From a virus: DNA of 64,000 nt. The stretch lies in IMG/VR virus record IMGVR_UViG_3300010167_000022; one strand, 5' to 3'. Positions 1 through 64,000 of the stretch are shown one piece after another (position 1 is the stretch's first letter; each line of letters opens with the position of its first letter). The position numbers were made by a program, and so were the translations under genes. The notes under the pieces were generated by a model. It searched no databases and was not told the origin of the DNA. It saw only the letters and a list, made by a program, of their open reading frames with translations.

Positions 1-598
1 TATCCATTAGAACTGTTTGTGTAATTTTAGCATCATATTTGCTAATATCATCTGCATTTGATAAGAAGATACTGTTAATTTTTTTCTTTACTTGTGTTGT
101 ATCATTATATCTACTATATTCTACTTTGCCTTTTACGTTAATTACCATTCCTGTTTTTAAATGTTCTTTAATATATAATATAGCATCATATGGTGATATA
201 AATTTATTTGCGAATGTTTTCTCATTAGAATCTTTTTCTAGACCAACAGTAATAAATTGAGAATCATGTACTTGTTCTAAAATCTTTTCATTTTTTCTAT
301 CTGCCCATGCTATTTCGATTTGCAAATTTGTATCCATTGTGCCGTCTTCTTTTTTCCCTTTTACCTTGATTGGAGTATGTTTTTCTTTATTATATCCACC
401 CATCATTTCAGCATAAATAACACCACAAGTAGGGCCGCAATCAACGCCAATATTTAATTTATTATAAATATAATCTGAACCATCTGATTTCTTTTCAAGT
501 GTATATGTATATTCATCATTAATCTTAGCTTCCCCGATTAAAGTAAACTGTGATCTCCAATTTTCTTTTTTAAGTTGATTTCTCTCTTTTTTCGCCAT
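1..598 (-). CDS. hypothetical protein (start ATG at 596-598; 3' end runs off the window start)
   Basis: manual translation MAKKERNQLKKENWRSQF...; GGAG 9 nt upstream of ATG; absent from ORF track because truncated. Confidence 0.5.
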   Translation of the reverse strand, partial: MAKKERNQLKKENWRSQFTLIGEAKINDEYTYTLEKKSDGSDYIYNKLNIGVDCGPTCGVIYAEMMGGYNKEKHTPIKVKGKKEDGTMDTNLQIEIAWADRKNEKILEQVHDSQFITVGLEKDSNEKTFANKFISPYDAILYIKEHLKTGMVINVKGKVEYSRYNDTTQVKKKINSIFLSNADDISKYDAKITQTVLMD

Positions 599-752
599 AT
601 ATTTATTTTCTCCTTTTAATTTATAATTTTCATTTTAAGTGGTTTTATTTTTAAGTAGTATTACCTATAATATTGGTGTTGCTAATATAATAAACGATTT
701 CTATTTAATATAAATATGATTGATTTTATACCACACCCCTTCTGCAAATTAT

Positions 753-781
753 ATGTTATCATATAAAATGTATATTGTCAA
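753..781 (-). promoter_or_regulatory. sigma70-like promoter (TTGACA-N17-TAACAT), CAATATACA spacer family
   Basis: revcomp reads cTTGACAatatacattttatatgaTAACAT; sits upstream of gene 1..598. Confidence 0.4.
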
Positions 782-843
782 GCGTCGTGCAATGCGGTGT
801 TGTTTGTTAATATATGTAAACGGCATTAGCCGGAATATTATTA

Positions 844-1344
844 TTAATCTAAACAATCCAATGAATCATTTACCCCATTAATATTTGATGCATCCTTGAT
901 TATCAAATACTCATCATATGCAATCTCGCCGTTCTTATGTTTGCGCCGGGCTTCTGAAACTCTTAAAGTATGTTCTATTTTAGCATTTCTATTTTCTAAT
1001 TCTTTATTGTCAATTTTTATTATTTGCTGTTTCCATTTATACATAAGGGGGCAGTCATATGTATGAAATTCAGGCTCCGGGATTTCTATTGTTAATTCAT
1101 CATGTGCTTTATCATCTTTGTTTAAGTATGGTTTGTATTTGTTTATAAGATAAACCTCATAAACATTCATATCTGCTTCTGTTTCTAACTCAGCATATTC
1201 GATCCCGACAACTTCATCAATGTCTATTTCTCTCATCATCTTCTTTTTGAAGAAATGACCACGGAGTCTATCTTGAAGTTTTTGTTTTGTTCTTCCTATA
1301 TAGACTAATCCATATACATAGTAAATTTTATATATAATGAACAT
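844..1344 (-). CDS. GIY-YIG homing endonuclease (free-standing, Seg/I-TevI-like)
   Basis: N-terminal IYKIYYVYGLVYIGRTKQ...RLRGHF matches the GIY-(10-11)-YIG plus Arg motif. Confidence 0.6.
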   Translation of the reverse strand: MFIIYKIYYVYGLVYIGRTKQKLQDRLRGHFFKKKMMREIDIDEVVGIEYAELETEADMNVYEVYLINKYKPYLNKDDKAHDELTIEIPEPEFHTYDCPLMYKWKQQIIKIDNKELENRNAKIEHTLRVSEARRKHKNGEIAYDEYLIIKDASNINGVNDSLDCLD

Positions 1345-1348
1345 ATTA

Positions 1349-2044
1349 TTATACAGATAAAGATATATCCATGTATTGCGCTATTTTATCATTATAATTT
1401 TTAAGCCCTTGTTCTAATGTTACATTACCGGATACAATATCATTAACATTGCTCCATAATATGCTATTAAGTATGTTTTTATCAGATTTTGTTAATATAT
1501 TATAATTGTTGCTATTCTTGTTAAGATATTTAGCATCATCCAATTGGTACTCCATAATATCATCTGTTAATTTTACAAATTGTTCATCGAACAAATCAAC
1601 AAGTTTATTCCATGATGCTAATTCTTTTTCTGAAGCTGCGCTGTTGCATATTTGAGATAATGATTCTAGCCTACAACTCATATCTGAGAATCTATCCAAT
1701 AGTTCATCACGCTTATTTCTTGCGTTTTTATTTCTGTTTGTTTCATCTCTTTCATCGTCATCAAATGCACGGATGTTAATGCTAAATAAAACAAATGGAG
1801 CTTCCGGTTCATAGTGTTGTAATACATTAGGTACCATTTTGTATACTTCAGTACATGTTGAATTTGCTATAAACCATAATGATTTGTAATCTTCAACTTT
1901 ATCTAAATCTGTATCCCACAATCCTATTGCTTGATTCTTTGATGTAAATTCTATGTAATTTTTAAAAAACTCCTCATGACTTACTTCTCCATTATTTGCT
2001 TTGATAATTTCCGAGAAGAAATCAAATATCATTACTTCTTTCAT
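1349..2044 (-). CDS. hypothetical protein
   Basis: ORF 231 aa in minus-strand gene train. Confidence 0.5.
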   Translation of the reverse strand: MKEVMIFDFFSEIIKANNGEVSHEEFFKNYIEFTSKNQAIGLWDTDLDKVEDYKSLWFIANSTCTEVYKMVPNVLQHYEPEAPFVLFSINIRAFDDDERDETNRNKNARNKRDELLDRFSDMSCRLESLSQICNSAASEKELASWNKLVDLFDEQFVKLTDDIMEYQLDDAKYLNKNSNNYNILTKSDKNILNSILWSNVNDIVSGNVTLEQGLKNYNDKIAQYMDISLSV

Positions 2045-2085
2045 ATTATTTTACCCCCTTGTATAATATGCATTTTTTGAAATTA

Positions 2086-2598
2086 TCAATTATAAACTTT
2101 GCTTATATTAATAGCTAAATCCCACGCTGATTCAATATCATCTGTTTCATTTATACTAATTGCATTAAACATTATATTATTAGTATCTAATTGTTTTGCA
2201 ATACAATTCCATATTTTTAATATCGAGTCTTTCAACGAGACCAAACCTAGTGAAATACGATCAAAATCATCGAATATATATTTTACTACAAACCATTCTG
2301 ATTGGGTAGGGAGCATTGATAAATTTGTATTATCAACAACTCTAGCTTTATACTTTGCATAAATTAATATAAAATTTGTAATAACTTCGCTTAGCTGTTT
2401 ATTATTTTGTTTGAATTTGCAATATGATAATCTTTTGTTTGAATCTGAGTAGTAGAGATCAAGAGATTGTATCCATTCTAAAAACATAGCATTTGCTTTA
2501 TCAAACATCAAATCATATCCTTCAATTCCTTTTGTTTCATTTATAATTCCAGAATAAAAATAATCATATACTTCTTGAATATTAATTTTTTGTGCCAT
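2086..2598 (-). CDS. hypothetical protein
   Basis: ORF 170 aa; RBS AAGAG upstream. Confidence 0.5.
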   Translation of the reverse strand: MAQKINIQEVYDYFYSGIINETKGIEGYDLMFDKANAMFLEWIQSLDLYYSDSNKRLSYCKFKQNNKQLSEVITNFILIYAKYKARVVDNTNLSMLPTQSEWFVVKYIFDDFDRISLGLVSLKDSILKIWNCIAKQLDTNNIMFNAISINETDDIESAWDLAINISKVYN

Positions 2599-2795
2599 AT
2601 TTTATCACTCTTTCTAGCGCATTTCACGCCATTATAAGTGAACTACCCACAGTCTAAAGATAAAGTCTGTGGGCTTCCGTTCAATCGTATTACTTACTAC
2701 GAAGTATCAACGGCTATCCCCGGCGTTCCACTCGGTTAGGTGTTCATCCCATCAGCTAAAGCTAATGGGATTTCTCGCTAGTTATTTTAAAATAC
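2599..2795 (-). promoter_or_regulatory. GC-rich structured leader element (two hairpins, each followed by TAGTTCAC / GGGATTTCTCGCT-type flank)
   Basis: about 195 bp, visibly GC-richer than surroundings; hairpins cccacag...ctgtggg (2646-2673) and cccatcagct-aa-agctaatggg; shares gtgaactaccca and gggatttctc with the 15630 and 35714 elements. Confidence 0.35.
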
Positions 2796-3113
2796 TTACT
2801 CTATTGGCATAACCTTAATAATACCATCTGCCATGCTGTTATCAAGATGTACACTATGTCCATAAATATGAATTATTCCATCAATATTGACTTCATAAAT
2901 ATTAGAGACTTCATTTTTAATTTCATTAATAATTGCACTTATTGTATTCATTGATGAAATTATTTTTATATTATTACGTGTAAAACATTGAACCTTATCA
3001 CATAGTACATGAAGTCTATTACTTAAATTTTCACCATATTTATTTAATTCTGTATTTATATCTCCGTTATAATAATCATTTAATTCTTTTGTTGTAATAA
3101 ATGTAAAATCCAT
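2796..3113 (-). CDS. hypothetical protein
   Basis: ORF 105 aa. Confidence 0.5.
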   Translation of the reverse strand: MDFTFITTKELNDYYNGDINTELNKYGENLSNRLHVLCDKVQCFTRNNIKIISSMNTISAIINEIKNEVSNIYEVNIDGIIHIYGHSVHLDNSMADGIIKVMPIE

Positions 3114-3144
3114 TATTTATTCCTTTCTGCGTTATGTCGCCACA

Positions 3145-3372
3145 TTAGTAATTACTATCATACTTGATTAGGTTATTGTTTTCATCAACTAAAAACTTAT
3201 CCCAATGTGTCTCTGCCATAGGAAAGCAAAAAGATCTTCCAAGCACAATGTCTATATTGCCATTGTTGTCAACTCTGTATCCTTGTGCATTAACATGTTC
3301 TCTTTGTATATTGGCTCTGTTTTTATTTCTGATATTCTGATTAATAATCTCGTTAACTTTTTGACTATTCAT
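3145..3372 (-). CDS. hypothetical protein
   Basis: ORF 75 aa. Confidence 0.45.
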   Translation of the reverse strand: MNSQKVNEIINQNIRNKNRANIQREHVNAQGYRVDNNGNIDIVLGRSFCFPMAETHWDKFLVDENNNLIKYDSNY

Positions 3373-3413
3373 AACTAACTTTCACTCCTAATATTGTAAC
3401 AGATGTTATCATA

Positions 3414-3980
3414 TTATATAGCAACCCATTCTTTTACTATAATTGTTTTTTCATATTCATGCGCCTTAACTTCATATGGTTGATTATAAAACTCATCTTC
3501 TTGGCTTTCAGTAAGACCCTGCTCCCATTCAACAGAAAACATTCTGTCTAATAATTGAATAATGCTAATTGCACTACGGCTCCATCTGCTATTATCTCCA
3601 TATTCAACTTCTATTTCATAATTGTATACTAATCTGCTTAATTCATATCCTGATAATTTTTCATTATTCTCTATTTTTGAAATAATAATTGCTTCAAAAT
3701 TATCTTCATAATATTTTTTCTGATCATTTATTTCCTTTTGCTTTTCTTTTTGAAGTTCTTCTTCAACACGTTTTGTTTCTAAGTCATCTAATATTTTTTG
3801 CTTTCTTGTTGTCATATCTTCTATTGCACTAGTATTAAGGTCTCGCCATGATTTACCAGAATTCGTAAGATTTTTTACAATTGGATTAATATCATATAAT
3901 CCAGCCCAAAAGTTATCCATTTCAGCTTCTGTATAGTTTAATCTTTTTAAAAGTGATTTAATATCTTTTTTTGTTGCCAT
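3414..3980 (-). CDS. hypothetical protein (charged, coiled-coil-like)
   Basis: ORF 188 aa. Confidence 0.5.
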   Translation of the reverse strand: MATKKDIKSLLKRLNYTEAEMDNFWAGLYDINPIVKNLTNSGKSWRDLNTSAIEDMTTRKQKILDDLETKRVEEELQKEKQKEINDQKKYYEDNFEAIIISKIENNEKLSGYELSRLVYNYEIEVEYGDNSRWSRSAISIIQLLDRMFSVEWEQGLTESQEDEFYNQPYEVKAHEYEKTIIVKEWVAI

Positions 3981-4107
3981 AATAAAACTCTCCCTATTAT
4001 ATTATTAACTTTGTTATTTACATAAATCCTTATAGCTACTATTTAGCAATTGCAATATTGCTAACACTCTATATTTATCAGTATGGATACCGTGATTATG
4101 ATTGCTA

Positions 4108-4281
4108 TCAGATTTTTCTACACCTAAACAAATAGTAACGAAATATTATTTTTCCACAATTTTCACATTGCCATATACTTCTTTTACCATTGAATATATT
4201 AATATTATCTCCATGTATATTTGATAAAAACTTTAATGGATAATTTAAATGCCTACAAAATAATTTCTTTGATAATTTCAT
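4108..4281 (-). CDS. small Cys-containing (zinc-ribbon-like) protein, 57 aa
   Basis: manual: GAGGTGGA RBS then ATG; MKLSKKLFCRHLNYPLKF...CENCGK; not in track. Confidence 0.35.
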   Translation of the reverse strand: MKLSKKLFCRHLNYPLKFLSNIHGDNINIFNGKRSIWQCENCGKIIFRYYLFRCRKI

Positions 4282-4312
4282 ATTATTCCACCTCTATATA
4301 TGCTTTGTAGCG

Positions 4313-4693
4313 TCATTCTTCTTTAATATCTATAATATCAATTCTAACAATTGGAGAAGTTTTAGGTGAACGAATTCCAAAAACTCCAATATATCTATCA
4401 TAGTGTACAAAAATTTCATGTCCATCTAAAATAACATCTCTTACTTGTTGTGCTAATTCCTTATTGTCTCTATGTATATAGTAGAATTTTTCTTCTTCAT
4501 CTTTCATAAAAGCGGTAGTGCGATAGTAGACAATATAGTTGTTCCAAAAATCTTGGTCAACTGCTGTAGGAATTATTTTATGGCTTCCTGCTTGATAATC
4601 AAATCTAACCCCTAATAAATGCGTCCCAACAAAAGCAAATAAAATAACCCCAACAACTAAAAATATAATTAAATTATGTATAAAATTATGCAT
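4313..4693 (-). CDS. membrane protein (N-terminal TM helix)
   Basis: ORF 126 aa; LIIFLVVGVILFAFVG. Confidence 0.5.
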   Translation of the reverse strand: MHNFIHNLIIFLVVGVILFAFVGTHLLGVRFDYQAGSHKIIPTAVDQDFWNNYIVYYRTTAFMKDEEEKFYYIHRDNKELAQQVRDVILDGHEIFVHYDRYIGVFGIRSPKTSPIVRIDIIDIKEE

Positions 4694-4788
4694 ACTTATT
4701 CTCCTTTTACCCTTTTTTATTTAGACTTTATACTATAATAAGTTCATCTGACAGAAAAATTAAATTTGTTATTTACAAGTTTCATATA

Positions 4789-5424
4789 TTATTTGAACAG
4801 ATTTTTATGTTTGTTAGCACGATGTGTTTTCCCATATTCTAAAACTTCATTAATCATTTCTTTAGAATCACCACAATCATGCATAAACCTATTCATATAT
4901 CCTATCATTTTTTTTACAACATATTTTTTATGATTATATGATTGATAACCATATATCTTATTCCATTTTTCTTTAGTGTCCCAGCTATTAAGATGCCCTG
5001 GAATGCTGTACATAGCTCCAAAACAACCAGTATCATCTTCATTTTTATTGTTTGCTCGAAGCAGTGGACATTCATCACAACTCTTATATAAATACTTAAA
5101 TTCTTCACATGCAGCATGACCATTAAGTTCTGCATCTAAATCTGTAAAATCACTTTTTGAAAGCAGTTCTTCAATTAATTCTTTAGCAATATTAATAATG
5201 TCAGATTCTTCTATATTGCATGGAAAAGATATGTAGTTGCTTACATATTCACCATTATTAACAACCCAAAAATATGATTCATTATTTTTATTAAATATTT
5301 CAGACTCATAGTAAACTTGTATTGGACAATCATAGTCTATAGCTTTATGTGGTCTAGTTATTTCATATATTAAACGCATATGCGGATGATTATTTTGCAT
5401 TTGTTCTAATGTTACTGTTCTCAA
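4789..5424 (-). CDS. hypothetical protein
   Basis: ORF 211 aa. Confidence 0.5.
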   Translation of the reverse strand: MRTVTLEQMQNNHPHMRLIYEITRPHKAIDYDCPIQVYYESEIFNKNNESYFWVVNNGEYVSNYISFPCNIEESDIINIAKELIEELLSKSDFTDLDAELNGHAACEEFKYLYKSCDECPLLRANNKNEDDTGCFGAMYSIPGHLNSWDTKEKWNKIYGYQSYNHKKYVVKKMIGYMNRFMHDCGDSKEMINEVLEYGKTHRANKHKNLFK

Positions 5425-5459
5425 ATTATTATCATTCCCTTATTTTATTTTTACATACA

Positions 5460-5753
5460 TTATACAATGTCAATAGTTACAGGTATATATCTACACATAT
5501 ATCCTTTTGGTATGATATTATCAGACTCTTCAAACTCTAGATTTGATACCAATACTAATTGACATTGTTCTTGTAGAATGTCATATATATAGGTAGATCT
5601 ATCTGTGTTTAATATATACATTTCATCACCTTTGCCAACAACTTTTGTTAGTTTGCAAACGGAGTTATTTCTTATATCTTCTAACGCTTTTGCTGCTTTA
5701 ATTTTATACATAATTACATCAGCATTATTTCTTGGTATTAGACTTAAAAACAT
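5460..5753 (-). CDS. hypothetical protein
   Basis: ORF 97 aa. Confidence 0.45.
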   Translation of the reverse strand: MFLSLIPRNNADVIMYKIKAAKALEDIRNNSVCKLTKVVGKGDEMYILNTDRSTYIYDILQEQCQLVLVSNLEFEESDNIIPKGYMCRYIPVTIDIV

Positions 5754-5798
5754 ATTATTATCGCCTCACAATATTTTAATATTGTAAAATATCAGTAT

Positions 5799-6113
5799 TT
5801 ATTTGATTAAACTATTATGTAATAATATATTTATTTCTTTTATAAATTTAATCTCATTATCTTTTTTATTAATAATAAATTCTTTAATCCATATAATTAT
5901 TTCTTCGAGAGATTCTGCAACTGTCAGAACCTCATCTTCAAAGAATGAATTTATTTCATTAAATTTAACACAATCTTTATATTTCCCATTTATTGTGTGA
6001 ATAAAGAATTCAGCCTCACCACGGATTTTACAGCTAGTACAGTCACATATTGATTTTATATATCCAATACTATAATCATTGAATAATAAATACAACTTTT
6101 TATCATATTCCAT
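5799..6113 (-). CDS. hypothetical protein
   Basis: ORF 104 aa. Confidence 0.45.
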   Translation of the reverse strand: MEYDKKLYLLFNDYSIGYIKSICDCTSCKIRGEAEFFIHTINGKYKDCVKFNEINSFFEDEVLTVAESLEEIIIWIKEFIINKKDNEIKFIKEINILLHNSLIK

Positions 6114-6136
6114 AATTATACTATACTCCTTTTATA

Positions 6137-6163
6137 TTTTCATAGAATACTTAATCTATTCAA
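6137..6163. promoter_or_regulatory. PeSL-like palindromic intergenic element (weaker copy)
   Basis: ttttcatagaatacttaatctattcaa. Confidence 0.4.
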
Positions 6164-6165
6164 TT

Positions 6166-6636
6166 CTAATCTAAATCAATAAATTTATATTCAAAAAATG
6201 TAGGAACTTGTTCTATTGATACGTTTGATATTGTAAATTTATCTTCTGCTATGCTATCCCATTTTACTATAGCGTTTTGAATTACTAGTTTAACTTCACG
6301 AAATGATTTATCATCAATACATTCAGTCATGATATCTAATATTACTTCACAATCATCTATTGGTGGTGCTTTAATAAAGTTTTGCAATCTTTCTTCTGCA
6401 TCAATAAATGCTTTTGTAATATTAATATTTAATGGTTTCATTATATCAAATGATAGTAGCCTTAATCTACTATTATATTGTTCTTGAACCCAATGATATT
6501 CTCCTTGTTGTAATACGCATCCTTTTAATCCTGACAAATATGCAAATCTTGATTTACAATGTGGATAAACAATCTCTATATTATTAATTGATCTAAATAC
6601 TAAATCACTTTTACTTATTTTATATTTATAGGACAT
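6166..6636 (-). CDS. hypothetical protein
   Basis: ORF 156 aa. Confidence 0.5.
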   Translation of the reverse strand: MSYKYKISKSDLVFRSINNIEIVYPHCKSRFAYLSGLKGCVLQQGEYHWVQEQYNSRLRLLSFDIMKPLNINITKAFIDAEERLQNFIKAPPIDDCEVILDIMTECIDDKSFREVKLVIQNAIVKWDSIAEDKFTISNVSIEQVPTFFEYKFIDLD

Positions 6637-6818
6637 TATATTCTGCTCCTTCTATATATATTTAGTTACAAATCATTTAGTCTTTTGCAATCCATCCAAT
6701 CGAAATAGACCATTTCCAGAAATTTATAAAAAGATATGCATCTCCAAGATTTTCGAATGATAAGCATATACCAAAGCTACGCCCAACCCATATCTTATCT
6801 ACACATATACGAAACTTT

Positions 6819-7220
6819 CTAATTTCTTTCCCCATATAACCTCCGCGCATCTGGTTTTTTTACTATATGTCCAAGCAGCGACGGAAAATCTTTAGCTAGT
6901 TGCTCTTGCGTAATTCCAAACTCGACAGCGGAATGTATTTGCCAGCATATATCGTCCCAAGCCATTCCACCAAGTCCGCCGTTATTTTCTTCATTTTGCA
7001 TATGTGCAAAGTATTCATAGAAGTCTTCTTTTACTTTTTCTGGGAACAAATTATTACAACAATCTTTACAGTAGTCTTTCTCTTCTGTGTTAGGCTCATC
7101 TAATGATGCGGCACTGTTAGTTGTTAGTCTTATTGTTTTACCGCATTCATCACAGAATGAGTCACAATTCCAACCATCTTTTATATACTCATTTGCAAAC
7201 TGTATAATATTTTTCTTCAT
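6819..7220 (-). CDS. Cys-rich zinc-finger-like protein
   Basis: ORF 133 aa; CDSFCDECGK...CKDCC. Confidence 0.5.
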   Translation of the reverse strand: MKKNIIQFANEYIKDGWNCDSFCDECGKTIRLTTNSAASLDEPNTEEKDYCKDCCNNLFPEKVKEDFYEYFAHMQNEENNGGLGGMAWDDICWQIHSAVEFGITQEQLAKDFPSLLGHIVKKPDARRLYGERN

Positions 7221-7414
7221 AACTACTACCTCCTGCGTATATAGTCGCCACCGTTTATTTATTGATATTCCTAAAACTCAATCCTAACCCCAAACATCGG
7301 AATCGGGAAGAAATACAACACTTTTTTGCTTCTATCCCAGAAGAACCCAATCCAGAAGTCATACCATGCGAACATTAGATTAATACTTTTAATTTTCATC
7401 CGACACCACCACTA

Positions 7415-7960
7415 TTAAATATTTAAGAAAGCAACCATGCTATCTAATATATTTTCATCCATAGCGAATACAATGTTATTTTTACATCCTATATCTGCAA
7501 TACGAATATCCAATCCAAGATATTTTACATGTTTAATTATATCTTCAATTTTCTGTTTATTTATATTGCTAAAACCATTTGTTTTTATATTTAGTACAAA
7601 CAAAGGAGATACAAATACAATTGGAGTCTTCCCATACTTTAATTTTATATTTATAATAATTTTATATAAATTATCTATATAATATACGCTATATATTTTC
7701 ATATCGTCTTTTAACTCCAACACTTTGTTATTAAACTCTACATAATCAATAATATCAAGTCTGTTAATATCAATATTTTTTGCATTGTATGGAGGCAAGT
7801 ATTTCCCTTCTATACAATTTATACTGTCACTCCCAAAATGTGTTTCATAAACTATTTCATCTAAACTATCTTTTGGCTGGCATGTTTCTTTTATATCTCT
7901 CCTATAAATGTCTTTTAAAGCAAGTTCTCTAAATTTATTTTCAATCCATCTTATAATCAT
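7415..7960 (-). CDS. hypothetical protein
   Basis: ORF 181 aa. Confidence 0.5.
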   Translation of the reverse strand: MIIRWIENKFRELALKDIYRRDIKETCQPKDSLDEIVYETHFGSDSINCIEGKYLPPYNAKNIDINRLDIIDYVEFNNKVLELKDDMKIYSVYYIDNLYKIIINIKLKYGKTPIVFVSPLFVLNIKTNGFSNINKQKIEDIIKHVKYLGLDIRIADIGCKNNIVFAMDENILDSMVAFLNI

Positions 7961-7977
7961 AATTTTTGCTCCTATAA

Positions 7978-8005
7978 TTTGAATAGAATGCGTGTTCTAT
8001 TTAAA
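7978..8005. promoter_or_regulatory. PeSL-like palindromic intergenic element
   Basis: tttgaatagaatgcgtgttctatttaaa. Confidence 0.55.
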
Positions 8006-8110
8006 TTTTTGTCAGTCAGTATGACTGAGTTTGTATAACATATCATGCGTTATGTAGGATATATTGTAACATAATTGTAATAATTTTGCAACAATTTTGT
8101 AATATATTAA

Positions 8111-8563
8111 TTATCTATATCCTAGCAATTCCATATTAATTCTAAAATCCTCTGTATATGTATCCTGCACACTTTTTAACATAGATTGATGATACTTAAT
8201 TTCATTATAATGATGCTGCATATCTTTTTCATATATCTGCAAACCAACTTTTGCCATAATATTCATTATTATATCACTATCTTTTTCTAAATGAAGCAAC
8301 TTATCATTTATAAACCCACTTAAACAATCGCCTGTTTCTTGGTGAAATGCCATATAGTTATTAATTCCGCAAGATTTAGCGTTTTCTATTATTGAATTAC
8401 ATCTATCTTTGTTTGTATATGTTGTAAAATATGATTCGTTAGCTTCTGTGACAGTCCTAATCAAATTTTTCCTATATGATTCTTTATGATATGGATTAAA
8501 TAATAATTGTAAATCAGATATTTTAACTACTTTATCACTTACGTTATATTTCATCATTCCCAT
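8111..8563 (-). CDS. hypothetical protein
   Basis: ORF 150 aa. Confidence 0.5.
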   Translation of the reverse strand: MGMMKYNVSDKVVKISDLQLLFNPYHKESYRKNLIRTVTEANESYFTTYTNKDRCNSIIENAKSCGINNYMAFHQETGDCLSGFINDKLLHLEKDSDIIMNIMAKVGLQIYEKDMQHHYNEIKYHQSMLKSVQDTYTEDFRINMELLGYR

Positions 8564-8623
8564 AAAAATAAACCACCTACTTTTTATTAAATTATAGCAA
8601 ACATGTTCATCTATGCTCCATAA

Positions 8624-9403
8624 TTAATCTCCGCAATGCTTATATGGGTTATATGGAAAATATGGCATTTTTGTCATCTTGTGAATTCCATCATTATGCA
8701 TTATTTGTATTTTAGCAACTACATCTGGATTAATTTCACCACCACGAAGGTATTTGTCTAATTCTGAATATGTAAATCTAAAATTCTCTTCGTCTGTTCT
8801 GCCAGTAAGACCATCCTCTGGCTTCTTAAATATTAAGTCATAATCAATACCAAGTGCCATTCCTATACGCACAACTTCATTGTTTGTTAGGCTTGCCAGC
8901 GGAGAAAAATCTCCAGCATCATCACCATACTTTGTATTCCACCCAAGATAATTTTCACTAAGATTACACGTATTAGCTACTCTGCCATTTATTTGAGCAG
9001 AAATAGCATATAACGTGGTCATTCTGATTCGAGCCGGGGTATTATTTGTAACAACTGAGTTAAGAAAATTATCATCGTCAGTACTTAATAGCTTATTAGA
9101 TACTTGACGATAAATTTCATTAACGGCATCGTATATATTGATAGTAATATTTTTAATGCCGAAGTATTTACATACTAATTCAGCAACATGCAAATCCCAC
9201 TGGCACCCTTGTGGCATGAGTACTCCGAATACTCTATCAGCGCCTAAAGCTTCAACACATAGCCCAGTAACGATTGTTGAATCTTTGCCGCCTGATATCC
9301 CAATAACAGCTTTGCTATTCATCCCATTTTTATTAAAATAATCTCTAATCCACTGTGCTAAATCGTCTTTAACCTTATCTTCATTAAATTTATACATTAG
9401 CAA
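8624..9403 (-). CDS. nadE: NH3-dependent NAD+ synthetase
   Basis: PP-loop ISGGKDST; RIRMTTLY, TKYGDDAGDFSPL and FTYSELDKYLRG align with E. coli NadE blocks; about 260 aa. Confidence 0.8.
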   Translation of the reverse strand: MLMYKFNEDKVKDDLAQWIRDYFNKNGMNSKAVIGISGGKDSTIVTGLCVEALGADRVFGVLMPQGCQWDLHVAELVCKYFGIKNITINIYDAVNEIYRQVSNKLLSTDDDNFLNSVVTNNTPARIRMTTLYAISAQINGRVANTCNLSENYLGWNTKYGDDAGDFSPLASLTNNEVVRIGMALGIDYDLIFKKPEDGLTGRTDEENFRFTYSELDKYLRGGEINPDVVAKIQIMHNDGIHKMTKMPYFPYNPYKHCGD

Positions 9404-10268
9404 CCCCCATTCTCCGCATTACAAGCCTTTCTGCTAATAACCGCGTCCTAACTATCATAAGAGCCTTACCCATCATATTCTTTCCAGCGCCATTATAAAC
9501 TCCCCAAAAATCATCGCCCCAATTGTTTGTTTCTTCCAAATATTTAAAGCCAGTGTTAAGTAGGAATGCTCTTAAATGTGCATTCTGAGAAAACTTATTA
9601 TATAATATCTCTTGAACAATCTTAACCTTTGTATCTTCCCATTCGTCTTTCATTGGGCATTGGTGACCATATTCTTTTGCCTTTGCAGGAGTAGGCGTAT
9701 TTAAAATCTTCTCTTTCCATTCTGAACAATCTGTTTTGTAATATTGTAATGCATGCTCTGCTGATTTAAATGTTATGCCATCCATTATAAATTTAGTTGT
9801 ATCAAAATTGCTTAATGGCCTATATTTCTCAAAGAATCCTTTAATATAATATTCTGTTACTTCTGTTTTATTATTGAGAACACCTGTATACTTAATAGAG
9901 CTTATGTCAAACATCGTATCAATAGGAATACGAGTCTGGCTTATTACACCTTCTTGTGTAAAATAAACTTGTATATCATCCTTCCAATATTCATTAATCT
10001 CATACTCATATAGATAGTATCCTGCGGTTTCCAATTCGTAGGCATCCATAACAGAGAACCAGAAGTTCATCTGCGACTTATCTTTGGCTCCACTATACCA
10101 ACGTTTCCCGTCTTTTCTGTATTTGTCGTCATGCCCCATTGGCATATCAGCGCAGCGTCCTTCTGTAAGTGTGTGAATAAATCCATTATAAGAGCCATCA
10201 GCGTTATACCACATACCATGTTGATTATCTTTGTGTGCTATACGATATGTTTTAATTGTTTCTTGCAA
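9390..10268 (-). CDS. NADAR (YbiA/DUF1768)-domain protein with an unassigned N-terminal domain of about 140 aa
   Basis: C-terminal FFEKYRPLSNFD...AEHALQYYK...GDDFWGVYNGAGKNMMGKALMIVR resembles NADAR; 14-nt overlap with nadE. Confidence 0.5.
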   Translation of the reverse strand: MQETIKTYRIAHKDNQHGMWYNADGSYNGFIHTLTEGRCADMPMGHDDKYRKDGKRWYSGAKDKSQMNFWFSVMDAYELETAGYYLYEYEINEYWKDDIQVYFTQEGVISQTRIPIDTMFDISSIKYTGVLNNKTEVTEYYIKGFFEKYRPLSNFDTTKFIMDGITFKSAEHALQYYKTDCSEWKEKILNTPTPAKAKEYGHQCPMKDEWEDTKVKIVQEILYNKFSQNAHLRAFLLNTGFKYLEETNNWGDDFWGVYNGAGKNMMGKALMIVRTRLLAERLVMRRMGVANV

Positions 10269-10307
10269 AAATCTTCACATCCTTTCAGTGTATTTATACA
10301 AATCTAA

Positions 10308-11888
10308 TCAAAACTTGCTATTCCATAATCTATTGCGAATAGTAGCGAAATCATCTATATTATATTGTTTGCCATCTACAAATTTCTTAACATATAAATT
10401 CCCTTCAAAATTAATAGCTTCTTCATATGTCAATTCATCTGTATATGTAATCTCGCCCAATGAATCATAATGTGCTGCAAAACAGCCTTTTTGTGATGCT
10501 TTAGCGCTATCCGTTTTTGGATTCTTTTGAATAGCAACTTCTATACCATCCATAATACAGCTAGTAGCTTTTATTGCATAACCACGGGTGTCCCGTGTGA
10601 CATATTGATAGCTTACTGAACCAATCCCAAAAAATATATTTTCTACAGATATTTTCATTTCAACACAACGTTTAAGAATTTTTTCTTGCCGTTCTCTTGT
10701 TATAGCATCTGCGTAAATCATTCTTATTTGTGAAGGAAGAACATCATACCCTTTTTTGTTTGTACTTACTCCAAATATTTTCTTTAATACTCGAAGACTG
10801 CCAATTTTTTCATACCATAAATCAGCAAGTGAATCACCACATGTAATCTTAATTGGATCGCCAGAATCGGCACGGATTACTAATGCGCCTTGTCTATTAC
10901 ATATATCATCTATTAACTTTGGTAGTATCCATGTAAGTACGCCCCAATAGTCATATGTGTCGGATACATAAGACAATGCGCCTTCTAGCTGTACATCTGT
11001 AATAAGGTATTTAATAACACACATTTCAGCGACTAGCTTAATATCAACTGGGCTACCATCTTCACGTTTAGAATTTTTATATTTATCCCATGTTATGCCT
11101 TTGTATTCTCCACCAGATAGTAACATATTTTCAAATTCTGCTATAAGTTGACATACAATGCTATGCTCTAAAGATGGAGTAGCCATATTAGTTAAGTCTT
11201 TTTCTATATCTGCGTTATAATATTTTTCTAAGAAATCTGCTGATCCCATTGTTGCTGATTTAGCAAACGATAATAAATGCCCTCCACTTGATGCCATGGC
11301 TGCTGATTCCATTTCAGCCATTCCACGCAAGCTAAAATCACTAATCATATATTTTGTTATATTTGTATCTTCGCATGTTATATCTACATATTTTTGTTGT
11401 AATGTTCTTCTATCATGCCCAGTTGTAGCAGATGTTGGAGGCATCCAGTTATGCGTTGACCATAAATCTTCAAGATACTGAGGTAGCCAACCAAAATCAG
11501 GATGTGTATTTCTAATCCAATGGTCTGGAACATTAACTGGGCAAAGTGTTCCTTCTGGCAACCCCCATATTTCGATTGGAAGATAGCCAAGCTCATAAAG
11601 TTTTCTAAATTTAGAAAAATCAGAATATCGTGGGCTAAAACATATAGAAACATTTCTTACATGTTTTTTCTCTAAATCATCTACATCCTTATAAAAGAAA
11701 TTATTATCAAACCAATCAATCATATATTGTTTGATTCTTGCTTGTTGCCCCCATATAACTGTATTTTTAGCTTCTTGCTGATACTTGTTATATCTTCCTG
11801 TCCAACCAGTAAATACATGGCTTACGCTTTTAGGTTGTAAAAAAGGATGGCAAATTTTATATCCGTCCACAATACCATATAGCCCCAT
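10308..11888 (-). CDS. nicotinamide phosphoribosyltransferase family (NAMPT/NadV, or Namat-like)
   Basis: 526 aa, size and overall sequence character of NAMPT; adjacent to the Prs-like gene. Confidence 0.7.
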   Translation of the reverse strand: MGLYGIVDGYKICHPFLQPKSVSHVFTGWTGRYNKYQQEAKNTVIWGQQARIKQYMIDWFDNNFFYKDVDDLEKKHVRNVSICFSPRYSDFSKFRKLYELGYLPIEIWGLPEGTLCPVNVPDHWIRNTHPDFGWLPQYLEDLWSTHNWMPPTSATTGHDRRTLQQKYVDITCEDTNITKYMISDFSLRGMAEMESAAMASSGGHLLSFAKSATMGSADFLEKYYNADIEKDLTNMATPSLEHSIVCQLIAEFENMLLSGGEYKGITWDKYKNSKREDGSPVDIKLVAEMCVIKYLITDVQLEGALSYVSDTYDYWGVLTWILPKLIDDICNRQGALVIRADSGDPIKITCGDSLADLWYEKIGSLRVLKKIFGVSTNKKGYDVLPSQIRMIYADAITRERQEKILKRCVEMKISVENIFFGIGSVSYQYVTRDTRGYAIKATSCIMDGIEVAIQKNPKTDSAKASQKGCFAAHYDSLGEITYTDELTYEEAINFEGNLYVKKFVDGKQYNIDDFATIRNRLWNSKF

Positions 11889-11901
11889 TTATTAACTCCT
11901 T

Positions 11902-12708
11902 TTAGTTATTTTGTAATATCTCAATTAACGGATGTTCCTCAGTGAATATAGAACGTGTTGTATATATCTTTTCTAATAATCCGCTATTAATAAGTTCACC
12001 ATTTAATATTGAATTCTCACAATGTGTGATGTATAAATATATCTTTCCAACACCCAGATTTTTTAGCTTCTTTGCTGCATATAGAAATGTTCCACCATAA
12101 CTGCAAATATCATCTGTTATTAAAATTGTTTTTCCTGTTAAGTTATGCTTTTTAGCACCTAGAACTTCTGTATCAAGTATATCTCCAGTATCCCAATTCC
12201 TATCCTTATACCCACAAATATTAGGATGCTTAATAAGATTTTCTAGTCGTTTCTTGCATCCAGAATCCGGGTAATAAAGCAAATCAGGAGTAGTCTTGTC
12301 AATAACTATATTCACAAATTTTAAATATCTATTAATATCTATATATACATTATTTATAATAGCTGGTGCTACTGGGGAATGTGGGTCAAGTATATATACA
12401 CGATCAAATCCTAATTCATTAATAACTCTTGCAAAGTATTTTAATGTAAATATATCATCTGGTTTTTCTATTCTATCTAACCTCGCATTTGGTGTATAGT
12501 CAAGATGAAGTGTGATTCGTGCATTTGGATTCTTTTCTTTTATATGCCAAACCAAATTTTGAAGAACGATTTGCTCTGTAAGGGTTTCGAAATCCCATGT
12601 CAACCTATATTGAATATTATTTATATCTTCATCTACCTTAAATCGCATTAGTAATGTCCCATCGGGGAAGAACCCGTATATATATTCTTCCCCATTCACT
12701 TTTATCAT
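11902..12708 (-). CDS. ribose-phosphate pyrophosphokinase homologue (Prs or ADPR-PP synthetase Adps-like)
   Basis: RITLHLDYTPNARLDR (Prs flexible-loop motif), VYILDPHS, PRPP-binding loop KTILITDDICSYGGT. Confidence 0.7.
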   Translation of the reverse strand: MIKVNGEEYIYGFFPDGTLLMRFKVDEDINNIQYRLTWDFETLTEQIVLQNLVWHIKEKNPNARITLHLDYTPNARLDRIEKPDDIFTLKYFARVINELGFDRVYILDPHSPVAPAIINNVYIDINRYLKFVNIVIDKTTPDLLYYPDSGCKKRLENLIKHPNICGYKDRNWDTGDILDTEVLGAKKHNLTGKTILITDDICSYGGTFLYAAKKLKNLGVGKIYLYITHCENSILNGELINSGLLEKIYTTRSIFTEEHPLIEILQNN

Positions 12709-12742
12709 TTACTTATCACATCCTATCACTTAATATTGCAAT

Positions 12743-13279
12743 CTATTGCTCGTCGTTAATAATATTTACTTGGCAACAACGCAATACTGTTAATGCCGCA
12801 AGATGGCTTTCTTCACTTACACATGCACAGCATGACGCATCTACGGTGATTTTTGTTTCTGGATACATTGCTTTAAGAATAAGTGCATTGGATACTACGC
12901 ATATGCCAGTGCATAAACCACATATTTCAATTTCATCTGCTGACATAAGCAGACTGTCAGTACAATCATTATCATTCCATCCCAAGTATCCAAATGTTGA
13001 TTTGTCGATTTTAATATCCATTTTATCTTCTAATCCGTCATATATATCCCATCCACCTGTACCTATCAAACAATGTGGGACAGGAAGATATTGCCCCTCT
13101 TGTGTATTCATATAATCGTCATTGTGCGTATCTCGTGTAAAAATAATGCTATTTTTATTTGAGCGATAATTATTAATTTTTTCTATTACATTAGGAGTAA
13201 TCTTCTGTGCCTGATCGCTCCCTAATGCCCCTGTTACAAAATCCTCTTGAACATCTACTACTATAAGAACCTTACTCAT
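12743..13279 (-). CDS. nicotinamidase / isochorismatase-family hydrolase (PncA-like)
   Basis: MSKVLIVVDVQEDF start; catalytic-Cys region ICGLCTGICV; 178 aa. Confidence 0.65.
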   Translation of the reverse strand: MSKVLIVVDVQEDFVTGALGSDQAQKITPNVIEKINNYRSNKNSIIFTRDTHNDDYMNTQEGQYLPVPHCLIGTGGWDIYDGLEDKMDIKIDKSTFGYLGWNDNDCTDSLLMSADEIEICGLCTGICVVSNALILKAMYPETKITVDASCCACVSEESHLAALTVLRCCQVNIINDEQ

Positions 13280-13323
13280 AAAATATTCTGCTCCTTTTTA
13301 TATATATTAATATGATATATTTT

Positions 13324-13647
13324 TTATTTTTCTAATTTTTGTTTGCCCGTTATACTATATCTATTGTATAATGACAAGTAGCTAATCCTTATATAATTAA
13401 AAAAACATTTTAGCATAACAATTCCAAATGCTAAATATGCAGATAAAAAGAATGATAAATATAAAGGCCATACTAAAACAACATAAAATGTATCTTGTTT
13501 AAAAACGGCATCATCTTCATAACTAATATCATTATTTTCTTCTTTAGAGTATATTATATCTAAATTGCCAAAATCTGACCATTTTATAGTCTCCCCAAAT
13601 AATAATGTCATATATCCGATTAATAAATATAAAACTATAAATGCCAT
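13324..13647 (-). CDS. small membrane protein
   Basis: ORF 107 aa with hydrophobic helices. Confidence 0.5.
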   Translation of the reverse strand: MAFIVLYLLIGYMTLLFGETIKWSDFGNLDIIYSKEENNDISYEDDAVFKQDTFYVVLVWPLYLSFFLSAYLAFGIVMLKCFFNYIRISYLSLYNRYSITGKQKLEK

Positions 13648-13701
13648 TTTATTCCATGTCTCCTTTCTAATATTTTTTGCTTTAGGATGTGCAATAAAAA
13701 C

Positions 13702-13730
13702 ATTATACTGTATCTATTGTATATTGTCAA
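13702..13730 (-). promoter_or_regulatory. perfect consensus sigma70 promoter TTGACA-N17-TATAAT
   Basis: revcomp reads acTTGACAatatacaatagatacagTATAATg; drives 13324..13647. Confidence 0.6.
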
Positions 13731-14020
13731 GTATATTATTTCTATGTGTTTGTATGCTCAATTCAGGACATATAATTTTATGTCATCAAGTGAATACACA
13801 ACCATTTATTATGCCGGGCAGCTTGTTTAATTATTAGGAAACTCCTATAGATATAAACAATTAACGGACTTGTTCTTCTAATATTTATCTAATAAATGTA
13901 TTGAAAATATATTTTTGTCGGTTACAGTTTAAAAGACTACAAAGCGCTTAAAACCCCTGAAATACAGCGTCTTATAAGAGATTAACAAGGATTGATTAAT
14001 CTTAAATAAGATATGTATTA

Positions 14021-14067
14021 CAGGACTTTGACTCCTGCACTCGAAGGTTCAAATCCTTCCAGCTCAG
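14021..14067 (+). other. 3' fragment of tRNA-Gln(UUG): anticodon arm, variable loop, T-arm and 3' acceptor strand; putative attP core
   Basis: CAGGA-cTTTGac-TCCTG anticodon arm; GAAGG-TTCAAAT-CCTTC T-arm; CAGCTCA acceptor 3' strand; no matching 5' half upstream; lies next to int. Confidence 0.55.
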
Positions 14068-14073
14068 TTCATG

Positions 14074-14110
14074 AAAAACCCCGTAGATATCATGTTTGCG
14101 GGGTTTTTTA
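14074..14110. terminator. bidirectional rho-independent terminator
   Basis: aaaaaCCCCG-N15-CGGGGtttttt; A-run before and T-run after the GC hairpin. Confidence 0.6.
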
Positions 14111-14186
14111 TTCCCCGTAATTACACATAAAAAACCGCTTTCTAATACTTTTCTAATAAACTGCAAATACCATTCTATTCCATTTA

Positions 14187-15329
14187 CTAGCCTTGCAAAA
14201 CGTTGGTTATACCATTTAACATCATTTTTTTAGCGGATGCCTCTAATTTGGCGTAAAGGTTCATAGTCGTTCCTATATCTCCATGTCCTAACCATGCTTG
14301 AATATCCTTTAAATTATAACCAAGCGCTAAAAGTAAAGAGGCTGAAGAGTGCCGCAAATCATGTAGCCGGATATGTCTCATATTATTTTTTTTCAACAGT
14401 TTCCTAAAAGCTACAGATATATAGTTTGGGTTAATTAATTCCCCAACATCATTTACACATATATACCCATCATAATCATAGCAATATGACATCCCAAAAA
14501 TTTCCTTATTGATTTCCTGCTTGGATTTTAGCTCTGTTAAAAACGCCATAAATGTATCATCTAGTGGCATTGTCCGATAGCTAGATTTTGTTTTTAAGGT
14601 GTCGGAAAATTCTAATCTATATTTGCCATCATCATTGATAGGGACTACCTTATGACCTATGAAAAATGTTCTGTTGACCCAATCTACTGCACTCCACTTT
14701 AATCCAACAATTTCAGAACGTCGCAGACCAAAATATATGGCGAACATCAAAGGAGTTTCGATTGGTGAACATTTAATAACCCCCAAGAGAGTTGCAATTT
14801 CATCCTTGTTATAGAAATCGCCTATAAATTTCTGCTTTTTTGGCCTTTCTACAAAATCAGCAGGATTCTCTTTTATTGCACGTGTTTTTTTCGCATATTG
14901 TAGGGCAGTCCTTATAAGCGTAAGGTGTTTTATAACAGTGTTAGGACTTACAAACTTTAACTTATAAGTACAATAGGCTTGGATATGTTTGGTTGTTAAA
15001 TCTAGTAAACATATTCCTTTTTGATTAAAATACGGATGTATTTGTTTTAATAATCGCTTATACCCCGCATAAGTTATAGCTTCTACATTTGCCCGGTGCA
15101 TTTCAAGCCAGTCTGTAAGAAAATCACAGAATAGAATCCTAGTATCTTGCACATTCTGAACATCGCTATATTCTTCAATTTTTTGTTTTAGGAATTGATC
15201 TGCTTTTTTCTTATTCCCTATAATGGTATAACCTGTGCTAATCCATTTCTGGGTTTGTTTCCCACCGCTGTTAAAACATATAACAGCATAATACTTATTG
15301 TTCTTTTTTTGCAAGCTTCCAGTCGTCAC
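14187..15329 (-). CDS. int: tyrosine integrase (GTG start)
   Basis: C-terminal HDLRHSSASLLLALGYNLKDIQAWLGHGDIGTTMNLYAK (HxxR...Y); AAGGAGGG RBS. Confidence 0.85.
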   Translation of the reverse strand: MTTGSLQKKNNKYYAVICFNSGGKQTQKWISTGYTIIGNKKKADQFLKQKIEEYSDVQNVQDTRILFCDFLTDWLEMHRANVEAITYAGYKRLLKQIHPYFNQKGICLLDLTTKHIQAYCTYKLKFVSPNTVIKHLTLIRTALQYAKKTRAIKENPADFVERPKKQKFIGDFYNKDEIATLLGVIKCSPIETPLMFAIYFGLRRSEIVGLKWSAVDWVNRTFFIGHKVVPINDDGKYRLEFSDTLKTKSSYRTMPLDDTFMAFLTELKSKQEINKEIFGMSYCYDYDGYICVNDVGELINPNYISVAFRKLLKKNNMRHIRLHDLRHSSASLLLALGYNLKDIQAWLGHGDIGTTMNLYAKLEASAKKMMLNGITNVLQG

Positions 15330-15411
15330 TCTAAACCCTCCTTATTTTGACGAAGAAAGCCCGTTAATTGTAGTAATAATTATATCATTAACAGGCCAAT
15401 TGTAAATAAAA

Positions 15412-15615
15412 TCACAGATTTTCCAACAAATAGGCGAGTACACAAATCTTAGGTATAATATATGTCTTGCCTATTCGCTTGTGCTTTATTTGCCCGGTTT
15501 TAAGTAATTCATATGCTTTATTACGTCCGATTAATAGCATTTGTTGAAGCTGTAACACATTAAGACAATCAGGGTAGTTATTAAACATTTCATTATTTTT
15601 TAATTGAGCATTCAT
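15412..15615 (-). CDS. xis: excisionase / HTH DNA-binding protein (Xis-like); start placed at the internal ATG after a GAAGGAG RBS
   Basis: LQLQQMLLIGRNKAYELLKTGQIKHKRIGKTYIIPK helix-turn-helix; the track's N-terminal extension reads through the upstream hairpin. Confidence 0.55.
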   Translation of the reverse strand: MNAQLKNNEMFNNYPDCLNVLQLQQMLLIGRNKAYELLKTGQIKHKRIGKTYIIPKICVLAYLLENL

Positions 15616-15629
15616 AATTTCGCTCCTTC

Positions 15630-15666
15630 GTGAACTACCCATCCCCTTAAGGGGATGGGATTTCTC
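15630..15666 (-). promoter_or_regulatory. GC-rich hairpin leader element (9-bp stem CCCATCCCC / GGGGATGGG) with TAGTTCAC flank
   Basis: gtgaactacccatccccttaaggggatgggatttctc, immediately 5' of the xis RBS on the mRNA. Confidence 0.35.
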
Positions 15667-15705
15667 TACGTTGGTTTTAAAAAGCATCTATTCTTTATAT
15701 CAATC

Positions 15706-16074
15706 TTAATTAACATCAATATCTACATTAATTTCTTTCCACTTTTTATTTAAGTATTTATTTATATTATTTAGAATTGATTTGTTTTTATCATTTCTTA
15801 TTGACATATTTTTATCATTTATAAACTTATTTTTTAATTCATTGTAAACAATTTTTTCCATATCAAGCTCCTGTATTTTGCTCAAAGCATCTTCAAGGCT
15901 ATCATACCATATACAAATAGAATGCGTTCTATCATCATTAGAAAATATTGTATAAGATTGATTGATTGTTCTCCATTTGAATTCTATAAAAAGCATGTAT
16001 TCGCCATTATATTTAATTGACTGTATTAATTCAGATTTGTATTTAATATAATATTCCATACTACACACCTCCAA
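15706..16074 (-). CDS. hypothetical protein
   Basis: ORF 122 aa. Confidence 0.5.
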   Translation of the reverse strand: MEVCSMEYYIKYKSELIQSIKYNGEYMLFIEFKWRTINQSYTIFSNDDRTHSICIWYDSLEDALSKIQELDMEKIVYNELKNKFINDKNMSIRNDKNKSILNNINKYLNKKWKEINVDIDVN

Positions 16075-16164
16075 TCTAATATGTAGTTTTTTGATTGCAA
16101 CGTATTTTTTAATTGTATTACATAAACACTAAATAGCTAGTTTCCACTTCTAGCAGCATTGTCA

Positions 16165-16836
16165 TCATACATCATAGGCGGAAGCACAATAACTTGTTCC
16201 GTTAATACAACAATCAACACTTAAAGAATAAGGAGTAAAATTGTTATTCTTTAAATCCTCACCAAATGCTGTAACATGTTGTAAAATTAGTTTATTAAAC
16301 ACTACAATTTCCTCATCCGAAAAGACTTTTTCAGTGCGTTTTTTAATAATGACTTGCTTATAGTTTTCTGTTAGCGGAGGTAATTCTTCTACCCATGCTA
16401 ATACGTTAATTACATCTGTTAATATTGCTTTATGTATTTGCATCTGAGGAACACTATTGTACACATTATCTATGTAATAACCTTGGCAAAAATCTTTACC
16501 TATTCGTGTATGCTTCTCTTCCCAAAAATCATCTTTCCCTGCGCTCCACCCATCTGGAAGACTGTCAAATTTAATATATCTATCGAAACTTATATATGCA
16601 CTAGGACAGCTATCATACGAATGCCCTGAACAACAATTTGTTGTATTGTACCCTTTTTTGTTTAACTCAATTATAATAGGTGCATACATTTCATCAACTG
16701 CCACAACAACCCCAATACAGCTTGTTTTAGGACACCAATATCGGCCATCATCTTTTCCGTTCTTTCCATATGGATTCAATTTATCAATTAATGACCCGCT
16801 ATATATTTCATAGCATTGTGTACAAACTAAAACCAT
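16165..16836 (-). CDS. hypothetical Cys-rich protein
   Basis: ORF 223 aa. Confidence 0.5.
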   Translation of the reverse strand: MVLVCTQCYEIYSGSLIDKLNPYGKNGKDDGRYWCPKTSCIGVVVAVDEMYAPIIIELNKKGYNTTNCCSGHSYDSCPSAYISFDRYIKFDSLPDGWSAGKDDFWEEKHTRIGKDFCQGYYIDNVYNSVPQMQIHKAILTDVINVLAWVEELPPLTENYKQVIIKKRTEKVFSDEEIVVFNKLILQHVTAFGEDLKNNNFTPYSLSVDCCINGTSYCASAYDV

Positions 16837-16842
16837 ATTCGT

Positions 16843-17154
16843 TCACTCCTTCTGTACTATATTAATAAATTTATAGTTATCACTATAATTGTTATATTGC
16901 ATAACAAGTATATAATCTCCAATTTCTACAATACGTGGACTTACAACTGCTTGGTATATTACATTAACAACTATTCTATTTCCATCTATATCAGCTATAA
17001 ATGCTATTGGCTTATACTTGTTATCAATATCAATTCTTGTAACTATAGCAATTTGCATTGCGTTTTCATCATAATCATCGGATTTATCACACCAATTTGT
17101 AGATAGTACAATAATAAATGCTATTACTAAAACAATCTTAAAAAACTCCATCAT
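16843..17154 (-). CDS. small secreted protein (signal peptide)
   Basis: ORF 103 aa; MMEFFKIVLVIAFIIVLSTNWC. Confidence 0.45.
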   Translation of the reverse strand: MMEFFKIVLVIAFIIVLSTNWCDKSDDYDENAMQIAIVTRIDIDNKYKPIAFIADIDGNRIVVNVIYQAVVSPRIVEIGDYILVMQYNNYSDNYKFINIVQKE

Positions 17155-18538
17155 TATTCTCCATCACAAGATTATATTTGTATACAACAAATGCAATTAA
17201 ACTCTCTTTGTTATTTTTGTCTGGATTATCAATTACATATTCTAAGCAATTATTTAATATCTCTCCCAGTATCTTTCCTTGTACAAATCCAATGTTGATA
17301 AGGTCATATCCATTAATAGCTAAATCTCGTATTGTGAAAGCTTCGTTGTTAAATAATATGTCATGCCATATTGTTTTAATCTCAGAAACCTTACAAACCC
17401 ATTTATCATATTCGCCAGATCCCCACCTATGTGCCTTTTTATCAATTAGCTGGAATGCGAACAATTTTATGCATAAATCATGTCCTAACTTATTCAACAA
17501 CTTCTTTGCCACATTGCGTGTTGGCTGCAGCACAAAATCATGTGCTTCAACAAGTTTTAAAACTATTTCAATTGTTTTGTTGTCAAATCGCATCCGATGC
17601 ATAATCTCTTGTGCCATTTTAACAGAATATATTTCATGTCCATAGTAGTGATTAGTTAACCGCTTATCATCAAACACACGCGCTTTAAGTTTCCCTATAT
17701 CATGTAGGAGTATTGTCATTATCAACTCAATATCGTCTGTATAGCCAAAAAATATCATATCCATAGTATGAGTAAATACATCCGTATAATGCCATATGTT
17801 ATTATGTGTTATTTGAGCAAGCCCTATAAACTCCGGTATAATACGTTTAATTATATACTCAATCATACCGCGAAGTTTAGGATAATGATAAGTATCTTTG
17901 TCTAACTTATTTATAGCACATAATATTTTTACTATCTCTGCATTTTTACGTTCCATTGAGATATTTTTAAGATTATCACCACACTCAAAAATCGCATTAA
18001 TGACTTCTTTTGAAATATCAAAATCTAAAGTAGTAGCAAATCTAATTGCTCTCATTATACGTAATGCATTTTCATTAAACCTGTTCTCTGCGTTCCCAAC
18101 AGTCTTTATTATTTTATTTTTTAAATCAGATTGTCCGCCAAATAAATCAATAATCCCATATTCATCATTATATGCCATAGCATTAATAGAAAAATCCCGG
18201 CGGCATAAATCATCTTTAATAGTATTTGAAAAATTTACTGCATTTGGTCTCCTTCCATCTCCATATGACCCATCAGCACGATAAGTGGTTATTTCATATG
18301 ATACTTTATTTAATAACACAGTCATTGTTCCATACTTCTCACCAGTTGGTATTAAGTAATATGAACTAAAAATTTCTTTTATTTCATTAGGCATTGCGTT
18401 TGTGGCTATATCCCAGTCTTTAGGCACTACTCCCAATAACGAATCTCTAACACATCCGCCTACAATATACGCTTCAAATCCATTATTATTAAGTTCGCAC
18501 ATTATATTTCGAACATCTATTGGAAGATTGATTTCCAA
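17138..18538 (-). CDS. cca: tRNA nucleotidyltransferase (CCA-adding enzyme) with C-terminal HD domain
   Basis: GGCVRDSLLG head motif near the N-terminus; LLHDIGK HD motif; 466 aa. Confidence 0.8.
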   Translation of the reverse strand: MEINLPIDVRNIMCELNNNGFEAYIVGGCVRDSLLGVVPKDWDIATNAMPNEIKEIFSSYYLIPTGEKYGTMTVLLNKVSYEITTYRADGSYGDGRRPNAVNFSNTIKDDLCRRDFSINAMAYNDEYGIIDLFGGQSDLKNKIIKTVGNAENRFNENALRIMRAIRFATTLDFDISKEVINAIFECGDNLKNISMERKNAEIVKILCAINKLDKDTYHYPKLRGMIEYIIKRIIPEFIGLAQITHNNIWHYTDVFTHTMDMIFFGYTDDIELIMTILLHDIGKLKARVFDDKRLTNHYYGHEIYSVKMAQEIMHRMRFDNKTIEIVLKLVEAHDFVLQPTRNVAKKLLNKLGHDLCIKLFAFQLIDKKAHRWGSGEYDKWVCKVSEIKTIWHDILFNNEAFTIRDLAINGYDLINIGFVQGKILGEILNNCLEYVIDNPDKNNKESLIAFVVYKYNLVMENNDGVF

Positions 18539-18605
18539 TTATATCACAGCCTTTATTATCTTTTATACTTTCTTATAACAATTGAGCCAATTTAATCACC
18601 TATAT

Positions 18606-19106
18606 TTATAACAATTTTATTTCATGTTTATCAAAAACTTTATATGCATTTATTACAAAAACAGTTTCTTTAAATTTTTCACAAAAGGCTTTCGCATCGT
18701 ATTCTGTATCAAAAAATTTAAAACATTCATATGTAATTGCACTGTAATAATTTAAAAGCACTTTTGATTTTTCATTTATAATAGTAAATATATCTATATC
18801 ATAATCCTCATCAATATATGTAGATACTTTCCCATTTTCAGGGTAGCATTTATCAAACCATGTTAAACATGGGTTATGATTGTCGTCATAAAAGTCTGAT
18901 TTAGCAACAGTCTTATTAAATTCTAAAAACTCATTCATGCTAAAATCTAATCTATAGCTGCCAGCACCAACATATGATATAGAAGTAAGATATGCTTTCA
19001 TCTTTTCATTTTGATAATTTTCTCCATCATCTATTTTATCTGTAAACTGAACTGCAATTGGTTCTCCATTATCTTTTATCATTTTTATTAATTCTTTTAT
19101 ATGCAT
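18606..19106 (-). CDS. hypothetical protein
   Basis: ORF 166 aa. Confidence 0.5.
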   Translation of the reverse strand: MHIKELIKMIKDNGEPIAVQFTDKIDDGENYQNEKMKAYLTSISYVGAGSYRLDFSMNEFLEFNKTVAKSDFYDDNHNPCLTWFDKCYPENGKVSTYIDEDYDIDIFTIINEKSKVLLNYYSAITYECFKFFDTEYDAKAFCEKFKETVFVINAYKVFDKHEIKLL

Positions 19107-19132
19107 TTAAACACTCCAATAATATTAAATAT

Positions 19133-19543
19133 TTATAAAATATTCATATATTCCAAAAATTTTCTCGGATAATTTATTGATGGAGAAAGCATCTTAAAAA
19201 GCAACGCTAATAATTCTTCTTTATAATATTCATGTGCCGTTGTATAATACATTTTATCTGTACATAACGCATAAGAACCATATATACTTGGGTGTTTTTT
19301 GAATAATGATTTTTCGTTTTCAAATAATGAAATGAGCGAATCACTGTTAAAATTCCTAATAATCGGGCCACAATCAGCATATGATAGCAAATATGTATAT
19401 TCAATAATATCCGCTGGCGTGATATAAATATTTTCTAATCTATACTGTGTTGAATTACATTCACTATTATATTTTATTACTGTATCTGTAATAGCACTAA
19501 ATAAACCTATTATAGCTATTTCCTTGTTAACTAATATGCACAT
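19133..19543 (-). CDS. hypothetical protein
   Basis: ORF 136 aa. Confidence 0.5.
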   Translation of the reverse strand: MCILVNKEIAIIGLFSAITDTVIKYNSECNSTQYRLENIYITPADIIEYTYLLSYADCGPIIRNFNSDSLISLFENEKSLFKKHPSIYGSYALCTDKMYYTTAHEYYKEELLALLFKMLSPSINYPRKFLEYMNIL

Positions 19544-19692
19544 TTTTCAACTCCTTGATTACATCCTATATTTGCTTTTTCTTTACTAGCTATATAGTCT
19601 TATTTATTTCTCTAAAATATATTCGACGCAATTTTCATTGTATTTAGATACAATACATGTTGCAAATTTTACAATCCACCCATCCATTGATG

Positions 19693-20136
19693 CTAACAGT
19701 ATATTTTTGACTTCGGTGTCATTCCTCTGTGACAACACAATACCTCATAATCAGTCCTTGCATCAATAAGCGTCCACTGGATGAAGAACTCGTATTCTGG
19801 ATTGTTCTTCTCGACAACGTTTTTCAAGTATGCCATAATTGTGTCTACTACCTTATCTTGCATGCCTCGTGCATTCTTTACTGAGAATTTTAGCGATGGA
19901 TTTCTTTTGTTATATTCCTTATCGAAATTATATGTAACACGATTTTCATATACGATATTCCCATCGTCATAATAGTGAATACCGAAGTGATTGCAATAGA
20001 GTTTTTCGTTCTTATTGAAGTCGCACCTATATTCTTTGCAATAGTATTCGCGCTCGAACTCAATTTTGAAGTTGGCTAAACAGTCGTTGATAAATTGCTT
20101 ACGTGCCTTATGTTGCTTATATAAATTGATAATCAT
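19693..20136 (-). CDS. hypothetical protein, possibly an HNH-type homing endonuclease; locally GC-richer than neighbours
   Basis: ORF 147 aa; Cys/His pattern YRCDFNKNEKLYCNHFGIHYYDDGN; composition shift visible by eye. Confidence 0.4.
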   Translation of the reverse strand: MIINLYKQHKARKQFINDCLANFKIEFEREYYCKEYRCDFNKNEKLYCNHFGIHYYDDGNIVYENRVTYNFDKEYNKRNPSLKFSVKNARGMQDKVVDTIMAYLKNVVEKNNPEYEFFIQWTLIDARTDYEVLCCHRGMTPKSKIYC

Positions 20137-20258
20137 TTATAAACCCTCCAAATTGTCTCTTGAATTTTATTAAAAACTAAATATTTGAGTTGCGGAATGA
20201 TTTTTGCTAAAAATTTATCATTGGTTCTTCTATTAAGATTATTTATTATATATATCAT

Positions 20259-20432
20259 AATAATATTAGAAAATTATTTTTGCATCCATTCAAAGCCTAT
20301 AAAATGAGCAGGCCGGTTATACTCATCTCGCCACCTAGTTAGTTTTTTAAAAATAAATGGTAATAGTTTATAGTAATATGGGAGAGGAATCGCTGGTTCC
20401 CAACTTCCTTCTTTATTTTGTTGACTATTCAT
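20259..20432 (-). CDS. small hypothetical protein, about 57 aa
   Basis: manual: GGAGGA RBS then ATGAATAGTCAACAA...; not in track. Confidence 0.35.
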
Positions 20433-20465
20433 ATATAATTTCCTCCAAATTATTTTCTCTTTCTA

Positions 20466-20903
20466 TTAATCGGTTAACCCATTCAATACATTATTGATAA
20501 CATACTGTGCATATTTATCTGTCTTTGCTTTATTGTCTTTATAGACTACTTCTCCTGAATCATATATTAATGCTATAATTTTACTATCATCGCTATGATG
20601 TATTGTTTCCCATGCTTCAATAATAATATAATCTTTACAATCAAAATCTGCTAATATATTAACCCAATTACTATATCTATATAGTTGTTCTATTTCTGTG
20701 TTTAACTTTACTGCTCCAAGCATATCAAATCTACTTTCTAACCCCGCAAACATAGTTCGCCAGTCCAGCGATGGTGAAATAATGTCTTTAAATTCTTCCG
20801 TCGTAATTTCTTTACCGTCAACAATTATACCGCCTTCTAGTGTATCTGCATCTTGAACACCATATTCTTCACATAATTGTAAATACAAATCCTTATTAAA
20901 CAA
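20466..20903 (-). CDS. hypothetical protein (paralog of 53868..54164)
   Basis: ORF 145 aa; MFNKDLYLQLCEEYGVQDAD compared with MFDINLYLQLCKEYGVQAAD. Confidence 0.55.
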   Translation of the reverse strand: MFNKDLYLQLCEEYGVQDADTLEGGIIVDGKEITTEEFKDIISPSLDWRTMFAGLESRFDMLGAVKLNTEIEQLYRYSNWVNILADFDCKDYIIIEAWETIHHSDDSKIIALIYDSGEVVYKDNKAKTDKYAQYVINNVLNGLTD

Positions 20904-20920
20904 TCATATCACCTCTTTTA

Positions 20921-20948
20921 TTTTAATAGAATGCCTGTTCTATTCAGA
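20921..20948. promoter_or_regulatory. PeSL-like palindromic intergenic element
   Basis: ttttaatagaatgcctgttctattcaga; overlaps the stop codon of the upstream gene. Confidence 0.55.
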
Positions 20949-21602
20949 CTTGTATGACTTGTAGACTCTATTATTTAACCAGATAGCAATAGAGTCAAGG
21001 TTCTGAAATACTTTGCCGCCATTCTCTATAACCATTATTGCAACAGCCCTAAGAGACTTAATTTCATCATTATCAAACGTAAGTCCATCATCTTCTTCTA
21101 AAAAACAAAACAATGTTTTTTCTGGTCGCTTATTGCTGTCATCTACTACTTCAGCAATTGAAAATACACCATGCATTTTTGGAGTGATCACATATAAGCA
21201 ATAGTCGCACTCTTCACGCTGTTTGCATTCTTCTACCATACACTCTGGAGTCCAATCATCAACAACAGGGTTAAAATAGCCTATTTTTAACATGCTTATT
21301 AGTAAATCTCTCCAAGTGCTATTATTACATGTACCGCCTAAGAATACTTTTTTCTTTTTCGCATCTTTTCTTTCAAATAAATATTCAGGCCATAAAAGTG
21401 TCCCACCATCTTCTTTTATCTCATACACTATACGATTCATCTTTTTTATTACTCTGCTAATTGTTACAATTTTTCCTTTGAATTTCCCCATTGGTGGGAC
21501 ACAATGTTTTGTTCCACCATCAATCTCATAAGTGAAATCTTTTCTTATTATTAAAACATCTCCAATATTATATAATGGAGTTAATATTGTTCCATCATTC
21601 AT
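20940..21602 (-). CDS. nucleoside 2-deoxyribosyltransferase-like (Rcl/DUF4406-fold) protein with an N-terminal beta domain
   Basis: KKVFLGGTCNNSTW...CDYCLYVITPKMHGVFSIAEVVDD resembles the NDT family core with its catalytic Glu. Confidence 0.35.
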   Translation of the reverse strand: MNDGTILTPLYNIGDVLIIRKDFTYEIDGGTKHCVPPMGKFKGKIVTISRVIKKMNRIVYEIKEDGGTLLWPEYLFERKDAKKKKVFLGGTCNNSTWRDLLISMLKIGYFNPVVDDWTPECMVEECKQREECDYCLYVITPKMHGVFSIAEVVDDSNKRPEKTLFCFLEEDDGLTFDNDEIKSLRAVAIMVIENGGKVFQNLDSIAIWLNNRVYKSYKSE

Positions 21603-21617
21603 TATGATAACGCCCTT

Positions 21618-22931
21618 TTAATTATAATCTATTATTTCTTGTGCTTCTTCAATATCAGGTGATGTAGCTGAGTCTTTAATAATTCCCTCAATAACTTTGA
21701 AGTGCCAGTTTTTATGCTTAAATGCTGTAAATCTTTCTCTGTTTTCAATTCTAACAACTATGCCTTCTTTTATATGTGTTTTACCAATTGGATCGAACCC
21801 ATCACAATATTTATTTGCATGCTCCATAAGATCTTCAAATGTTGTATAAGTAAAACGTTCATATGTAGGACAATACCTAACCCCCATTTGTTCGCAACGA
21901 AGCTTCACTAATCCATATGGATACTCAACTACATAGCCATCCTCATTTGTAATTGTCATTCTATATACATAGGTTTGGCTCTCACCGTCATCACAACCAT
22001 ATGAAAAACGTGTCTTGTCACCATATTGTTTAATGAATTCTTTATCATTAACTTTTTTATTCGAGCAATCTGCCATTATAGGAGTGTTGGGGGAAACATA
22101 TCCAACAACCTCATAATAAACAGTTTCACCTTTTTGAAGTTTGCCAACAAATCTGTCATGATGCCGTTGTCGAAAAGCATTACTTCCATAGTAGCCACCA
22201 TTTAAGTCTTTTAGCACAACTCTTCTTGTTCCGCATACATATTCCCATGATTTTTTAATTTTAGGTAACAATCTTAACGCTTTAAATATTTTAACTAACC
22301 AATATGGCAAATATTTTCTTGTCTCTTTTAATGTATAAGATGTGCGTTGTGAGGTTCCATGCATCTTTAAAGTAATTTCACACTGATCTCCTTCTTTAAA
22401 AGCGTTTTTATTATATACAAGCTGTGATGTATCATAATGTTCCATAAATAAGGGAAAACTTGTTTTATCATATATTTTTTTAGATTTCTCTTTATTTTTC
22501 CCCACACTTTGTCTACGATGTTTGCCCATAGGAATATACTTTTCACAAATTAAAAGTCCATTTAATATAGTTATAGAATCTCCTTCATTAAGTATAGAAA
22601 CATCTGTAAATTTATTAAGTGAAATCAATGGCATAAATAAACCATCGCTCATTTCACCTCTTAGTTTTATAGCTTTAATATTTCGCTTTTCAGGATCAAG
22701 AAATCCACCTATTTGATTTCCATCTGCATCTTTATTACGTAGAAGATTATTTGCCGCGCAATACTCATTGCATAGTTTACCATCTATTGGGAAATAAATT
22801 CCTAATTCATCTTCTGATATATTTGTACTTACTATAACGTTGTTTCCAAAACACTCTCCAATCAGGAGTTTATCAGCATTTGTATGTCTTCTTAAGTTTT
22901 TTATTCTTGTTATATATGCGCAATAAGCCAT
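21618..22931 (-). CDS. ATP-dependent RNA ligase (Rnl2/Rnl5-like, with an N-terminal extension)
   Basis: nucleotidyltransferase motif I LKMHGTSQR (KxHGxx) at about aa 190; 437 aa. Confidence 0.6.
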   Translation of the reverse strand: MAYCAYITRIKNLRRHTNADKLLIGECFGNNVIVSTNISEDELGIYFPIDGKLCNEYCAANNLLRNKDADGNQIGGFLDPEKRNIKAIKLRGEMSDGLFMPLISLNKFTDVSILNEGDSITILNGLLICEKYIPMGKHRRQSVGKNKEKSKKIYDKTSFPLFMEHYDTSQLVYNKNAFKEGDQCEITLKMHGTSQRTSYTLKETRKYLPYWLVKIFKALRLLPKIKKSWEYVCGTRRVVLKDLNGGYYGSNAFRQRHHDRFVGKLQKGETVYYEVVGYVSPNTPIMADCSNKKVNDKEFIKQYGDKTRFSYGCDDGESQTYVYRMTITNEDGYVVEYPYGLVKLRCEQMGVRYCPTYERFTYTTFEDLMEHANKYCDGFDPIGKTHIKEGIVVRIENRERFTAFKHKNWHFKVIEGIIKDSATSPDIEEAQEIIDYN

Positions 22932-22958
22932 TTTAATTTAATCTCCTTATTATTTAAT

Positions 22959-22987
22959 ATTTGAATAGAATGAATATTTGATTAAAA
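22959..22987. promoter_or_regulatory. PeSL-like element, degenerate second arm
   Basis: tttgaatagaatgaatatttgattaaaag. Confidence 0.3.
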
Positions 22988-23019
22988 GTTAAATCTTAAA
23001 ACTGTGTGAATATTTGTAA

Positions 23020-23328
23020 TTAATCTTTGACTATTTGCTCAACAATATAGTTATATACATGCATATATTTTGCAAGTTTTTTTGATAGTTTTACTAATGC
23101 TATTTTTACGGCTTCTTCAAAAGTAAAATTGGTTCCTTTGCCTAACTCATAACATATTAATCCAAAGCTATGCGCAGATAACAACCATGAAGTAGGATCA
23201 TAATGAATATGCCTATGGATTATAATTTCGAATCCGTTAATCTCTGCCTTGTATGTGTGTGGAACCATATCTTCTATTTGTGTGCCTTTGCTATAAGTCG
23301 ATATGTCTTCCCATATTAATTTACTCAT
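23020..23328 (-). CDS. hypothetical protein
   Basis: ORF 102 aa. Confidence 0.5.
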   Translation of the reverse strand: MSKLIWEDISTYSKGTQIEDMVPHTYKAEINGFEIIIHRHIHYDPTSWLLSAHSFGLICYELGKGTNFTFEEAVKIALVKLSKKLAKYMHVYNYIVEQIVKD

Positions 23329-23418
23329 AAATAATTCCTTTCTAATTAATATTATTAAATGTTATTTCTATTTCCTATTACATCCTATGCTTCTTCAATA
23401 TAGGTATAATTTTATTTA

Positions 23419-23616
23419 TCAAGTTTCATAATTAATAAAACCGTAGCCTTTTAACAAATAACAATGATTATATTTTTCAAATGCTATTTTTGCCTCGATT
23501 GTTTTTGAAATTGCTTTATCAAACTTATTATCATTAAGATACTTTGCTGCCTGTGCGCTTGCCTGTATATATTCTATTTGGTATTTCGATATTAGTTTAT
23601 CAAACTCGCTTTGCAT
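23419..23616 (-). CDS. hypothetical protein
   Basis: ORF 65 aa. Confidence 0.4.
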   Translation of the reverse strand: MQSEFDKLISKYQIEYIQASAQAAKYLNDNKFDKAISKTIEAKIAFEKYNHCYLLKGYGFINYET

Positions 23617-23631
23617 ATTTCTATCTCCTTT

Positions 23632-23831
23632 TTACTTTTTGTTATTAGTTGCACTTAAAATTATTTTATCTCCAATATAGTCATTATCATCTATATTTAA
23701 AACTTTTCCACATCCTTTACATATAATATATTCAACATATTCGCTTGGAGTATTCATAGTAGTCTCAATATCTATAAATTCATAAGTATATACATGATCA
23801 CACTCTTTGCATTTTTAGCAAATTCTTTCAT
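23632..23831 (-). pseudogene. small zinc-ribbon ORF broken by a 1-nt frameshift at an A5 run (MKEFAKN | CKECDHV...CKGCGKV)
   Basis: GGAG RBS then ATG, 19-codon frame, then a +1 frame open to 23632 containing two CxxC pairs. Confidence 0.3.
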
Positions 23832-23883
23832 AACAAATTCTCCTAATATTTTAATTTGCTTGGTAACCAGCTAAATACTCATT

Positions 23884-24246
23884 CTAATAGCTTAATGGAA
23901 TAATAACTTTTCGTCCAATAAACAACTTTATAATATCGCAATAAATTTCAATATGACTATCTCCAAAGAATACATATCCTAACTCTTTTATTCTGCCTCT
24001 ATATTTTGTTGGCTTGCTTTTACAATATTCCTTCTTCCAATTTTTACATGATGGATATTGATCAAATAATCTTTCTTTTCCATCGTGATAATTAATATCT
24101 TTATAATATTCTATTTCAAGCGTTCTTTTATCTCCAAGAATTACTTGGACAAGAATTTTAAGTTCATCTTCTATCATAGGAATAATTGCCTTATCCTTGA
24201 ATATCCTTGCGCGATGATTTATATTTTCTCTACTTTCTTGTTTCAT
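23884..24246 (-). CDS. hypothetical protein
   Basis: ORF 120 aa. Confidence 0.5.
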   Translation of the reverse strand: MKQESRENINHRARIFKDKAIIPMIEDELKILVQVILGDKRTLEIEYYKDINYHDGKERLFDQYPSCKNWKKEYCKSKPTKYRGRIKELGYVFFGDSHIEIYCDIIKLFIGRKVIIPLSY

Positions 24247-24284
24247 ATATTTTATTCTCCTTCAAAATTTATATTAACAAATAA

Positions 24285-24419
24285 TTAATTATTACATACT
24301 TCGCATGTTATACTATTGCCCCATGTAAAATATCCAATTGTAAGTCCAGTTTTTAATCCAGATAAAACACAAATTAAAGAAATAATTATTGCATAAATTG
24401 TAAATGTAGTACGACTCAT
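24285..24419 (-). CDS. small membrane peptide, 44 aa
   Basis: manual: MSRTTFTIYAIIISLICVLSGLKTGL...; not in track. Confidence 0.3.
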   Translation of the reverse strand: MSRTTFTIYAIIISLICVLSGLKTGLTIGYFTWGNSITCEVCNN

Positions 24420-24474
24420 TAACATTCTCCTATTCCTAGCATTACTTTATTTGGAGCGAATATATAAATAGCTT

Positions 24475-25104
24475 CTAATTATATAATTTATTAAAATAGC
24501 TTAAATTATCAATAAAGTTAATAGTATTATTTTCTATTGATACAAACTCAATTACTGCCTCATTTAACTCTGACAATGATTGTTCTACATATTCTTCTTC
24601 ATCGCACCTTGTAAACAAAAATTCTACACTAGAATCACATGATGTATTCTTTAGTATAAAGTAAGGGCTTTCATTTTCATCTAATGATTTTATATCATCA
24701 GCAATCTCTGTAAATCTTTTTATTATATGTTCTAAATTTAAATAAGAAGTTTTTTCTTCATTTTGGATATGATATTTATTATTAGTAGATAAAAAATGTT
24801 TTATTCCTTGTATAATAATATCTTTGTCTTTTGTATGAAATATCTGTTGATTTGATAATTCCCAGCATATTCTATCTGAAAGACTATTGCAATTATTTAT
24901 TATATCATTTAATTTTGGATGAAGTTCATTACCATCTCTAATCATATTTTTCCTGTATCCAAATTCTGTTTGTATTTCTTTTTTCATATATTTATCAAGC
25001 AATACATCCCAAATTATTGGACTAAATAACCATGAATTACTATACTCAAATTCTATACTGCCATAAAACTCTTTATCAATTACATATAAACTGCTATGAC
25101 TCAT
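24475..25104 (-). CDS. hypothetical protein
   Basis: ORF 209 aa. Confidence 0.5.
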   Translation of the reverse strand: MSHSSLYVIDKEFYGSIEFEYSNSWLFSPIIWDVLLDKYMKKEIQTEFGYRKNMIRDGNELHPKLNDIINNCNSLSDRICWELSNQQIFHTKDKDIIIQGIKHFLSTNNKYHIQNEEKTSYLNLEHIIKRFTEIADDIKSLDENESPYFILKNTSCDSSVEFLFTRCDEEEYVEQSLSELNEAVIEFVSIENNTINFIDNLSYFNKLYN

Positions 25105-25140
25105 ATAAAATCTCCTTTTTATTTTAATAAAATAAGCCTT

Positions 25141-25359
25141 CTATTGAAACATTGGCAAAATCATACCTATGAAAAATATTGCAATTATAAATATTGAAAT
25201 CAAAATCAAACAAGCATAATCAAATTTATGTCGTTTGTCTTCGACTACCTCTGGATCAGGTGGCCCTGGAAATCCTAAATCAAAATCCTCTTTTACAGTT
25301 ATAGGTTCAGGAATCCTAGTTAACTCTTTAGGCAACTTAACTTCTTCATTTTTTCTCAT
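25141..25359 (-). CDS. small membrane protein (C-terminal TM)
   Basis: ORF 72 aa. Confidence 0.45.
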   Translation of the reverse strand: MRKNEEVKLPKELTRIPEPITVKEDFDLGFPGPPDPEVVEDKRHKFDYACLILISIFIIAIFFIGMILPMFQ

Positions 25360-25376
25360 TAATACCCCTCAATTCA

Positions 25377-25664
25377 CTACTTATATTTATATTTATATTT
25401 ATTATATTTAAACGGCCTAACCCATTCATGAATATTCCAACACTTTGAAGCATTCCATACTTGCTCTGCTTTACATGAGCAGCCACAGTTCTGGCAGTCA
25501 TAATCAGCAGTATACTTTACAATTCTAAAACAGTCTGAAATATGTTTGTCTTCCTCTATATTATTTGTAACAGTGACATTTGAACTGTTACAGAATGCAC
25601 AACATTTATCTGTGATTTCCTTTGGTTTTTTGAAAAATGAATCTATTTTATCAATAATTACCAT
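25377..25664 (-). CDS. Cys-rich small protein
   Basis: ORF 95 aa; CCAFCNSS...CQNCGCSCK. Confidence 0.45.
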   Translation of the reverse strand: MVIIDKIDSFFKKPKEITDKCCAFCNSSNVTVTNNIEEDKHISDCFRIVKYTADYDCQNCGCSCKAEQVWNASKCWNIHEWVRPFKYNKYKYKYK

Positions 25665-25722
25665 TAGTTTGCTCCTAGTATTTTAATCAAATAATTCTTC
25701 TATTAAAATATTCATTAACATA

Positions 25723-25884
25723 CTAAGGCAAATTCTTATATATAGAAATACCGACAATACATAGCAATAATGCAAGTAATGCCATTGATCTTTCAAAATT
25801 AAAAATATTCAGAAGATATGTAGATCCCAAAATTAACAGTAGCATTACTAGCAAGATTGCTATTGTCTGAAAAAACCTTTTCAT
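25723..25884 (-). CDS. small membrane protein, 53 aa
   Basis: manual: MKRFFQTIAILLVMLLLILGSTYLL...; not in track. Confidence 0.35.
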   Translation of the reverse strand: MKRFFQTIAILLVMLLLILGSTYLLNIFNFERSMALLALLLCIVGISIYKNLP

Positions 25885-25944
25885 GATATGTTCTCTCCTA
25901 GAATTTATTTACATACAAACATTCTCATCTTCCGTATACATATA

Positions 25945-25972
25945 TTTTAATAGAACTGCACTTCTATTAAAA
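25945..25972. promoter_or_regulatory. PeSL-like palindromic intergenic element
   Basis: ttttaatagaactgcacttctattaaaa. Confidence 0.55.
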
Positions 25973-26063
25973 TATTTTATGCCTTTGCGGTATGATATCA
26001 TACTATCTATATGAATTATTTATGCCTATAAAGCATAATTATAGTATATCTATTCGCCGCCAT

Positions 26064-26342
26064 ATCAATGCAACATTTCTGCTAAATATTTATCGTTATT
26101 ACATAATGTATATATTCCAGTTGGATATTCATATATATATCCATCGTCTAGCCATGATTTAACTTTAGAATTAATAATCTCTATTGGAATACTTTTATCA
26201 AGATTGTCATACAACTGCTTTAATGAAAAAGATTTAAGCTTATAAATTACATTTAATATCTTAGCATTATATATTTCTGAATTATTAGCATTAATTTCTA
26301 ACTTATAAAATCCACCTATTTTTTTATTAAATATATTTTTTA
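26064..26342 (-). pseudogene. open frame without an ATG start, paralogous to 35570..35700 (shared ...SKVKSWLDDGYIYEYPTGIY...); possible gene fragment or fusion
   Basis: conservative protein-level substitutions between the two copies; offset -1 from the upstream 71-aa ORF; no start codon found. Confidence 0.3.
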
Positions 26343-26345
26343 TTC

Positions 26346-26561
26346 TTAAGAGAACACTATATCATCGAACTTCCTAGAATCAGAATCTTTTGTTATTTTA
26401 ACTAGCTTCCCGTCTACAACCTCACATAAATGATACACATTACGCTCTGTTGGCTTCCCAATACATACATGTGTAATCTTTCCATCTTTCCAATAGCCTA
26501 CCCATATAACAACCCCTTTTGGAATCTGAGGAAATCCATGTTCTTTTAGGTATGGATGCAT
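26346..26561 (-). CDS. hypothetical protein
   Basis: ORF 71 aa downstream of a consensus promoter. Confidence 0.5.
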   Translation of the reverse strand: MHPYLKEHGFPQIPKGVVIWVGYWKDGKITHVCIGKPTERNVYHLCEVVDGKLVKITKDSDSRKFDDIVFS

Positions 26562-26593
26562 TAATTATAATCCTTTCTATATATCATTTGTAT

Positions 26594-26622
26594 ATTATAA
26601 TATAACGTTTGTATATTGTCAA
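26594..26622 (-). promoter_or_regulatory. perfect consensus sigma70 promoter TTGACA-N17-TATAAT
   Basis: revcomp reads tacTTGACAatatacaaacgttatatTATAAT. Confidence 0.6.
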
Positions 26623-26769
26623 GTATCAATCAATTGATATATTCCTACAAATCTTTTCCCGGCTGTATAAATGTAACATGGAATAGCCATCTATACAAGT
26701 TTCTAATGGCGCAGAAATTTCTTATTGTTCTTGTTTTTTTGGTATAGGAATATTTGGGCCAAGTGGAAT

Positions 26770-26913
26770 CTATGAAATATTTCCATTGCAATTCGGGCAT
26801 TTATATTTGCTTCCATCTAAAAATGATTTTACTTCTTTTTTACTATAATAAGTCCATTCTGTTCTACATAACCAACAACTTAATGAATATTTAGACATCA
26901 AAAATTTAAACAT
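26770..26913 (-). CDS. small zinc-ribbon protein, 47 aa
   Basis: manual: GGAGGTG RBS then ATG; ...CWLCRTEW...CPNCNG; not in track. Confidence 0.4.
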   Translation of the reverse strand: MFKFLMSKYSLSCWLCRTEWTYYSKKEVKSFLDGSKYKCPNCNGNIS

Positions 26914-27088
26914 TCAATTTATCACCACACCTCCATTTTTATTTTATAGCATCTTAATAATGACATATTAATATCATTATCAAGATACCATAAAATGTAT
27001 AGCAAATTTCTATCCCCCTAATATCTATTGTATATTGTAATGTGATATATCAGAAAAGGCTTTCGCCTAATCTGTTATTTACTTATTT

Positions 27089-28189
27089 TTATCCAATATC
27101 TCTATAAATTACATTTCGCAATATATCTCTGCGTATAGATACGCTTAATAATTTTGCGCTTGCCGCTGAACATGCATTGTTGTATCCTTCATCGTGACTT
27201 GCCCGGTCATCATTTGTATTAAAAAATCCTTTAACCCTCTCTGCGAAGTCTTCTGCGCTTATACATCTCTGAATAGCAATTATAGCCATGTACATTAATG
27301 AAACCATGTGCGTTTTTCTATTCTTTATTTTATTAGACATTTTTTTCATGTCTGCCATAATAACAAAGAATGTCTTCATATAGTCAAGTGCTTTTGTCAT
27401 TTCTTCTTCCTGCTCAGGAGTTATTTCTTGCGTCCAAAGAATATGTCTTCCGTTTTTATCGTTCATCAATGAATGGTTACTAGCGTATGCCATTATTGCT
27501 GCATCTGCCGGAATATCTTCGTCTTCCAACTTCTTTTTCTTACTATCCTTTAATACACTGGCTATCCCCGGAAGTTTTGCAAGTTTAATGAATATATGTC
27601 TACTGCATATTCTTATACGGGAAAAGTCAGCAGGGGATATAGGTTTGTTGCTATTTATTTCAATGAAAAAATTAACCTTCTCTTCATGTGTCATATTAAA
27701 AAATGTAAAAGATAATAATACAGTTGATTTTAACTTATCCTGTATATCAGTAGGTAAGTCTTTAAAATATAGTCGTGCTATTACAAAATCTTCAGCAACT
27801 CCATCTTTTTCTACACGTATAGGTGGAACATCTTTATGGATAGAAAATTCTCCATGAATAAATCCTGAGATTGTTCTAATCCTCTGCTGTCCGTCTAACG
27901 CTTCGCTAGTCTTTTCAGCTTTGTTGAAGTACAATGGTGGTATTTGGACACCTCTTATTAAGGCGCGAATAAACATTCCTTTAACAATAGGATGCCAAAC
28001 ATCACCACGTTGTTCTAAAATATCTGTAATAATAGTTCTGTTTTTAAATTTGTTTGCAACACTTGATACACTCATATCAACCTTGCTTGACTCAGGTTCT
28101 ATTACTACATATACTGGCTTTACAACATGCTCGGGCACTATCATATTTGATTTTTCTTTTGCTTTTGCTTTTGTTCTTGCTGCTGGCAT
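27089..28189 (-). CDS. DUF262 / ParB-like nuclease-domain protein (GmrS-like N-terminal domain)
   Basis: LDGQQRIRTISGF (DGQQR signature motif); 366 aa. Confidence 0.55.
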   Translation of the reverse strand: MPAARTKAKAKEKSNMIVPEHVVKPVYVVIEPESSKVDMSVSSVANKFKNRTIITDILEQRGDVWHPIVKGMFIRALIRGVQIPPLYFNKAEKTSEALDGQQRIRTISGFIHGEFSIHKDVPPIRVEKDGVAEDFVIARLYFKDLPTDIQDKLKSTVLLSFTFFNMTHEEKVNFFIEINSNKPISPADFSRIRICSRHIFIKLAKLPGIASVLKDSKKKKLEDEDIPADAAIMAYASNHSLMNDKNGRHILWTQEITPEQEEEMTKALDYMKTFFVIMADMKKMSNKIKNRKTHMVSLMYMAIIAIQRCISAEDFAERVKGFFNTNDDRASHDEGYNNACSAASAKLLSVSIRRDILRNVIYRDIG

Positions 28190-28223
28190 AAAAGCATCTC
28201 CCTTCTAATTTGACTACTATTAT

Positions 28224-29279
28224 TTAAGATGTGTAACCAAATGCATACTTCCAATCGCTATAATCTTTCCTCCATCTCAATAATTTTAACATCAACTCTC
28301 CTTTGTCATTATACTCAACACGAAGATGATATGCAAGATATTTTGCAATTTCATATTCATAATTATCAATATCAGATGTAATTTTTACACCATTTATTTC
28401 TCCTTTTAGCTCACACTGATATAATCTATGAAATACACCTGATATGCGAACAGTAGAAGGAGATAGCTGTTCGCTTGATTTTGAAGTCTTATATATAACA
28501 CGTATAATACGATTTAATGAAGATAACGGAATCTGTGTTTGCTGTGTTCTTGCATTTTGCCTTAATTGTGGTCGTATTAAGTAGTCGTTATCTATTAGAG
28601 GAATCATTATATATTCTTCTGTTGTTGATTTTGTTGATCTTTCCGCCTGTGCATTTTTCTTTTCTATTCCATCAACATCTTGAAATCTAAGCCACAAATC
28701 AACTGTCTCGTCAGATAACTTTACAATATATCCACCCCCCAGCGTTATTGAATTTGTATTTAAATCAAGATCGGATTTTTTTAAATCTACAATATCATTG
28801 AATGTTAACCCGTCAAAAACCAAATGTAATACTAAACTATTTCGCATAGATGCATTAGGATAATTAACTGTATCAAGTCCATTAAAAATAATAGTTTTAA
28901 GCTGTTCATAATCCCCTAGCATCTTACTAGTGATTGTGCTTTTTTCTTTTAATGCATCTACAGTCATTATGTCAAAAGCCTTTTTGTCTTTTGTAATCCC
29001 CTTTACTAACAAAGCCCACGATGCATATCCTCTCATTGATGCTAAAAAATGAGATATTGATAAATCTCGTCTTATCCCTAGTGATAAAAATGCTATTTTT
29101 AATTCATCGTAAGTCATAAATATTATATCTGTACCATTATCGCCAGTTGAAACCTCTGCATCGTATAGTCGTTTAAAATAGTTTTCCAATGCAATTTTAT
29201 TGCTTTCCTTTTTTTCAAAATCAATGTACTCTTCTTTCAAATTCCTGTTAAACATTAATGTCCTAACTTGTTTACCCAC
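28224..29279 (-). CDS. hypothetical protein, possibly a degenerate tyrosine-recombinase-like fold
   Basis: 351 aa; RNSLVLHLVFDGLTFNDIVDLKKSDLD resembles recombinase box I; ...GVFHRLYQ...YLAYH; very uncertain. Confidence 0.45.
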   Translation of the reverse strand: MGKQVRTLMFNRNLKEEYIDFEKKESNKIALENYFKRLYDAEVSTGDNGTDIIFMTYDELKIAFLSLGIRRDLSISHFLASMRGYASWALLVKGITKDKKAFDIMTVDALKEKSTITSKMLGDYEQLKTIIFNGLDTVNYPNASMRNSLVLHLVFDGLTFNDIVDLKKSDLDLNTNSITLGGGYIVKLSDETVDLWLRFQDVDGIEKKNAQAERSTKSTTEEYIMIPLIDNDYLIRPQLRQNARTQQTQIPLSSLNRIIRVIYKTSKSSEQLSPSTVRISGVFHRLYQCELKGEINGVKITSDIDNYEYEIAKYLAYHLRVEYNDKGELMLKLLRWRKDYSDWKYAFGYTS

Positions 29280-29335
29280 GACTAATCACCATCCTTTATT
29301 TAATTTATACATAGTTTATATATCATGTTTCATAT

Positions 29336-29364
29336 AATATATATTAGCCGTGGGTAATTGTCAA
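29336..29364 (-). promoter_or_regulatory. sigma70-like promoter TTGACA-N17-TATATT
   Basis: revcomp reads aatcTTGACAattacccacggctaataTATATT, upstream of 28224..29279. Confidence 0.4.
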
Positions 29365-29370
29365 GATTAA

Positions 29371-29778
29371 TTACAAATAAACAACATATTCAGTATCTAC
29401 ATATATTCTGTTGTTATTTGCACCAACGGCTTTTTTAAACTTTATAATTAGATCTATTAATTCATTTACGCACTTCATTGACTGTGGCTCTAATTCTTCT
29501 TCTAGTTCACTATTGTAATGTTCTAACTTGCCAACCCATACTGCATCTTCTAATATTGTAGTTGGTGGCAAATCAAATCCTATTGCTGCATAATACTCTC
29601 CATTGTTATATACATCTGCACATACAATTTCATATGTTTCTGTAGTATCGGCATTATTAACATATGCCTCATTTGTCGCAAATGTATGTATTGTATTAGG
29701 ACATGCCAAAACATATTCTGCAAACTGTCTTGTTGATTTAGGTTCCACCCATGTGTTATTAGGCTGTGATGTATACAT
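29371..29778 (-). CDS. hypothetical protein
   Basis: ORF 135 aa. Confidence 0.5.
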   Translation of the reverse strand: MYTSQPNNTWVEPKSTRQFAEYVLACPNTIHTFATNEAYVNNADTTETYEIVCADVYNNGEYYAAIGFDLPPTTILEDAVWVGKLEHYNSELEEELEPQSMKCVNELIDLIIKFKKAVGANNNRIYVDTEYVVYL

Positions 29779-29799
29779 AATATAATTGCCCCCTTTAGT

Positions 29800-30996
29800 C
29801 TAATATATACCATTATTACTTAATCCACTAAAAATATTACTTAGAAACTCATTACTATTATTCCCATGCTTTCCTTCCAGTGCATCAATAATACTTTTAT
29901 CAAATACAGGATAAATATTTTTACTTCTGAAATAATTAATTACTCTTTCTACTTCATCATCGCTGATATATGCCCCTTGTATCCTCATAGGATTCATATC
30001 ATTTTCTCTTTTAAATAGCATATCACCCTTTCCAAGTAATGATTCAGCACCTGTCCTACCTAGTGCAACCATAGAACTTTGTGGTTTATCTACTGCAAAT
30101 ACTATTTTAGTCTGCAAGTTATCTTTTATGCGGGAAGTTATAATATCAGCAGATGGTCTTTGTGTTGCTACTATTAAATGAATCCCAGCAGCTCTACTTA
30201 GCTGAGATATTTTAATTATTGCATCTTCTACTTTTTTTGATGATGACATTATAAGCTGAGATAATTCATCAATTATAACTACTATCCTATATAACTTTTT
30301 GTCATTCATATTATTCTTTTCTAATATCTCATTGTATCTATCTATATTTCTTATAGGAATATTATTTAGCTTTGCTATCTGATTTAATAATTCATATCTT
30401 CTATTTGTTTCTTCGCAAAGCCATTCTAGCATTATTTCTGCTTTTTTTTCATCTGTTATAACTGGGGCCAATAGATGTGGAATATTTTCATAAGGTGTTA
30501 ATTCCACTTTCTTTGGGTCTAATAATACAAGCCGTAATTCTTTTACTGGTTCCATTATTAAACTTGATATTAATACATTTATAAATACAGACTTGCCAGA
30601 ACCTGATGCCCCAGCGATTAATATGTTTCTTAACTCCGGTAGGCTTCCATATATTTTTTCCCCGCATTGACTTTCTCCAATTGCAAACTTTAGCGGAGCT
30701 GTTGAGCTTTTGTATTCTGAAGATCTTATAATATCTCCAATTCTCAATATCTCATTAGATTTATTAGAAACTTCTATTCCAATTGAATTATTAGCCATCT
30801 GCACAATTTGTACAGTTTCCGCTTTCAACCTTATACGTATATCTTCTTTAGCTCTTTTTAGTTTTGCCGATTTTTCGCCGTCTACCATATGAAGTTCGTA
30901 TGTTGTTGTTACACGACCTTGTATATCTCCAATTACAATTGCATTTATACCAAGCACTTTTAATATATTTTGTACTTGTGCATATTTATCAATCAT
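29800..30996 (-). CDS. FtsK/SpoIIIE-family DNA translocase motor ATPase
   Basis: Walker A LIAGASGSGKSV; Walker B VVIIDELSQL; LIVATQRPSADIITSRIKDN...GRTGAESLLGKGDML matches the FtsK motor core. Confidence 0.75.
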   Translation of the reverse strand: MIDKYAQVQNILKVLGINAIVIGDIQGRVTTTYELHMVDGEKSAKLKRAKEDIRIRLKAETVQIVQMANNSIGIEVSNKSNEILRIGDIIRSSEYKSSTAPLKFAIGESQCGEKIYGSLPELRNILIAGASGSGKSVFINVLISSLIMEPVKELRLVLLDPKKVELTPYENIPHLLAPVITDEKKAEIMLEWLCEETNRRYELLNQIAKLNNIPIRNIDRYNEILEKNNMNDKKLYRIVVIIDELSQLIMSSSKKVEDAIIKISQLSRAAGIHLIVATQRPSADIITSRIKDNLQTKIVFAVDKPQSSMVALGRTGAESLLGKGDMLFKRENDMNPMRIQGAYISDDEVERVINYFRSKNIYPVFDKSIIDALEGKHGNNSNEFLSNIFSGLSNNGIY

Positions 30997-31016
30997 GAAA
31001 ATTCCCGCCTTTAGCT

Positions 31017-31565
31017 TTAGTCAAAAATAGATTCAATTTCTTTGCCGTCAAAACATTGTCGTGTATTATCAGATTCTATAGTATACAAATCGTCATAAGT
31101 ATCTATAGCCATTTGTGTTTCAATATAGTTAAGACATTCGATTAAAAATATATTAAGTTCGCTTCTTGCTAATTTATAATTATTACATGCTTCTTTTCTA
31201 TTAACGCCAAGCACATAACATGTTTTTATCGCATATGCAACAAGTTCATCTTCTAATAAAAATAATAACTTTTGTTCCATATCATTTGGTAATTGTCCTG
31301 ACTTTGCAAAATTTATAAGGGATTTTGTTGGCACGCTATCTACATATAATATAAAATTATTTGCTACATTATAAAAATCTTCAATGTTTAACTTTCTATG
31401 TGATTTATTTCTAGTGTTCCTTACTATATTTACAGCAGTTTCAATATCTTTTTTTATACGCATTTCGCCAGATGCTTTCATTTTTCTTTCAAAATCGTCA
31501 CGATACAATTTTGAAACTACAATAAAAAATACAATCAAAAGAATAAACATAGTAAAATAACCCAT
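31017..31565 (-). CDS. single-pass membrane protein (possible anchor partner of the FtsK-like ATPase)
   Basis: ORF 182 aa; MGYFTMFILLIVFFIVVS. Confidence 0.45.
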   Translation of the reverse strand: MGYFTMFILLIVFFIVVSKLYRDDFERKMKASGEMRIKKDIETAVNIVRNTRNKSHRKLNIEDFYNVANNFILYVDSVPTKSLINFAKSGQLPNDMEQKLLFLLEDELVAYAIKTCYVLGVNRKEACNNYKLARSELNIFLIECLNYIETQMAIDTYDDLYTIESDNTRQCFDGKEIESIFD

Positions 31566-31777
31566 TATATCATCTCGCTATCTCCATTAAGTGAATTGCA
31601 AAACTTTTCATATGCATTAGTCGCAATAACCAAATCGTTTTTTGAATATTCTGCATAATGCATATGCCTACCGTCTACAAATATTGTTATGTCTAATTTT
31701 TTTTTGTTGTCAATCAACCTCCCAAACATTTCTAAACCGTTTGGGCTATGTCCTAAAAACATATAATCTTTATCCAT
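31565..31777 (-). CDS. hypothetical protein
   Basis: ORF 70 aa. Confidence 0.45.
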   Translation of the reverse strand: MDKDYMFLGHSPNGLEMFGRLIDNKKKLDITIFVDGRHMHYAEYSKNDLVIATNAYEKFCNSLNGDSEMI

Positions 31778-31802
31778 AAATTATACCACTCCCTTCACTA
31801 AA

Positions 31803-31830
31803 TTTTAATAGAAGAGTTCTTCTATTAAAA
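31803..31830. promoter_or_regulatory. PeSL-like palindromic intergenic element
   Basis: ttttaatagaagagttcttctattaaaa. Confidence 0.55.
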
Positions 31831-32085
31831 CTTGCTTTCTACATCTATTAATTTGTCAACATCAGACTCATCAAGAACTAAAGAATTATATCCTATATAC
31901 TCTCCACTTATAATAATTGTATAATATTCATATTTTGCTTTGCAAATATCATATATCCATTCAGATTTTACATCAGTAATTATTATCGTATCATTTTCAT
32001 CAGTATAGCCAATTATTTCATCTTCATTATTATATATAGGATATTTTTCGTTTAATTTACAAATTTGAGCAAACATATTAATCAA
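31825..32085 (-). CDS. hypothetical protein
   Basis: ORF 86 aa. Confidence 0.45.
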   Translation of the reverse strand: MINMFAQICKLNEKYPIYNNEDEIIGYTDENDTIIITDVKSEWIYDICKAKYEYYTIIISGEYIGYNSLVLDESDVDKLIDVESKF

Positions 32086-32129
32086 CCCTCTCTTTTGATT
32101 TCTGAATCACCTGATAAAGTTAGCATATT

Positions 32130-32390
32130 TTATTCTCCATTATTATAATCTAATATTTCACCATAATATTTTTCATCTTCTTTTAATCTACATGCAATGT
32201 ATTTTGAAAATAATAAATCCACTCCACACTCATTTAATATTTTTACAAATTCATAATCGCAACAATCTGGATATGCTATTTTATTTGGTCTACAATTATA
32301 TGCGCTATTTATTGGAAGCTCATATATTTCTTCATGTGCATCTTCATATGCATATATTGCTTTATATATCATTTTATCCTTAATATACAC
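32130..32390 (-). CDS. hypothetical protein
   Basis: ORF 86 aa. Confidence 0.45.
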   Translation of the reverse strand: MYIKDKMIYKAIYAYEDAHEEIYELPINSAYNCRPNKIAYPDCCDYEFVKILNECGVDLLFSKYIACRLKEDEKYYGEILDYNNGE

Positions 32391-32512
32391 ATATTTTTGT
32401 GTTCATTATAATTATTCCATTCTTTAACTGTCAATTTTATTCTCCTATCTATCATCCAAAAATTTGAATCAAATTACACTTCTATATAAAATTCGTTAGC
32501 TGTAATATTACT

Positions 32513-32830
32513 CTATTTATTAGCATACTTCTCTAAACTATCTCGTTCACTTTGCCGCTGCCACTTTTGATTTATAATACTCATTACCTTTTCGTATCCA
32601 TATAAATGAGCTAATGATATAATACAAATAAGCGAATCGGCTACTTCTTCAATTATATCATTAATATTTTCCTTCTTGCGCAATTTCTTTATTAGAGCCT
32701 TAGTAAGCTCTGCCATTTCTTCGATTGCCATAATTTCTTGGTATGATTCACCATAAATCTCATGTAACTCTTTAATACGATTGATAAAGTTGTGGTCTAC
32801 TCGATAAGAATTGCAATCATTAATTTTCAA
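32513..32830 (-). CDS. mazG: MazG-like nucleoside triphosphate pyrophosphohydrolase
   Basis: EEMAELTKAL and EEVADSLICIISLA (paired EExxE/D metal-binding helices); 105 aa. Confidence 0.55.
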   Translation of the reverse strand: MKINDCNSYRVDHNFINRIKELHEIYGESYQEIMAIEEMAELTKALIKKLRKKENINDIIEEVADSLICIISLAHLYGYEKVMSIINQKWQRQSERDSLEKYANK

Positions 32831-32921
32831 AATTGATTACCCCCTGTATTACATGCTTTCCCTGACGCTGAGGTTCCAAATCCCATATAATCTACTCCTC
32901 AATTTTCATAAATGTATTGTT

Positions 32922-33278
32922 CTATTTAAATTGTTCGTTTATTTTATCTTGGATAAATGTATCATATGGTATTTTTATTGAAATATTATATGGCTTAATT
33001 TGCGAATTGTCTTCTAAATTATTAAAGATAATCAACTTATTATTATAATCCAATTTAATATTCATATTTCTAACAATTTTTAACATACTCCAAGCATTAA
33101 ACATTCCATTCAACTCACCAATAATATACGCTATAAAATCATATGGAACAAGAACTGATACTGTATGTTTAGCAAATTGTAATTCAATACGTCTAATACA
33201 TGATACTATTCTATTATTAATTGCTTCTTTATACAGATTATCTAATACTATTTCATCAATAAATTTTTCAAAATCCAT
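32922..33278 (-). CDS. hypothetical protein
   Basis: ORF 118 aa. Confidence 0.5.
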   Translation of the reverse strand: MDFEKFIDEIVLDNLYKEAINNRIVSCIRRIELQFAKHTVSVLVPYDFIAYIIGELNGMFNAWSMLKIVRNMNIKLDYNNKLIIFNNLEDNSQIKPYNISIKIPYDTFIQDKINEQFK

Positions 33279-33319
33279 TTATATCATCTCCTATTCTCGC
33301 CGTGTTTTTAAAAATTTAA

Positions 33320-33838
33320 TTAGCTAATTACTTCACATTCTTTAATAATATCCAAATCAATTGGCATAGTATCATTCCCAATACTACGTATATATGTTCC
33401 ATATGCATTATAACTATATCCCAAACCTTCATCAATATATTCTCCAAAACCTATTATCCATATATCATCATTATGCTTAATTTTATTACCAATATGAATA
33501 TCTCTTCCATTTTTATCTTTTATCCCAATGCCAATACTACTAAGTATAATATTATTAATATCATAATCTGTAAAATATTTTTGTTCTAATTCATATTCAT
33601 AAGAAGTTCTTTCATTTTGCATGAATTTATATTCATCAAATTGACAAATATTATTAGATTTTGCAAAATCAATTTGTCTTTTATAAAATTGATTTTGCTC
33701 TTGTTTATATAACAAATCTCTTAACTTTGTCTTTACACAATTAATTTCATTAAGACAACATCCTTCTAAATATTTAAAATTTTCTTCATGCTTACTCAAA
33801 CATATATTATTATTCATAGTTATCTCCTTCACAAACAA
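33320..33838 (-). CDS. hypothetical protein
   Basis: ORF 172 aa. Confidence 0.5.
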   Translation of the reverse strand: MFVKEITMNNNICLSKHEENFKYLEGCCLNEINCVKTKLRDLLYKQEQNQFYKRQIDFAKSNNICQFDEYKFMQNERTSYEYELEQKYFTDYDINNIILSSIGIGIKDKNGRDIHIGNKIKHNDDIWIIGFGEYIDEGLGYSYNAYGTYIRSIGNDTMPIDLDIIKECEVIS

Positions 33839-33844
33839 ATAATA

Positions 33845-34246
33845 TTATGATTCATAATAATAATCACATTCAGATATTTTAGCAAAATCAAAATTATTAA
33901 GTATTTTTAATAATTTTAAAATATTATTTGATGCATCTACAAATTTTTCATATTCATCAATTTCAAATGCACCATAAGATATTGTTTGAGCAGAAAATGC
34001 ATTTGTTGCATCTATACCTACCTGATATATTTCAGAATAATATCTTTCGCCCAAAGATGCTATATGAATATTTGGAATATCTGCTTTAGCGAATCGCCTT
34101 ATTGTATTTACAAAATATCCGTGTTTTCTACATATTGCGTCTAATTCTTGCAACTCTTTGCTATTGAACTTTATCGCCATTTTATTCCTCCTTATAAAAC
34201 TAATTATTGTGGTTATAATTATACTATATATATTACTTTTAATCAA
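33845..34246 (-). CDS. hypothetical protein
   Basis: ORF 133 aa. Confidence 0.5.
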   Translation of the reverse strand: MIKSNIYSIIITTIISFIRRNKMAIKFNSKELQELDAICRKHGYFVNTIRRFAKADIPNIHIASLGERYYSEIYQVGIDATNAFSAQTISYGAFEIDEYEKFVDASNNILKLLKILNNFDFAKISECDYYYES

Positions 34247-34255
34247 ATGGACGTT

Positions 34256-34579
34256 CTATTTAGATTTTAGTTTAGCATAAGCATGTAATTTACCAATTAT
34301 TAAATTAGCTCCGTCAATACGCTTCTGTAAAGCTTCAATATTTGAATCATAGTGTAGAATTAATAAGTTTATCGCATCATTAATCTGTTCTTCATAGCAA
34401 AATACACCTAGTAAAAAGTCTCTATCTATATTCATAAGTGAACTCTTATTAATTGTTCGTTCACAATATGAGCCATTATCTTTAATTTTAAATTGCTTTT
34501 CAGTTTCTTTAATAATTTCATATTTTTTAATATAAACATCGTTATTACAACTTGCAATAACAGAATATAAATAATTCAT
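34256..34579 (-). CDS. hypothetical protein
   Basis: ORF 107 aa. Confidence 0.5.
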   Translation of the reverse strand: MNYLYSVIASCNNDVYIKKYEIIKETEKQFKIKDNGSYCERTINKSSLMNIDRDFLLGVFCYEEQINDAINLLILHYDSNIEALQKRIDGANLIIGKLHAYAKLKSK

Positions 34580-34595
34580 AGCAAGTCTCCAATCT

Positions 34596-35144
34596 TTATT
34601 TTGAATTAACTTTTAATTCTTCATCAAGCAGTCTCTTAACCTTATCAATTTCTTCTTTAGTATGAACAACCCCACCACTATTCATTTCTAAATACCAACG
34701 CAAAACTTGCTCTCGTGTTTTTAAATCATTTACATTTACTCGTAAATTTAACATTCTCATTCTATTTGTTCCAGTAAAATCTTTATAATAATTATCAAAT
34801 ACTTTTATCTCATTATTCATAAATTGTCGTATTGATGTAAGCCGTTGCAATCCATCTACGCATACAAAATCATTATATCTATTATCATCAATATCAACAA
34901 CAGTATGCCATGAAGGATTGTTGAGATAAATTATATTTGCAGTCCTACCACCTTGTAAAACAAACTCTATATATTTAGAACTTTGTTCATTACTCCAAAC
35001 CCTCCCACGTTGAAAATCTGGATTCAACTGCAATCCACGCTCTGATACTTCTTCATCAATGAATTCCAATAAAGATTTAAAACTATAACTACATTCCCAT
35101 TGTCCACTTTCTGTGAATTGTGGGATATCATTAAAATTTATCAT
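34596..35144 (-). CDS. DUF262 / ParB-like nuclease-domain protein (short form)
   Basis: CVDGLQRLTSIRQF (DGxQR motif); 182 aa. Confidence 0.5.
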   Translation of the reverse strand: MINFNDIPQFTESGQWECSYSFKSLLEFIDEEVSERGLQLNPDFQRGRVWSNEQSSKYIEFVLQGGRTANIIYLNNPSWHTVVDIDDNRYNDFVCVDGLQRLTSIRQFMNNEIKVFDNYYKDFTGTNRMRMLNLRVNVNDLKTREQVLRWYLEMNSGGVVHTKEEIDKVKRLLDEELKVNSK

Positions 35145-35488
35145 TTTATCTCCTTATTCATATTAAGGTTGTTTGCGCAATCTGTTAATATATAGTTTAT
35201 AATTTGGCTATACCTTCCATTAAAATTATGCAAATTTATTTTTGCATTTTGTTTGCAATAATATCTATCCTGGAATTTATAGAATAATTTTGGATATTGT
35301 ATTACAGCATAATTCATATCATTTGTATTGATATTAAATACAATATCATATAATAGTCCTTCTATTTTACTAACAAGCGAATAATATTGCATAATATCAT
35401 CAATAGAAATACCATTATCATTTTTATTATTAGCTAATAAATTTGCTAATACTACTTCTGCAGGTATATGTATAATACTACTCTCCAT
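35141..35488 (-). CDS. hypothetical protein
   Basis: ORF 115 aa; 4-nt overlap with the downstream gene. Confidence 0.5.
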   Translation of the reverse strand: MESSIIHIPAEVVLANLLANNKNDNGISIDDIMQYYSLVSKIEGLLYDIVFNINTNDMNYAVIQYPKLFYKFQDRYYCKQNAKINLHNFNGRYSQIINYILTDCANNLNMNKEIK

Positions 35489-35569
35489 ATATATATCCTT
35501 TCAAATAATATCATTATAGTATGATTAAATAATAAAGTCAAGCAATATTTTTAATTATTAATTATATTT

Positions 35570-35700
35570 TAATTATATACCTTCCAGTTGGATATTCAAA
35601 TAAATAACCACTTTCTATCCATTGCTTAACTTTTGATTCTATAATTTCATACTTTATTTCTTTATTAAGCTTTTCATATAATTCTTGCAATGAAAAATTT
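35570..35700 (-). pseudogene. truncated paralog of 26064..26342 (...SKVKQWIESGYLFEYPTGRYIIKI), 5' end replaced by a GC-rich element
   Basis: protein-level conservation with the 26.1-kb copy; no start codon. Confidence 0.3.
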
Positions 35701-35713
35701 TTATAAGGAACAA

Positions 35714-35755
35714 GCGAGAAACCCGCTACCCTTTAGGGGCGTGGGGCATTGACAG
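35714..35755 (+). repeat. GC-rich hairpin element, inverted orientation relative to the 15630 copy
   Basis: gcgagaaacccgctaccctttaggggcgtggggcattgacag compared with gagaaatcccatccccttaaggggatgggtagttcac. Confidence 0.4.
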
Positions 35756-35762
35756 AATATTT

Positions 35763-35791
35763 ATTATACCATATCTATTGTTTATTGTCAA
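35763..35791 (-). promoter_or_regulatory. perfect consensus sigma70 promoter TTGACA-N17-TATAAT
   Basis: revcomp reads catTTGACAataaacaatagatatggTATAAT. Confidence 0.6.
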
Positions 35792-35799
35792 ATGATTGT

Positions 35800-36171
35800 T
35801 TAAGCAACTAAATTTACATCATCTATATCTATATAACTTACGCTTGTTGTATATTTATCTGTTTTTATAGACATAAAATGATATAGTTTTTGCACTACTG
35901 TTCCTTCTAGTGTTTTAGCTACATCATCAGCAACCCATGCGCTTACTGTATCTGGATATAAATTTATTATTACTCTAGATCCAGTTTTAAACAAACTACA
36001 TCTATCTTTTGTTTTATTTACTCTTGCTTTTAATGTTGCTGCTTCCTTCATTTTATTTTCAAAATCTTCTGATTCTTCTATCCTGCTTTTCCAACTTCTT
36101 TTTTTCTTTGGAATAGGTTCACTAACAATATCTACATCAGTTGTGTCAAAATTTGCTATGCGCTTTGGCAT
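35800..36171 (-). CDS. hypothetical protein
   Basis: ORF 123 aa. Confidence 0.5.
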   Translation of the reverse strand: MPKRIANFDTTDVDIVSEPIPKKKRSWKSRIEESEDFENKMKEAATLKARVNKTKDRCSLFKTGSRVIINLYPDTVSAWVADDVAKTLEGTVVQKLYHFMSIKTDKYTTSVSYIDIDDVNLVA

Positions 36172-36222
36172 TTCACTTACCCCCTATCACTTGAATATCT
36201 CATGTACACCCACATAATACAC

Positions 36223-36564
36223 CTATTTATTCCTCTCCCATATTAAATCCATATTTTCTAGTTTTCGTGATAAAAAGAAAATATCACCTCTTGGGTATAA
36301 GACTTTCATAATATCAAATGCTTTATCTGTTGGGCAAAGCATATCTTCATTATACTTATTTGAACCCATAAATCCGCATCCTATATTTATATCATATAAA
36401 CGCGATAGTATAATTTTAAGTTCTTCGTCTTCGTGTTCACTAAACTTTACAAAAAATTTTTCTACAAACCCATTCATTCGTGTATTTATATTTTCAAACA
36501 CAACGAATATACTTTTATTTCTAACTACTATTCTCATACCATTTTTTAGATCTTTAAGTTTCAT
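36223..36564 (-). CDS. hypothetical protein (N-terminus paralogous to 43658..44344)
   Basis: MKLKDLKNGMRIVVRN compared with MNLYDLKSGMRVRTRN. Confidence 0.5.
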   Translation of the reverse strand: MKLKDLKNGMRIVVRNKSIFVVFENINTRMNGFVEKFFVKFSEHEDEELKIILSRLYDINIGCGFMGSNKYNEDMLCPTDKAFDIMKVLYPRGDIFFLSRKLENMDLIWERNK

Positions 36565-36740
36565 TTACTCCCCCCTTTATGAAATTATTCATGCGAAAAG
36601 TATGCGCCATATTTAATTTTTGCACACCATTATAAAAGTGCATTCTGCCTATGTTTTTAATAAATAATAAAAACTAAAAATCATGTACTGTTTTCCGATA
36701 TAATTGATATATAAATGTATTTTTACTATGCCTATTCGTT

Positions 36741-36992
36741 CTATCTTTGTATTCTTATTGATTTAATTCCATTCGCTATATCATTAATAATATCTATTCT
36801 AGTGATTGAATTTGGATTTATATGAATTGCATATTGTAATCCATCTTTACAATATACTAATACATAATCATCGTTATCTATATATCTGTCGCTACTAAGA
36901 TCAGAACCTTTTATTAATTCAAATTTTTGAAAATAACTTTCAGCACAGTTAAATAATATTCCGCATTCTTTTATAAATCTTTCTTTGCTCAT
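36741..36992 (-). CDS. hypothetical protein
   Basis: ORF 83 aa; 4-nt overlap with the upstream gene. Confidence 0.45.
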   Translation of the reverse strand: MSKERFIKECGILFNCAESYFQKFELIKGSDLSSDRYIDNDDYVLVYCKDGLQYAIHINPNSITRIDIINDIANGIKSIRIQR

Positions 36993-37216
36993 TCACTATC
37001 ACTCCAATCAAACATAGCATCTGTCCAATCATACATTACACAATATTTTGATTTTTCATGATTGCATATTGAATATGTCTTATCTCCAACAGTATTAATT
37101 GTAACAATTTCTCCTGCCAATACTGACATTATTGGAGTAACCATTATACCATCATATGTATCAAATGCTTTTAAATTTGATAATAATCTTCGCGAATCTT
37201 CAGATTCCATTTTCAT
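36989..37216 (-). CDS. hypothetical protein
   Basis: ORF 75 aa. Confidence 0.45.
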   Translation of the reverse strand: MKMESEDSRRLLSNLKAFDTYDGIMVTPIMSVLAGEIVTINTVGDKTYSICNHEKSKYCVMYDWTDAMFDWSDSE

Positions 37217-37252
37217 AATTATATCCCTCCAAAAATTTATTACAAATAATAA

Positions 37253-37786
37253 TTATACAAATAAAATATCTGAGTAGCTTAATATTTTACTATAATGATA
37301 GTATTCACAATGTTTAAAATATACTAAAGCCCCATATGAAATGCAACCATTCTCTATACAATAGCATGTATTTTCTTTGTGTGATTGCCAGTATGTATTT
37401 TGTTTGTCAATAATAGATGACGAATGCCATTTAATATTATTATCACTAAATATTCTAAATAAATCTATAGCTTCTTCTTCTGTTTTACAATTTATAATGA
37501 GGATACAATTTAAAATATTATGAAATTCTAAAAATCTTTTAATATTAAACGTTTTTTTTCTACCTGAAGCGATTAATAATTTGTCGTATGCGAATTTATT
37601 AATATCAAAACAATTATCATATTTGCTTCTTTCTTCCATTTCATTTGCAATTTTAATAATTGTACCTTCTAATCCATCTTTGCTTTTAAAATCATCATCA
37701 CTAATAATATTCTTATTAATAAGAGTCCCAGCTAGAATAGAGATATTAATAATATTATCTATAATTTCATTATTCATAATGACCAA
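37253..37786 (-). CDS. hypothetical protein
   Basis: ORF 177 aa. Confidence 0.5.
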   Translation of the reverse strand: MVIMNNEIIDNIINISILAGTLINKNIISDDDFKSKDGLEGTIIKIANEMEERSKYDNCFDINKFAYDKLLIASGRKKTFNIKRFLEFHNILNCILIINCKTEEEAIDLFRIFSDNNIKWHSSSIIDKQNTYWQSHKENTCYCIENGCISYGALVYFKHCEYYHYSKILSYSDILFV

Positions 37787-37843
37787 TCCTTAAACTAAAA
37801 TTTGTGAAAATTCATTTCTTTGCAAATAAAATTTTAATACAAA

Positions 37844-37871
37844 TTTTAATAGAAGAAATATTCTATTAAAA
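37844..37871. promoter_or_regulatory. PeSL-like palindromic intergenic element
   Basis: ttttaatagaagaaatattctattaaaa. Confidence 0.55.
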
Positions 37872-37875
37872 TATT

Positions 37876-38109
37876 TTAATTATTTAACCACTCATATATA
37901 TCTTTAATAAATACTTTATCATCTTTATTATCATTATATTTAGTGAATGATGAATAAATTGTTGCACCAAAAAGAATAACTGCTATAACTTCATCGTCAA
38001 AACTAACTGTTGGATACTCACTGCTATTATCATCAAAAAATTCTTCTAGTGAATGCCAGACATTACATCTAATCTCTTTATCATAATCTTTTGATATTAT
38101 TTTTAACAT
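37876..38109 (-). CDS. hypothetical protein
   Basis: ORF 77 aa. Confidence 0.45.
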   Translation of the reverse strand: MLKIISKDYDKEIRCNVWHSLEEFFDDNSSEYPTVSFDDEVIAVILFGATIYSSFTKYNDNKDDKVFIKDIYEWLNN

Positions 38110-38146
38110 CTAATCATCCTTATAATATAATTTATGATTCTACTTA

Positions 38147-38413
38147 TTAATTATATCTATCGTATTTCTTTTTTATAATATCAACATATATTTTTATTTT
38201 ATGAGAGCATAATAATACTAATTCACTAAATATATAACAAATATACAAAAGCCAAACTAATGGAAAAATTATTGTTAATGCTACTATAATAATAGCGTTA
38301 TTAACATAGTCGTCGTCTTTATTAAAAATCTTTACCCCATTTGAATCTTTTGCAAAAGATATAAATAACATAGCCGTAATAAATCCTAACAATAAATATA
38401 AAAACATCTTCAT
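38147..38413 (-). CDS. small membrane protein
   Basis: ORF 88 aa, two hydrophobic helices. Confidence 0.45.
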   Translation of the reverse strand: MKMFLYLLLGFITAMLFISFAKDSNGVKIFNKDDDYVNNAIIIVALTIIFPLVWLLYICYIFSELVLLCSHKIKIYVDIIKKKYDRYN

Positions 38414-38474
38414 ATACTCCTTATCTAAACCTTATTTATAAATGTATTAATGCTTGCTCCGTTTTTAATATTAT

Positions 38475-38753
38475 CTACAACGCACGTTTAGTATATCCTA
38501 CGCCATTAATTTTAAGATAATCTTCTAATTCATTCCTTCCTATATCATCAATACTAAAGCATTTACTGCAGAAGTAGTGGCAAATAATATTATCACAAAC
38601 ATTCTGCAACCCCTTCCAGCTATTTATGTTATTAATTACATTCCACATTGTTTTCAGTTTCACTTTATTATGACATTTCTCACATCGTTTAGACAACAAA
38701 ATGAACTTTGAAGAGATTTTAAAATAAAGAAAATAATATATATATCTTTTCAT
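38475..38753 (-). CDS. Cys-rich small protein (start moved to the internal ATG, MKRYIYY...)
   Basis: the track ORF overlaps the upstream gene by 58 nt; the internal ATG avoids the overlap. Confidence 0.4.
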   Translation of the reverse strand: MKRYIYYFLYFKISSKFILLSKRCEKCHNKVKLKTMWNVINNINSWKGLQNVCDNIICHYFCSKCFSIDDIGRNELEDYLKINGVGYTKRAL

Positions 38754-38769
38754 ATTATATACCTTCCAT

Positions 38770-39357
38770 TTATAATAAATCAAAAATCCCGTCTCCACAA
38801 TCTTCATTCCACTGCATAATGAATTCATATGTGAATGTATCGCTTAGATTGTTATAAATATCTATAACTGTCCATCCATCATCTATAAGCCTAAATATAT
38901 ATTCTGTCACATTATTTACAATCAACTCATCAAATGATATATTAATTATTGATTCTTTTTCTTTTTCTTTTTCTTGTATGCTTCTTTCTTCTATTTCTAT
39001 CGCTTCTTTAGAAGCAATAGTTTCGCTTTCGATTATTTCAGCAACAATTTTTAATAGGTCATCTTTTGATAAATTATTAGAATATAAAAACTTGCAATCT
39101 GTAAATGTTATGTTGTTGATAAGATGAATAGAATAATAATATTCACTTGGTTCTAAATCCCATTTTTCTTCAGTTATATGTAGTGAAGCTTTATTCCCAT
39201 TTTTGTCTTCTAAGAATAAACAATAGTCCCCTGCACATCTATCCCCATTATCATTTGTTTCTCCATCTTTTTCAAGTCTTTCTAACAGCATATTAGTTAA
39301 TATTCCTGGTTGTACAATAGTTTTAAACATATATTCACCTAATTTCAGAATTCTCAA
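38770..39357 (-). CDS. acidic hypothetical protein
   Basis: ORF 195 aa. Confidence 0.5.
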   Translation of the reverse strand: MRILKLGEYMFKTIVQPGILTNMLLERLEKDGETNDNGDRCAGDYCLFLEDKNGNKASLHITEEKWDLEPSEYYYSIHLINNITFTDCKFLYSNNLSKDDLLKIVAEIIESETIASKEAIEIEERSIQEKEKEKESIINISFDELIVNNVTEYIFRLIDDGWTVIDIYNNLSDTFTYEFIMQWNEDCGDGIFDLL

Positions 39358-40291
39358 TTAAAACTAGTTTCCAATCTCCGCTATGATAGATTGTTTTTGT
39401 ACGACTGTCTTTTATTACAGCATTATCACACAGTATAATACTATCTTGTTTTATACCTTTTGAGAACAAATTATTTTGTATTGACACAATTGAGCTATCT
39501 CTCATCTCTCTTACAGTCGAGCTACCCCACATCTCTCTTATATTTGAACTTCCACTCATCACTCCTACAATTGAGCTTTCCCACATCGTTTCTACGGTTG
39601 AGTTATCACACATCAGACGCACAGTTGAGCTATCTCTCATATCTCTAACAGTTGATCCTTGCAACATCTTTTCTACAATTGATCTTTGCCTCATCACTCC
39701 TACAGTTGAGCTATCCCACATCTTTTCTACAATTGAGCTATCATTCATCTCTCTTATATTTGAGCTATCCCACATCTCTCTTACAGTTGAGCTATCACAC
39801 ATCTCTCTTATATTTGAGCTATCCCACATCACTCCTACAGTTGAGCTATCACACATCTTTTCTACAATTGTGCTATCACACATCAGACGCACAGTTGAGC
39901 TTTTCAACATTGCAATATTTACATTGCCTGTCAATATAATATCGTTACAATCTTTTAAATAATAATTAGCTCCTGTTGACAATTCTAATCCGTCAACACC
40001 AATATAAATACGGGATTTAGCCCATTCTTTTACTGCAGTGATCATGCGTTCTTTTTCATAATCTTTAACAAACCAGTCAGGCACTATATCTTGGTTAACA
40101 TTAAATCTCCATGTAGCAATATCAGAAAAGACATTATTGTCTTGTGGAATAAGTTCTACACGTACAAAAATAGGCTTAGTATTTTCGGGATTGCCATCTA
40201 TATTTAATTCTTTAAACATATCTGCATAATTGTCGTAGTCTGGTATAAAAACTCTATCCTTTAAAATAATTCCACTTTTAAACAAATACAT
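39335..40291 (-). CDS. tandem 8-residue-repeat protein (about 18 units of xDSSTVxEM); start at MYLFKSG after an AAAAGGGG RBS
   Basis: 24-bp DNA repeats 39480-39915, in frame; the track's first 22 codons read through the upstream palindrome. Confidence 0.55.
   Translation of the reverse strand: MYLFKSGIILKDRVFIPDYDNYADMFKELNIDGNPENTKPIFVRVELIPQDNNVFSDIATWRFNVNQDIVPDWFVKDYEKERMITAVKEWAKSRIYIGVDGLELSTGANYYLKDCNDIILTGNVNIAMLKSSTVRLMCDSTIVEKMCDSSTVGVMWDSSNIREMCDSSTVREMWDSSNIREMNDSSIVEKMWDSSTVGVMRQRSIVEKMLQGSTVRDMRDSSTVRLMCDNSTVETMWESSIVGVMSGSSNIREMWGSSTVREMRDSSIVSIQNNLFSKGIKQDSIILCDNAVIKDSRTKTIYHSGDWKLVLIENSEIR
39480..39915. repeat. imperfect 24-bp tandem repeat array, about 18 units, coding
   Basis: units such as tacagttgagctatcacacatctc; no unique spacers. 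Confidence 0.7.
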
Positions 40292-40330
40292 ATAAATAAC
40301 CCCTTTTATTATAATATTTTTATTTTTTAA

Positions 40331-40358
40331 TTTGAATAGAATGCGTCTTCTATTCAAA
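40331..40358. promoter_or_regulatory. PeSL-like palindromic intergenic element
   Basis: tttgaatagaatgcgtcttctattcaaa. Confidence 0.55.
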
Positions 40359-40443
40359 TTTTTATGTATATTTATACATTATTCAATACTTTATACATTA
40401 ATTATACATCAAAAATGTATAATTATACACTGTTTTATAACTG

Positions 40444-40743
40444 CTAAACGCGATTTTCTGTATCCCATATATTTATCTCTTTTTCTTTTTGAACACGGCA
40501 AGAGCATAAGACTTGTTCAAACATTGCTTCTGTGAACCACATATCTATATGGCGTATCCTGTACATCATTACATTGGAATAATCATTCCGACAACGATCA
40601 ATAATTTCTCCACTACGCCCACCATAATGAACATGGGCACCTTGAGCATTAATTCCACCATAAAATTCATGTTCAATTAAATCTTTTCTTACTATTGCCA
40701 ATTTACCAATAAGTGTATCTCGCAATGCTATCAAATCCTTCAC
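40444..40743 (-). CDS. hypothetical protein
   Basis: ORF 99 aa. Confidence 0.45.
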   Translation of the reverse strand: MKDLIALRDTLIGKLAIVRKDLIEHEFYGGINAQGAHVHYGGRSGEIIDRCRNDYSNVMMYRIRHIDMWFTEAMFEQVLCSCRVQKEKEINIWDTENRV

Positions 40744-40853
40744 AGAATATATTTTCGCAAATTTGATTATATTTTATCACTAAAAATATATGAATAGAAA
40801 TAATATTCTAGTGAACTACCATACGCAGCTTTTATTTCAAATTATAATTAATT

Positions 40854-41171
40854 CTAATAATCATCTGCAATATTAATAAACTCATCGCAAGGGTCATACC
40901 CCTCGAAAATAATATTAAATATCTCTTCTAATAGCTGTCCCCATACAGGATTCTCTTCGTTATCAGGAGAGCCGCTATTCATCATACTTACAACCCATTC
41001 AGCAAACTCTTTTCTTTTCCCAGGAATTACTTTTGCAAATAGTTTGTCATCTTCAATATTATTAGGGCTATTATGAAATAACCATACTAAATCCTTTAGT
41101 GTGATTTCCATTTTTAGTTTATCATTTGTTACTTTAAATTTCATAATTTGGTTATTGGCTTCTATTGCCAT
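40854..41171 (-). CDS. hypothetical protein
   Basis: ORF 105 aa; GGAGGA RBS. Confidence 0.5.
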   Translation of the reverse strand: MAIEANNQIMKFKVTNDKLKMEITLKDLVWLFHNSPNNIEDDKLFAKVIPGKRKEFAEWVVSMMNSGSPDNEENPVWGQLLEEIFNIIFEGYDPCDEFINIADDY

Positions 41172-41191
41172 TATAATTCCTCCTCAAAATA

Positions 41192-41219
41192 TTTAAATAG
41201 AAATGATCTTCTATTAAAA
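41192..41219. promoter_or_regulatory. PeSL-like palindromic intergenic element
   Basis: tttaaatagaaatgatcttctattaaaa. Confidence 0.55.
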
Positions 41220-41241
41220 CTATAAATTGATATAATAAATA

Positions 41242-41667
41242 TTAACACTCTAATATAAAATGCATATATTCTCCCATGTGAGAATGGATTTCTCGTTCTA
41301 AGTCATAACCGCCAATATGGAATGTTTCTAAGCAATACCCAGTAATAGCATATTCTGAATATCCAGTTAGTCTTATATCTGTTTCGATATCGCCTTCTAA
41401 TTTACATATCAATGAACCAACTGCTTCATCTAATGTAGATTTATGATTAGTAAAGTAAATTCGAAGACTGGCATCATAGATATATGACATTTCACCACCT
41501 AGTCCATCCTTAATTCCTTTTACACTTCCATTATCATATGCAAAATTATGAACTAATTTAGGTATAGAGTTAGCTTCACATAATTTCACTTTTCTATTTG
41601 TTTCATCAACTGAAATAACACCGCAGTCATCAGTTACAACAAAACCATTAATATATAATTCAGCCAT
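41242..41667 (-). CDS. hypothetical protein
   Basis: ORF 141 aa. Confidence 0.5.
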   Translation of the reverse strand: MAELYINGFVVTDDCGVISVDETNRKVKLCEANSIPKLVHNFAYDNGSVKGIKDGLGGEMSYIYDASLRIYFTNHKSTLDEAVGSLICKLEGDIETDIRLTGYSEYAITGYCLETFHIGGYDLEREIHSHMGEYMHFILEC

Positions 41668-41692
41668 TTTAATAAGCTCCTTTAAATATAAT

Positions 41693-41719
41693 TTTTAATA
41701 GAAGCATACTTCTATTAAG
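41693..41719. promoter_or_regulatory. PeSL-like palindromic intergenic element
   Basis: ttttaatagaagcatacttctattaag. Confidence 0.55.
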
Positions 41720-41767
41720 ATACTTCATAGCGCATATTCATACACAATCTATTATTTTATGTTAATA

Positions 41768-42193
41768 CTAGTTAAAATCAGATTGTTCTAATATTTTCGT
41801 TTGTATAAGATGAACAAATTTATATTCCTGCGAAGCTAAACTATCGTTAATTAAACTATTATATCCAGATAATGCATCGTCATAATTATCGCCATAGTCT
41901 TCTTCAATATATTCTCCATATTCTTTATCTTCTGACACAACAGAATAGCTAACATTATTTTCTATTTCTTGATTTGGATAATTGGGATAGTTAGAAGGTT
42001 TTTCTATGTATATAGCCGCCCAATGTGTAACCCCATTCATCTTAACATCACTTCTTACATCAATCCAGTGAGAAATTCCTACTTTATGGTACTTATTAAA
42101 TGTCCAAACATAACTTACAATATTATTTACATCTTCTGTTCCTGGCATTCTATCATTACATTTAATCCAATTAACATACATATTACCACTCAT
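41768..42193 (-). CDS. hypothetical protein
   Basis: ORF 141 aa. Confidence 0.5.
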   Translation of the reverse strand: MSGNMYVNWIKCNDRMPGTEDVNNIVSYVWTFNKYHKVGISHWIDVRSDVKMNGVTHWAAIYIEKPSNYPNYPNQEIENNVSYSVVSEDKEYGEYIEEDYGDNYDDALSGYNSLINDSLASQEYKFVHLIQTKILEQSDFN

Positions 42194-42206
42194 CTCTTAT
42201 TATTAT

Positions 42207-42386
42207 TTACTCGTTATCTTTTTGTTCGTACTCTAATATACGTTCCGCTGCATCAAAAATAAAATTTTTAATATCTTCGTGTGCAAAAATCATATATGCT
42301 TTATAAAAGCCATCCCCTAAAAATATTTCTAAATGACCGTCTTTATCTCTTCGTACAATTTTTTCTTTTATCATATTATTATCCAT
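42207..42386 (-). CDS. small hypothetical protein, about 59 aa
   Basis: manual: GGAGATG RBS then ATGGATAATAATATG...; not in track. Confidence 0.35.
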   Translation of the reverse strand: MDNNMIKEKIVRRDKDGHLEIFLGDGFYKAYMIFAHEDIKNFIFDAAERILEYEQKDNE

Positions 42387-42405
42387 ATTATCATCTCCTT
42401 ATAAT

Positions 42406-42858
42406 CTATTTATATAATTTTTTATATCTTGTAATGCGATTTTTAATATCATCTATTGCTATACGTTGAAAATTTTTTATTTTAAAATCATCTTTTAATG
42501 ATGAATTAAAATATGTTTCAAGCAATATATCATTATAAATATATCCGCCTACAGTATAAAATTTTATTCCACTAATGTCAATCTGCATATATGTAATATC
42601 ATGCTCATCAACTAGTGCAAATGCAGTAATCAAGTCATGTTCATATTTTCCAAATACAATATTTTCATCTGTACTAATATTATTAAATCCATCTAACTCA
42701 TTAATCAATCCATCTATTTTCCAATATCTATTTTTAATTCTAAAAATAGTTCCTCTACAAGTTAGAAAGTCAATTCCTTTATATGTTGTATCATTGCCAT
42801 TATTATTTAATAATCTATCTTTATTAAAGATAAGAACTCCATAATCTGCTCCAGCCAT
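42406..42858 (-). CDS. hypothetical protein
   Basis: ORF 150 aa. Confidence 0.5.
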   Translation of the reverse strand: MAGADYGVLIFNKDRLLNNNGNDTTYKGIDFLTCRGTIFRIKNRYWKIDGLINELDGFNNISTDENIVFGKYEHDLITAFALVDEHDITYMQIDISGIKFYTVGGYIYNDILLETYFNSSLKDDFKIKNFQRIAIDDIKNRITRYKKLYK

Positions 42859-42891
42859 TAATTATCATCTCCTTAAATTATTATTTAATAT

Positions 42892-43188
42892 TTATATTAT
42901 TAATTCTGTAATAACCCAAGCATCTGAACAATTATGACTAATATCAGACCATGCAAAATCATTTGATAAACCCCAAAAATCTCCTTCTTCATAATCATCT
43001 AGCGTACATTCTTCAAATTTACCTGTAACATCATTATATGCATTACATACACTTGCATTTAATTTATTAACCATTTCATTATATGCAGATGTATAGTCTG
43101 TATATATCTCACTATATATATTCCATCCTACAGAATGTGAAATTGTAGTTAACATATATCTTTTATTTGGATCAATATTTATAATCAT
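42892..43188 (-). CDS. hypothetical protein (start at MIINIDPNK after a GGAGATGG RBS)
   Basis: the track's N-terminal extension lacks an RBS. Confidence 0.45.
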   Translation of the reverse strand: MIINIDPNKRYMLTTISHSVGWNIYSEIYTDYTSAYNEMVNKLNASVCNAYNDVTGKFEECTLDDYEEGDFWGLSNDFAWSDISHNCSDAWVITELII

Positions 43189-43210
43189 ATAGCCATCTCC
43201 ATAAATTTGC

Positions 43211-43312
43211 TTATTTAATAAATAATAAATATAGTATACCAAAAATAATATATCCCAAAATAAGCTGTCCTAATATACAAGATAATACGAATAATATTTT
43301 GTTTTTCACCAT
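43211..43312 (-). CDS. small membrane peptide, about 33 aa
   Basis: manual: MVKNKILFVLSCILGQLILGYIIFGILYLLFIK. Confidence 0.25.
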   Translation of the reverse strand: MVKNKILFVLSCILGQLILGYIIFGILYLLFIK

Positions 43313-43349
43313 CGTTCACCTACGCATTCTTTTTATTATTAATAATTTG

Positions 43350-43583
43350 TTATCCAAAATACCTATGCATAACATTACTATTTGTATAATGCTTTGCCCA
43401 ATATGGTTCTGGTTTTATTTTAGAGGATGCATTATTAATCATTTGATAAAACACCTTATCACTATGCCCTGAACTTCTATTATAAATAATACAAGTATAT
43501 TTATCTACTATCATTGTATTAAAATCTTCGTTTCCAGTTGATATAACATTATAATTTCTAATAAATTTTGACATAATAAACAC
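43350..43583 (-). CDS. hypothetical protein
   Basis: ORF 77 aa. Confidence 0.45.
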   Translation of the reverse strand: MFIMSKFIRNYNVISTGNEDFNTMIVDKYTCIIYNRSSGHSDKVFYQMINNASSKIKPEPYWAKHYTNSNVMHRYFG

Positions 43584-43607
43584 TCCTATTATTAATTATC
43601 ACAAAAG

Positions 43608-43636
43608 TTTTCATAGAATAATGATTCTATTTAAAT
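43608..43636. promoter_or_regulatory. PeSL-like palindromic intergenic element
   Basis: ttttcatagaataatgattctatttaaat. Confidence 0.5.
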
Positions 43637-43657
43637 ATAATACAACATAATCTTAAT

Positions 43658-44344
43658 TTATTCCGCTAACTTTCTATCTATGAGTGAACTAATATCATTT
43701 AAAACAATATCATATTCATCGCTGCTTGTATTAATATAACCATTAATTCCATTATTAATTAATTCTTTCATTGCTGAAACTGAATCATTTTTTGTTAGAA
43801 TTATAAAATATGAATATGAAAATATTTTTTGCAACCTACTTATTAATAATAAAATATAATTAGTTACATCATTAATATTTATCAAAATGAAATCAAAATC
43901 ACAAATTTCACTTGGCAAATTATCTACATCTCTTAAATCTATAACGCTTGTATGTATATTTTTATTTTTCATCATATTGACAATATCTTGTCTCAATATT
44001 CTACTATCACAAAACATATCGTCTATATACAAGATTCTATTATCACAATTATCAAAAGTTACTTCATTGCGTTGCCAAATTGATTTAATTCTACTTTCAC
44101 ATGTTTTTAATATATCATTATCTGTACATGGAATATATACTTCCATTATATCATATAAATTATTTGAATGATTACACATATTTTCAGAATAAGAACATGG
44201 GACGTTAAATCCTCCTCCATTAAAATTTGCCAATATAAAATTAAGTTTACCATATTTTTCGGTAATATAGTTTTCAATTACTAAATACATATTATTATTT
44301 CTTGTTCTTACTCTCATTCCAGACTTTAAATCATACAAATTCAT
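43658..44344 (-). CDS. hypothetical protein
   Basis: ORF 228 aa. Confidence 0.5.
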   Translation of the reverse strand: MNLYDLKSGMRVRTRNNNMYLVIENYITEKYGKLNFILANFNGGGFNVPCSYSENMCNHSNNLYDIMEVYIPCTDNDILKTCESRIKSIWQRNEVTFDNCDNRILYIDDMFCDSRILRQDIVNMMKNKNIHTSVIDLRDVDNLPSEICDFDFILININDVTNYILLLISRLQKIFSYSYFIILTKNDSVSAMKELINNGINGYINTSSDEYDIVLNDISSLIDRKLAE

Positions 44345-44354
44345 GCAATCGCCC

Positions 44355-44948
44355 TCATTTTTTATTATATTTTTCTAAACATTTTTCTAAAATATTAATC
44401 CATTTATTCCATTCATTAAATTTATCTTCTAATTTAACAATAATATCTTCATCATATAGTGTTTTATTTATTTTAATTTTTAATTTAGCAATTATTATTT
44501 TAATTGCAATTTCATTTTTGCAAACACGATGCATATATTGTTCATATGTTTCTCTTTCTTGTTTTGTAAGACAATCAACAATACTTGCAATATTTTCATC
44601 AAAGTCTTTTTCTATTAAATTTATATTTAATAAATCGTTATCATGATTCATGTTAATGATGTCATGTAATATAGCTGCTATTTTTCCTTCATTAGTATCA
44701 AGAAGTTCAGATGCTGCTATTAAATGAATCACATATGGCAATCCTGATTCATCATATTGTTTATCATGTGCAATTATAGCTCTACATAATGCTCTGGTAT
44801 AATCTGACATATAATATTCTTGCATATTAATTTTGCTCCTATATTTATCATTATCATTATGTTTATATTTATTTATTTTAAATTTATTTAAAAAACATAT
44901 CGTTACTAATGCTACAACAGATATTACAATATACCAAATAATTATCAC
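44355..44948 (-). CDS. membrane-anchored protein with a possible HD-domain motif
   Basis: N-terminal TM; HLIAASEL...AILHDII matches the H...HD pattern. Confidence 0.4.
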   Translation of the reverse strand: MIIIWYIVISVVALVTICFLNKFKINKYKHNDNDKYRSKINMQEYYMSDYTRALCRAIIAHDKQYDESGLPYVIHLIAASELLDTNEGKIAAILHDIINMNHDNDLLNINLIEKDFDENIASIVDCLTKQERETYEQYMHRVCKNEIAIKIIIAKLKIKINKTLYDEDIIVKLEDKFNEWNKWINILEKCLEKYNKK

Positions 44949-44970
44949 TCCTTATATATGTTATAAAATA

Positions 44971-44998
44971 TTTTAATAGAAACTTAGTTCTATTCAAA
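44971..44998. promoter_or_regulatory. PeSL-like palindromic intergenic element
   Basis: ttttaatagaaacttagttctattcaaa. Confidence 0.55.
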
Positions 44999-45229
44999 TT
45001 TATAGTTGGTAATACCATATATATTAAATATCTGAATCAGAAATTCTTTTGTAGCATTCAAAATAAATATAAAATCAGTATCATCAATTCCTAAAATAAT
45101 ATTTTTATTCCTACGTGATGTAATATATATACAATTATCAATAATATTATCTATATCATATGCTTTATTTTTCTCAAATATTTCATCTGTAAATTTTGAT
45201 ATTGCAATATTATATAATTTATTTTCCAT
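44990..45229 (-). CDS. hypothetical protein (paralog of the C-terminal half of 58113..58574)
   Basis: YNIAISKFTDEIFEKNKAYDIDNI compared with YNIAISKKSDENFEKDYVYNIYDI. Confidence 0.5.
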   Translation of the reverse strand: MENKLYNIAISKFTDEIFEKNKAYDIDNIIDNCIYITSRRNKNIILGIDDTDFIFILNATKEFLIQIFNIYGITNYKFE

Positions 45230-45278
45230 TTTTATTCTCCTTTTTTATGATAAAATAAATTGCTAATTAATATTTATA

Positions 45279-45497
45279 TTATATTGCTTTAAGAGATTCT
45301 ATTTCATCTTCTAATTCTAATATCCTACAAAGCATATGATATATTAGATTATCTCCTATTATATCTTGCCATGGTTCTCCATATCGTAATGCTTCCATAG
45401 GAACTCCATTTTCGTTAATTAGAATAGTATATTTATTATCATAGAAGTTAATTCGTTTCCAATGAGTTTTATCAATTTTATTTTTATTAATATCCAT
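45279..45497 (-). CDS. hypothetical protein
   Basis: ORF 72 aa. Confidence 0.45.
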   Translation of the reverse strand: MDINKNKIDKTHWKRINFYDNKYTILINENGVPMEALRYGEPWQDIIGDNLIYHMLCRILELEDEIESLKAI

Positions 45498-45615
45498 TAA
45501 TGTACCCCTATCTAATATTTATTATTAATAATATCATAGATAAATAATAATTGCAATACTTATTATTATAACAATCAGCACACCCCATTTTAATCAAATA
45601 GCAGTTCTATTTAGA

Positions 45616-45822
45616 TTAAAGCACTCGTTTTAATTCTTTAATTTCATCATATAACTCTACATATTCACTTGGTAGATTATTATATTCTCCTGTATCATCA
45701 TCATAGTTATACTCAATAGTATCTTCATCAAGAACTTCTATGTCAACATTTAAATTATCTGAATATACATTTTGAACCCTACCTCCACTTACTACAATTA
45801 TCATTCTTGTATGTTTAATCAT
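45616..45822 (-). CDS. hypothetical acidic protein
   Basis: ORF 68 aa. Confidence 0.45.
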   Translation of the reverse strand: MIKHTRMIIVVSGGRVQNVYSDNLNVDIEVLDEDTIEYNYDDDTGEYNNLPSEYVELYDEIKELKRVL

Positions 45823-45957
45823 AACGGATTCCCCCTAATAAATGATACTCCATAAAATTCCCAAAGCACTATCCTAAAAATAATATGTAGTCCAAGCCAC
45901 TTTATGCATTCTATTATATTCTTTTTTATATATAAAAACCATTATATAAAGATTGAA

Positions 45958-46218
45958 TTATGATGCAGCTTTCAACTCAACGCTAACAACTGCTTGAACA
46001 ATAGGCATACTTTCCCAAATTTTCTTATTTATTTTCTCAATGCCGTTATAATCTAAGAACATATTAATATGTTTTAATGTTGACATGCTATACCCATCCC
46101 AGTGCCTTACTATTTTTTTATTTACAACACTTGCTACGTGAGTTTCGTAGCTTATAAGCATATTGTCGTTAATAATTATGCAATTAATTCCTGTTTTTAC
46201 AATTCTCATAATAACCAT
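45958..46218 (-). CDS. hypothetical protein
   Basis: ORF 86 aa. Confidence 0.45.
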   Translation of the reverse strand: MVIMRIVKTGINCIIINDNMLISYETHVASVVNKKIVRHWDGYSMSTLKHINMFLDYNGIEKINKKIWESMPIVQAVVSVELKAAS

Positions 46219-46248
46219 CCTTTATTTATTATATTGGATCATAATCTA

Positions 46249-46431
46249 TTAGTCTTTATACTCTAAAAATGTACCAGTAACACATTTGCGTCTTGAAGCT
46301 TTAATTTGTAATAATTCTTCTGCTTCATCATTTGATCTTGCCGAAATATTAAATTCATTAGTCTTTCCGCTTTTGAACATTATAACAGCAGGATAAAACT
46401 GGTATATTATTTCGCTATTTTTTTCTTTCAT
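46249..46431 (-). CDS. hypothetical protein
   Basis: ORF 60 aa. Confidence 0.4.
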   Translation of the reverse strand: MKEKNSEIIYQFYPAVIMFKSGKTNEFNISARSNDEAEELLQIKASRRKCVTGTFLEYKD

Positions 46432-46474
46432 AATAAACTTACCACCTTTCTGTATTTTTTATATACACATAATT

Positions 46475-47155
46475 CTATTTTATTCTTCCATCATATGCAT
46501 CTAACCATATCTGCTTTGATTTATCATCTTCTAAAAAGTCATAATATGAATAGTTGCATCCAATATCTTCGCATATATCATATATATATCCGTATTTTCC
46601 TATAAAATATCCACCAAGATAACTAAACCATGCTGATACAATTTTATAATAATCTTTTTTACATATTGATTGAATAAACTCATCTTTTGTCTGTGGAAAT
46701 AAACACATAAATCCATCATATGATTTATATTGTTCGTATGCCCATTTTAAAAATTTCTTATCTCCAAGTGCTGTGTCACACAATTTTGCAAATTCTTTAT
46801 CATCTATTTCTATAGAAAATTCTAAGCGGTCTGAATTATAGTTATAATATTGAGGACTCCAAATCCATGCCTTATCGAGAACTTTAACATCCCAACCTTC
46901 TTTATTCATATGTACATTGAAGAAGTCTTTTATACAATTTAATGCATATTCAGTAATAATATTTTTATATTTCTCTATATTAGTATTGCAGTGTGCTTCA
47001 TAATATATTTTGTCGTTTTTAGATATATTACTTGCCTCATATACAACACTATCAGTCTCATCAAACATGTTATCTATAGATAGAATAGTTTCATACATTC
47101 CAACGTCTACTATTGGCAAAATATCTGTATCTAAATCTATTTTTATAGTTGCCAT
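46475..47155 (-). CDS. hypothetical protein (paralog of 54219..54893)
   Basis: LPIVDVGMY and DKKFLKWAYEQYKSYDGFMCLFPQTKDEF compared with DKDFMKWIYDKYKSCSGFISFMPYREDEY. Confidence 0.55.
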   Translation of the reverse strand: MATIKIDLDTDILPIVDVGMYETILSIDNMFDETDSVVYEASNISKNDKIYYEAHCNTNIEKYKNIITEYALNCIKDFFNVHMNKEGWDVKVLDKAWIWSPQYYNYNSDRLEFSIEIDDKEFAKLCDTALGDKKFLKWAYEQYKSYDGFMCLFPQTKDEFIQSICKKDYYKIVSAWFSYLGGYFIGKYGYIYDICEDIGCNYSYYDFLEDDKSKQIWLDAYDGRIK

Positions 47156-47187
47156 TTATATCAACTCCTTATAATATATGCTTGTTA

Positions 47188-47646
47188 TCAATTCATATTT
47201 TGTCTATATTCCCAAACCATATTTGCAGCATTTATAAAATCATTTTTAGAGAAGGGATTGTTATCAGAAAGTATATCAGAAGTATTACAATAGTTTTGTA
47301 TATACATTGTCATTGCCTTCTTAACAATAAGTCCAACCTTAATAATAGGCACAACGCTTGTTAGGCTTACATTATTTAATTCTTTATTATTTAATTCTTT
47401 TTCAAAATTATTAATAGTATAATTATACAATTCCTTAGTTTCTGCTTTCATATTAACACTTGGACTGACGATGCTTTTTAAATTTTGTTTCTTGCATTTT
47501 ACTTCTACATCAATCAAATCTTCGTTTGCAATTTCTACATTCATAATAATATGAAAAGATTCTTTATATTTTTCTTTGTACATGCATACATCCTCATGTA
47601 TACAATCATTACAAGGCATACTATTTTCCACAACCATAAAATACAC
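47188..47646 (-). CDS. hypothetical protein
   Basis: ORF 152 aa. Confidence 0.5.
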   Translation of the reverse strand: MYFMVVENSMPCNDCIHEDVCMYKEKYKESFHIIMNVEIANEDLIDVEVKCKKQNLKSIVSPSVNMKAETKELYNYTINNFEKELNNKELNNVSLTSVVPIIKVGLIVKKAMTMYIQNYCNTSDILSDNNPFSKNDFINAANMVWEYRQNMN

Positions 47647-47681
47647 CAGCCTTTTATGTTTATTTTATATTTTGTTTTAAA

Positions 47682-48050
47682 CTAGATTGTTAGCAGGTTA
47701 AAATAAAAACCAGCTAATAATTTTATAATCTTCTTATCTGACATAGTAGGGTATGGGCTTCCATTGCTAGGTGAGTGTTCTCTTAATGAACACAACGGAT
47801 ACAAATTATCTGCTTGGAATATTTCAATGAATCCATCAGCATTATCCGAAATTTCATATAGAGAAATATTATTTGTTGTTAAGAATCCAATTTTAACTAA
47901 CATATCGAGTATATCTTGTTGGCTAGTATCATCTGAAATAGGAATATTATTACAGTAAAAACTTATATTATTAACCTCATAACCATCTTCATCATTACCC
48001 CATACATCAAAGTAGTTAACTAAAGAATAAAGTTTAATTTTATTTAACAT
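47682..48050 (-). CDS. hypothetical protein (start at MLNKIKLYSL after an AAAGAGGAG RBS)
   Basis: the track's N-terminal extension is a read-through of the palindromic element. Confidence 0.5.
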   Translation of the reverse strand: MLNKIKLYSLVNYFDVWGNDEDGYEVNNISFYCNNIPISDDTSQQDILDMLVKIGFLTTNNISLYEISDNADGFIEIFQADNLYPLCSLREHSPSNGSPYPTMSDKKIIKLLAGFYFNLLTI

Positions 48051-48084
48051 AAAACTACTCCTCTTTAATATTTTATTAATAATA

Positions 48085-48112
48085 TTTGAATAGAAATTCA
48101 ATTCTATTTAAA
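48085..48112. promoter_or_regulatory. PeSL-like palindromic intergenic element
   Basis: tttgaatagaaattcaattctatttaaa. Confidence 0.55.
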
Positions 48113-48114
48113 TA

Positions 48115-49227
48115 TTATGCAATACGATAACTATATTCTATACTACTTCCATCAATCATCTGTAATTCTGTTTCTTCTTCTTTTATACAAGCCCACTCAC
48201 AAATAATCTTTTTATAATCTTCATCGCGATACGCTTGACAATCTGATATAATATAACCACCACAAGAATGTGTTTCTTCTCCGTCTTCATCTAAATCAAT
48301 TACATAAAATTCTTTTCCACAACCTAACCATATCTCTCCATAAGAACGTGCTGACTTCTCATCTTTAAAGTGATCTTTACAGTAAAGAACATAAGCGTAA
48401 TCACCCTGGCTATAACCTGATACACTAATAATGTCCCACTCTTCTTTTCTTACAATAGAAAGCATTCTTGCTATATTTTCTGCTGAAGATTCACAATCAT
48501 CTTTAAATAATTCCACAAGAGACTTGATTGCCTTACCATTATATTTATTGTTAATCAATCCGTAATCAACTAGCATTGCACCATAGCTACTGTAATTAGA
48601 GCATGCACAGTCAATGTCTAATACTTCTTCTGCGCATTTGTCAAATTCTTTTACAAGTATATTATATTCTTCATTATTAAACCCACTTGTTCTACCATAG
48701 CGATCATTGCATATTACGAATAAATTATAACCATACGGATTCAACTCATATTGTTTTGTTATTGGGTTGCCATTTGAATCAAGTTTATTATTGCGGATGC
48801 ATATACCATTATCATCACGCTTATATTCCCATTCGGTATAAGTACTAAATTTCTTTTCTGTTTCTCTCCAATCAATATTGCTTTTAATTCCATCGTCTTC
48901 AAAATAGAAACTAAATTCACAACCATCTGGATCGACTTCTTTGATAATATGTTTTATTGTTCTTTTATTTATAATCTCATTTACATGTTCAGACTGTTCA
49001 AAAACTTCTACTTTGTTATCTGTCTCACCATTAAAAGATGTAGTAAGTATTATTTTATCAACTTCTGTCCAGTGTTCACGGCCTTCTTCAAAATTGGTAG
49101 TACGTGTTAAAACTATTTTACCAGTTACATTGCCATCAATTCTTTCTACCACATGATTGTATCCATTTGCTTTAATTTTTTCACCAAGTTTTCTTGCTGA
49201 CTCGTACTTACCTACATATGTTTTCAT
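48115..49227 (-). CDS. hypothetical protein
   Basis: ORF 370 aa. Confidence 0.55.
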   Translation of the reverse strand: MKTYVGKYESARKLGEKIKANGYNHVVERIDGNVTGKIVLTRTTNFEEGREHWTEVDKIILTTSFNGETDNKVEVFEQSEHVNEIINKRTIKHIIKEVDPDGCEFSFYFEDDGIKSNIDWRETEKKFSTYTEWEYKRDDNGICIRNNKLDSNGNPITKQYELNPYGYNLFVICNDRYGRTSGFNNEEYNILVKEFDKCAEEVLDIDCACSNYSSYGAMLVDYGLINNKYNGKAIKSLVELFKDDCESSAENIARMLSIVRKEEWDIISVSGYSQGDYAYVLYCKDHFKDEKSARSYGEIWLGCGKEFYVIDLDEDGEETHSCGGYIISDCQAYRDEDYKKIICEWACIKEEETELQMIDGSSIEYSYRIA

Positions 49228-49266
49228 ATCAGGCCTCCTAATCTACATAACAGTTTATATCTTTTA

Positions 49267-49293
49267 TTTGAATAGAATAACGGTTCTATTCAC
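49267..49293. promoter_or_regulatory. PeSL-like palindromic intergenic element
   Basis: tttgaatagaataacggttctattcac. Confidence 0.5.
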
Positions 49294-49318
49294 TATATTA
49301 CTTATTTTCGCGCAGATA

Positions 49319-49639
49319 TCAAACTGGATTCTCTAATGCCCAAAATTTAGGTTTGCATTTTTCTATAATCTTTAAGCATGCATTAATAGTAATATGTGGG
49401 GCCGCTAATATTCCATAAACATCTTCATATTTAATTCCCAAATCATTTACATTATATGTTTGTTTATTAAACACCATATAATCATCTGAAAACACAACAT
49501 CTGTTACATCATAATCAGGCAATGTTATTGTTATTACATTATATCCTGCATCAGCATATGGTTTAGCCCAACTCCCTGTTCCACCACATAAATCAAGTAT
49601 AATTTTGTTGCTATTATCTGTTTTATTATTATTAATCAT
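49319..49639 (-). CDS. short SAM-methyltransferase-like protein (C5-MTase-like motif I and ENV-like motif; no catalytic PC)
   Basis: ILDLCGGTGSW (FxGxGG-like), FWALENPV; only 106 aa. Confidence 0.35.
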   Translation of the reverse strand: MINNNKTDNSNKIILDLCGGTGSWAKPYADAGYNVITITLPDYDVTDVVFSDDYMVFNKQTYNVNDLGIKYEDVYGILAAPHITINACLKIIEKCKPKFWALENPV

Positions 49640-49869
49640 TTTATCACCAATTTTTGATCTGCTAATGCAACATGAACATGGTATAAATTCCCTCTTATTG
49701 CAAACTCAATTCTTTTTTCGTCATGGTTTATACATTGGTCATCTATTTCTTCTATTGGGAACTTTGGCATTTCATCGTTGTTGAATAATTTGTCGTATAT
49801 TCTATCCATAACTTCTCTTTCGCATCCTTTACTCAGGTTATTATCAGCTTGTTCAAATATATTTAACAT
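49636..49869 (-). CDS. hypothetical protein
   Basis: ORF 77 aa; 4-nt overlap. Confidence 0.45.
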   Translation of the reverse strand: MLNIFEQADNNLSKGCEREVMDRIYDKLFNNDEMPKFPIEEIDDQCINHDEKRIEFAIRGNLYHVHVALADQKLVIK

Positions 49870-49945
49870 AGTATCAACCTTTCTATTTTAATTATAAGCT
49901 GCTCTGCATATCGCATATTAATATTTGCACCGACTAATAATTTTC

Positions 49946-50233
49946 TCATATTGCATTTTGCCGTACTGTATGTTCTGAAATACACCAATTCAATATGTAT
50001 ATCTCTTCTGAATTCAAGTCAAGTTTTATTTTTGCTTCTAAATTATCTATATAAGTAGATTCAAGATTAATGTAGCCTGAATTTCCATTTCTTATAATTT
50101 CCTCATATTTATCTGCATATTCATTTAGCATTTTACTATATGCTTCATTCTCATCAGCAAAAGTACCAACACACATCGCTCCAGAACAATCTTTTTTTGT
50201 ATTATAATGATATGTAACAACATATACTGTCAT
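49946..50233 (-). CDS. hypothetical protein
   Basis: ORF 95 aa. Confidence 0.45.
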   Translation of the reverse strand: MTVYVVTYHYNTKKDCSGAMCVGTFADENEAYSKMLNEYADKYEEIIRNGNSGYINLESTYIDNLEAKIKLDLNSEEIYILNWCISEHTVRQNAI

Positions 50234-50309
50234 AATATCATCCCCTTTAATCCTATTTATAATTTTATTCTTTGTATTTCTGATACTTGCTATATTAATA
50301 ATGAGTATA

Positions 50310-50783
50310 TCATACCCACTCTATAGGCTTCTTGTCAGTCTGCCCGGTTAGATAATCTAGTAAGTCACACCTTCCACTGTAGTATGCCTTAATAATTTTA
50401 TTACCTAAAATCAAGTGTGCTATTAGTCTATGATGACCATCATCAATACTAACATTTGTTTTTTGTATGCACTTATATCTATTGCTATAAATATCTGCTG
50501 TAATATCTATAGGCGTTATCATGTCTGGATTATTTACAAAATATATTACTCTGCCAATGTGCCACTCATCAGATTTAAAAGTTTCATGTTTATAGTAGTG
50601 TGGTTTGTATTGTTCGGTTTGTTCTTCTATTCTATTAGCGATTCCACTTCGAATATCATCAAGTGTAATATAATTTTCATTCCAACACATACCACTATCA
50701 ATAATATTCTGATTATCTTCCATTATTCTATCAAGAATGATATAGTCAAAGTCATTAACAATCCTTAATCCGTTATTTTTCAA
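50310..50783 (-). CDS. hypothetical protein with a ParB/Srx-fold-like DGHHR motif
   Basis: ORF 157 aa; SIDDGHHRLIAHLILG. Confidence 0.35.
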   Translation of the reverse strand: MKNNGLRIVNDFDYIILDRIMEDNQNIIDSGMCWNENYITLDDIRSGIANRIEEQTEQYKPHYYKHETFKSDEWHIGRVIYFVNNPDMITPIDITADIYSNRYKCIQKTNVSIDDGHHRLIAHLILGNKIIKAYYSGRCDLLDYLTGQTDKKPIEWV

Positions 50784-50795
50784 TATTTCACCTCA

Positions 50796-51092
50796 TTATC
50801 TCTCACAATATATTAAGAATGTTTTATTATCACTAATAGTATATTCATTATGATAACTTAACAATGTCCAATCACCAATTATTTCATGCATCTGCACTGC
50901 TATTCTTTCTGAATTATAATCATATTCATGATAATAACTACTTGAAATAAATCCATATGCAGATAAGTTATTTTCATGCAACTCAATAAACCTATAATCT
51001 TCGTCAACATTTAATTGATTTGCTAGAATTTTGATATGAATTGGTGTCAATCCATATCCATATGATACAATATATAACAACACAACATGCAT
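50796..51092 (-). CDS. hypothetical protein
   Basis: ORF 98 aa. Confidence 0.45.
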   Translation of the reverse strand: MHVVLLYIVSYGYGLTPIHIKILANQLNVDEDYRFIELHENNLSAYGFISSSYYHEYDYNSERIAVQMHEIIGDWTLLSYHNEYTISDNKTFLIYCER

Positions 51093-51095
51093 AGA

Positions 51096-51599
51096 CTATG
51101 CTCCACTAATATATTTTACTACATCAAAATTGTCAATCCATTTAAGCCCTTGATCATTCTTTTCACTTACAATTTGTTTTGTAATATCTTTCGCAAATTT
51201 TATTGCATCTAATATTCCAAGTTTATCTATCTTAGTTTTTGCATATTCAGCTATGTGCATCCCCTCTGTATAACCTATAAAACAATCAGTTTCTAACATA
51301 GCAGCATATCGAACATCATTTTCAAATGTTACTATTTCAGGGTGTATTGGTATACACTCCCAATCTTCTCTTGCATTTGCTATTTCATATAACTTATCAA
51401 ATGTTAATTCAACTTCATTCCATTCATTTAACAATTTACCGTTATCACATATTGTTTCTGTATACTCGTACTTAGTTGAACCAATAACATTATAGAAATT
51501 ACAATCACGGCAATCATAGCATCTTCTACCACATAATGACCAACAGTTTTGTATCATTTCTTCTTTTGTATATATTTTAGAAAATATTATATTAGCCAT
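51096..51599 (-). CDS. hypothetical protein
   Basis: ORF 167 aa. Confidence 0.5.
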   Translation of the reverse strand: MANIIFSKIYTKEEMIQNCWSLCGRRCYDCRDCNFYNVIGSTKYEYTETICDNGKLLNEWNEVELTFDKLYEIANAREDWECIPIHPEIVTFENDVRYAAMLETDCFIGYTEGMHIAEYAKTKIDKLGILDAIKFAKDITKQIVSEKNDQGLKWIDNFDVVKYISGA

Positions 51600-51624
51600 T
51601 ATTTATATTCCCCCCACTTTATAA

Positions 51625-51652
51625 TTTTGATAGAATGAGAGTTCTATTAAAA
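51625..51652. promoter_or_regulatory. PeSL-like palindromic intergenic element
   Basis: ttttgatagaatgagagttctattaaaa. Confidence 0.55.
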
Positions 51653-51715
51653 TTAATTACTCGATTACTTCATAATGCCAACACCTATTGTCTTTTATTT
51701 TTATATTCATAATCA

Positions 51716-52021
51716 TCACAATCCTTCATCATCAAGTTCAGACTGCATTAAATCCAATCCAGTTCGCATTCCATAAAATTGTCCATAAAAAAATGCGAAA
51801 TCATTAGTTGATAATTCTTCAAAATTTGAAGGCAATGAATTGTATTTCATCTCAATCACTACGGATTCTAAACGTTTTGCTTCAACTTTATCTTCTTCAT
51901 CTCCAAGACCATTCAATTTATCGCAATAACATAGTGTGTCATATATTAATTTTTGATATTGCTGTTGGAGAACTATACGCTCTGCCTTGTCAATAATTGA
52001 TAAAGATAATGAATTATTCAT
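51716..52021 (-). CDS. hypothetical protein (start at MNNSLSL after a GGAGGG RBS)
   Basis: the track start lies inside a degenerate palindrome copy at 52042-52064. Confidence 0.45.
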   Translation of the reverse strand: MNNSLSLSIIDKAERIVLQQQYQKLIYDTLCYCDKLNGLGDEEDKVEAKRLESVVIEMKYNSLPSNFEELSTNDFAFFYGQFYGMRTGLDLMQSELDDEGL

Positions 52022-52077
52022 ATAAGTCCCTCCAATCTTCATCAAATGGAATTTCTATTAAAATATTTTATTAAAAA

Positions 52078-52245
52078 TTAAAACAATAGCTCCAATGGTA
52101 CCAATATAATTACTACTGGCAATAATACTATCCATACAATTGCAATAATACCAAGAATAAAAATATCATCATCATCAATTAATTTTGAATATCCTGTTGA
52201 AAATAATATTCCTATTAATAAATATAATAAAATCCATCCAATCAT
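52078..52245 (-). CDS. small membrane protein, about 55 aa
   Basis: manual: GGAGAA RBS; MIGWILLYLLIGILFSTGYSKLIDDDD...; coordinates approximate. Confidence 0.3.
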   Translation of the reverse strand: MIGWILLYLLIGILFSTGYSKLIDDDDIFILGIIAIVWIVLLPVVIILVPLELLF

Positions 52246-52259
52246 ATATATTCTCCAAC

Positions 52260-52601
52260 CTAAATCAATTTTAAATTAAATGAATAATATGGATCTTTCC
52301 CACAACCGTTTGCATAATATACTGCGGCTGCAAGTATGTTTTCAGCTATAGCTATTTCATAAGTATTATGCAATATGCCTTTATTTGACTCAATAATTAA
52401 AAAATCTACTGCCATATTACATGCTCCACAGTGCATATTACTTGCTAATAGTTTACGCTTTAATGTTAATATAAAATCTTGTTCATTGCATTTATATAAT
52501 GTGCAGATATTATTCAGTTCTGCAGTTTTTGCTGAATATATCAAATCAAATATTTTATCAGTCATTTTTATATTATCAAGCATAATAGTTATTCCCCCCA
52601 T
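52260..52601 (-). CDS. hypothetical protein
   Basis: ORF 113 aa. Confidence 0.5.
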   Translation of the reverse strand: MGGITIMLDNIKMTDKIFDLIYSAKTAELNNICTLYKCNEQDFILTLKRKLLASNMHCGACNMAVDFLIIESNKGILHNTYEIAIAENILAAAVYYANGCGKDPYYSFNLKLI

Positions 52602-52831
52602 ACATCTTATATCATCATCGGGTTTTAAATTTCAATTCTTGATAGAATATATTGTTTTGCATTCTTCGAATATTCTAATAGATTGTCTCGCAATGATTCT
52701 GCTTCTTCTTTCTTTGCTGAATATGTATACATAAAATTCCATTCATTAGAACTATTTAATTTATAACGCACACACCATTTTTAATATCATATTTCCAAAC
52801 TTCAAACATATTAGTTGTCACCCACGTATAT

Positions 52832-53803
52832 TTAATTTGCTAATTTCACGTTTTCATACAATACTTTCTTGCCATGTGTTATTCGTACAATATTACTAGG
52901 CAAATAATCATTATTTATATTACCAAACATCTTTGCATATGCCACCCTATCTGCTGAAGCAACATTATAACCCCAATACTTATTACCGCTATAATACGTG
53001 TACTGATTAGCATCTGTTTTAAAAGTTAATTCTTTATCGTTCATGTTTATTGTAACTTTAACTGTTTTGATATCTAATGGCTTAATTGCGTTTATTATAT
53101 TTCTAGCAATATAAAGCTCATTACCTTCATCTGCTTCAGCAATTAATTTTGCTAGGTCTTCCCGTATGATAGCATTCTCTACGAATTGCTTATAGATATC
53201 GTCTGCCTTTTTCTCCAACATATTTTCAACACCTTTATTAACAGATGCTTCCTCATCCATAAGATATTCAATGAATAAGTCATACGTCCATTCGCTAATA
53301 GTATAACATGCATTAAACACGATGTCAGAAGGAACATTCCCTGCCAAGAAATACTGTCTAACATCATTGTCTGCCCTATGCTCTCTAATGTATTCGATCT
53401 CTCGCATATTCCAATTCTTATTTCTAATTTCTTCATCGCTTTTAACTAGAGTATTATTTATATCGTTGTTTATAAGAATATTTAGCTTCTCTTGAACCTT
53501 TTCTACATAATCTTTGCCGTAACCTTCTTTGCAATTTTCACTATAGTTTTTGTTATTTTTTATTCCCAAACAATGAGCAAGGTTATATTTAATATCATGC
53601 AACTCACAGGTTCTATTATCATATATTGCATAGTATTTAAAATCATTGTTTACAATATGGTTGCTATGATATATACTTTGGCAGAAGATAAGGTCAAGAC
53701 TTTTATTACGAGGGAATCTAAAAAAATGGCAAGTACGACTACTATCTTTAATTGTGATACTCTGGTCGGTTGACTTTACCCATTCCATAAACTTTTCCTT
53801 CAT
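52832..53803 (-). CDS. hypothetical protein
   Basis: ORF 323 aa. Confidence 0.55.
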   Translation of the reverse strand: MKEKFMEWVKSTDQSITIKDSSRTCHFFRFPRNKSLDLIFCQSIYHSNHIVNNDFKYYAIYDNRTCELHDIKYNLAHCLGIKNNKNYSENCKEGYGKDYVEKVQEKLNILINNDINNTLVKSDEEIRNKNWNMREIEYIREHRADNDVRQYFLAGNVPSDIVFNACYTISEWTYDLFIEYLMDEEASVNKGVENMLEKKADDIYKQFVENAIIREDLAKLIAEADEGNELYIARNIINAIKPLDIKTVKVTINMNDKELTFKTDANQYTYYSGNKYWGYNVASADRVAYAKMFGNINNDYLPSNIVRITHGKKVLYENVKLAN

Positions 53804-53838
53804 TAAAATTCCTCCATTTTAATTAATATAATTGTTAG

Positions 53839-53866
53839 TTTTAATAGAAGTATTATTCTATTGAAA
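53839..53866. promoter_or_regulatory. PeSL-like palindromic intergenic element
   Basis: ttttaatagaagtattattctattgaaa. Confidence 0.55.
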
Positions 53867-53867
53867 T

Positions 53868-54164
53868 TTAATCCTTCCCTTCATATTCATTGACAAGATA
53901 TGCAACGCCTTTTGAGTGGTGTACGTCAAACCACCTCCACACATCTTCATACTTGTCATCGCCTTTCTCCCATATATAAAAGTCTTCATCAAGTGTTTCA
54001 TCTTCTAGATTTATTGGAATATCTTCAAGCTCATCCCATATAGTCTCTACAATATAATCTATTTCAGGCGTTTTACTATCAACAATTATACTACCTTCTT
54101 GTATATCTGCAGCTTGAACACCATATTCTTTGCATAATTGTAAATATAAATTTATATCAAACAA
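53868..54164 (-). CDS. hypothetical protein (paralog of 20466..20903)
   Basis: ORF 98 aa. Confidence 0.5.
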   Translation of the reverse strand: MFDINLYLQLCKEYGVQAADIQEGSIIVDSKTPEIDYIVETIWDELEDIPINLEDETLDEDFYIWEKGDDKYEDVWRWFDVHHSKGVAYLVNEYEGKD

Positions 54165-54182
54165 TCATATCACCTCATATTT

Positions 54183-54206
54183 ATATAGAATTACAATTCT
54201 ATTTAA
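54183..54206. promoter_or_regulatory. PeSL-like palindromic intergenic element (short copy)
   Basis: atatagaattacaattctatttaa. Confidence 0.45.
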
Positions 54207-54218
54207 TTGTATGCTTGT

Positions 54219-54893
54219 TTAAGATGCGCAATTGTCTGCATCTACAACCTTAGCATATATCTCATGCGCTCTGTCGTCATTAACGAAATCGAAATACCCA
54301 TGATTGCTTGATACTAATTCTATGACACTTTCTGTATAGTAATCCTTATTGCTATTATTTCTGAATAAGTACGCCAAGTACATAGCAACTGCTCTTTCTA
54401 GGTCTTTACCATGTATTGCTTTAACATACTCATCCTCTCTGTATGGCATAAAGCTTATGAAACCACTACAACTTTTATATTTATCATATATCCATTTCAT
54501 GAAATCCTTATCTCCAATTGTTCTTGATTGAATCTTTCTTATTTCTGATTCATGAATATCAAGCTCAAAATGAAGCTCATTCGTGCGAAAGTTATACTCA
54601 CTCGGACTATGAATAGAACCGTCCGGTAGCAGTGTAGCGTGTATGTTATCCCAATAAGCAATATCTTTAAAGAAATCATCTAATTGTTCCATCGCATACT
54701 TCGTCACGACATTCTCATATTTATCAATATCAAATGGAGCGTTAAGCGCGTAGTCAATTTCATCTGGCGTGAGTATGTTACTGGATTCTATTTCATAGAT
54801 GCATACGCCAAATATCTCATCCACAGAAAGATGTGAACAATACATTCCAACGTCTACAACTGGAAGCAATTCGGTACTTAGACGCAATTTCAT
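54219..54893 (-). CDS. hypothetical protein (paralog of 46475..47155)
   Basis: ORF 224 aa. Confidence 0.55.
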   Translation of the reverse strand: MKLRLSTELLPVVDVGMYCSHLSVDEIFGVCIYEIESSNILTPDEIDYALNAPFDIDKYENVVTKYAMEQLDDFFKDIAYWDNIHATLLPDGSIHSPSEYNFRTNELHFELDIHESEIRKIQSRTIGDKDFMKWIYDKYKSCSGFISFMPYREDEYVKAIHGKDLERAVAMYLAYLFRNNSNKDYYTESVIELVSSNHGYFDFVNDDRAHEIYAKVVDADNCAS

Positions 54894-54904
54894 ATAACAC
54901 TATC

Positions 54905-55135
54905 CTATTCGGCAGTTATTATCTTGATATACTTTTTCAAATCATAAACTAGTGCCATTTCATGCTGTGTTATATCTTCATATCTTTCAATTTTTGAGAT
55001 AATATTTTGCATATCTTCAACTTTCTTTTGAAGCCCATCTATCAACTCTTGTTCTGTTTTATTCACCCACCAGTCTTGATGAATATCTAGATTTTTCTGT
55101 TGTGTAATAGCATTAGCTAAATTAATTTTACACAT
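54905..55135 (-). CDS. hypothetical protein
   Basis: ORF 76 aa. Confidence 0.45.
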   Translation of the reverse strand: MCKINLANAITQQKNLDIHQDWWVNKTEQELIDGLQKKVEDMQNIISKIERYEDITQHEMALVYDLKKYIKIITAE

Positions 55136-55163
55136 AAATCATACCCCTTTTCTTAATTTAATG

Positions 55164-55331
55164 TTACTCGAATTTAATTTCTAATTCAAACACTAAAGAA
55201 TCTTCAGTAAAATCTGTACACACATAGCCATTATCTTTTAGATATCCAGCCTCTGCATTAACCTTATAAGTTGGTTGACTTATATCTATTAATATTTTTT
55301 TTGCACCTGAATTAACCTTCTCATAAACCAT
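55164..55331 (-). CDS. small hypothetical protein, about 55 aa
   Basis: manual: GGGAG RBS; MVYEKVNSGAKKILIDISQ...; not in track. Confidence 0.35.
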   Translation of the reverse strand: MVYEKVNSGAKKILIDISQPTYKVNAEAGYLKDNGYVCTDFTEDSLVFELEIKFE

Positions 55332-55381
55332 AATAAAAAACTCCCTTTACTTATATAATTTGTTTGATATGAATACATTTT

Positions 55382-55666
55382 CTATTTAAAATTTTGACTA
55401 AAAACATGATGCTTAATTAGATTTATTTCATACAAGTCAATTACAATAAATTCATCACCATGAATATTAGTTAGCTGTTCTATCCAATTATTTGCTGAAT
55501 CAATAGTTTTAGTAAACATCACTTCGTTTTCACCATTATTTAATCTGTATACAAATACAAATGGGAATTCTGGTTTAACAAAATCATTTTTATATTTAGC
55601 ATTTGAATGCTTTTCGATTTCACTAAAATCTCTAGGTGATTTTATAGAATGCCATGAACCTAACAT
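55382..55666 (-). CDS. hypothetical protein
   Basis: ORF 94 aa. Confidence 0.5.
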   Translation of the reverse strand: MLGSWHSIKSPRDFSEIEKHSNAKYKNDFVKPEFPFVFVYRLNNGENEVMFTKTIDSANNWIEQLTNIHGDEFIVIDLYEINLIKHHVFSQNFK

Positions 55667-55726
55667 ATATCAGATCCTCCTTTATGAGTTGGCTTGCCGC
55701 GCATCTTTTGTAAACTTGAAATGTAT

Positions 55727-55771
55727 ATATATTGCTGCCTACATACACTAATATAGTAGGCAGCAATATAT
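55727..55771 (-). terminator. 16-bp perfect inverted repeat (candidate terminator of the SPFH gene)
   Basis: atatattgctgcctac-N13-gtaggcagcaatatat, followed on the minus sense by a T-rich run. Confidence 0.45.
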
Positions 55772-55798
55772 GTAAGATTATTCAGTGATAGGATTAGA

Positions 55799-56854
55799 TT
55801 ATGGTTGTGTTGTTTGTTGTTGATTGTTATTTATTACAGGTATTATACCAAGGTTCCCAAGTGCATCTAAATCTTGCACAATAAGAGTTGTGGGCCATTG
55901 GTTTTTACCTCTTGAACGTATCGCATCGGCCTCTGCTTCATATAACTTACGTTGCCCCTCAATTTCCATTTGGCGACGTTGGATGTCTAATGTTAAATCT
56001 TGTATTTTTGCAACTTCAGCAGCAGTGTTAGCGTTAGTCATAGCAACCTGTTGTTCAGCTAAAGCATTAGCATTTTCTTGTTCTAGAACATTTTCACGCA
56101 TCTTTGCGACAGCCAATTGATTTATTCTATTCTGGAATTCTGAATCATCATACAAAAGACCATCTGTAGACGAAAGAATTAAAAGTGTTATTCCATATTT
56201 ATACGCCTCTTCTTTTGCAGCTTCAAAAGCTTGTTTTACAAATTCTACTCTGTGTGATTCAGCCTCAATTATAGTCTTTTCTAAAAACATACTAGATAGT
56301 ACATTATTAATAACTGGAAACACTACCCTGTTTAGTGTAATTTCTAATGCCTCTGCTTCTTCCCTAACATTGTTCATTGCACCGCCATCAATATTATTAT
56401 TTGAGCGAAACCAGTTTAAATATTTTAATGCGTCTTCATCTGTTTGAATTGTTGCATTCAATACTAATGGGACTTGAAATCCAACTGATTCACTGCTAAC
56501 AGCACGAACTACAGGATTCCCATTGTTCCCATTCCATTGAACCTCAACTGGGCGGCGTGGAACAACTAATACACGTTGTGTAGGACGATAATGCCCACTT
56601 ATTGGGAGCCTTCCTGTCTGTATCCAATAACCATCTATTATAATATCTTTGCGTTGAATAAGTGTCATAGAATCCGTCGTTACTGCTGCATCAGAACGCA
56701 TATCAACTAGAAATGCGGATTCATTTGTTTCAACTTGTACTACAGAAGGCTTATTATATGGCCTTACAAAACATCCGGTTTGAGACAATAAGATAACTGA
56801 CATAAACACTAACACCATTGCTTTTTTAAGATTAATTATTTTTATCATTTTCAA
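55799..56854 (-). CDS. SPFH/band-7 (stomatin/prohibitin-like) lipoprotein; locally GC-richer
   Basis: signal peptide with lipobox LSQTGC; long alpha-helical Ala/Glu/Gln-rich C-terminal region; 351 aa. Confidence 0.45.
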   Translation of the reverse strand: MKMIKIINLKKAMVLVFMSVILLSQTGCFVRPYNKPSVVQVETNESAFLVDMRSDAAVTTDSMTLIQRKDIIIDGYWIQTGRLPISGHYRPTQRVLVVPRRPVEVQWNGNNGNPVVRAVSSESVGFQVPLVLNATIQTDEDALKYLNWFRSNNNIDGGAMNNVREEAEALEITLNRVVFPVINNVLSSMFLEKTIIEAESHRVEFVKQAFEAAKEEAYKYGITLLILSSTDGLLYDDSEFQNRINQLAVAKMRENVLEQENANALAEQQVAMTNANTAAEVAKIQDLTLDIQRRQMEIEGQRKLYEAEADAIRSRGKNQWPTTLIVQDLDALGNLGIIPVINNNQQQTTQP

Positions 56855-57164
56855 ATCCTCCAGTTACTCTTTTAATATTTTTGTTTTTTAAATACAAATT
56901 CCAATTATTCAATGCACAAGTTGTAATTAGTAATAATATTATAAAATGTAATATTAAATTTGAAGCCTTGATAATATTAATATTATTACTAAGTTCTACT
57001 ACCAACATTCCAACATTACCTTGAAAATATGAGAAGTTAACATCAGTCTTTATTGCAATAACAACGCTATTAATAATATTTCTAAATAAAACAAATGAAA
57101 ATAATGTTACAACCATTCCTAAAATTGATGTTATGCATAATAATAAGTTCTTATTGACTTGCAT
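56832..57164 (-). CDS. membrane protein
   Basis: ORF 110 aa with multiple TM helices; overlaps the downstream gene by 23 nt. Confidence 0.45.
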   Translation of the reverse strand: MQVNKNLLLCITSILGMVVTLFSFVLFRNIINSVVIAIKTDVNFSYFQGNVGMLVVELSNNINIIKASNLILHFIILLLITTCALNNWNLYLKNKNIKRVTGGFENDKNN

Positions 57165-57230
57165 ATCTTTTCACCACTCCCACTCCCACACCTAAATGAG
57201 TTAGCTTTTCGAGCATTCATTATAACTATA

Positions 57231-57668
57231 CTATACTTCTTCAATCAATAAGCATATTGATGATCGCAAATATGAGTTCAACATTTCATCAATCTGATAA
57301 TAATCATATAATTTAATTATATCAACACAATCCGCGATTTTTTTATCATATACAATATAATTATACATACCTGCGCGGAAATCTTTTTTCAAAATAAATG
57401 AAACAACTGTTTCTTTGTTAAGCATATTTCTAACTTGCAAAACGGTTGGTTTCGCGTTATAGTCTTTACATAATTCATTCATTTTTTCATTATACTTTTC
57501 GGCATCATATTTTGTTTCAAAATCAGCAATCCACTGTTGTTCACCCAAAGAATATGCATCGCGTGTATAATAAATACTCCAAAAATCTGCATCGTTATCT
57601 GCTACCATTGATACTTCATTATTACCTAAATCAATACATCCATTCATGGTATAATAATCTTTTTTCAT
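57231..57668 (-). CDS. hypothetical protein
   Basis: ORF 145 aa. Confidence 0.5.
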   Translation of the reverse strand: MKKDYYTMNGCIDLGNNEVSMVADNDADFWSIYYTRDAYSLGEQQWIADFETKYDAEKYNEKMNELCKDYNAKPTVLQVRNMLNKETVVSFILKKDFRAGMYNYIVYDKKIADCVDIIKLYDYYQIDEMLNSYLRSSICLLIEEV

Positions 57669-57748
57669 TTTGCATTCTCCTTTTATTTATATTTTGAATA
57701 GAAAATTCAACACCTTATTAAAATTATAATAACATATATATTTTTAAA

Positions 57749-57776
57749 TTTCAATAGAAGATGATTTCTATTTAAA
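57749..57776. promoter_or_regulatory. PeSL-like palindromic intergenic element
   Basis: tttcaatagaagatgatttctatttaaa. Confidence 0.55.
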
Positions 57777-58107
57777 TATTAATCTCATTACTATGCTTAT
57801 AACATCTGCGCCAGCTATCAGATATTGTGCTATGCATGACTTTCTGCATAATTTTTAGGTCGTCATATCCAACAATATTTATCAGTTCGTTTAGTAGGCT
57901 CGCATATTCTTCTGGCTTAGCCTTAACTGTATTTTCTAGATAATACGAATAACTTGCTTCATTATGCTGACCGCAATGTTCATAACATAATATTCTATCA
58001 TAGGCAACTTCCTCTCCAGGAAAGAAAGCTACAATTCCATCGCCTGCTAATTTTTTATAGTCCTTGTGCTTTCTAAATATAACCTTAGTCATAATCCAAC
58101 ACCTCAT
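57772..58107 (-). CDS. hypothetical protein
   Basis: ORF 111 aa. Confidence 0.5.
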   Translation of the reverse strand: MRCWIMTKVIFRKHKDYKKLAGDGIVAFFPGEEVAYDRILCYEHCGQHNEASYSYYLENTVKAKPEEYASLLNELINIVGYDDLKIMQKVMHSTISDSWRRCYKHSNEINI

Positions 58108-58112
58108 TATTT

Positions 58113-58574
58113 TTAAAACTTATACTTTGAGAAGTTATAACCTTTATCAATTAAAATCATTAATTCATCTTGCGTTGCATTAAATATAAATAACATATCT
58201 TGGCTGTTAATTCCAATTAGAGAACATTTATTGTTATCATTAGCCAACGATACATAATTATTTGTAATATCATAAATATTATAAACATAATCTTTCTCAA
58301 AATTTTCATCTGATTTTTTTGAAATAGCAATATTATATCGTTTATTGTCTGCCATTTCCACTATATCAAACATCTCATCATTAAAAGACCAATTATCATT
58401 ATCTTCTAAAACATGATATATAGTATCTAGATGTTCAACACTAGAAATTGTTAATACCTTATTCTTTAACTTGTTCATTTTAGAACCAAAATACAATTTC
58501 CCCCTACCATAAAAATTATGTGGAACAATATCATCTTTAATTTTTACCTTGTCTCCAAATTTAAATATTGGCAT
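58113..58574 (-). CDS. hypothetical protein
   Basis: ORF 153 aa. Confidence 0.5.
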   Translation of the reverse strand: MPIFKFGDKVKIKDDIVPHNFYGRGKLYFGSKMNKLKNKVLTISSVEHLDTIYHVLEDNDNWSFNDEMFDIVEMADNKRYNIAISKKSDENFEKDYVYNIYDITNNYVSLANDNNKCSLIGINSQDMLFIFNATQDELMILIDKGYNFSKYKF

Positions 58575-58605
58575 ATAATACTCTCCTTTTATTTTTTACA
58601 AATAT

Positions 58606-58633
58606 TTTAATAAAAGAGTGTTTCTATTTAAAT
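58606..58633. promoter_or_regulatory. PeSL-like palindromic intergenic element
   Basis: ttttaataaaagagtgtttctatttaaa. Confidence 0.55.
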
Positions 58634-58914
58634 TATTTCTGAATCTCTCCGCTGACATGAACAAGTATTTTCCCGTTATCAGCAACTCCTACTGTTTTAT
58701 AATCAATCCAATGCAAATCATATTCATTATCAATTAATTTATCTGATAAAAAATCAATACAATCCTCAAATTCCAATTGAACTAAATCGGCAATCCATAC
58801 AGCCACAACACCTTCTACTATATCGCCACATTCCATTTTTTCAATTTCATCATTTGGTATAGGCGAATCTAATACAATATATTCTTTGTTAATAAACTTA
58901 AACATATATATCAC
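58633..58914 (-). CDS. hypothetical protein (GTG start)
   Basis: ORF 93 aa; 4-nt overlap with the upstream gene. Confidence 0.45.
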   Translation of the reverse strand: MIYMFKFINKEYIVLDSPIPNDEIEKMECGDIVEGVVAVWIADLVQLEFEDCIDFLSDKLIDNEYDLHWIDYKTVGVADNGKILVHVSGEIQK

Positions 58915-59282
58915 TCCTTATTAATATATCTATAAATAAAGTCTACAGCTTGCGCCTCAGTTATGACTGTTTCTTCTAACTCATAATCACCAAATCCTGT
59001 GCATTCGAATATACATTCAGCAATAACTCCGTTTGAGCATTTTTTATATTCTTTAATTAGTTCATCTAATGACTCATAATATCCAACTACATATGATTCA
59101 ATTTCTTCTTCGCTGTATTCTTCAATGTCAATTGTGTCGGCAACTATTGTCCATGTGTTGTTTGAAATCTCTATTACCTGTATCATTGCGAAAACAGTTG
59201 CACTTAGCTTTTTTTGATACTGATAATCGCTTGCGTCAGTACAAGTCCATCCGTTCATATAGTTTTTTAATAAATTAATCAT
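58911..59282 (-). CDS. hypothetical protein
   Basis: ORF 123 aa. Confidence 0.5.
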   Translation of the reverse strand: MINLLKNYMNGWTCTDASDYQYQKKLSATVFAMIQVIEISNNTWTIVADTIDIEEYSEEEIESYVVGYYESLDELIKEYKKCSNGVIAECIFECTGFGDYELEETVITEAQAVDFIYRYINKE

Positions 59283-59297
59283 AGTACTACCCCATAT

Positions 59298-59325
59298 TTT
59301 AATAGAACAGAGTTTCTATTTAAAC
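59298..59325. promoter_or_regulatory. PeSL-like palindromic intergenic element
   Basis: ttttaatagaacagagtttctatttaaa. Confidence 0.55.
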
Positions 59326-59327
59326 TT

Positions 59328-59696
59328 TTAATATTCTTCTTTACACTTACCATTATTAAACACCCATTTCCATATCTCACCATTTTCACCTTCCATCTTG
59401 ATATATGAATCGTTCTCAACGGCAGGTGCTATTGCGTTAAAAATTTGCTCATCTTCACCTAGTTTATCTCCAGTAAATTCAATAGAGACAATATTACCAT
59501 CATTGTCTTCCTCAACGATCCAGCGGCACTCCTCGATAGCATCAGTTAAGTTATCTGCATGCATTACCATACTTGGTATTACCCAATACATACGTTCTTT
59601 ATCTTCCACGAACTTTTTTAGAAGTGCCAATGCCTTGTCTTTATTTGCACTAATGATTTTAAAACTACTATCTTGCATATACATGCAATAACCCAT
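59328..59696 (-). CDS. hypothetical protein
   Basis: ORF 122 aa. Confidence 0.5.
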   Translation of the reverse strand: MGYCMYMQDSSFKIISANKDKALALLKKFVEDKERMYWVIPSMVMHADNLTDAIEECRWIVEEDNDGNIVSIEFTGDKLGEDEQIFNAIAPAVENDSYIKMEGENGEIWKWVFNNGKCKEEY

Positions 59697-59733
59697 AATC
59701 GTTACCTCCAGCGTTGGTCGCTACCAGTTATAT

Positions 59734-59761
59734 TTTAATAAAACGTAGTTTCTATTTAAAT
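59734..59761. promoter_or_regulatory. PeSL-like palindromic intergenic element
   Basis: ttttaataaaacgtagtttctatttaaa. Confidence 0.55.
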
Positions 59762-59937
59762 TCTATATCTTTATCCATATCATTTTCATCAAGTTCAAGT
59801 GCATTAACTAATTCTTGCTTTGACTCTATTGGATATGGTGTATTCAGCGACCATCCTAAATCAATAGCAAAAATATCTGCTTGTGAATTCTCAATAGCTG
59901 ATAGTATATGAGACACAGCCACCCCATTTTGAATCAT
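59752..59937 (-). CDS. hypothetical protein; the open frame continues upstream to about 60067 with a GAGGTG RBS but only non-ATG (ATT/ATA) candidate starts
   Basis: track ORF 61 aa from the first ATG; upstream in-frame sequence is IIKIREALNDDTISF... Confidence 0.4.
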   Translation of the reverse strand: MIQNGVAVSHILSAIENSQADIFAIDLGWSLNTPYPIESKQELVNALELDENDMDKDIEFK

Positions 59938-60084
59938 TTCTATAATATATTGTTCTATAATGTCTCTGCTATTAATACCATCTAAATATCCTGTTTCAGT
60001 TTGGTTTATAGCATTGAAAAAATCTATAAAACTAATAGTATCATCATTTAATGCTTCACGTATCTTAATAATTACACCTCAATA

Positions 60085-60357
60085 CTATACTCTAATATTT
60101 AGCAATTCAATATGCACATCTCTTAGCTCATATCGAGTGTCATCAATAATTAAATATGTTCTATTTTTTACCTTCTTAATAATTCCATCAATACTACCAG
60201 TCATAGGAAGACCATGACTAAGGAATTTCCATGTGTTACTACATTTTGTATCAATCTCCATATAATATTTGTTATACTCATTTGTGCCTTTTAGTTTATC
60301 GCTTGCTTCACGGATTTTATTAATTTCACTAGCCGATATAGTTTTCATACATATCAC
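60085..60357 (-). CDS. hypothetical protein
   Basis: ORF 90 aa. Confidence 0.45.
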   Translation of the reverse strand: MICMKTISASEINKIREASDKLKGTNEYNKYYMEIDTKCSNTWKFLSHGLPMTGSIDGIIKKVKNRTYLIIDDTRYELRDVHIELLNIRV

Positions 60358-60377
60358 TCCAATTATTTTTTTTGCTA

Positions 60378-60725
60378 TTATTCAATAATATAATATCCTG
60401 CTTTAGCCATAAATCTTTTCGCATCACTCCAACTACATATTCCATCCATTCTATTATCTGCATTCCCTAAACATACAAGTTTATCCCATGTAGTATTTTC
60501 TAATCTCCAACTACCATATCTAAGACAAAAACGATAGGAATAACCATTAATATCATGAAACATAAATACAGACGGGCATCCATCGCATATCCTCTTTACA
60601 TAGCCACAAATATAAATTTCATCATTTGAATCTCTTATATTACTTGAATCTTTTATATTCGCTAGAAACAGCGTTATTATATCATCTTTATTCATTTGTT
60701 CTAAAAATTCTCTTGAATACATTTT
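60378..60725 (-). CDS. hypothetical protein (start at MYSREFLEQ after a GGAGG RBS)
   Basis: the track's extension overlaps the upstream gene. Confidence 0.5.
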   Translation of the reverse strand, partial: KMYSREFLEQMNKDDIITLFLANIKDSSNIRDSNDEIYICGYVKRICDGCPSVFMFHDINGYSYRFCLRYGSWRLENTTWDKLVCLGNADNRMDGICSWSDAKRFMAKAGYYIIE

Positions 60726-60760
60726 AAACCTCCATTTGTTATATTTTATTATATATATTT

Positions 60761-61051
60761 TTACACATGAAATGCAATAACACCATTTATTAATACTGGG
60801 AGCGATATATGATAATACCAATCGTATCCAGAATCTTTCATAATTGCTTCTACAATGTCACATAAATCATCTTTGTCGCTATCGTTATCATATTCAATTA
60901 TATGCTTATTTCTATTTATAACTTCGCGCATAGTATCATACACTGACGATACATTGGCATTTACTCTTACCCATATGTGGCAGAACCCATCATCTTCATA
61001 TTCATAAGTGCTTTTAAATATGAATCCTATAAGTATTAATTGATCGTCCAT
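60761..61051 (-). CDS. hypothetical protein
   Basis: ORF 96 aa. Confidence 0.45.
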   Translation of the reverse strand: MDDQLILIGFIFKSTYEYEDDGFCHIWVRVNANVSSVYDTMREVINRNKHIIEYDNDSDKDDLCDIVEAIMKDSGYDWYYHISLPVLINGVIAFHV

Positions 61052-61070
61052 ATTTACCTCACATTATATA

Positions 61071-61742
61071 CTATGCTGTTCTATATCCTACGCCGCTTTT
61101 AGTCTTAGACTCGATAATTTTCCCATCTGCTAATAACGCAATAAATAATTCATTGATATACAGCAATTCTATGTCGCTACTAGCCCGCCCAATATTACAG
61201 TCTATCCGTTTAACTCTGAATTTTTCTCTTATATTTTCTAGTGGCTTCCATGTTGCAGTAATATAAAGATTTTTACGCTTTGTTTTAAACTGATTGATAA
61301 TTTCATTTTCAATATCACTTTTCTTAGCCTCAAGATATGCATAATATTCTTCGTCAGACATATCATGTAGAACGCCATAGATATATGTCTCTTGATACAC
61401 AAAGAATTGTCCATTTGACAGTATTTGTTCGACTTCTTTAATTAGCCCAATTTCAACAGCTCCACCTACTTCCATCGGGTGAAGGTATAATTTGCTTTTT
61501 CCTTTAATAGCATTTGGACATGATGATGAAAATCTAGCAAGTGTTATTGTCCATCCAGCATCTATAAATATTTGTTGTATTTCTTTATTAAATCCTTCTA
61601 TAGATTCAGACGAACATCCTTGCCAACCGCTACCCCACTTATAGCCACTATCTATTCTAAAATGTACATTCCTATAATATTCCATATTATCCCAACTTTC
61701 TAATATTTTAATAGAAGACAGCTTTGATTCAAACTCAATCAC
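61071..61742 (-). CDS. hypothetical protein
   Basis: ORF 223 aa. Confidence 0.5.
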   Translation of the reverse strand: MIEFESKLSSIKILESWDNMEYYRNVHFRIDSGYKWGSGWQGCSSESIEGFNKEIQQIFIDAGWTITLARFSSSCPNAIKGKSKLYLHPMEVGGAVEIGLIKEVEQILSNGQFFVYQETYIYGVLHDMSDEEYYAYLEAKKSDIENEIINQFKTKRKNLYITATWKPLENIREKFRVKRIDCNIGRASSDIELLYINELFIALLADGKIIESKTKSGVGYRTA

Positions 61743-62160
61743 CTAGACGGAATTCAATGCTTCTCAGCAAATTATCAACAAGAGTGATATACTTTCCATC
61801 ATCAGCAGGAATATCAAAGTTATATTCTGTAGATACATCATAAATCGCATCATGTATTGAGTAGTCCGCAGTACCTTCATTGTCTAAAAGTTTATTAAAA
61901 ACTATATTACTTATGCATTCGAAGCATTGCTCATCTGTCAAAATATTGCTTGTCGGCGTTTGAACAACAATGCTATTTCCATTCATAATAAGCATTATCA
62001 AGCCAACACCAGCCCTTACAAGTGTACATTGCGAACTACTTTTTTCAAGGCAAGTCCACTTATTTCCGAGCTTGTCTATCGCTTCTGAGATTTCTAATCC
62101 AATGAGTTGACTTGCTGTATTGTTTGTCATATCGTCAGAATTACTTAAAAAATCGTTCAT
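61735..62160 (-). CDS. hypothetical protein
   Basis: ORF 141 aa; 8-nt overlap. Confidence 0.5.
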   Translation of the reverse strand: MNDFLSNSDDMTNNTASQLIGLEISEAIDKLGNKWTCLEKSSSQCTLVRAGVGLIMLIMNGNSIVVQTPTSNILTDEQCFECISNIVFNKLLDNEGTADYSIHDAIYDVSTEYNFDIPADDGKYITLVDNLLRSIEFRLGD

Positions 62161-62200
62161 ATATACACCCCATCAATTGTAATTTCTATTCAAATATAGG

Positions 62201-62440
62201 TTATGTTATTGCATAATTGATTCTATTCCCATCTTCAAACGCAACATCAAACCCAAAATATTCAAACAGTTTAGCTACATCGCTTATGCATGTTCTTGTT
62301 GATCCTGCTTTTTCATATTCGTTGGCACACATACAAAAAACATTCATATTATGTATTGTGAGTTTATGCTTTTTCATGAAGTCGCAGTTGTCTTTATTTG
62401 TGTAATCCTTTATAAGTTTGCGCCATGCTTTTTTATTCAT
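62201..62440 (-). CDS. hypothetical protein
   Basis: ORF 79 aa. Confidence 0.45.
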   Translation of the reverse strand: MNKKAWRKLIKDYTNKDNCDFMKKHKLTIHNMNVFCMCANEYEKAGSTRTCISDVAKLFEYFGFDVAFEDGNRINYAIT

Positions 62441-62454
62441 ATTGTCCCTCCAAA

Positions 62455-62482
62455 TTTTAATAGAATATACTTTCTATTCAAA
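62455..62482. promoter_or_regulatory. PeSL-like palindromic intergenic element
   Basis: ttttaatagaatatactttctattcaaa. Confidence 0.55.
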
Positions 62483-62728
62483 CTTACTATCATATTCGTT
62501 GTCATCATCTTCGCATTGAAATACAATATGATTAATATTTAATATAATATTATGTATGCTTGTTGTAGCGTCTGCTAGTTGATAACTATTTACATAGTCA
62601 AACTGTTTTCCATCAATATTTTCAAATGCAATGTCTACTAAAATTTCGAGCAATTCTTTATTTATACCTTTCATGCGTTCAATAATTTTTTCACGACTTG
62701 TTTCTTTAGCATATTCTGTTTCAGTCAT
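62474..62728 (-). CDS. hypothetical acidic protein
   Basis: ORF 84 aa. Confidence 0.45.
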   Translation of the reverse strand: MTETEYAKETSREKIIERMKGINKELLEILVDIAFENIDGKQFDYVNSYQLADATTSIHNIILNINHIVFQCEDDDNEYDSKFE

Positions 62729-62748
62729 ATTCGTTGCCTCCTAATATT

Positions 62749-62776
62749 TTTTAATAAAATGTATTTTCTATTTAAA
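62749..62776. promoter_or_regulatory. PeSL-like palindromic intergenic element
   Basis: ttttaataaaatgtattttctatttaaa. Confidence 0.55.
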
Positions 62777-62813
62777 TTCTGCTCCGTTTACAATTATATA
62801 TATAGAATTAACT

Positions 62814-62952
62814 ACTACAGAAATCCAAAACCATTCACCAAATGTTGTTTTGATGTGTCAAACATAGCAACAATAATCACATTCCAAAGAAAAAGTAGTG
62901 TTAATGGCTCAATTAATAACGCTACTAATAACCACTTCAAAAAACTAGGCAT
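62814..62952 (-). CDS. small membrane protein, about 45 aa (coordinates approximate)
   Basis: manual: GGAGCTG RBS; MPSFLKWLLVALLIEPLTLLFLWNVIIVAMF... Confidence 0.3.
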
Positions 62953-62978
62953 AATTATCAGCTCCTATTATTTGCTTA

Positions 62979-63221
62979 TTAATATTCAATTACTTCATAA
63001 AGTTCTAATATTCTCCATTCATCCTCATATAATTCTCCACTGGCTACGGCATTTCGCACATTATTTTCATTCATACCATAGAAGAATATCTGTTCATCTG
63101 AATATCCTATAGGCAAATTATGCCATGAATTGCATTCGGCAATCAAAGTATGAATTGTATCTCCTGTATCGTCTCCCCATTGAACATTAACACTAAATAG
63201 TTTCATATTAAATTCCTCCAA
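62979..63221 (-). CDS. hypothetical protein
   Basis: ORF 80 aa. Confidence 0.45.
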   Translation of the reverse strand: MEEFNMKLFSVNVQWGDDTGDTIHTLIAECNSWHNLPIGYSDEQIFFYGMNENNVRNAVASGELYEDEWRILELYEVIEY

Positions 63222-63225
63222 TATA

Positions 63226-63711
63226 CTATAATATTTTATTAAATTTTAAATGTTTCCATCCTAAATATTTGTATAACTTTTTAAATTCATTTATACTATC
63301 ACACTTATAAATATCATATTCATCATAGCGATTAATATCATCATCATTTATATTAAATTCATCTAATACATCATTAATAGTATTTAATATTCCTCTTGCA
63401 TCAATATATTTATCTTCTCTCTTTAAGAAACAATGCATCAAACAAATACGATTAATATCTTCATCATATTCAGTTACAATGATAAATATATCGCCATCTT
63501 GATATTTTTTTAATGCATATTCATCGCAACGTCCATGTAGATAATCATTATATATATCATCAACTTTAACATCTATATAACATTCACATATTGGACATAC
63601 CGCATACCAATCATATCCATAACATTTCAAGTTTACGTATTTAAACTCATAATTGCACTCATTGCATAATACTATATTATTAGAATCAGCATCAAATAAT
63701 ATATTGTTCAT
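63226..63711 (-). CDS. Cys-rich hypothetical protein (start at MNNILFD after a GAGGTG RBS)
   Basis: the track ORF begins at a TTG inside the RBS region. Confidence 0.5.
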   Translation of the reverse strand: MNNILFDADSNNIVLCNECNYEFKYVNLKCYGYDWYAVCPICECYIDVKVDDIYNDYLHGRCDEYALKKYQDGDIFIIVTEYDEDINRICLMHCFLKREDKYIDARGILNTINDVLDEFNINDDDINRYDEYDIYKCDSINEFKKLYKYLGWKHLKFNKIL

Positions 63712-63737
63712 ATTTAACCATCCACACCTCAATAAAA

Positions 63738-63765
63738 TTTTAATAGAATCGTACTTCTATTCAAA
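63738..63765. promoter_or_regulatory. PeSL-like palindromic intergenic element
   Basis: ttttaatagaatcgtacttctattcaaa. Confidence 0.55.
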
Positions 63766-63767
63766 GT

Positions 63768-64000
63768 TAAACGCTATATCTATATAATGTTATATCACAA
63801 TCAGTAAGTGTTTCTTCAATCATTTTTGATACGATATCCCAATCGCCACCTGCTAATGCACAACTCATCATATATGGTATTGCTACAGTATTTCCTATTG
63901 CTATAATATTTAATTTCTTTAAACATAACCTTAACGCATCATAATCTGTGTGACATCTATTGCCACCAAATTCATCTTGTCCAAATAAATTGCATATATA
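63768..64000 (-). CDS. partial CDS (C-terminal part; N-terminus beyond the window end), possibly macro-domain-like
   Basis: manual translation ...IAIGNTVAIPYMMSCALAGGDWDIVSKMIEETL...YRYSV*; weak resemblance to the macro-domain C-terminal region. Confidence 0.3.

Follow-up and report, generated by a model that had tools for sequence, protein, structure and literature searches.

An MrpR/SroF-family protein and its DUF262 partner lie beside a gamma-less FtsK motor in a large temperate phage

Introduction

The closest described systems are the repressors of SPβ-like phages. MrpR retains only three of seven catalytic residues, has no recombination activity and binds SPBRE sites (PMC10516654). SroF sits as a monomer on a 24-26 bp box with many genomic sites, and lysogeny requires SroE (bioRxiv 10.1101/2025.11.27.690993). 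The sro operon of SPβ (yopMNOPQR = sroABCDEF) is a six-gene lysogeny operon, in which yopP-yopQ-yopR correspond to sroD-E-F (PMC10769878). The folds of this core trio are: tyrosine-integrase-like (SroD/YopP); ParB-superfamily (SroE/YopQ, which is DndB-like); and MrpR-like (SroF/YopR). MazF is central to the lysis-lysogeny decision of SPβ and phi3T, with host MazF acting in phi3T (PMC10769878).

The chromosomal FtsK/SpoIIIE translocases (~600-1300 aa; E. coli 2IUS, P. aeruginosa 2IUU) contain alpha and beta motor domains, and FtsK relies on its gamma domain both for XerD activation and for KOPS reading. Phage-borne FtsK motors of Bacillus and Mycobacterium phages (PHROG 1358 and 3551) are filed under host takeover/moron genes. 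We know of no phage FtsK with an established function.

Here, the window is a 64,000-nucleotide stretch of an uncultured phage contig of ~225 kb. An earlier note on this DNA had picked out five ORFs: an FtsK motor, a membrane protein, a protein with recombinase-like blocks and two DUF262 proteins. All five are present on the minus strand at the coordinates given there, and this observation is confirmed; the accompanying interpretation is partly supported as a whole. One of its proposals was a Xer/FtsK-like module for dimer resolution or segregation; in the form weighed here, FtsK would drive an active recombinase that resolves phage or episome dimers at a dif-like site, and the ParB-fold proteins would act in partition. 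The reading preferred here, with a probability of roughly 0.6, is that the accessory arm of this large temperate phage has two units side by side: one is a lysogeny-control module that varies on the SPβ type, the other a host-derived DNA pump.

The phage carries a canonical tyrosine integrase (14187..15329, minus strand; PHROG_1 7.6e-69; Pfam Phage_integrase 7.6e-22), which marks it as temperate. A tRNA-like fragment (14003-14059; Rfam tRNA, 29.2 bits) adjoins the integrase gene. The host is probably a low-GC, Clostridia-like member of the Bacillota.

A recombinase-fold protein of the MrpR/SroF family

The gene at 28224..29279 (minus strand; the true start codon is likely Met9, at 29255) encodes a putative DNA-binding repressor with core-binding and catalytic-like domains. 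Pfam MrpR_N_CB matches it at 7.9e-8 (33.3 bits; cut-off 27), and the identical protein P0001 carries precomputed assignments to both PF22822 and PF22823 (MrpR_N_CB and MrpR_C_cat); in the local Pfam scan, MrpR_C_cat was not among the matches. PHROG 5830 matches over the full length (4e-17). In a tblastn search of 50,697 phage records, the only matches were yopR of the SPβ group (YopR: 25% identity, E 2e-9) and a homologue in phage vB_BcoS-136. The latter is a related large Bacillus phage.

Analysis of the AF2 model (pLDDT 94.2) places the protein in the same family. The top PDB matches by Foldseek are 8a0a (MrpR), 8bj6 (YopR) and 9rd5 (SroF-DNA), the seven best are all MrpR, YopR or phi3T SroF, and the TM scores against the SroF DNA complex are 0.59/0.64. 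XerA, XerH and Cre are among the structural matches, as multimer resolution would have it, but Tn1549 Int, XerA and Cre rank behind the MrpR/YopR/SroF group; NCBIfam XerC matches weakly (0.014). The recombinase fold that had been suspected is found by Pfam, PHROG, AF2 and Foldseek alike. The description of the recombinase blocks as weak also holds: Pfam Phage_integrase is silent even at E<=10, as compared to 7.6e-22 for the real integrase of this phage.

The catalytic residues have been lost in part. Arg-I is replaced by T159 and His-II by S275, and the Arg-I, His-II and Arg-II columns are variable across 37-66 family members. Arg-II (R278) is retained, as are the beta-hairpin Lys (in pairwise alignment with MrpR) and the C-terminal Tyr, Y340, which is nearly invariant. 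Because these three residues remain, some residual DNA chemistry is conceivable from the sequence; the protein is nonetheless predicted to be non-catalytic.

Taken together, 28224..29279 is a distant MrpR/SroF member, a domesticated tyrosine-recombinase fold and not a Xer-type resolvase. MrpR/SroF, the master repressors of SPβ and phi3T, share with it the two-domain fold, the Pfam N-terminal family, a length of ~320-350 aa, the loss of Arg-I and His-II, an adjoining ParB-superfamily gene, a temperate phage and, probably, a Bacillota host. Identity to MrpR is ~25%, and MrpR has Val at the Arg-II position where this protein keeps Arg. By alignment, G157 in the GL motif appears to be the Gly altered in the SPβ c2 allele G136E (PMC10516654).

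A conserved pair with a DUF262 protein

The gene at 27089..28189 (minus strand) encodes the partner, a ParB/Srx-fold DUF262 protein of the family termed here DUF262a, with a DGQQR motif and a conserved helical C-terminal domain. It matches Pfam GmrSD_N/DUF262 above the curated cut-off (8.7e-11) and PHROG 2598 over its full length (6.8e-24). Sequence homology between DUF262a and YopQ, which matches Pfam DndB, is not detectable (hhalign probability 0.5%). Equivalence of the two proteins would be based on position and on the superfamily membership of their Pfam families, which we take to be one and the same superfamily.

Besides the window, a DUF262 orthologue (26-36% identity) adjoins the MrpR-like gene in eight of 11 related loci (L003, L004, L005, L007, L010/L011, L012, L013 and L019). 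A PemK/MazF-type toxin gene accompanies the pair in five of these (L005, L010/L011, L012, L019), a link to MazF-type toxins that is shared with the sro operon. Two of the modules, those of L005 and L012, sit at the end of a prophage, with a large serine integrase and host sporulation-associated genes (SASP, SpoIVA_C) as neighbours. L013, a viral contig, has the content of the sro core trio in the order integrase-like, DUF262, MrpR-like, which is that of SPβ yopP-yopQ-yopR (sroD-E-F). DUF262a homologues without an MrpR-like neighbour occur in Enterocloster phage PMBT24, Alicyclobacillus phage MMB025 and L020; across the family, the MrpR-like gene is still the most consistent linked gene.

The window module departs from the sro operon in several respects. 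The integrase-like member is missing, since the integrase of the phage lies 13 kb away; the MrpR-like gene comes first, and the partner is a downstream DUF262 protein where that of SPβ is DndB-like and upstream; and an FtsK operon directly precedes the module. Homologues of yopM-N-O were not detected. SPβ is a 134 kb SPbetavirus with arbitrium (aimR/aimP), whereas neither arbitrium genes nor PemK were found in the window.

The two genes probably form a lysogeny switch. The MrpR-like protein, which is predicted no longer to cut DNA, may use its two domains to clamp particular DNA boxes and so repress lytic promoters. The DUF262 co-factor would bind nucleotide and assist or stabilise silencing, as SroE does genetically in SPβ-like phages.

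Candidate control sites are present. The pair is probably driven by its own host-type promoter (29364..29336): a sigma-70-type promoter-like site, TTGACA-17-TATATT (29336..29364, minus strand; a consensus match only), sits in the 92-nt gap directly upstream of the MrpR-like gene. A candidate operator is the 17-nt box ACAATATACAATAGATA, an exact copy of which lies at 27022..27038 (minus strand), 51 nt past the DUF262 stop codon. This box occupies the -35/spacer region of consensus promoters at 13702-13734 and 35763-35795, and at <=3 mismatches it has 11 matches as compared to 2.5 expected. Downstream of the module, the next transcription unit starts at a perfect TTGACA-17-TATAAT promoter (26594..26626, minus strand), one of four paralogous copies (family D19).

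An FtsK motor without a gamma domain

Upstream of the pair lies a small four-gene operon (31565..29371), in which a 70-aa ORF is followed by the gene for a single-pass membrane protein, then by the FtsK gene and finally by that for a 135-aa protein. The FtsK protein (29800..30996, minus strand; 398 aa) is an FtsK/SpoIIIE alpha-beta ATPase with intact motifs (GASGSGKS, VVIIDELSQL, ATQRPS and GRTGAESLLGKGDML), matching Pfam FtsK_SpoIIIE at 2.6e-47 and FtsK_alpha at 7e-9. It shares with chromosomal FtsK the Walker A and Walker B motifs, the ATQRPS arginine-finger region and the GAESLLGxGDML motif, and residues 15-364 align to the E. coli motor structure 2IUS (4.6e-68). As all catalytic motifs are present, it is probably an active motor. 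The protein lacks a membrane domain at its N-terminus as well as the linker and the gamma (KOPS/XerD) domain; for gamma, just as had been claimed, Pfam gives no Ftsk_gamma match. Without gamma, it is unable to recognise KOPS or to activate XerD.

Its nearest relatives are FtsK proteins with 41-43% identity; those with a named source come mostly from Bacillota, and most of the relatives carry the PF09397 gamma domain. The motor is probably a hexameric dsDNA translocase captured from a host FtsK, and it has shed the modules with which FtsK anchors at the septum, reads KOPS and activates XerD. The best PHROG match is at 2.2e-77, and 364 phage records carry a relative; the profiles of PHROG 1358 and 3551 span 758-1382 positions, whereas this protein is the motor core only.

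The membrane protein (31017..31565, minus strand; 182 aa) is encoded 20 nt upstream of the FtsK gene as a separate polypeptide with one N-terminal hydrophobic/transmembrane helix (residues 1-19), as first described. It is an ORFan, with only itself found among 5.8 billion proteins in a word-index search and no PHROG, NCBIfam or PADLOC match; a PapB-like Pfam match (3.7e-4) is sub-threshold. From its position, one guess is that it tethers the motor to the membrane. The stop of the 70-aa ORF (31565..31777, minus strand) overlaps its start, an arrangement of translational coupling. The acidic 135-aa protein (29371..29778, minus strand), between the FtsK and MrpR-like genes, has no family match in Pfam or PHROG.

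The conservation of the neighbourhood, which the earlier note had proposed to check, divides: the MrpR-like/DUF262 pair is conserved, the FtsK gene accompanies it only in some loci, and the membrane protein has no detectable homologue. FtsK is close to the pair in only two of six informative loci, the window and L013, and is not found near it in L005, L010, L012 or SPβ. Its recurrence in L013 makes a functional link to the pair conceivable. Tentatively, the motor may pump DNA blind to sequence or strip proteins, in lysogeny/maintenance or in early infection; on the preferred explanation, its role would not be Xer-dependent dimer resolution.

Alternative explanations

The locus might instead be a defence/anti-defence or toxin-linked exclusion cassette, a prophage moron in which the DUF262 proteins are NTPase sensors like those of GmrSD, BrxU, SspE or Menshen NsnA, FtsK is an SspH/mad8-like motor, and the recombinase-fold protein is a regulator or DNA-targeting subunit. 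We consider the cassette, and these roles with it, rather unlikely. Those sensors do share the N-terminal ParB/Srx-like DUF262 domain with DGQQR; in PADLOC, 27089..28189 matches NsnA over its full length (1.8e-16) and also PD-T4-2_A, and the DUF262a profile weakly matches 7p9k, a DUF262-domain protein structure (0.0085). However, 27089..28189 has no DUF1524/HNH nuclease domain by Pfam, no NsnB/NsnC, Ssp or Dnd partners occur among the six neighbours scanned, and it is conserved next to the MrpR-like gene, among whose relatives those that have been characterised act as master repressors. The PADLOC matches of FtsK (SspH 6.7e-50; mad8 5.4e-29) cover the generic motor domain only. Genomic context is suggestive of defence in three ways: in relatives, PemK accompanies the pair at the ends of prophages, which is where defence morons gather; the homologue in the Alicyclobacillus phage bears a DefenseFinder annotation; and counter-defence genes (NAD salvage, tRNA repair) are plentiful in the window. 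Against this, the gene order of L013 is that of the SPβ repressor operon. A defence role is less well supported than lysogeny control.

It is improbable that FtsK is a conjugation-type coupling ATPase (TraB, TcpA, Tn916 Orf21-like) that moves element DNA between cells or compartments, such as the forespore; the membrane protein would then anchor it, and its place beside the repressor pair would be incidental. In L013, the genes around the FtsK-like one do include NikA-like and DUF6876 genes, of the kind usual in mobilisable elements, and the hosts of relatives supply the sporulation-associated genes noted above. NCBIfam plasmid TraB matches the motor (1.5e-11), and second-tier PDB matches are named 'DNA translocase coupling protein' (6o1z, 3e-17), but chromosomal FtsK is a much nearer match (1e-84, with the alpha domain). 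The motor also has neither a gamma nor a wHTH DNA-recognition domain, the putative anchor is not conserved, and neither a relaxase gene nor any other transfer gene was seen in the window. A point in favour of the coupling role is that FtsK/SpoIIIE genes of Bacillus phages are placed in replication or relaxation operons (PMC11526630).

Multimer resolution is very improbable, even though the window and L013 each combine FtsK with a recombinase-fold and a ParB-fold protein, and even though Tyr, Lys and Arg-II are retained. The replaced Arg-I and His-II, the lack of a Phage_integrase match, the missing gamma domain and the loci without FtsK near the pair all count against it. In addition, the closest characterised relatives of the would-be recombinase are repressors without recombination activity (PMC10516654; bioRxiv 10.1101/2025.11.27.690993), and the search that had been suggested for its sites gave no dif-like site beyond chance and no KOPS/SRS skew in the window.

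The palindrome AATAGAA-N6-TTCTATT has the geometry of a recombinase core site, its 6-bp spacer and ~11-bp arms resembling those of Xer/Cre, but it occurs in 31 copies in 64 kb, and that many recombination sites would scramble the genome. One copy (31807..31826) marks the upstream boundary of the block, where the 70-aa ORF is the first gene after it; the next copy downstream is at 25949-25968, with none within the FtsK-to-DUF262 block.

The second DUF262 protein (34596..35144, minus strand; 182 aa) is only weakly similar to the DUF262a family and is not an orthologue of the partner protein. It is, as had been proposed, a DUF262 protein in its own right, with an N-terminal ParB-fold domain only, a DGLQR motif and matches to Pfam GmrSD_N (4.1e-12, above the curated cut-off) and PHROG 1583 (1.4e-26).

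Fold and family of the MrpR-like protein

Considered together, the sequence, structural and gene-order comparisons are best explained if the MrpR-like gene (28224..29279, minus strand) and the adjoining DUF262 gene (27089..28189, minus strand) form a new version of the lysogeny-control module of SPβ type, carried by a large uncultured temperate phage. The probability that the MrpR-like protein acts as a repressor in this phage is put at about 0.55. Each of the five ORFs reported in the earlier note exists as described. Its interpretation held for the folds and domains and failed for its leading functional idea, Xer/FtsK-like dimer resolution.

The recombinase fold suspected for the product of 28224..29279 is borne out by three lines of evidence: a Pfam match to MrpR_N_CB (PF22822; 33.3 bits, above the cut-off of 27); a confident AF2 model (pLDDT 94.2, pTM 0.91), built from an alignment of 66 of the 87 relatives described below; and the structural neighbours of that model. 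In a Foldseek search of the PDB, ranks 1-7 are held by 8a0a, 8bj6, 8bpz, 9rd5 and 9rgl (E 4e-11 to 6e-7). These best matches represent MrpR (8a0a), YopR (8bj6, 8bpz) and SroF of phi3T, its complex with DNA among them, and they stand above the Tn1549 integrase, XerA and Cre. The model thus predicts the two-domain tyrosine-recombinase fold of MrpR and SroF, with a core-binding and a catalytic-like domain, as the nearest match. The second domain, MrpR_C_cat (PF22823), is absent from the local scan at E<=10, yet it appears in the precomputed annotation of homologues and of the identical database protein P0001, which carries both MrpR domains.

In SPβ the master repressor is MrpR, a protein of tyrosine-recombinase fold that keeps only three of seven catalytic residues, showed no recombination and binds the repeated DNA element SPBRE (PMC10516654). 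Its phi3T counterpart SroF is a monomer when it clamps its box of 24-26 bp, which it does at several places in the genome (bioRxiv 10.1101/2025.11.27.690993).

Relatives of the protein are few. Run exhaustively over 1.84 billion representatives, HMMER returned only 87 (clusters at 50% identity), most of about 300-350 aa; the small number that could be assigned a source derive from Oscillospiraceae MAGs and a termite-gut metagenome. A tblastn search of 50,697 phage records matched only yopR of the SPβ group and a single vB_BcoS-136 gene (a Bacillus phage), and the same records contained no close DNA relative of the window. Pairwise comparison with YopR gives 25% identity over 337 columns (E 2e-9), and a PHROG family labelled 'integrase' is matched over the full length (4e-17). 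A word-index protein search recovered no relative besides the protein itself, and pattern scans of IMG/VR yielded none that was confirmed.

Loss of the catalytic residues

Active tyrosine recombinases, such as Xer proteins and phage integrases, carry an R-K-H-R-H/W-Y catalytic set. In the MrpR-like protein this set is incomplete: T159 takes the place of Arg-I in the GLR motif, and S275 that of His-II. Arg-II is retained as R278, but its column, like those of Arg-I and His-II, is variable across the family. The positions that are invariant or nearly so are structural: F35, D51, Y85, G157, S280 and G281. Pfam Phage_integrase (PF00589) gives no match even at E<=10, against 7.6e-22 for the real integrase of the phage, and hhalign comparison with a canonical integrase reaches only E 0.0024 and 12% probability. 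With Arg-I and His-II replaced, the catalytic columns variable and the Phage_integrase signature unmatched, the recombinase fold is confirmed, but in a protein that is very probably not active as an enzyme. Membership of the MrpR/SroF family, together with loss of catalysis, can be held with considerable confidence.

A ParB-fold partner beside the repressor-like gene

The earlier note left open whether this neighbourhood is conserved. For the MrpR-like and DUF262 genes it is: they adjoin one another in the window and in seven further related loci. Where homologue contexts were compared, the MrpR-like gene has a DUF262 orthologue as its direct neighbour in L003, L004, L005, L007, L010/L011, L012 and L019. 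The orthologues are 26-47% identical among themselves and 26-36% identical to the window protein. Gene order in a 12.7-kb Logan contig (L008) is the same as in the window. An adjacent DUF262 gene is absent from L006 (a short contig), from phage vB_BcoS-136 (where the gene lies at the record end) and from SPβ itself.

In SPβ, the adjacent gene yopQ has a Pfam DndB match in place of DUF262. Both families fall within the ParB/Srx-like superfamily. In L013, an IMG/VR contig, the DUF262 gene lies immediately upstream of the MrpR-like gene, and the order integrase-like, DUF262, MrpR-like equals yopP, yopQ, yopR of SPβ. These three genes have been named sroD, sroE and sroF (PMC10769878), and SroE is reported to be a second factor needed for lysogeny (bioRxiv 2025.11.27.690993). 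Profile comparison of the DUF262a family with SPβ YopQ by hhalign detected no homology; the apparent equivalence is therefore positional and at the level of the superfamily, with orthology not demonstrated. An FtsK-like identity for SroE is ruled out, as FtsK and YopQ are unrelated.

The setting of the related loci fits a lysogeny module. A PemK/MazF-type toxin gene follows the pair in L005 (12492-12872), L010 (12120-12488), L011 (2412-2780), L012 (11920-12282) and L019 (1768-2193), in direct succession and with no obvious antitoxin gene called between. In L005 and L012 the toxin gene is followed by a large serine integrase beside host sporulation-associated genes (SASP, SpoIVA_C), which is a prophage end. 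[quoted passage not shown] Within the window, no PemK/MazF homologue was found.

A role in defence, also raised in the earlier note, draws on the domain content of the DUF262 proteins. Both calls, for 27089..28189 and for the second, short protein (34596..35144, minus strand), lie above the Pfam curated threshold, and both proteins share with GmrSD-type type IV restriction enzymes the N-terminal DUF262 NTPase domain (Pfam GmrSD_N). The GmrSD-type enzymes have a C-terminal DUF1524/HNH-type nuclease domain, but none was detected in either protein at E<=0.1. The resemblance to Menshen (NsnABC) is confined to an NsnA-like match of the DUF262 partner, the other five neighbouring proteins scanned having no match to NsnB or NsnC. 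As for partition, no ParA was seen in the region from FtsK to DUF262, where DUF262 is the only ParB-related domain detected. Single-sequence structure prediction of the DUF262 partner gave a pLDDT of 33.

To our knowledge, SPβ-like Bacillus phages are the only ones in which master repressors with a recombinase fold have been recognised, and that no earlier than 2023-2025. The present locus and those related to it extend the MrpR/SroF family well past the SPbetaviruses and give it a constant companion, a ParB-fold protein that is DUF262 here rather than DndB-like, often with a MazF/PemK toxin gene attached. They also offer a comparative handle on two questions about SPβ: what the second lysogeny factor SroE does; and why the choice between lysis and lysogeny involves MazF. 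For annotators, genes of large Bacillota phages called 'integrase' or 'DUF262/defence protein' may be lysogeny regulators.

A gamma-less FtsK motor

The FtsK gene (29800..30996, minus strand; 398 aa) encodes a complete motor lacking the gamma domain, as the earlier note had read it; Pfam and structural alignment agree on this. The Walker A, Walker B, ATQRPS and GAESLLGKGDML motifs are all present; Pfam matches FtsK_SpoIIIE (2.6e-47) and FtsK_alpha (7e-9); and residues 15-364 align with 2IUS, the crystal structure of the E. coli FtsK motor, all motifs included. Its N-terminus lies within the alpha domain and its C-terminus about 40 residues past the beta domain. It shares with FtsK/SpoIIIE translocases the alpha and beta motor with its arginine-finger region, but the rest is missing: there is no hydrophobic segment, no N-terminal multi-pass membrane domain and no linker, and the gamma winged-helix domain (PF09397) has no Pfam match. 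Most of its closest homologues among the matches listed carry that domain. By its sequence, then, the phage protein is a bare motor.

The gamma domain reads KOPS/SRS sequences and activates XerD; without it, this FtsK would be unable to do either. Neither a dif-like site nor KOPS/SRS-type skew was found in the window beyond chance. These results count against dimer resolution of the Xer/FtsK kind, as does the replacement of catalytic residues in the recombinase-fold protein.

The closest relatives of the motor are FtsK proteins at 41-43% identity and, where an organism is named, mostly from Bacillota (Clostridia, Bacilli). Phage FtsK/SpoIIIE genes are common: a relative occurs in 364 phage records, and the best family match is PHROG 1358. 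Their roles are a matter of conjecture in the literature, which suggests segregation or replication (PMC11526630). Linkage of FtsK to the repressor pair is sporadic (two of six informative loci), since it is found only in the window and in L013, where about 3.6 kb separates the DUF262 gene from an FtsK-like gene upstream of it; no FtsK lies within the 7-10 kb examined around the pair in L005, L010, L012 and SPβ. The FtsK of this phage is an intact, host-derived, gamma-less motor that is only occasionally linked to the lysogeny module, and confidence in any specific role for it is low. It provides a clean case of a phage taking only the engine of a host DNA pump.

The proposed membrane partner (31017..31565, minus strand; 182 aa) does have a single N-terminal hydrophobic helix and does lie upstream of FtsK. 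The idea that it anchors the motor fared less well: no homologue of the protein was found, and in L013 and L014 no transmembrane protein is encoded next to the FtsK-like gene, so that a split FtsK with a separate anchor rests solely on the 20-nt intergenic gap.

Two observations concern the surroundings of these FtsK genes. In L013, the MrpR-like protein (11978-13069) is extended at its C-terminus by a NikA-like ribbon-helix-helix segment (Pfam 4.9e-8), and a separate NikA-like gene and DUF6876 lie near the FtsK-like gene; for these reasons L013 may represent not a phage but a mobilisable element. In the window, 32513..32830, upstream of the FtsK operon, encodes a 105-aa MazG-like nucleotide pyrophosphohydrolase (sub-threshold Pfam match, 0.0043).

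Promoters and candidate operators

Sigma-70-like promoters lie upstream of the block (32434..32405, minus strand) and just before the MrpR-like gene (29364..29336, minus strand). Four further promoters, paralogous and of perfect or near-perfect TTGACA-17-TATAAT form, lie on the minus strand at 13349-13381, 13702-13734, 26594-26626 and 35763-35795. A 17-nt box, ACAATATACAATAGATA, has an exact copy at 27022-27038, just past the DUF262 stop codon, and recurs inside the spacer of three of these four promoters (13358, 13711, 35772), the fourth copy (26603) being degenerate. The box is a reasonable SPBRE-like candidate operator, and the four promoters are candidate early promoters bearing it. As the promoters are paralogues, their copies of the box do not constitute independent evidence. 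A small uncalled ORF (about 26750-26890, minus strand; about 42-47 aa) lies in the gap that follows the DUF262 gene, ahead of the next promoter; its peptide contains two CxxC pairs (MSKYSLSCWLCRTEW...KCPNCNGNIS) and is zinc-ribbon-like.

A second repeat is dispersed throughout the window. The palindrome AATAGAA-N6-TTCTATT occurs in 16 exact copies against 0.05 expected, and in 31 copies with <=2 mismatches against 2-6 in shuffles. Its extended consensus, TTTnAATAGAA-N6-TTCTATTnAAA, has inverted arms of about 11 bp around a spacer fixed at 6 bp. Examples lie at 7982-8001, 20925-20944, 25949-25968, 31807-31826, 37848-37867, 40335-40354, 41196-41215, 44975-44994, 48089-48108, 53843-53862, 59301-59320, 62459-62478 and 63742-63761. 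Nearly all copies fall between a stop codon and the Shine-Dalgarno sequence of the next gene. The copies at 31807 and 25949 flank the block 31777-27089; the resulting interval (25.9-31.8 kb, FtsK and MrpR-like block) is among the next longest palindrome-free stretches after that at 8.0-20.9 kb, which holds the integrase and NAD-salvage region. A copy also immediately follows each unit of a 105-nt direct repeat (20811-20915 and 54072-54176; 87% identity, 33 kb apart).

As a target for the MrpR-like protein the palindrome has a suitable geometry, its arms and spacer being laid out as in Xer and Cre core sites, but the box recognised by SroF is asymmetric and is bound by a monomer, and no comparable repeat is present in the relatives L010, L012 and L013. 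A phage-specific promoter or RNA-level element is equally possible. It seems improbable that the palindromes are operators on which the MrpR-like protein docks as a dimer and, with a nucleotide-dependent DUF262 protein and possibly FtsK, silences or organises the whole prophage. If true, the FtsK/Xer/ParB chromosome-segregation toolkit would have been rebuilt as a genome-wide lysogeny silencer across roughly 225 kb. Two other readings were set aside. A sigma-70 promoter can be read as TTGAAT-16-TAAAAT, but the Shine-Dalgarno sequence starts only 3-6 nt downstream, which leaves no room for a leader. As a terminator the palindrome is weak (mean MFE -4.6 kcal/mol) and lacks a U-tract.

Phage background and other genes

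The window has a low GC content (about 29%), and virtually all of its genes lie on the minus strand. A 225,398-bp JGI contig is on record as encoding the products of 28224..29279 and 29800..30996. A tRNA-like fragment at 14003-14059 (plus strand; Rfam tRNA, 29.2 bits, model positions 8-63; not called by ARAGORN) adjoins the tyrosine integrase gene (14187..15329, minus strand), and is plausible as the attP core of a phage integrating into a tRNA gene. This pairing makes a temperate lifestyle, and with it the need for a repressor, reasonable. Pfam searches of the other large ORFs revealed no AimR-like or other regulator.

The accessory genes at 9390-12708 and 17138-22931 encode: a nicotinamide phosphoribosyltransferase (NAMPT); a ribose-phosphate pyrophosphokinase (PRPP synthetase); a CCA-adding tRNA nucleotidyltransferase, 60% identical to that of L010; and an RNA ligase. 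They are likely to have a counter-defence or auxiliary function, in NAD+ salvage and tRNA repair. Finally, ORF 39335..40357, whose 340-aa product has no family match, contains at 39459-39964 about 19 tandem copies of a 27-nt unit, corresponding to a 9-residue repeat.

Follow-up and report, generated by a model that had tools for sequence, protein, structure and literature searches.

The stretch of DNA analyzed here (64,000 nucleotides, referred to as the window) belongs to a 162-kb contig of a temperate phage of the SPbeta/c-st type, as indicated by its gene for an MrpR-like protein and by a YorH, helicase and Pol III alpha module in which the helicase is nearest to that of c-st. In this large phage, a copy of a 28-bp palindrome occupies about 35 of the short gaps that separate small early genes, and our analysis confirms the palindrome as genuine. 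The copies are collected in Table 1 together with the other features discussed below.

With position 4 left free and no more than three mismatches allowed over 20 fixed positions, the consensus TTTnAATAGAA-N6-TTCTATTnAAA is found at 33 sites (13 perfect, and 8, 5 and 7 with one, two and three mismatches, respectively). The exact pattern proposed in a first-pass annotation of the window, searched at up to three mismatches, yields 56 strand-hits at 30 distinct sites as compared to an expectation of 0.05 (100 shuffles, maximum of 2), and the claim that the repeat is real and strictly intergenic is borne out on both counts. Beyond a stop codon, coding overlap is limited to 6 nt at most, the probability that 30 randomly placed sites would all miss coding sequence being ~1e-23, and the palindrome itself often provides the TAA or TAG that ends the upstream gene. 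The arms are 11 bp long and enclose a spacer that is free in sequence and exactly 6 bp long in every good copy, rather than 5-7 nt as had been stated; likewise, the distance from a copy to the next start codon is 14-80 nt and not 15-45 nt. Shine-Dalgarno sequences begin 3-45 nt past the palindrome, and each copy lies inside a transcribed gap. Above 37.7 kb, 19 of 59 gene junctions carry the element, or about one per three genes, and none was detected in the 8.7 kb of replication genes that lie directly past the left end of the window. Six of the degenerate copies noted previously are supported (at 22959, 45594, 52042, 55366, 61706 and 62178), but the one at 57693 is a single half-site and the one at 52628 is very weak; the copies at 25122, 25681, 32463, 32903, 34237 and 40789 had been overlooked.

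Table 1. Palindrome copies and other features of the window
Feature	Coordinates	Strand	Remarks
Palindrome copy	6137..6164	.	3 mismatches
Palindrome copy	7978..8005	.	perfect
Palindrome copy	20921..20948	.	1 mismatch; gives upstream gene's stop codon
Palindrome copy	22960..22987	.	alternative half-site AATCAAA
Palindrome copy	25122..25149	.	right arm TTTTATT, G.U-compatible on mRNA
Palindrome copy	25681..25708	.	alternative half-site TTTGATT
Palindrome copy	25945..25972	.	perfect
Palindrome copy	31803..31830	.	perfect; precedes operon with FtsK-like and MrpR-like genes
Degenerate palindrome copy	32463..32490	.	3 mismatches
Degenerate palindrome copy	32903..32930	.	3 mismatches
Palindrome copy	34237..34264	.	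alternative half-site TTTGATT
Palindrome copy	37844..37871	.	perfect
Palindrome copy	40331..40358	.	perfect; three tandem TGTATAAT extended -10 motifs upstream
Degenerate palindrome copy	40789..40816	.	3 mismatches
Palindrome copy	41192..41219	.	perfect
Palindrome copy	41693..41720	.	1 mismatch
Palindrome copy	43608..43635	.	1 mismatch
Palindrome copy	44971..44998	.	perfect
Palindrome copy	45588..45615	.	alternative half-site TTTGATT; directly adjoins upstream stop codon
Palindrome copy	48085..48112	.	perfect
Palindrome copy	49267..49294	.	2 mismatches
Palindrome copy	51625..51652	.	1 mismatch
Degenerate palindrome copy	52036..52063	.	4 mismatches; right arm TTTGATG
Palindrome copy	53839..53866	.	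perfect
Palindrome copy	54180..54207	.	2 mismatches
Degenerate palindrome copy	55363..55390	.	3 mismatches
Right half-site alone (TTCTATTCAAA)	57693..57720	.	
Palindrome copy	57749..57776	.	perfect
Palindrome copy	58605..58632	.	right arm TTTTATT
Palindrome copy	59297..59324	.	perfect; Shine-Dalgarno begins 4 nt past copy
Palindrome copy	59733..59760	.	right arm TTTTATT
Palindrome copy	61706..61733	.	alternative half-site AATCAAA
Degenerate palindrome copy	62167..62194	.	left arm perfect, right arm decayed; coordinates derived by hand
Palindrome copy	62455..62482	.	perfect; Shine-Dalgarno begins 4 nt past copy
Palindrome copy	62749..62776	.	right arm TTTTATT
Palindrome copy	63738..63765	.	perfect
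MrpR/SroF (YopR)-like gene, tyrosine-recombinase-fold repressor	28224..29279	-	
GmrSD_N/DUF262 gene	27089..28189	-	adjoins MrpR-like gene; speculative candidate for palindrome binder
Repeated sigma-A promoter box of 33 bp (TTGACAATAWACAATAGATA..TATAAT)	35763..35795	-	possible operator of MrpR type, analogous to SPBRE
Sigma-A promoter box, TTGACAATAWACAATAGATA..TATAAT family	26594..26626	-	
Sigma-A promoter box, TTGACAATAWACAATAGATA..TATAAT family	13702..13734	-	
Sigma-A promoter box, TTGACAATAWACAATAGATA..TATAAT family	13349..13381	-	weaker

The main new result is that the palindrome has a counterpart in Bacillus phage SPbeta and Clostridium phage c-st, so that the element is not peculiar to the present phage. 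Both of these phages carry an intergenic 11+6+11 palindrome, TYWRRATAAAA-N6-TTTTAWnnARA; TAAAA-N6-TTTTA occurs in 34 copies in SPbeta, with 16 of them within 50 kb where 1.2 would be expected, and the c-st palindrome occurs in 13 copies versus 2.4 expected. The palindromes of both phages match the present copies in register and in their location between stop codon and Shine-Dalgarno sequence, and the SPbeta version also has in common with the present element the conserved outer ARA/AAA triplet, the provision of the upstream stop codon and the nearness to the Shine-Dalgarno sequence. The cores differ, being ATAGAA-N6-TTCTAT here and ATAAAA-N6-TTTTAT in SPbeta and c-st. Such likenesses would make the palindrome described here one of an intergenic family common to temperate phages of the SPbeta/c-st type, a family that is distinct from SPBRE, the known operator of MrpR.

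The relationship between the palindrome and genome mosaicism was assessed by comparing block boundaries among SPbeta, phi3T, SPbetaL4 and SPR, which are phages other than the present one. Fourteen of 70 distinct boundaries in this group are no more than 20 nt from the centre of a palindrome, as compared to 1.7% at random, and 15 of 23 palindrome-bearing gaps contain a breakpoint, versus 25 of the 96 gaps that lack a palindrome (odds ratio 5.3, p = 0.001), an association that becomes modest after control for gap length (gaps of at least 35 nt only; odds ratio 2.9, p = 0.046). In alignments across these junctions, homology begins or ends within the palindrome, which mostly moves together with the downstream gene. 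The comparisons mark the palindromes as apparent preferred crossover points for cassette exchange in the SPbeta group. The PeSL-like shuffling that was suggested for the window receives indirect support from the presence of the matching SPbeta-group palindrome at mosaic junctions, but the analogy is incomplete in that PeSL elements carry a promoter and terminator and the present palindrome exhibits no convincing example of either; the earlier statement that it is not an intrinsic terminator stands. Paralogous genes, which had also been cited in favor of recombination, provide weak support: the flanked genes include four two-member families, in only one of which are both members preceded by a palindrome, and the genes that follow the copies at 20921 and 54180 are paralogs of each other.

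Our tentative interpretation, which we consider plausible rather than probable, is that the palindrome is a site for a putative symmetric DNA-binding protein and marks both the 5' edge of an early-gene cassette and a point of crossover. The 28-30-bp site (11-bp arms, 6-bp free spacer) would have two-fold symmetry and would be read as double-stranded DNA by a putative dimeric, sequence-specific protein. Among the three mechanisms put forward in the first-pass annotation, an operator for a dimeric regulator is the best fit to the symmetry, the fixed spacer, the independent mutation of the half-sites and the lack of covariation. The distance from G9 to C20 is 11 bp, or about one helical turn. The alternative half-site AATCAAA/TTTGATT was seen five times and was never compensated in the opposite arm, and no measure of covariation exceeded that of shuffles, though 85.8% of cells pair. 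Because changes in the arms are uncompensated, the arms appear to be conserved as sequence and not as base pairing. An asymmetry between strands speaks against a purely symmetric binder: AAA at positions 26-28 is invariant, unlike TTT at positions 1-3, where eight changes occur, and 22 of 30 copies have A at position 25. Within the window, Pfam matches identify only the MrpR-like protein, the integrase and one HTH_17 protein as sequence-specific DNA-binding candidates, and two GmrSD_N proteins besides; the GmrSD_N/DUF262 domain encoded next to the MrpR-like gene presumably belongs to the ParB-like superfamily that also includes the DndB-type YopQ/SroE.

An action at the RNA level, which we regard as possible though unlikely, would have the transcribed palindrome form a hairpin 5' of each ribosome-binding site, as a 5' stabilizer or as the target of an RNA-binding protein or endoribonuclease that processes the long polycistronic early transcripts or controls translation of the next gene. 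The position of all copies in transcribed gaps ahead of Shine-Dalgarno sequences would suit such a role, and the predicted hairpins are more stable than those of shuffled sequences (z-scores -2 to -7). All four C20-to-T variants produce G.U and not A.C on the mRNA sense, where G.U pairing is retained in 8 of 30 copies and A.C appears in only 2, and some c-st copies have outer arms that differ in sequence yet are complementary; both observations run counter to a reading at the DNA level. A parallel is provided by Bacillus phage SP82, in which RNase III cuts early mRNA at conserved intercistronic hairpins. Against these points, the hairpins reach only -3.9 to -12.4 kcal/mol, T-to-C changes in the left arm of four copies generate C.A mismatches whose partner A's never turn to G, the recurrent alternative half-site disrupts two pairs, and 21 of 30 copies have no pair at position 4/25. 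The SPbeta palindrome, with just 5-6 A.U pairs, would not fold unaided, and one of its copies (site 57148) lies between divergent genes. As RNase III substrates, stems of 11-14 bp are also on the short side.

Three further readings concern the proteins and signals that the layout of the palindrome brings to mind. It is decidedly unlikely that the element is an Xer/dif-type core site, with a tyrosine recombinase of phage or host bound to its arms and strand exchange within the spacer, such that the one-to-three-gene units would be mobile cassettes comparable to Acinetobacter pdif modules or integron cassettes. The 28-bp 11+6+11 layout is that of such sites (a likeness in sequence to the dif site of B. 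subtilis is conjectural), junctions of unrelated cassettes lie in or at the edges of SPbeta palindromes, some with a common left arm but different spacers, and breakpoints are enriched in the gaps that bear them; a tyrosine integrase and the recombinase-fold MrpR-like protein are encoded in the window, and SPbeta encodes the integrase-family protein YopP, for which we know of no function. However, ordinary exchange by a tyrosine recombinase would be blocked because spacers vary from copy to copy, the integrase of the window is not YopP-like, MrpR-type proteins are catalytically dead, palindrome-flanked paralogs are rare within the genome, and the junctions scatter over left edge, interior and right edge, as expected of homologous exchange at a short common patch. 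A weak sigma-A-type promoter (TTGAAT/TTTAAA at positions 1-7 and TAAAAT at 24-29), acting alone or with a phage factor, is very unlikely, though it would explain transcription of the promoter-poor block from 37.8 to 64 kb. Contrary to the previous assertion that no TAnnnT hexamer occupies a fixed position, TAAAAT is present at 24-29 in 14 of 30 copies, with A at position 25 in 22 of 30; a promoter scan listed TTGAAT-16-TAAAAT at several copies, consensus sigma-A promoters are found only at or below 36 kb, and SPBRE itself sits in a promoter spacer. But in ~12 copies the Shine-Dalgarno sequence begins within 7 nt of the palindrome, so that a transcript starting 7 nt past T29 would lack it; five copies have TCAAAT instead, the SPbeta and c-st palindromes lack a -10-like hexamer at the corresponding place, the bases under strongest conservation (ATAGAA/TTCTAT) do not correspond to promoter elements, and the block has other promoters, extended -10 types included, near 40.4, 45.6 and 57.7 kb. 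Finally, we consider it highly improbable that the palindrome is the operator of the MrpR/SroF-like master repressor and hence this phage's equivalent of SPBRE, even though no other protein of the window has a detectable homolog in SPbeta, SPBRE is likewise multi-copy, intergenic and located in the early region, and its half-site ATACAA resembles ATAGAA. As a monomer, SroF recognizes an asymmetric box of 24-26 bp, which makes a protein of this type an unlikely binder of the palindrome, and the ten peaks, in all, of MrpR ChAP-seq in SPbeta lie at SPBRE and not at SPbeta palindromes. A separate four-copy box embedded in promoters (TTGACAATAWACAATAGATA..TATAAT) is similar to SPBRE in its location and, in part, its sequence, and no repeated palindrome was found within ±10 kb of three further MrpR-bearing loci (one with a DndB-like neighbor). 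The MrpR-like gene serves to assign the phage to the SPbeta/c-st group, but its product is probably not what binds the palindrome.

To return to the site for a symmetric DNA-binding protein, each copy follows an early gene's stop codon and precedes the Shine-Dalgarno sequence of the gene after it, and would therefore mark the 5' edge of a cassette of one to three genes. The bound protein would act on transcription that crosses the long co-directional arrays of early genes, as a roadblock or silencer on the model of mycobacteriophage stoperators or the CIRs of phiC31. We infer that the palindrome doubles as a recombination linker, because its 28 bp are the sole conserved patch between otherwise unrelated cassettes.

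With up to three mismatches allowed, the palindrome described in the first-pass annotation matches the two strands of the window 56 times, which corresponds to 30 distinct sites where dinucleotide shuffles lead one to expect 0.05, and the repeat is thus real. Leaving the variable fourth base free (TTTnAATAGAA-N6-TTCTATTnAAA, 20 fixed positions) brings the number to 33 sites, 13 of them perfect and another 8, 5 and 7 with one, two and three mismatches, respectively. Most of the degenerate copies that had been reported are genuine, but others had been missed (see the table). A looser search with hexamer cores found a spacer of exactly 6 nt in every good copy of the window, rather than the 5-7 nt originally described. 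On the minus strand, which carries the genes throughout the window (G+C ~29%), the consensus of the element is A-TTTnAATAGAA-N6-TTCTATTnAAA-T. In a window that is 83% coding, no copy overlaps a coding sequence by more than 6 nt, stop codons set aside, and the chance that 30 random placements would all fall outside coding sequence is ~1e-23, so that the strictly intergenic placement claimed in the first-pass annotation stands. The stop codon of the upstream gene is often contained in the copy or located at its start. The next Shine-Dalgarno sequence can begin only 3-4 nt past the copy, and the next start codon lies 14-80 nt past it; the elements do precede these signals, as first proposed, but the suggested distance of 15-45 nt was too narrow. 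Above 37.7 kb, copies occupy 19 of 59 gene junctions. They are sparser between 6 and 35 kb, and neither the replication genes that adjoin the window on the left (8.7 kb) nor the 834 nt past its right end contain any. The window also contains a gene for a repetitive protein of 318 aa, within which twelve tandem 27-nt units of nine codons each are found.

The window corresponds, in reverse orientation, to positions 835-64834 of a metagenomic contig of 162 kb (ena:ERZ27257295:k141_78244), of which positions 1-73,486 were analyzed, and the genes of the window include a CCA-adding enzyme, an RNA ligase, an FtsK-like ATPase, a tyrosine integrase and an NAD-salvage cluster. One 343-aa protein matches the Pfam family MrpR_N_CB and can be aligned end to end, at 25% identity, with the YopR/MrpR repressor of phage SPbeta. 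Against a phage collection, this protein matched 14 Bacillus phage records, of which twelve are SPbeta-group phages, matched at yopR, and two belong to B. cohnii phage vB_BcoS-136; it had no match in a sequence search of the PDB, and a word-indexed protein search returned almost nothing beyond the query itself. Just outside the window are AAA_24, YorH-like, helicase, PDDEXK and Pol III alpha genes that compare to SPbeta yorG-L, and the nearest relative of the helicase (37.5% identity) is that of the Clostridium botulinum phage c-st, which encodes homologs of YopQ, YopR, YorF, YorI and YorJ. Since it combines an MrpR-like protein with yorG-L-like genes of a YorF-L-type replication module and a c-st-like helicase, the window phage can be assigned by its predicted gene content to the SPbeta/c-st group of large temperate Firmicute phages, as a distant member; only one of the 129 ORFs called in the window, that for the MrpR-like protein, has a detectable SPbeta homolog. 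The 38 relatives that we aligned were too divergent to serve a locus search, and in the search for motif-bearing relatives megablast against phages yielded no match; when contigs from viruses, genomes and metagenomes were scanned for the exact pattern, only single chance matches came up, some of them LexA-type boxes. Among the single-copy matches in unrelated genomes of higher G+C content (loci L013, L019, L026, L035 and others), several read AATAGAAC-N4-GTTCTATT and are true LexA (Cheo-type) SOS boxes. The window element itself was rejected as a box of this kind (GAAC-N4-GTTC), as C at position 12 and G at position 17 never occur together in one copy.

A general survey of the short inverted repeats of SPbeta revealed 34 exact copies of a second palindrome, TAAAA-N6-TTTTA, with 16 copies in one 50-kb stretch as compared to 1.2 expected; it is distinct from, and commoner than, SPBRE, the operator of MrpR. 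Its extended consensus is TYWRRATAAAA-N6-TTTTAWnnARA, and in the early region of c-st we found 13 copies of the palindrome (A-type, with core ATAAAA-N6-TTTTAT) versus 2.4 expected. The SPbeta and c-st palindromes share with the window element the 11+6+11 layout, the arm pattern T-Y/T-T/W-n-A/R-A-T-A-[A/G]-A-A with its core ATA[A/G]AA, and the conserved outer triplet (T-Y-T on one side and A-R-A, as ARA or AAA, on the other), and the position tables of SPbeta and the window agree in register; in SPbeta, as in the window, the downstream side is the more strongly conserved. In all three genomes the palindromes occur far above chance, at ~30 copies per genome, in gaps between co-directional early genes, where they often provide the upstream stop (TAA in SPbeta) and are closely followed by the next Shine-Dalgarno sequence. 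The arms differ mainly at one core base, which is A/T in SPbeta and c-st and G/C in the window (G-type, ATAGAA-N6-TTCTAT). The A-type is not enriched in the window (2 copies found, 1.4 expected) and the 50 kb of c-st that were examined contain no G-type copy. Judged by shape, register and placement, the window element belongs to an intergenic palindrome family common to SPbeta/c-st-type phages. This family appears to be undescribed so far, although an earlier description, or one of SroE sites, is possible; the SPbeta literature that we searched contained no mention of the TAAAA-N6-TTTTA element. In c-st, some palindromes have longer complementary outer arms of variable sequence, and a second conserved motif, AATTAAATTAAA, follows ~10-15 nt after the palindrome, an arrangement that suggests a composite unit of stem-loop plus signal.

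Positions of palindromes and other features in the window and in related phage genomes (window positions unless a genome is named)
Feature	Position	Strand	Remarks
NAD-salvage cluster	8624-13279		NAMPT, NAD synthase, NADAR/T4 Y00F-like, isochorismatase-family and Prs-like proteins
33-bp sigma-A promoter-box repeat (repeat family D19)	13349-13381, 13702-13734, 26594-26626, 35763-35795	minus	TTGACAATAWACAATAGATA..TATAAT; conserved spacer
CCA-adding enzyme	17138-18538		RNA repair
RNA ligase	21618-22931		RNA repair
GmrSD_N/DUF262 gene	27089-28189
MrpR-like gene	28224-29279
Palindrome copies missed earlier	25122, 25681, 32463, 32903, 34237, 40789
Palindrome copies with alternative half-site	22960, 25681, 34237, 45588, 61706 (and 52036)		AATCAAA/TTTGATT; partner arm always canonical AATAGAA
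Tandem 27-nt units	39459-39964		within gene 39335-40291
Tandem extended -10 motifs	40360-40443	minus	TGTATAAT
SPbeta palindromes, examples	86074, 86886, 87599, 95129, 113664, 115044, 118470, 126703		AF020713 (loci L055-L057)
c-st palindromes followed by AATTAAATTAAA, examples	29637, 30745, 34304, 41246		AP008983 (locus L066)
MrpR-like gene of a bovine metagenome contig	4068-5432		locus L064

The early region of SPbeta was aligned with those of phages phi3T, SPbetaL4 and SPR, and its 27 palindromes were scored. No more than 20 nt separates 14 of the 70 distinct homology-block boundaries from a palindrome centre, versus a random expectation of 1.7%. Boundaries occur in 15 of 23 palindrome-bearing gaps as compared to 25 of 96 other gaps (odds ratio 5.3, p = 0.001), and the odds ratio is 2.9 (p = 0.046) when only gaps of at least 35 nt are counted. 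At about eight junctions the homology begins exactly at the palindrome and includes its spacer, which indicates that element and downstream gene move together. At some five others the homology stops inside the palindrome or just past it, and at two the left arm is common and the spacer and downstream gene are different. The shuffling of cassettes at the repeat that had been proposed for the window is thereby borne out for the SPbeta homolog, and the several paralog families once cited in its favor shrink to few within-genome paralogs.

The arms of the window element are conserved as sequence, and the spacer is fixed in length and free in sequence, a combination characteristic of recognition by a symmetric DNA-binding protein. 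The best-supported reading predicts that the element is a binding site for such a protein, and that it would both head early-gene cassettes and serve as a crossover point. Among the three other readings that we retain, a role at the RNA level ranks as the likeliest. Hairpins formed by the copies as RNA have energies of -3.9 to -12.4 kcal/mol and fold better than shuffles do, and 85.8% of the cells pair in the alignment of 30 copies. Two observations speak for a role at the RNA level: every C20-to-T variant produces a G.U pair on the mRNA sense, and the downstream side is conserved better than the upstream side, with no change in the AAA at positions 26-28 versus eight changes in the TTT at positions 1-3, and with A at position 25 in 22 of the 30 copies. 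A structured RNA with conserved pairing was nevertheless rejected for its failure to show compensatory changes: no measure of covariation in the 30-copy alignment rises above shuffled controls. Changes in one arm are uncompensated in the opposite arm, T-to-C changes in the left arm produce C.A mismatches, 21 of 30 copies have no pair at position 4/25, and an alternative half-site recurs five times with the canonical arm opposite each time. The alternative half-site may reflect a second specificity or a separate lineage of copies. An intrinsic terminator was also rejected, in agreement with the first-pass annotation, since the stem is all A/T save for one G-C pair and the element is followed by AAAAT instead of a U tract; a terminator scan of 20 kb picked out 1 site, which did not fall on the element, such sites being scarce in this region. 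The least likely of the three is a weak promoter. The first-pass annotation saw no TAnnnT hexamer at a fixed position, but 14 of 30 copies have TAAAAT at positions 24-29, preceded by TTnAAT at a distance of 16-17 bp. A transcript starting past this hexamer would, however, lose the Shine-Dalgarno sequence in about a dozen copies, and the hexamer is absent from the related SPbeta/c-st elements. Consensus sigma-A promoters occur in intergenic gaps only at or below 36 kb. Three to four tandem extended -10 motifs are found just upstream of the palindrome copy at 40331, which would lie in the 5' leader of transcripts predicted to start from them. Promoters of the YonO RNA polymerase were rejected as the identity of the palindromes because YonO uses a single promoter, upstream of yonK (PMC5467207).

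Intermediate in likelihood between the RNA-level role and the weak promoter is true site-specific recombination at dif-like sites, to which the dimensions of the element correspond. The core sites of Xer/dif systems are 28 bp long, with 11-bp inverted arms around a 6-bp centre, and the pdif modules of Acinetobacter consist of one to three genes flanked by copies of such sites in varied contexts. The copies in the window likewise flank modules of one to three genes. The window element differs in that its arms are identical to each other, which makes the site one of homodimer type, in that its spacers vary among copies, and in that the copies form a single array without alternating orientation; any recombinase action would be putative, and no recombinase could be assigned from the window proteins. 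We consider it improbable that the palindromes would be the recombination sites of a phage gene-cassette system, at which a binder of recombinase or ParB fold promotes the capture, loss and exchange of cassettes.

With regard to the protein that might bind the element, a Pfam analysis of 122 ORFs of at least 45 aa recognized as possible nucleic-acid binders only the MrpR-like protein, the integrase, one HTH_17 protein and two GmrSD_N (DUF262) proteins. Identification of the FtsK-like protein with YopQ and of the integrase with YopP proved wrong. In SPbeta, we located SPBRE as (TAGA)CAAATACAAAWAATATGTATATAAT upstream of exactly the ten genes reported for MrpR. Our first working hypothesis, that the window element is the analogous MrpR operator, was downgraded because SPbeta has SPBRE as well as separate palindromes, because ChAP-seq peaks of MrpR, the SPbeta master repressor, occur at SPBRE only, and because SroF, the phi3T ortholog of MrpR, is a monomer when it binds its asymmetric 26-bp box (2025 preprint, 10.1101/2025.11.27.690993). 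SPBRE and its phi3T counterpart phi3TRE resemble the window element in being multi-copy, intergenic sites in the early region of the same phage group, and the SPBRE half-site ATACAA is similar to ATAGAA of the window. They differ from it in being asymmetric 15-26-bp boxes in sigma-A promoters, bound by a monomer and present in ~10 copies, whereas the window element is a perfect palindrome present in ~35 copies that are not in or next to sigma-A promoters; there is mostly no room for a promoter, since the Shine-Dalgarno sequence starts 3-12 nt past the element in most copies. MrpR is therefore unlikely as its binder. The four-copy TTGACAATAWACAATAGATA..TATAAT box resembles SPBRE in position and partly in sequence, and is predicted to be a better candidate than the palindrome for an MrpR-like operator. 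Three MrpR-like loci of other phages, one of them with a DndB-like neighbour, have no repeated palindrome within ±10 kb. On a bovine metagenome contig, another MrpR-like gene comes directly after a PemK/MazF-type toxin gene and precedes an ERF/PDDEXK/DnaB/primase/Pol III alpha module; in c-st, a PemK gene is located two genes ahead of the YopQ-YopR pair. In the window, a DUF262 gene comes directly after the MrpR-like gene, and in SPbeta, c-st and a further locus (L058) a gene for DndB-like YopQ instead precedes the MrpR gene. SPbeta YopQ/SroE is DndB-like, and its domain and DUF262 presumably both belong to the ParB-like superfamily. The DUF262 protein is only a lead as a candidate palindrome binder, since it has no pairwise sequence similarity to YopQ/SroE, which has been named a second repressor (10.1101/2025.11.27.690993).

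The features of the window element can also be compared with those of two known types of dispersed phage sites. T4-type PeSL cassettes consist of an early sigma-70 promoter and a stem-loop, and the SPbeta homolog matches them as a short repeated unit on either side of small early ORFs, in a plastic part of the genome, that coincides with the breakpoints of shuffling. The window element differs from PeSL in its unrelated sequence and Firmicute host, and in having no consistent promoter, no G+C-rich terminator-like stem and no U tract; in place of a consensus early promoter, 14 of its 30 copies have a weak TTnAAT-16/17-TAAAAT arrangement, which is not conserved in SPbeta/c-st. The stoperators of mycobacteriophage L5, which are bound by gp71, and the conserved inverted repeats (CIRs) of Streptomyces phage phiC31 are 20-35 copies of one short repressor site in the short intergenic gaps of a temperate phage, many not at promoters, and are thought to silence the prophage globally. 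The window element is similarly dispersed, with many copies off promoters, but the L5 sites are asymmetric 13-bp sequences that act in an orientation-dependent manner with a known binder, whereas the window element is a 28-bp palindrome for which repression is proposed. By analogy, we infer that it might throttle read-through transcription in a stoperator-like manner.

SPbeta serves as a leading model of how prophages are regulated by arbitrium signalling and by the MrpR/SroF and SroE repressors, and its early region carries ~30 copies of a second palindrome beside SPBRE. The occurrence of this palindrome type in a very distant SPbeta relative and in the botulinum-toxin phage c-st suggests a conserved genome architecture in this group of large temperate phages. 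If the palindrome is a dispersed operator, it would represent a missing layer of the lysis-lysogeny circuit; if it is a crossover linker, it would explain the exchange of hypervariable early-gene cassettes, many of which are anti-defence genes. Were the palindromes true recombination sites, they would amount to a counterpart of integrons or pdif modules, carried by large temperate Firmicute phages, by which anti-defence and host-takeover genes would be diversified.

Follow-up and report, generated by a model that had tools for sequence, protein, structure and literature searches.

What kind of protein a phage makes from a gene built around a long in-frame tandem repeat, and what the repeat does in that protein, is the question raised by the CDS listed first in Table 1. 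The gene lies within a stretch of 64,000 nucleotides from a virus (IMG/VR virus record IMGVR_UViG_3300010167_000022), the whole of which is called the window below. An earlier note, made from the sequence alone, had described a strong in-frame tandem array inside this CDS, placed between non-repetitive N- and C-terminal parts; the ORF list and Tandem Repeats Finder (TRF) bear out the array, and both flanking parts are present. Two further ORFs listed on the plus strand, at 39460..39648 and 39652..39939, are confirmed as mirror artefacts that the array gives rise to. With moderate confidence, the product is read here as an early, non-structural accessory protein of the phage, comprised of a constant N-module, a variable solenoid serving for target recognition or for setting length, and a cap.

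Table 1. Features of the repeat-bearing gene and of the DNA upstream of it, in window coordinates.
Feature	Position	Strand	Basis and details
Complete CDS, 318 aa	39335..40291	minus	ORF list; stop codon 39335-39337 included; ATG at 40291
C-terminal cap, aa 274-318	39338..39472	minus	Conserved motif; strands continuing the solenoid
16 x 27-bp units (nonapeptides), aa 130-273	39473..39904	minus	TRF, autocorrelation, unit register, per-position entropy, AlphaFold2 strands
Linker and first degenerate solenoid rungs, aa 103-129	39905..39985	minus	DSSP strands 103-128 in the AlphaFold2 model
N-terminal alpha/beta domain, aa 1-102	39986..40291	minus	Module kept constant across a large superfamily
Candidate ribosome-binding site, AAAGGGG	40300-40306	minus	Read from the sequence; 8 nt upstream of the ATG
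Candidate sigma-70-like promoter, TTCAAA / 17-nt spacer / TATAAT	40336-40331 / 40313-40308	minus	Consensus scan, 10/12 matches
Perfect palindrome, 13-nt arms AATTTGAATAGAA / 6-nt spacer / TTCTATTCAAATT	40329..40360	no strand	Repeat search, 100% complementary

TRF detects the array at 39486..39884, with 14.8 copies and 73% matches. In the autocorrelation, lags 27 and 54 give identities of 0.71 and 0.72 and lag 24 gives background (0.23), so that the period is 27 bp, not the 24 bp first proposed, and the roughly 18 octapeptides of that proposal give way to the 16 nonapeptides of Table 1. The motif quoted in the earlier note, xDSSTVxEM, is itself already nine letters long. Two more degenerate rungs lie upstream of the array, at aa 112-129. 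TRF also reports a super-period of 135 bp, or five units (39485..39901), which would represent an older layer inside the array. The consensus of the window units is (D/G)-S-S-(T/I/N)-(V/I)-x-x-M-x and that of the family is (G/D)-(S/N)-(A/S)-(T/S)-(V/I)-x-x-(M/I/V)-x. Across 1147 family units the conserved positions are 3, 5, and 8 and the variable ones 6 (Arg/Glu/Gly), 7 (mixed), and 9 (Trp/Cys/Arg), a pattern repeated in the window's 16 units. These 16 units have a mean DNA identity of 71%, and the longest exact repeat among them is 31 bp. At such divergence the window's own array appears old, with no sign of recent expansion or change.

That the array stems from a collapsed or chimeric assembly of repeats, or is a repeat that does not code, is effectively refuted. 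Nothing beyond the general assembly risk of repeats speaks for it, while the ORF is intact and has a ribosome-binding site, no exact repeat is longer than 31 bp, an identical protein (P0001) exists in a public collection, and the same architecture recurs in hundreds of independently assembled homologs. The homologs form at least 578 clusters at 90% identity, from gut Firmicutes phages and prophages, where the family is very common; they measure 236-345 aa, keep the three-part architecture, and occur on 173 IMG/VR contigs. The closest relative, P0002, is 66% identical and located outside the window, within which a search for a paralog found none. Contig L001, the one contig compared, shares with the window only the gene itself (85% over 626 nt).

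For the window protein no significant match was returned from Pfam, PHROG, NCBIfam, PADLOC, or PDB sequences, and the Pfam scan gave 0 families even at E <= 10. A PDB profile search with the family found no match, nor did PDB searches with two homologs strongly positive for PF18836. In PADLOC-DB neither the window protein nor three homologs matched; there was one chance-level match, for P0105. Literature searches on YdcK or the beta solenoid, on PF18836, and on nonapeptide repeats or beta-helices in phage turned up nothing on this family. The family is large and uncharacterised; Pfam, PHROGs, and NCBIfam have no entry for it, although some members match a short-repeat motif.

In the AlphaFold check that had been suggested for a beta-solenoid, the AlphaFold2 model of the window protein (pLDDT 90.7, modelled as a monomer) is a confidently predicted, capped beta-solenoid. 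Each unit contributes one strand of five residues and one turn of four, and these short strand-turn units stack regularly, with conserved positions that would face inward, as in the beta-solenoid class. We infer that Ser3, Val5, and Met8, together with the Asp/Gly-Ser turn, form the core and the turns. The rod probably has two units (18 residues) per coil; a super-periodicity of 18 or 27 residues, as an indication of units per coil, was sought in the sequences and none was found. The N-terminal domain is ordered beta-beta-alpha-beta-beta-alpha. Between it and the array lies an invariant K-D-C motif (within aa 103-129), whose Cys115 is kept in 99/99 sequences. At the other end the cap carries the motif N-A-x-x-K-D-x-R-x-K-T-I-Y-x-x-G-D-W-K-L-V with N290, K294, D295, K299, Y302, and G305 near-invariant, and its strands 292-295 and 300-303 continue the solenoid. 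Foldseek with the model returned nothing significant, and no clear fold relative emerges for the N-terminal domain of ~100 aa. The 9-residue solenoid is compact and could be of use as a designable scaffold.

A short beta-solenoid repeat motif matched by some of the homologs is PF18836 (B_solenoid_ydck, the YdcK beta solenoid repeat). Several that have G-[SN]-A-T-V units pass its cut-off of 30 (P0035 with 62 bits, P0042 with 55, P0026 with 52, and P0118 with 34), whereas the window protein falls under the 30-bit gathering cut-off with no match at E <= 10. Homology to YdcK itself was considered and rejected, the hhalign probability between family profile A1 and E. coli YdcK (MG1655) being 1.8%, and no YdcK PDB entry was matched by the family profile or by single sequences. 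YdcK resembles a hexapeptide left-handed beta-helix (LbH_EIF2B, Hexapep, and Bactofilin matches) rather than a nine-residue repeat, and has neither the N-domain nor the cap.

The RTX nonapeptide beta-roll (GGxGxDxUx), in which two units make up a coil, shares the nine-residue unit, the single short strand per unit, and the variable repeat number. However, the turn in the window protein is (D/G)-S-(S/A), without the Gly-rich Ca2+-binding turn that defines the Ca2+ nonapeptides, its strands have five residues against three in RTX, and it is a phage-encoded protein, taken to be cytoplasmic, without a secretion signal; Pfam and NCBIfam returned no match for it of any kind, an RTX model included. 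Autotransporter and adhesin beta-helices (TibA 4q1q, Ag43 7koh, MpAFP 3p4g, and the DUF2807/DUF4097 'putative adhesins' 3jx8/3ljy) align with 2-9% identity. Such helices belong to secreted or surface proteins; the window protein lacks a signal peptide and lies in a phage early module.

The part of the family that changes most is the array. Comparing repeat counts in relatives, a check proposed in the earlier note, revealed arrays that differ in 9-aa steps among near-identical alleles. In one lineage with flanks 98-100% identical the arrays span 111-174 aa in exact 9-aa steps, and in 151 sequence pairs with identities of at least 95% in the N-flank and at least 90% in the C-flank the arrays differ, the differences inspected being exact multiples of 9 aa. 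P0015 and P0009, for instance, have flanks 99.7% and 100% identical and carry 16 versus 11 units, in a different order. Family-wide, a regex repeat finder counts 1-18 units per protein, nearly all 5-18, where some of the count differences rest on short-read metagenome assemblies in which exact internal repeats of 42-59 bp could be collapsed by some assemblers. Repeat number appears, from these alleles, to change quickly in the family. In the mechanism proposed, unequal recombination between units would alter how many there are and in what order, leaving the N-domain and cap nearly unchanged, and the C-terminal half would be the fast-evolving part. The variability could also be neutral, resulting from a high rate of unequal crossover rather than from selection for new specificities.

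The earlier note had gone further and suggested a contingency locus. Variation of repeat number among relatives is borne out; phase variation is not, since the unit is in frame and slippage cannot turn the gene off. A contingency locus has homogeneous repeats whose copy change switches or shifts the frame, but here the 27-bp unit keeps the frame and the mean identity is 0.71. It is very improbable that slipped-strand mispairing switches or rapidly varies the protein within the phage population of the window genome: there are near-identical alleles with different repeat numbers elsewhere in the family, and the array does contain its 31-bp exact repeat, yet P0002, the closest relative, shows differences beyond unit count, spread over the whole array sequence.

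The N-domain, the constant part, places the window protein in a wider superfamily. Window aa 1-102 share 42-81% identity with the 35 other sequences in alignment A4. A search with the N-domain profile gives 1577 representative clusters (50% identity); the match begins at the N-terminus or a few residues from it in all but a handful, and among the 150 hits listed nearly all begin at or close to residue 1. The superfamily has no name; its motif, as defined in this analysis, is 'MC-KSG...DSH...VDQDxxPDW'. Matches of 'DQDxLPDWF..E.EK' to Spb1_C/FTSJ3 were set aside as probably due to chance, the motif being short.

Relatives sharing the N-domain have as their C-module either an octapeptide solenoid or a DUF6273-like / C-type-lectin-like domain, the DUF6273 match being below the Pfam threshold (20.2 bits versus 23.5). 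A VR/TR pair is present at 20 of the 24 N-domain relative loci tested, and at 19 of these 20 the mismatches fall almost only at TR adenines (e.g. 18/18, 17/17, 15/15), the exception being L065 with 5/11. The VR lies in the last ~85 bp of the DUF6273-like C-domain and is followed by an Avd-position ORF and the TR; in a 20-locus cluster this ORF is conserved after the target gene. At L076, the sole locus scanned for RT, an RVT_1 reverse transcriptase lies downstream, and the DGR target there is 44% identical to the window N-domain (E = 1e-19). With a 3' VR, an adenine-differing TR, and, where scanned at L076, a nearby RT, the DGR-bearing relatives (L038-L085) are bona fide DGR targets. A search of the window for RT, Avd, and CLec homologs found none, and the window protein does not itself have the marks of a DGR target. 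DUF6273 is known as a C-type-lectin-like DGR target domain, carried by small Mtd-like targets and tentaclins, and in the two papers on it the N-domain was not found described (PMC10743442, PMC11792537). The window protein is like those proteins in that its N-domain relatives are DGR targets, and unlike them in that a solenoid replaces the lectin-like domain.

Because sister branches exchange the solenoid for an octapeptide solenoid or a DGR-diversified lectin-like domain, the solenoid can be read as a variable surface, either for recognising a target or for setting length. A constant N-domain paired with one or the other kind of variable module gives a concrete hint that the C-terminal half serves as a recognition surface pressed to change. 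The DGR relatives share only the N-domain, and the 'variable binder' logic as applied to the solenoid is therefore an analogy. Alternatively, the solenoid could be merely a rigid rod or ruler between the N-domain, with its Cys/His/Asp residues, and the cap, repeat number tuning the distance. We consider this unlikely, although the array is much less conserved than the N-domain and C-cap, its units are all equivalent in sequence and show no higher-order periodicity, and the rod is 5 to 18 units long in nearly all members. The replacement of solenoid and cap as a whole by the lectin-like domain fits a recognition module better, and Trp, Tyr, Arg, and Cys, residues typical of binding surfaces, abound at the presumably exposed positions 6, 7, and 9.

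Genomic context bears on what a variable recognition or length-setting module might be used for. Homologs are encoded in early replication/recombination modules that follow cI/cro-type repressors, with neighbours that include genes for SSB, RecT/ERF/Sak, YqaJ, Gam, methylase, primase, and DnaB; none adjoins structural genes in the contexts examined, and no structural family is present in the top 25 of the 39 Pfam families from 115 neighbouring ORFs. Most known phage DGR targets are receptor-binding proteins, and this non-structural, early-gene setting contrasts with theirs.

The setting also weighs against an intertwined trimeric beta-helix, in which 8-/9-residue units would make a fibre or spike as in the C-terminal part of T4 gp5 (octapeptide VxGxxxxx). 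The unit length of 8-9 residues and the short, one-strand-per-unit repeat are compatible with such a fold, and octapeptide relatives and one 9-mer relative come near the Gp5_trimer_C threshold (scores of 30.3, 28.9, and 22.8 bits; cut-off 30.9). Every one of these matches is nevertheless below the Pfam threshold, the proteins are small (236-345 aa), and the monomeric solenoid is modelled with high confidence and with caps at both ends; the trimer is improbable.

A nucleic-acid mimic, one of the roles put forward in the earlier note, is likewise not favoured and has a low probability; a decoy or inhibitor of a host enzyme, put forward there as well, is possible. Pentapeptide-repeat proteins such as Qnr and MfpA form right-handed solenoid rods and work by binding to a partner enzyme, and an acidic rod-shaped beta-helix encoded among the early phage genes, with Lar-type and methylase genes close by in some relatives, could in a similar manner block a host nuclease, gyrase, or restriction enzyme. 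The window protein shares with them a short-period, rod-like solenoid, and it has an overall pI of 4.86 with an Asp ladder at unit position 1. Its period is nine rather than the five of A(D/N)LXX, however, it bears an extra conserved N-domain that mimicry leaves unexplained, and the Pfam pentapeptide models do not match it. It is also only weakly acidic for a DNA mimic: net charge is about -0.27 per unit in the window and averages -0.24 in the family (range -1.17 to +0.60, positive in some members), Gly occupies position 1 in 58% of the family's units, length varies ~3-fold, and no PADLOC or known anti-restriction family is matched.

In the reading preferred here, the gene product would be a cytoplasmic, non-structural protein with a ~100-aa N-domain, a rigid beta-solenoid rod of 16 units, and a small conserved cap, made early in infection or induction and probably acting in a phage-host or phage-phage arms race. 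The data show the gene and its period, a predicted solenoid, varying repeat number and DGR targeting in relatives, and the genomic setting; we infer that the protein binds a target, how many units make a coil, what Cys/His/Asp do, and that an arms race is involved.

The residues Cys2, His22, and Asp66 of the N-domain are near-invariant. All three are kept in 309 of 334 sequences, and their losses are coupled (Fisher p = 1e-7 to 1e-5, the 334 sequences being taken as independent). The window copy is unique in having lost this coupled set, with Tyr2, Tyr22, and Asn66 in its place. It probably retains a binding or scaffold role without the site's chemistry or metal binding, and taken alone the window locus is a modest result, an old, divergent, probably site-dead member. 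A broader and more tentative proposal, possible but doubtful, is that the N-domain marks a new class of intracellular early phage proteins with a hypervariable C-module, varied by DGR mutagenesis of a lectin-like domain in large phages, or by shuffling and copy change of 8-/9-residue solenoid units in temperate gut phages. Their part would be that of binders in an arms race, for anti-defence or for superinfection exclusion of rival phages, with Cys2/His22/Asp66 as the effector, possibly needing a free N-terminal Cys or a metal, and the window copy would be binding-only and site-dead. Testable hypotheses follow on the binding partner, on metal or N-terminal Cys chemistry, and on repeat-number dynamics.

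The ATG at 40291 is equivalent to the starting Met in at least 578 homologs; a longer form from TTG at 40357 was considered as the alternative and is without support, the homologs beginning at the Met equivalent to this ATG. Upstream, the sigma-70-like promoter and ribosome-binding site of Table 1 (40300..40336) are putative elements recognised by consensus match. The -35 box of the candidate promoter is overlapped by the perfect palindrome, which may be operator-like or may serve as the terminator of the upstream gene.

The repeats form an in-frame tandem array enclosed by one minus-strand ORF (region examined, 39200-40400); the ORF map and a Tandem Repeats Finder run both bear out this part of the earlier note. 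The 24-bp octapeptide period claimed there is wrong, because identity is high at lag 27, the length of a nonapeptide codon unit, and at its multiples, and lies at background at lag 24: autocorrelation of 39480..39915 gives 0.71, 0.72, 0.70, 0.70 and 0.75 at lags 27, 54, 81, 108 and 135, respectively, vs 0.23 at lag 24. Tandem Repeats Finder reports a period of 27 (14.8 copies, 73% matches, 39486..39884) and a 135 bp super-period, i.e. five units. In place of about 18 octapeptides, 16 nonapeptides can be written in register, beginning KSSTVRLMC, DSTIVEKMC, DSSTVGVMW, DSSNIREMC and ending in DSSIVSIQN. Four unit types (RL, EK, GV, RE) make up a five-unit block present about three times; the array looks old and its block ancient. 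As had been proposed, ORFs 39460..39648 and 39652..39939 on the plus strand only mirror the array. Mean DNA identity between units is 71% and no exact internal repeat exceeds 31 bp, therefore assembly collapse is of no concern in the window and an artefact is excluded. Nor does the suggested phase-variable contingency locus fit, the array being in frame and its units 71% identical.

Coordinates of features in the window and in L076, a retrieved locus encoding a relative of the window protein
Feature	Sequence	Position	Strand	Remark
CDS, 318 aa	window	ATG at 40291, stop 39335-39337	minus	AAAGGGG 8 nt upstream of ATG
16 nonapeptide units	window	39473..39904	minus	aa 130-273, unit register
Codon 2	window	40288-40290	minus	
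Codon 22	window	40226-40228	minus	
Codon 66	window	40094-40096	minus	
Nicotinamide phosphoribosyltransferase	window	10308-11888	minus	
Integrase ORF	window	14187-15329	minus	
tRNA nucleotidyltransferase	window	17138-18538	minus	
RNA ligase	window	21618-22931	minus	
Second integrase-like protein	window	28224-29279	minus	
FtsK/SpoIIIE-like ATPase	window	29800-30996	minus	
Gene	L076	3001-3774		
VR	L076	3653-3740		
TR	L076	4268-4355		
RT	L076	4604-5524		

Against Pfam the window protein finds nothing at E <= 10, and against PHROGs, NCBIfam, PADLOC and PDB sequences nothing significant. Yet it is no orphan by far, a protein-database search giving at least 578 homologs at E <= 1e-3, most spanning 97-100% of the query. 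All are three-part: a ~125-aa N-terminus starting MC(K/R)(F/L)KSGIILKD, a nonapeptide run, and a C-terminal cap ending ...KTIYQxGDWKLV. The AlphaFold2 model (99-sequence alignment; pLDDT 90.7, pTM 0.81) supports the beta-solenoid that the earlier note had put up for structure prediction: after a beta-beta-alpha-beta-beta-alpha N-domain, each nonapeptide contributes a 5-residue strand and a 4-residue turn, in a perfectly regular series that runs into the cap. Within the N-domain, the motif W-x-F-x-V-D-Q-D-I-x-P-D-W-F-V-E-E-x-E-K is conserved at aa 61-85 (window about 40037-40111) and gives repeated weak matches, also in relatives P0042 and L060, to the Spb1/FTSJ3 C-terminal domain (PDB 8fkp_SJ, E = 0.23; Pfam PF07780, E = 0.004), which a short motif probably gives by chance.

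Across 1147 units from 107 proteins the consensus (in %) is (G58/D36)-(S68/N26)-(A50/S49)-(T70/S16)-(V81/I19)-x-x-(M49/I31/V19)-(C29/Y22/R20/W15). The window units behave like those of the family in per-position conservation, with entropies of 0.3-0.7 bits at positions 3, 5 and 8 vs 1.7-2.6 bits at 6, 7 and 9. A nucleic-acid mimic, one of the roles proposed in the earlier note, is disfavoured: the charge is weak (mean -0.24 per unit) and inconsistent, 58% of units have glycine at position 1, and array length spans a 3-fold range. Some homologs exceed the threshold of PF18836, the YdcK beta-solenoid repeat (34-62 bits vs a cut-off of 30); the window protein does not. No homology emerges between the family profile and E. 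coli YdcK (hhalign probability 1.8%); YdcK resembles a hexapeptide left-handed helix, whereas the present family is built of nonapeptides. The PF18836 match is thus short-motif resemblance, and YdcK family membership is rejected.

Comparison of relatives shows that repeat number varies. In one lineage (P0005, P0008, P0009, P0013, P0015, P0016, P0023, P0028, P0029, P0032, P0034, P0049, P0063, P0072 and P0075), N- and C-terminal flanks are 98-100% identical while arrays measure 111, 120, 129, 138, 147, 156, 165 or 174 aa, differing always by exact multiples of 9 aa. The genes for P0015 and P0009 agree at 99.7% of positions in the first 375 nt and at 100% in the last 150 nt, yet hold 16 vs 11 units in different order. 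Family-wide, a regex repeat finder gives 1-18 units per protein, nearly all 5-18. These lengths come mostly from short-read metagenome assemblies whose arrays hold exact internal repeats of 42-59 bp, so some individual counts may be unreliable; against count artefacts, 16 contigs carry P0042 with no sequence difference, and the 2.2-Mb contig that holds P0004 is polished. The main rival reading takes the rigid solenoid as a length element, a spacer or ruler.

The N-domain is encoded on 173 IMG/VR viral contigs, with C-terminal halves of three kinds: the nonapeptide solenoid, an octapeptide solenoid (e.g. DSATVRAY or DSSTVTAM, ~20 repeats) and a non-repetitive ~150-aa domain. The octapeptide relatives keep the KDC linker and cap (42% identity over full length); a period altered by one residue is thus compatible with the solenoid. 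Octapeptides, claimed for the window with its 27-bp units, hold only in relatives such as L029 and L037. Full-length octapeptide homologs, with the gene starting at 3001, occur in the IMG/VR loci L029, L037, L024, L070 and L025; their units also include ENSSVVAW.

The third kind ends WYWLATP...GVRPFFILKS and matches DUF6273 below threshold. DUF6273 has been described as a C-type-lectin-like target domain of diversity-generating retroelements (DGRs) in gut phages (PMC10743442, PMC11792537, bioRxiv 10.1101/2024.10.15.618418). In 20 of 24 such loci tested, a ~85-bp copy of the gene's 3' end lies ~500 bp downstream (79-92% identity), and in 19 of these 20 loci nearly all mismatches sit at adenines of that downstream copy (e.g. 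18/18, 17/17, 15/15, 14/14), the exception being L065 (5/11). A conserved 122-aa ORF occupies the Avd position, and in L076, the one locus whose downstream ORFs were scanned, an RVT_1 reverse transcriptase follows. The loci of these relatives (L038, L045, L062, L064, L069, L072-L085, on 33-216-kb viral contigs) are canonical DGRs, with the RT confirmed in L076. The window N-domain is 44% identical to that of one such target (E = 1e-19). Only this domain is common to both, the DGR targets carrying a DUF6273-like C-domain with VR and the window protein a solenoid; no DGR parts were found within the window.

The reading with the best support joins a constant N-module to a rigid solenoid with a variable surface. 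Unequal recombination would change this surface, in parallel to the DGR-diversified lectin domain of the sister proteins, a parallel that points to a role in recognition within an arms race. As kinds, beta-solenoid repeat proteins and variable-number repeats are already known; this particular nonapeptide, the N-domain and its alternative coupling either to DGR targets or to arrays of solenoid units were absent from the libraries and literature searched.

Of 334 N-domains, 309 have all of Cys2, His22 and Asp66. Loss of one goes with loss of the others far above chance (Fisher p, phylogeny not corrected for: C2 vs H22, 1e-7; C2 vs D66, 4e-7; H22 vs D66, 1e-5), which suggests one functional site, metal-binding or catalytic, apparently dismantled in the window copy. 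The strict N-terminal position and Met-Cys start may point to a metal site or to chemistry needing a free N-terminal Cys. Cys115, just after the N-domain, is invariant in the solenoid type, and four DGR-type sequences inspected have a Cys at a comparable spot. The window protein has Tyr2, Tyr22 and Asn66, and deviates at 6 of 47 near-invariant columns (family median 0); its closest relative, P0002, retains all three residues. The window copy is probably a derivative left with a binding or scaffold role only, and the family-level pattern is of more interest than this degenerate copy.

The window (29% GC, nearly all ORFs on the minus strand) is an accessory region of a large phage, with the auxiliary and tRNA-repair genes typical of such phages; P0001, identical to the window protein, is recorded on a 225,398-bp contig. 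Beside the first integrase ORF, a partial tRNA-like match (RF00005, 14003-14059, plus strand, model positions 8-63; 29.2 bits vs a gathering score of 29; no ARAGORN call) is perhaps a tRNA fragment or what remains of an attachment site. Ten neighbouring ORFs (35800-42858) gave no Pfam match above threshold. The sole sub-threshold one, DUF551 (19.5 bits vs 22; 141-aa ORF 41768-42193, minus), also adjoins homologs in IMG/VR loci, consistent with a phage early-gene neighbourhood.

Homologs belong to the early modules of temperate phages or prophages. In Dulem virus 35 the gene follows a cro-like repressor, and in a prophage of a 2.2-Mb genome it stands between cI/cro and primase; elsewhere it has a DNA methylase on one side and small early genes upstream of terminase on the other, or adjoins SSB/DnaB or RecT/HNH genes. 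Scanned against Pfam, 115 neighbouring ORFs pooled from 27 IMG/VR loci gave SSB, AAA_24, DUF3799, Sak, Gp157, YqaJ, RecT, ERF, Gam, HTH_3, integrase, dUTPase, methylase and Lar, with no structural families among the 25 listed of 39. Given this context and the lack of a signal peptide, the window protein is an intracellular early or accessory protein. A gp5-like trimeric helix drew matches that were all sub-threshold, and the genomic context is wrong for it.

The gene moves between otherwise unrelated phage backgrounds. L001 (9966-10590) matches window 40325-39702 at 85% over 626 nt, and the 10-kb flanks share nothing else; in L087 and L088, identity between the P0015 and P0009 genes is 99.7-100% outside the repeats, while the DNA around them is ~90% identical or unrelated. 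Upstream of the window gene, a perfect palindrome with 13-nt arms (AATTTGAATAGAA, 6-nt spacer, TTCTATTCAAATT; 40329-40360) overlaps the candidate -35 box, and TGTATA/TATACA inverted and direct repeats cluster upstream of it (40359-40434); together these could be an operator or terminator.
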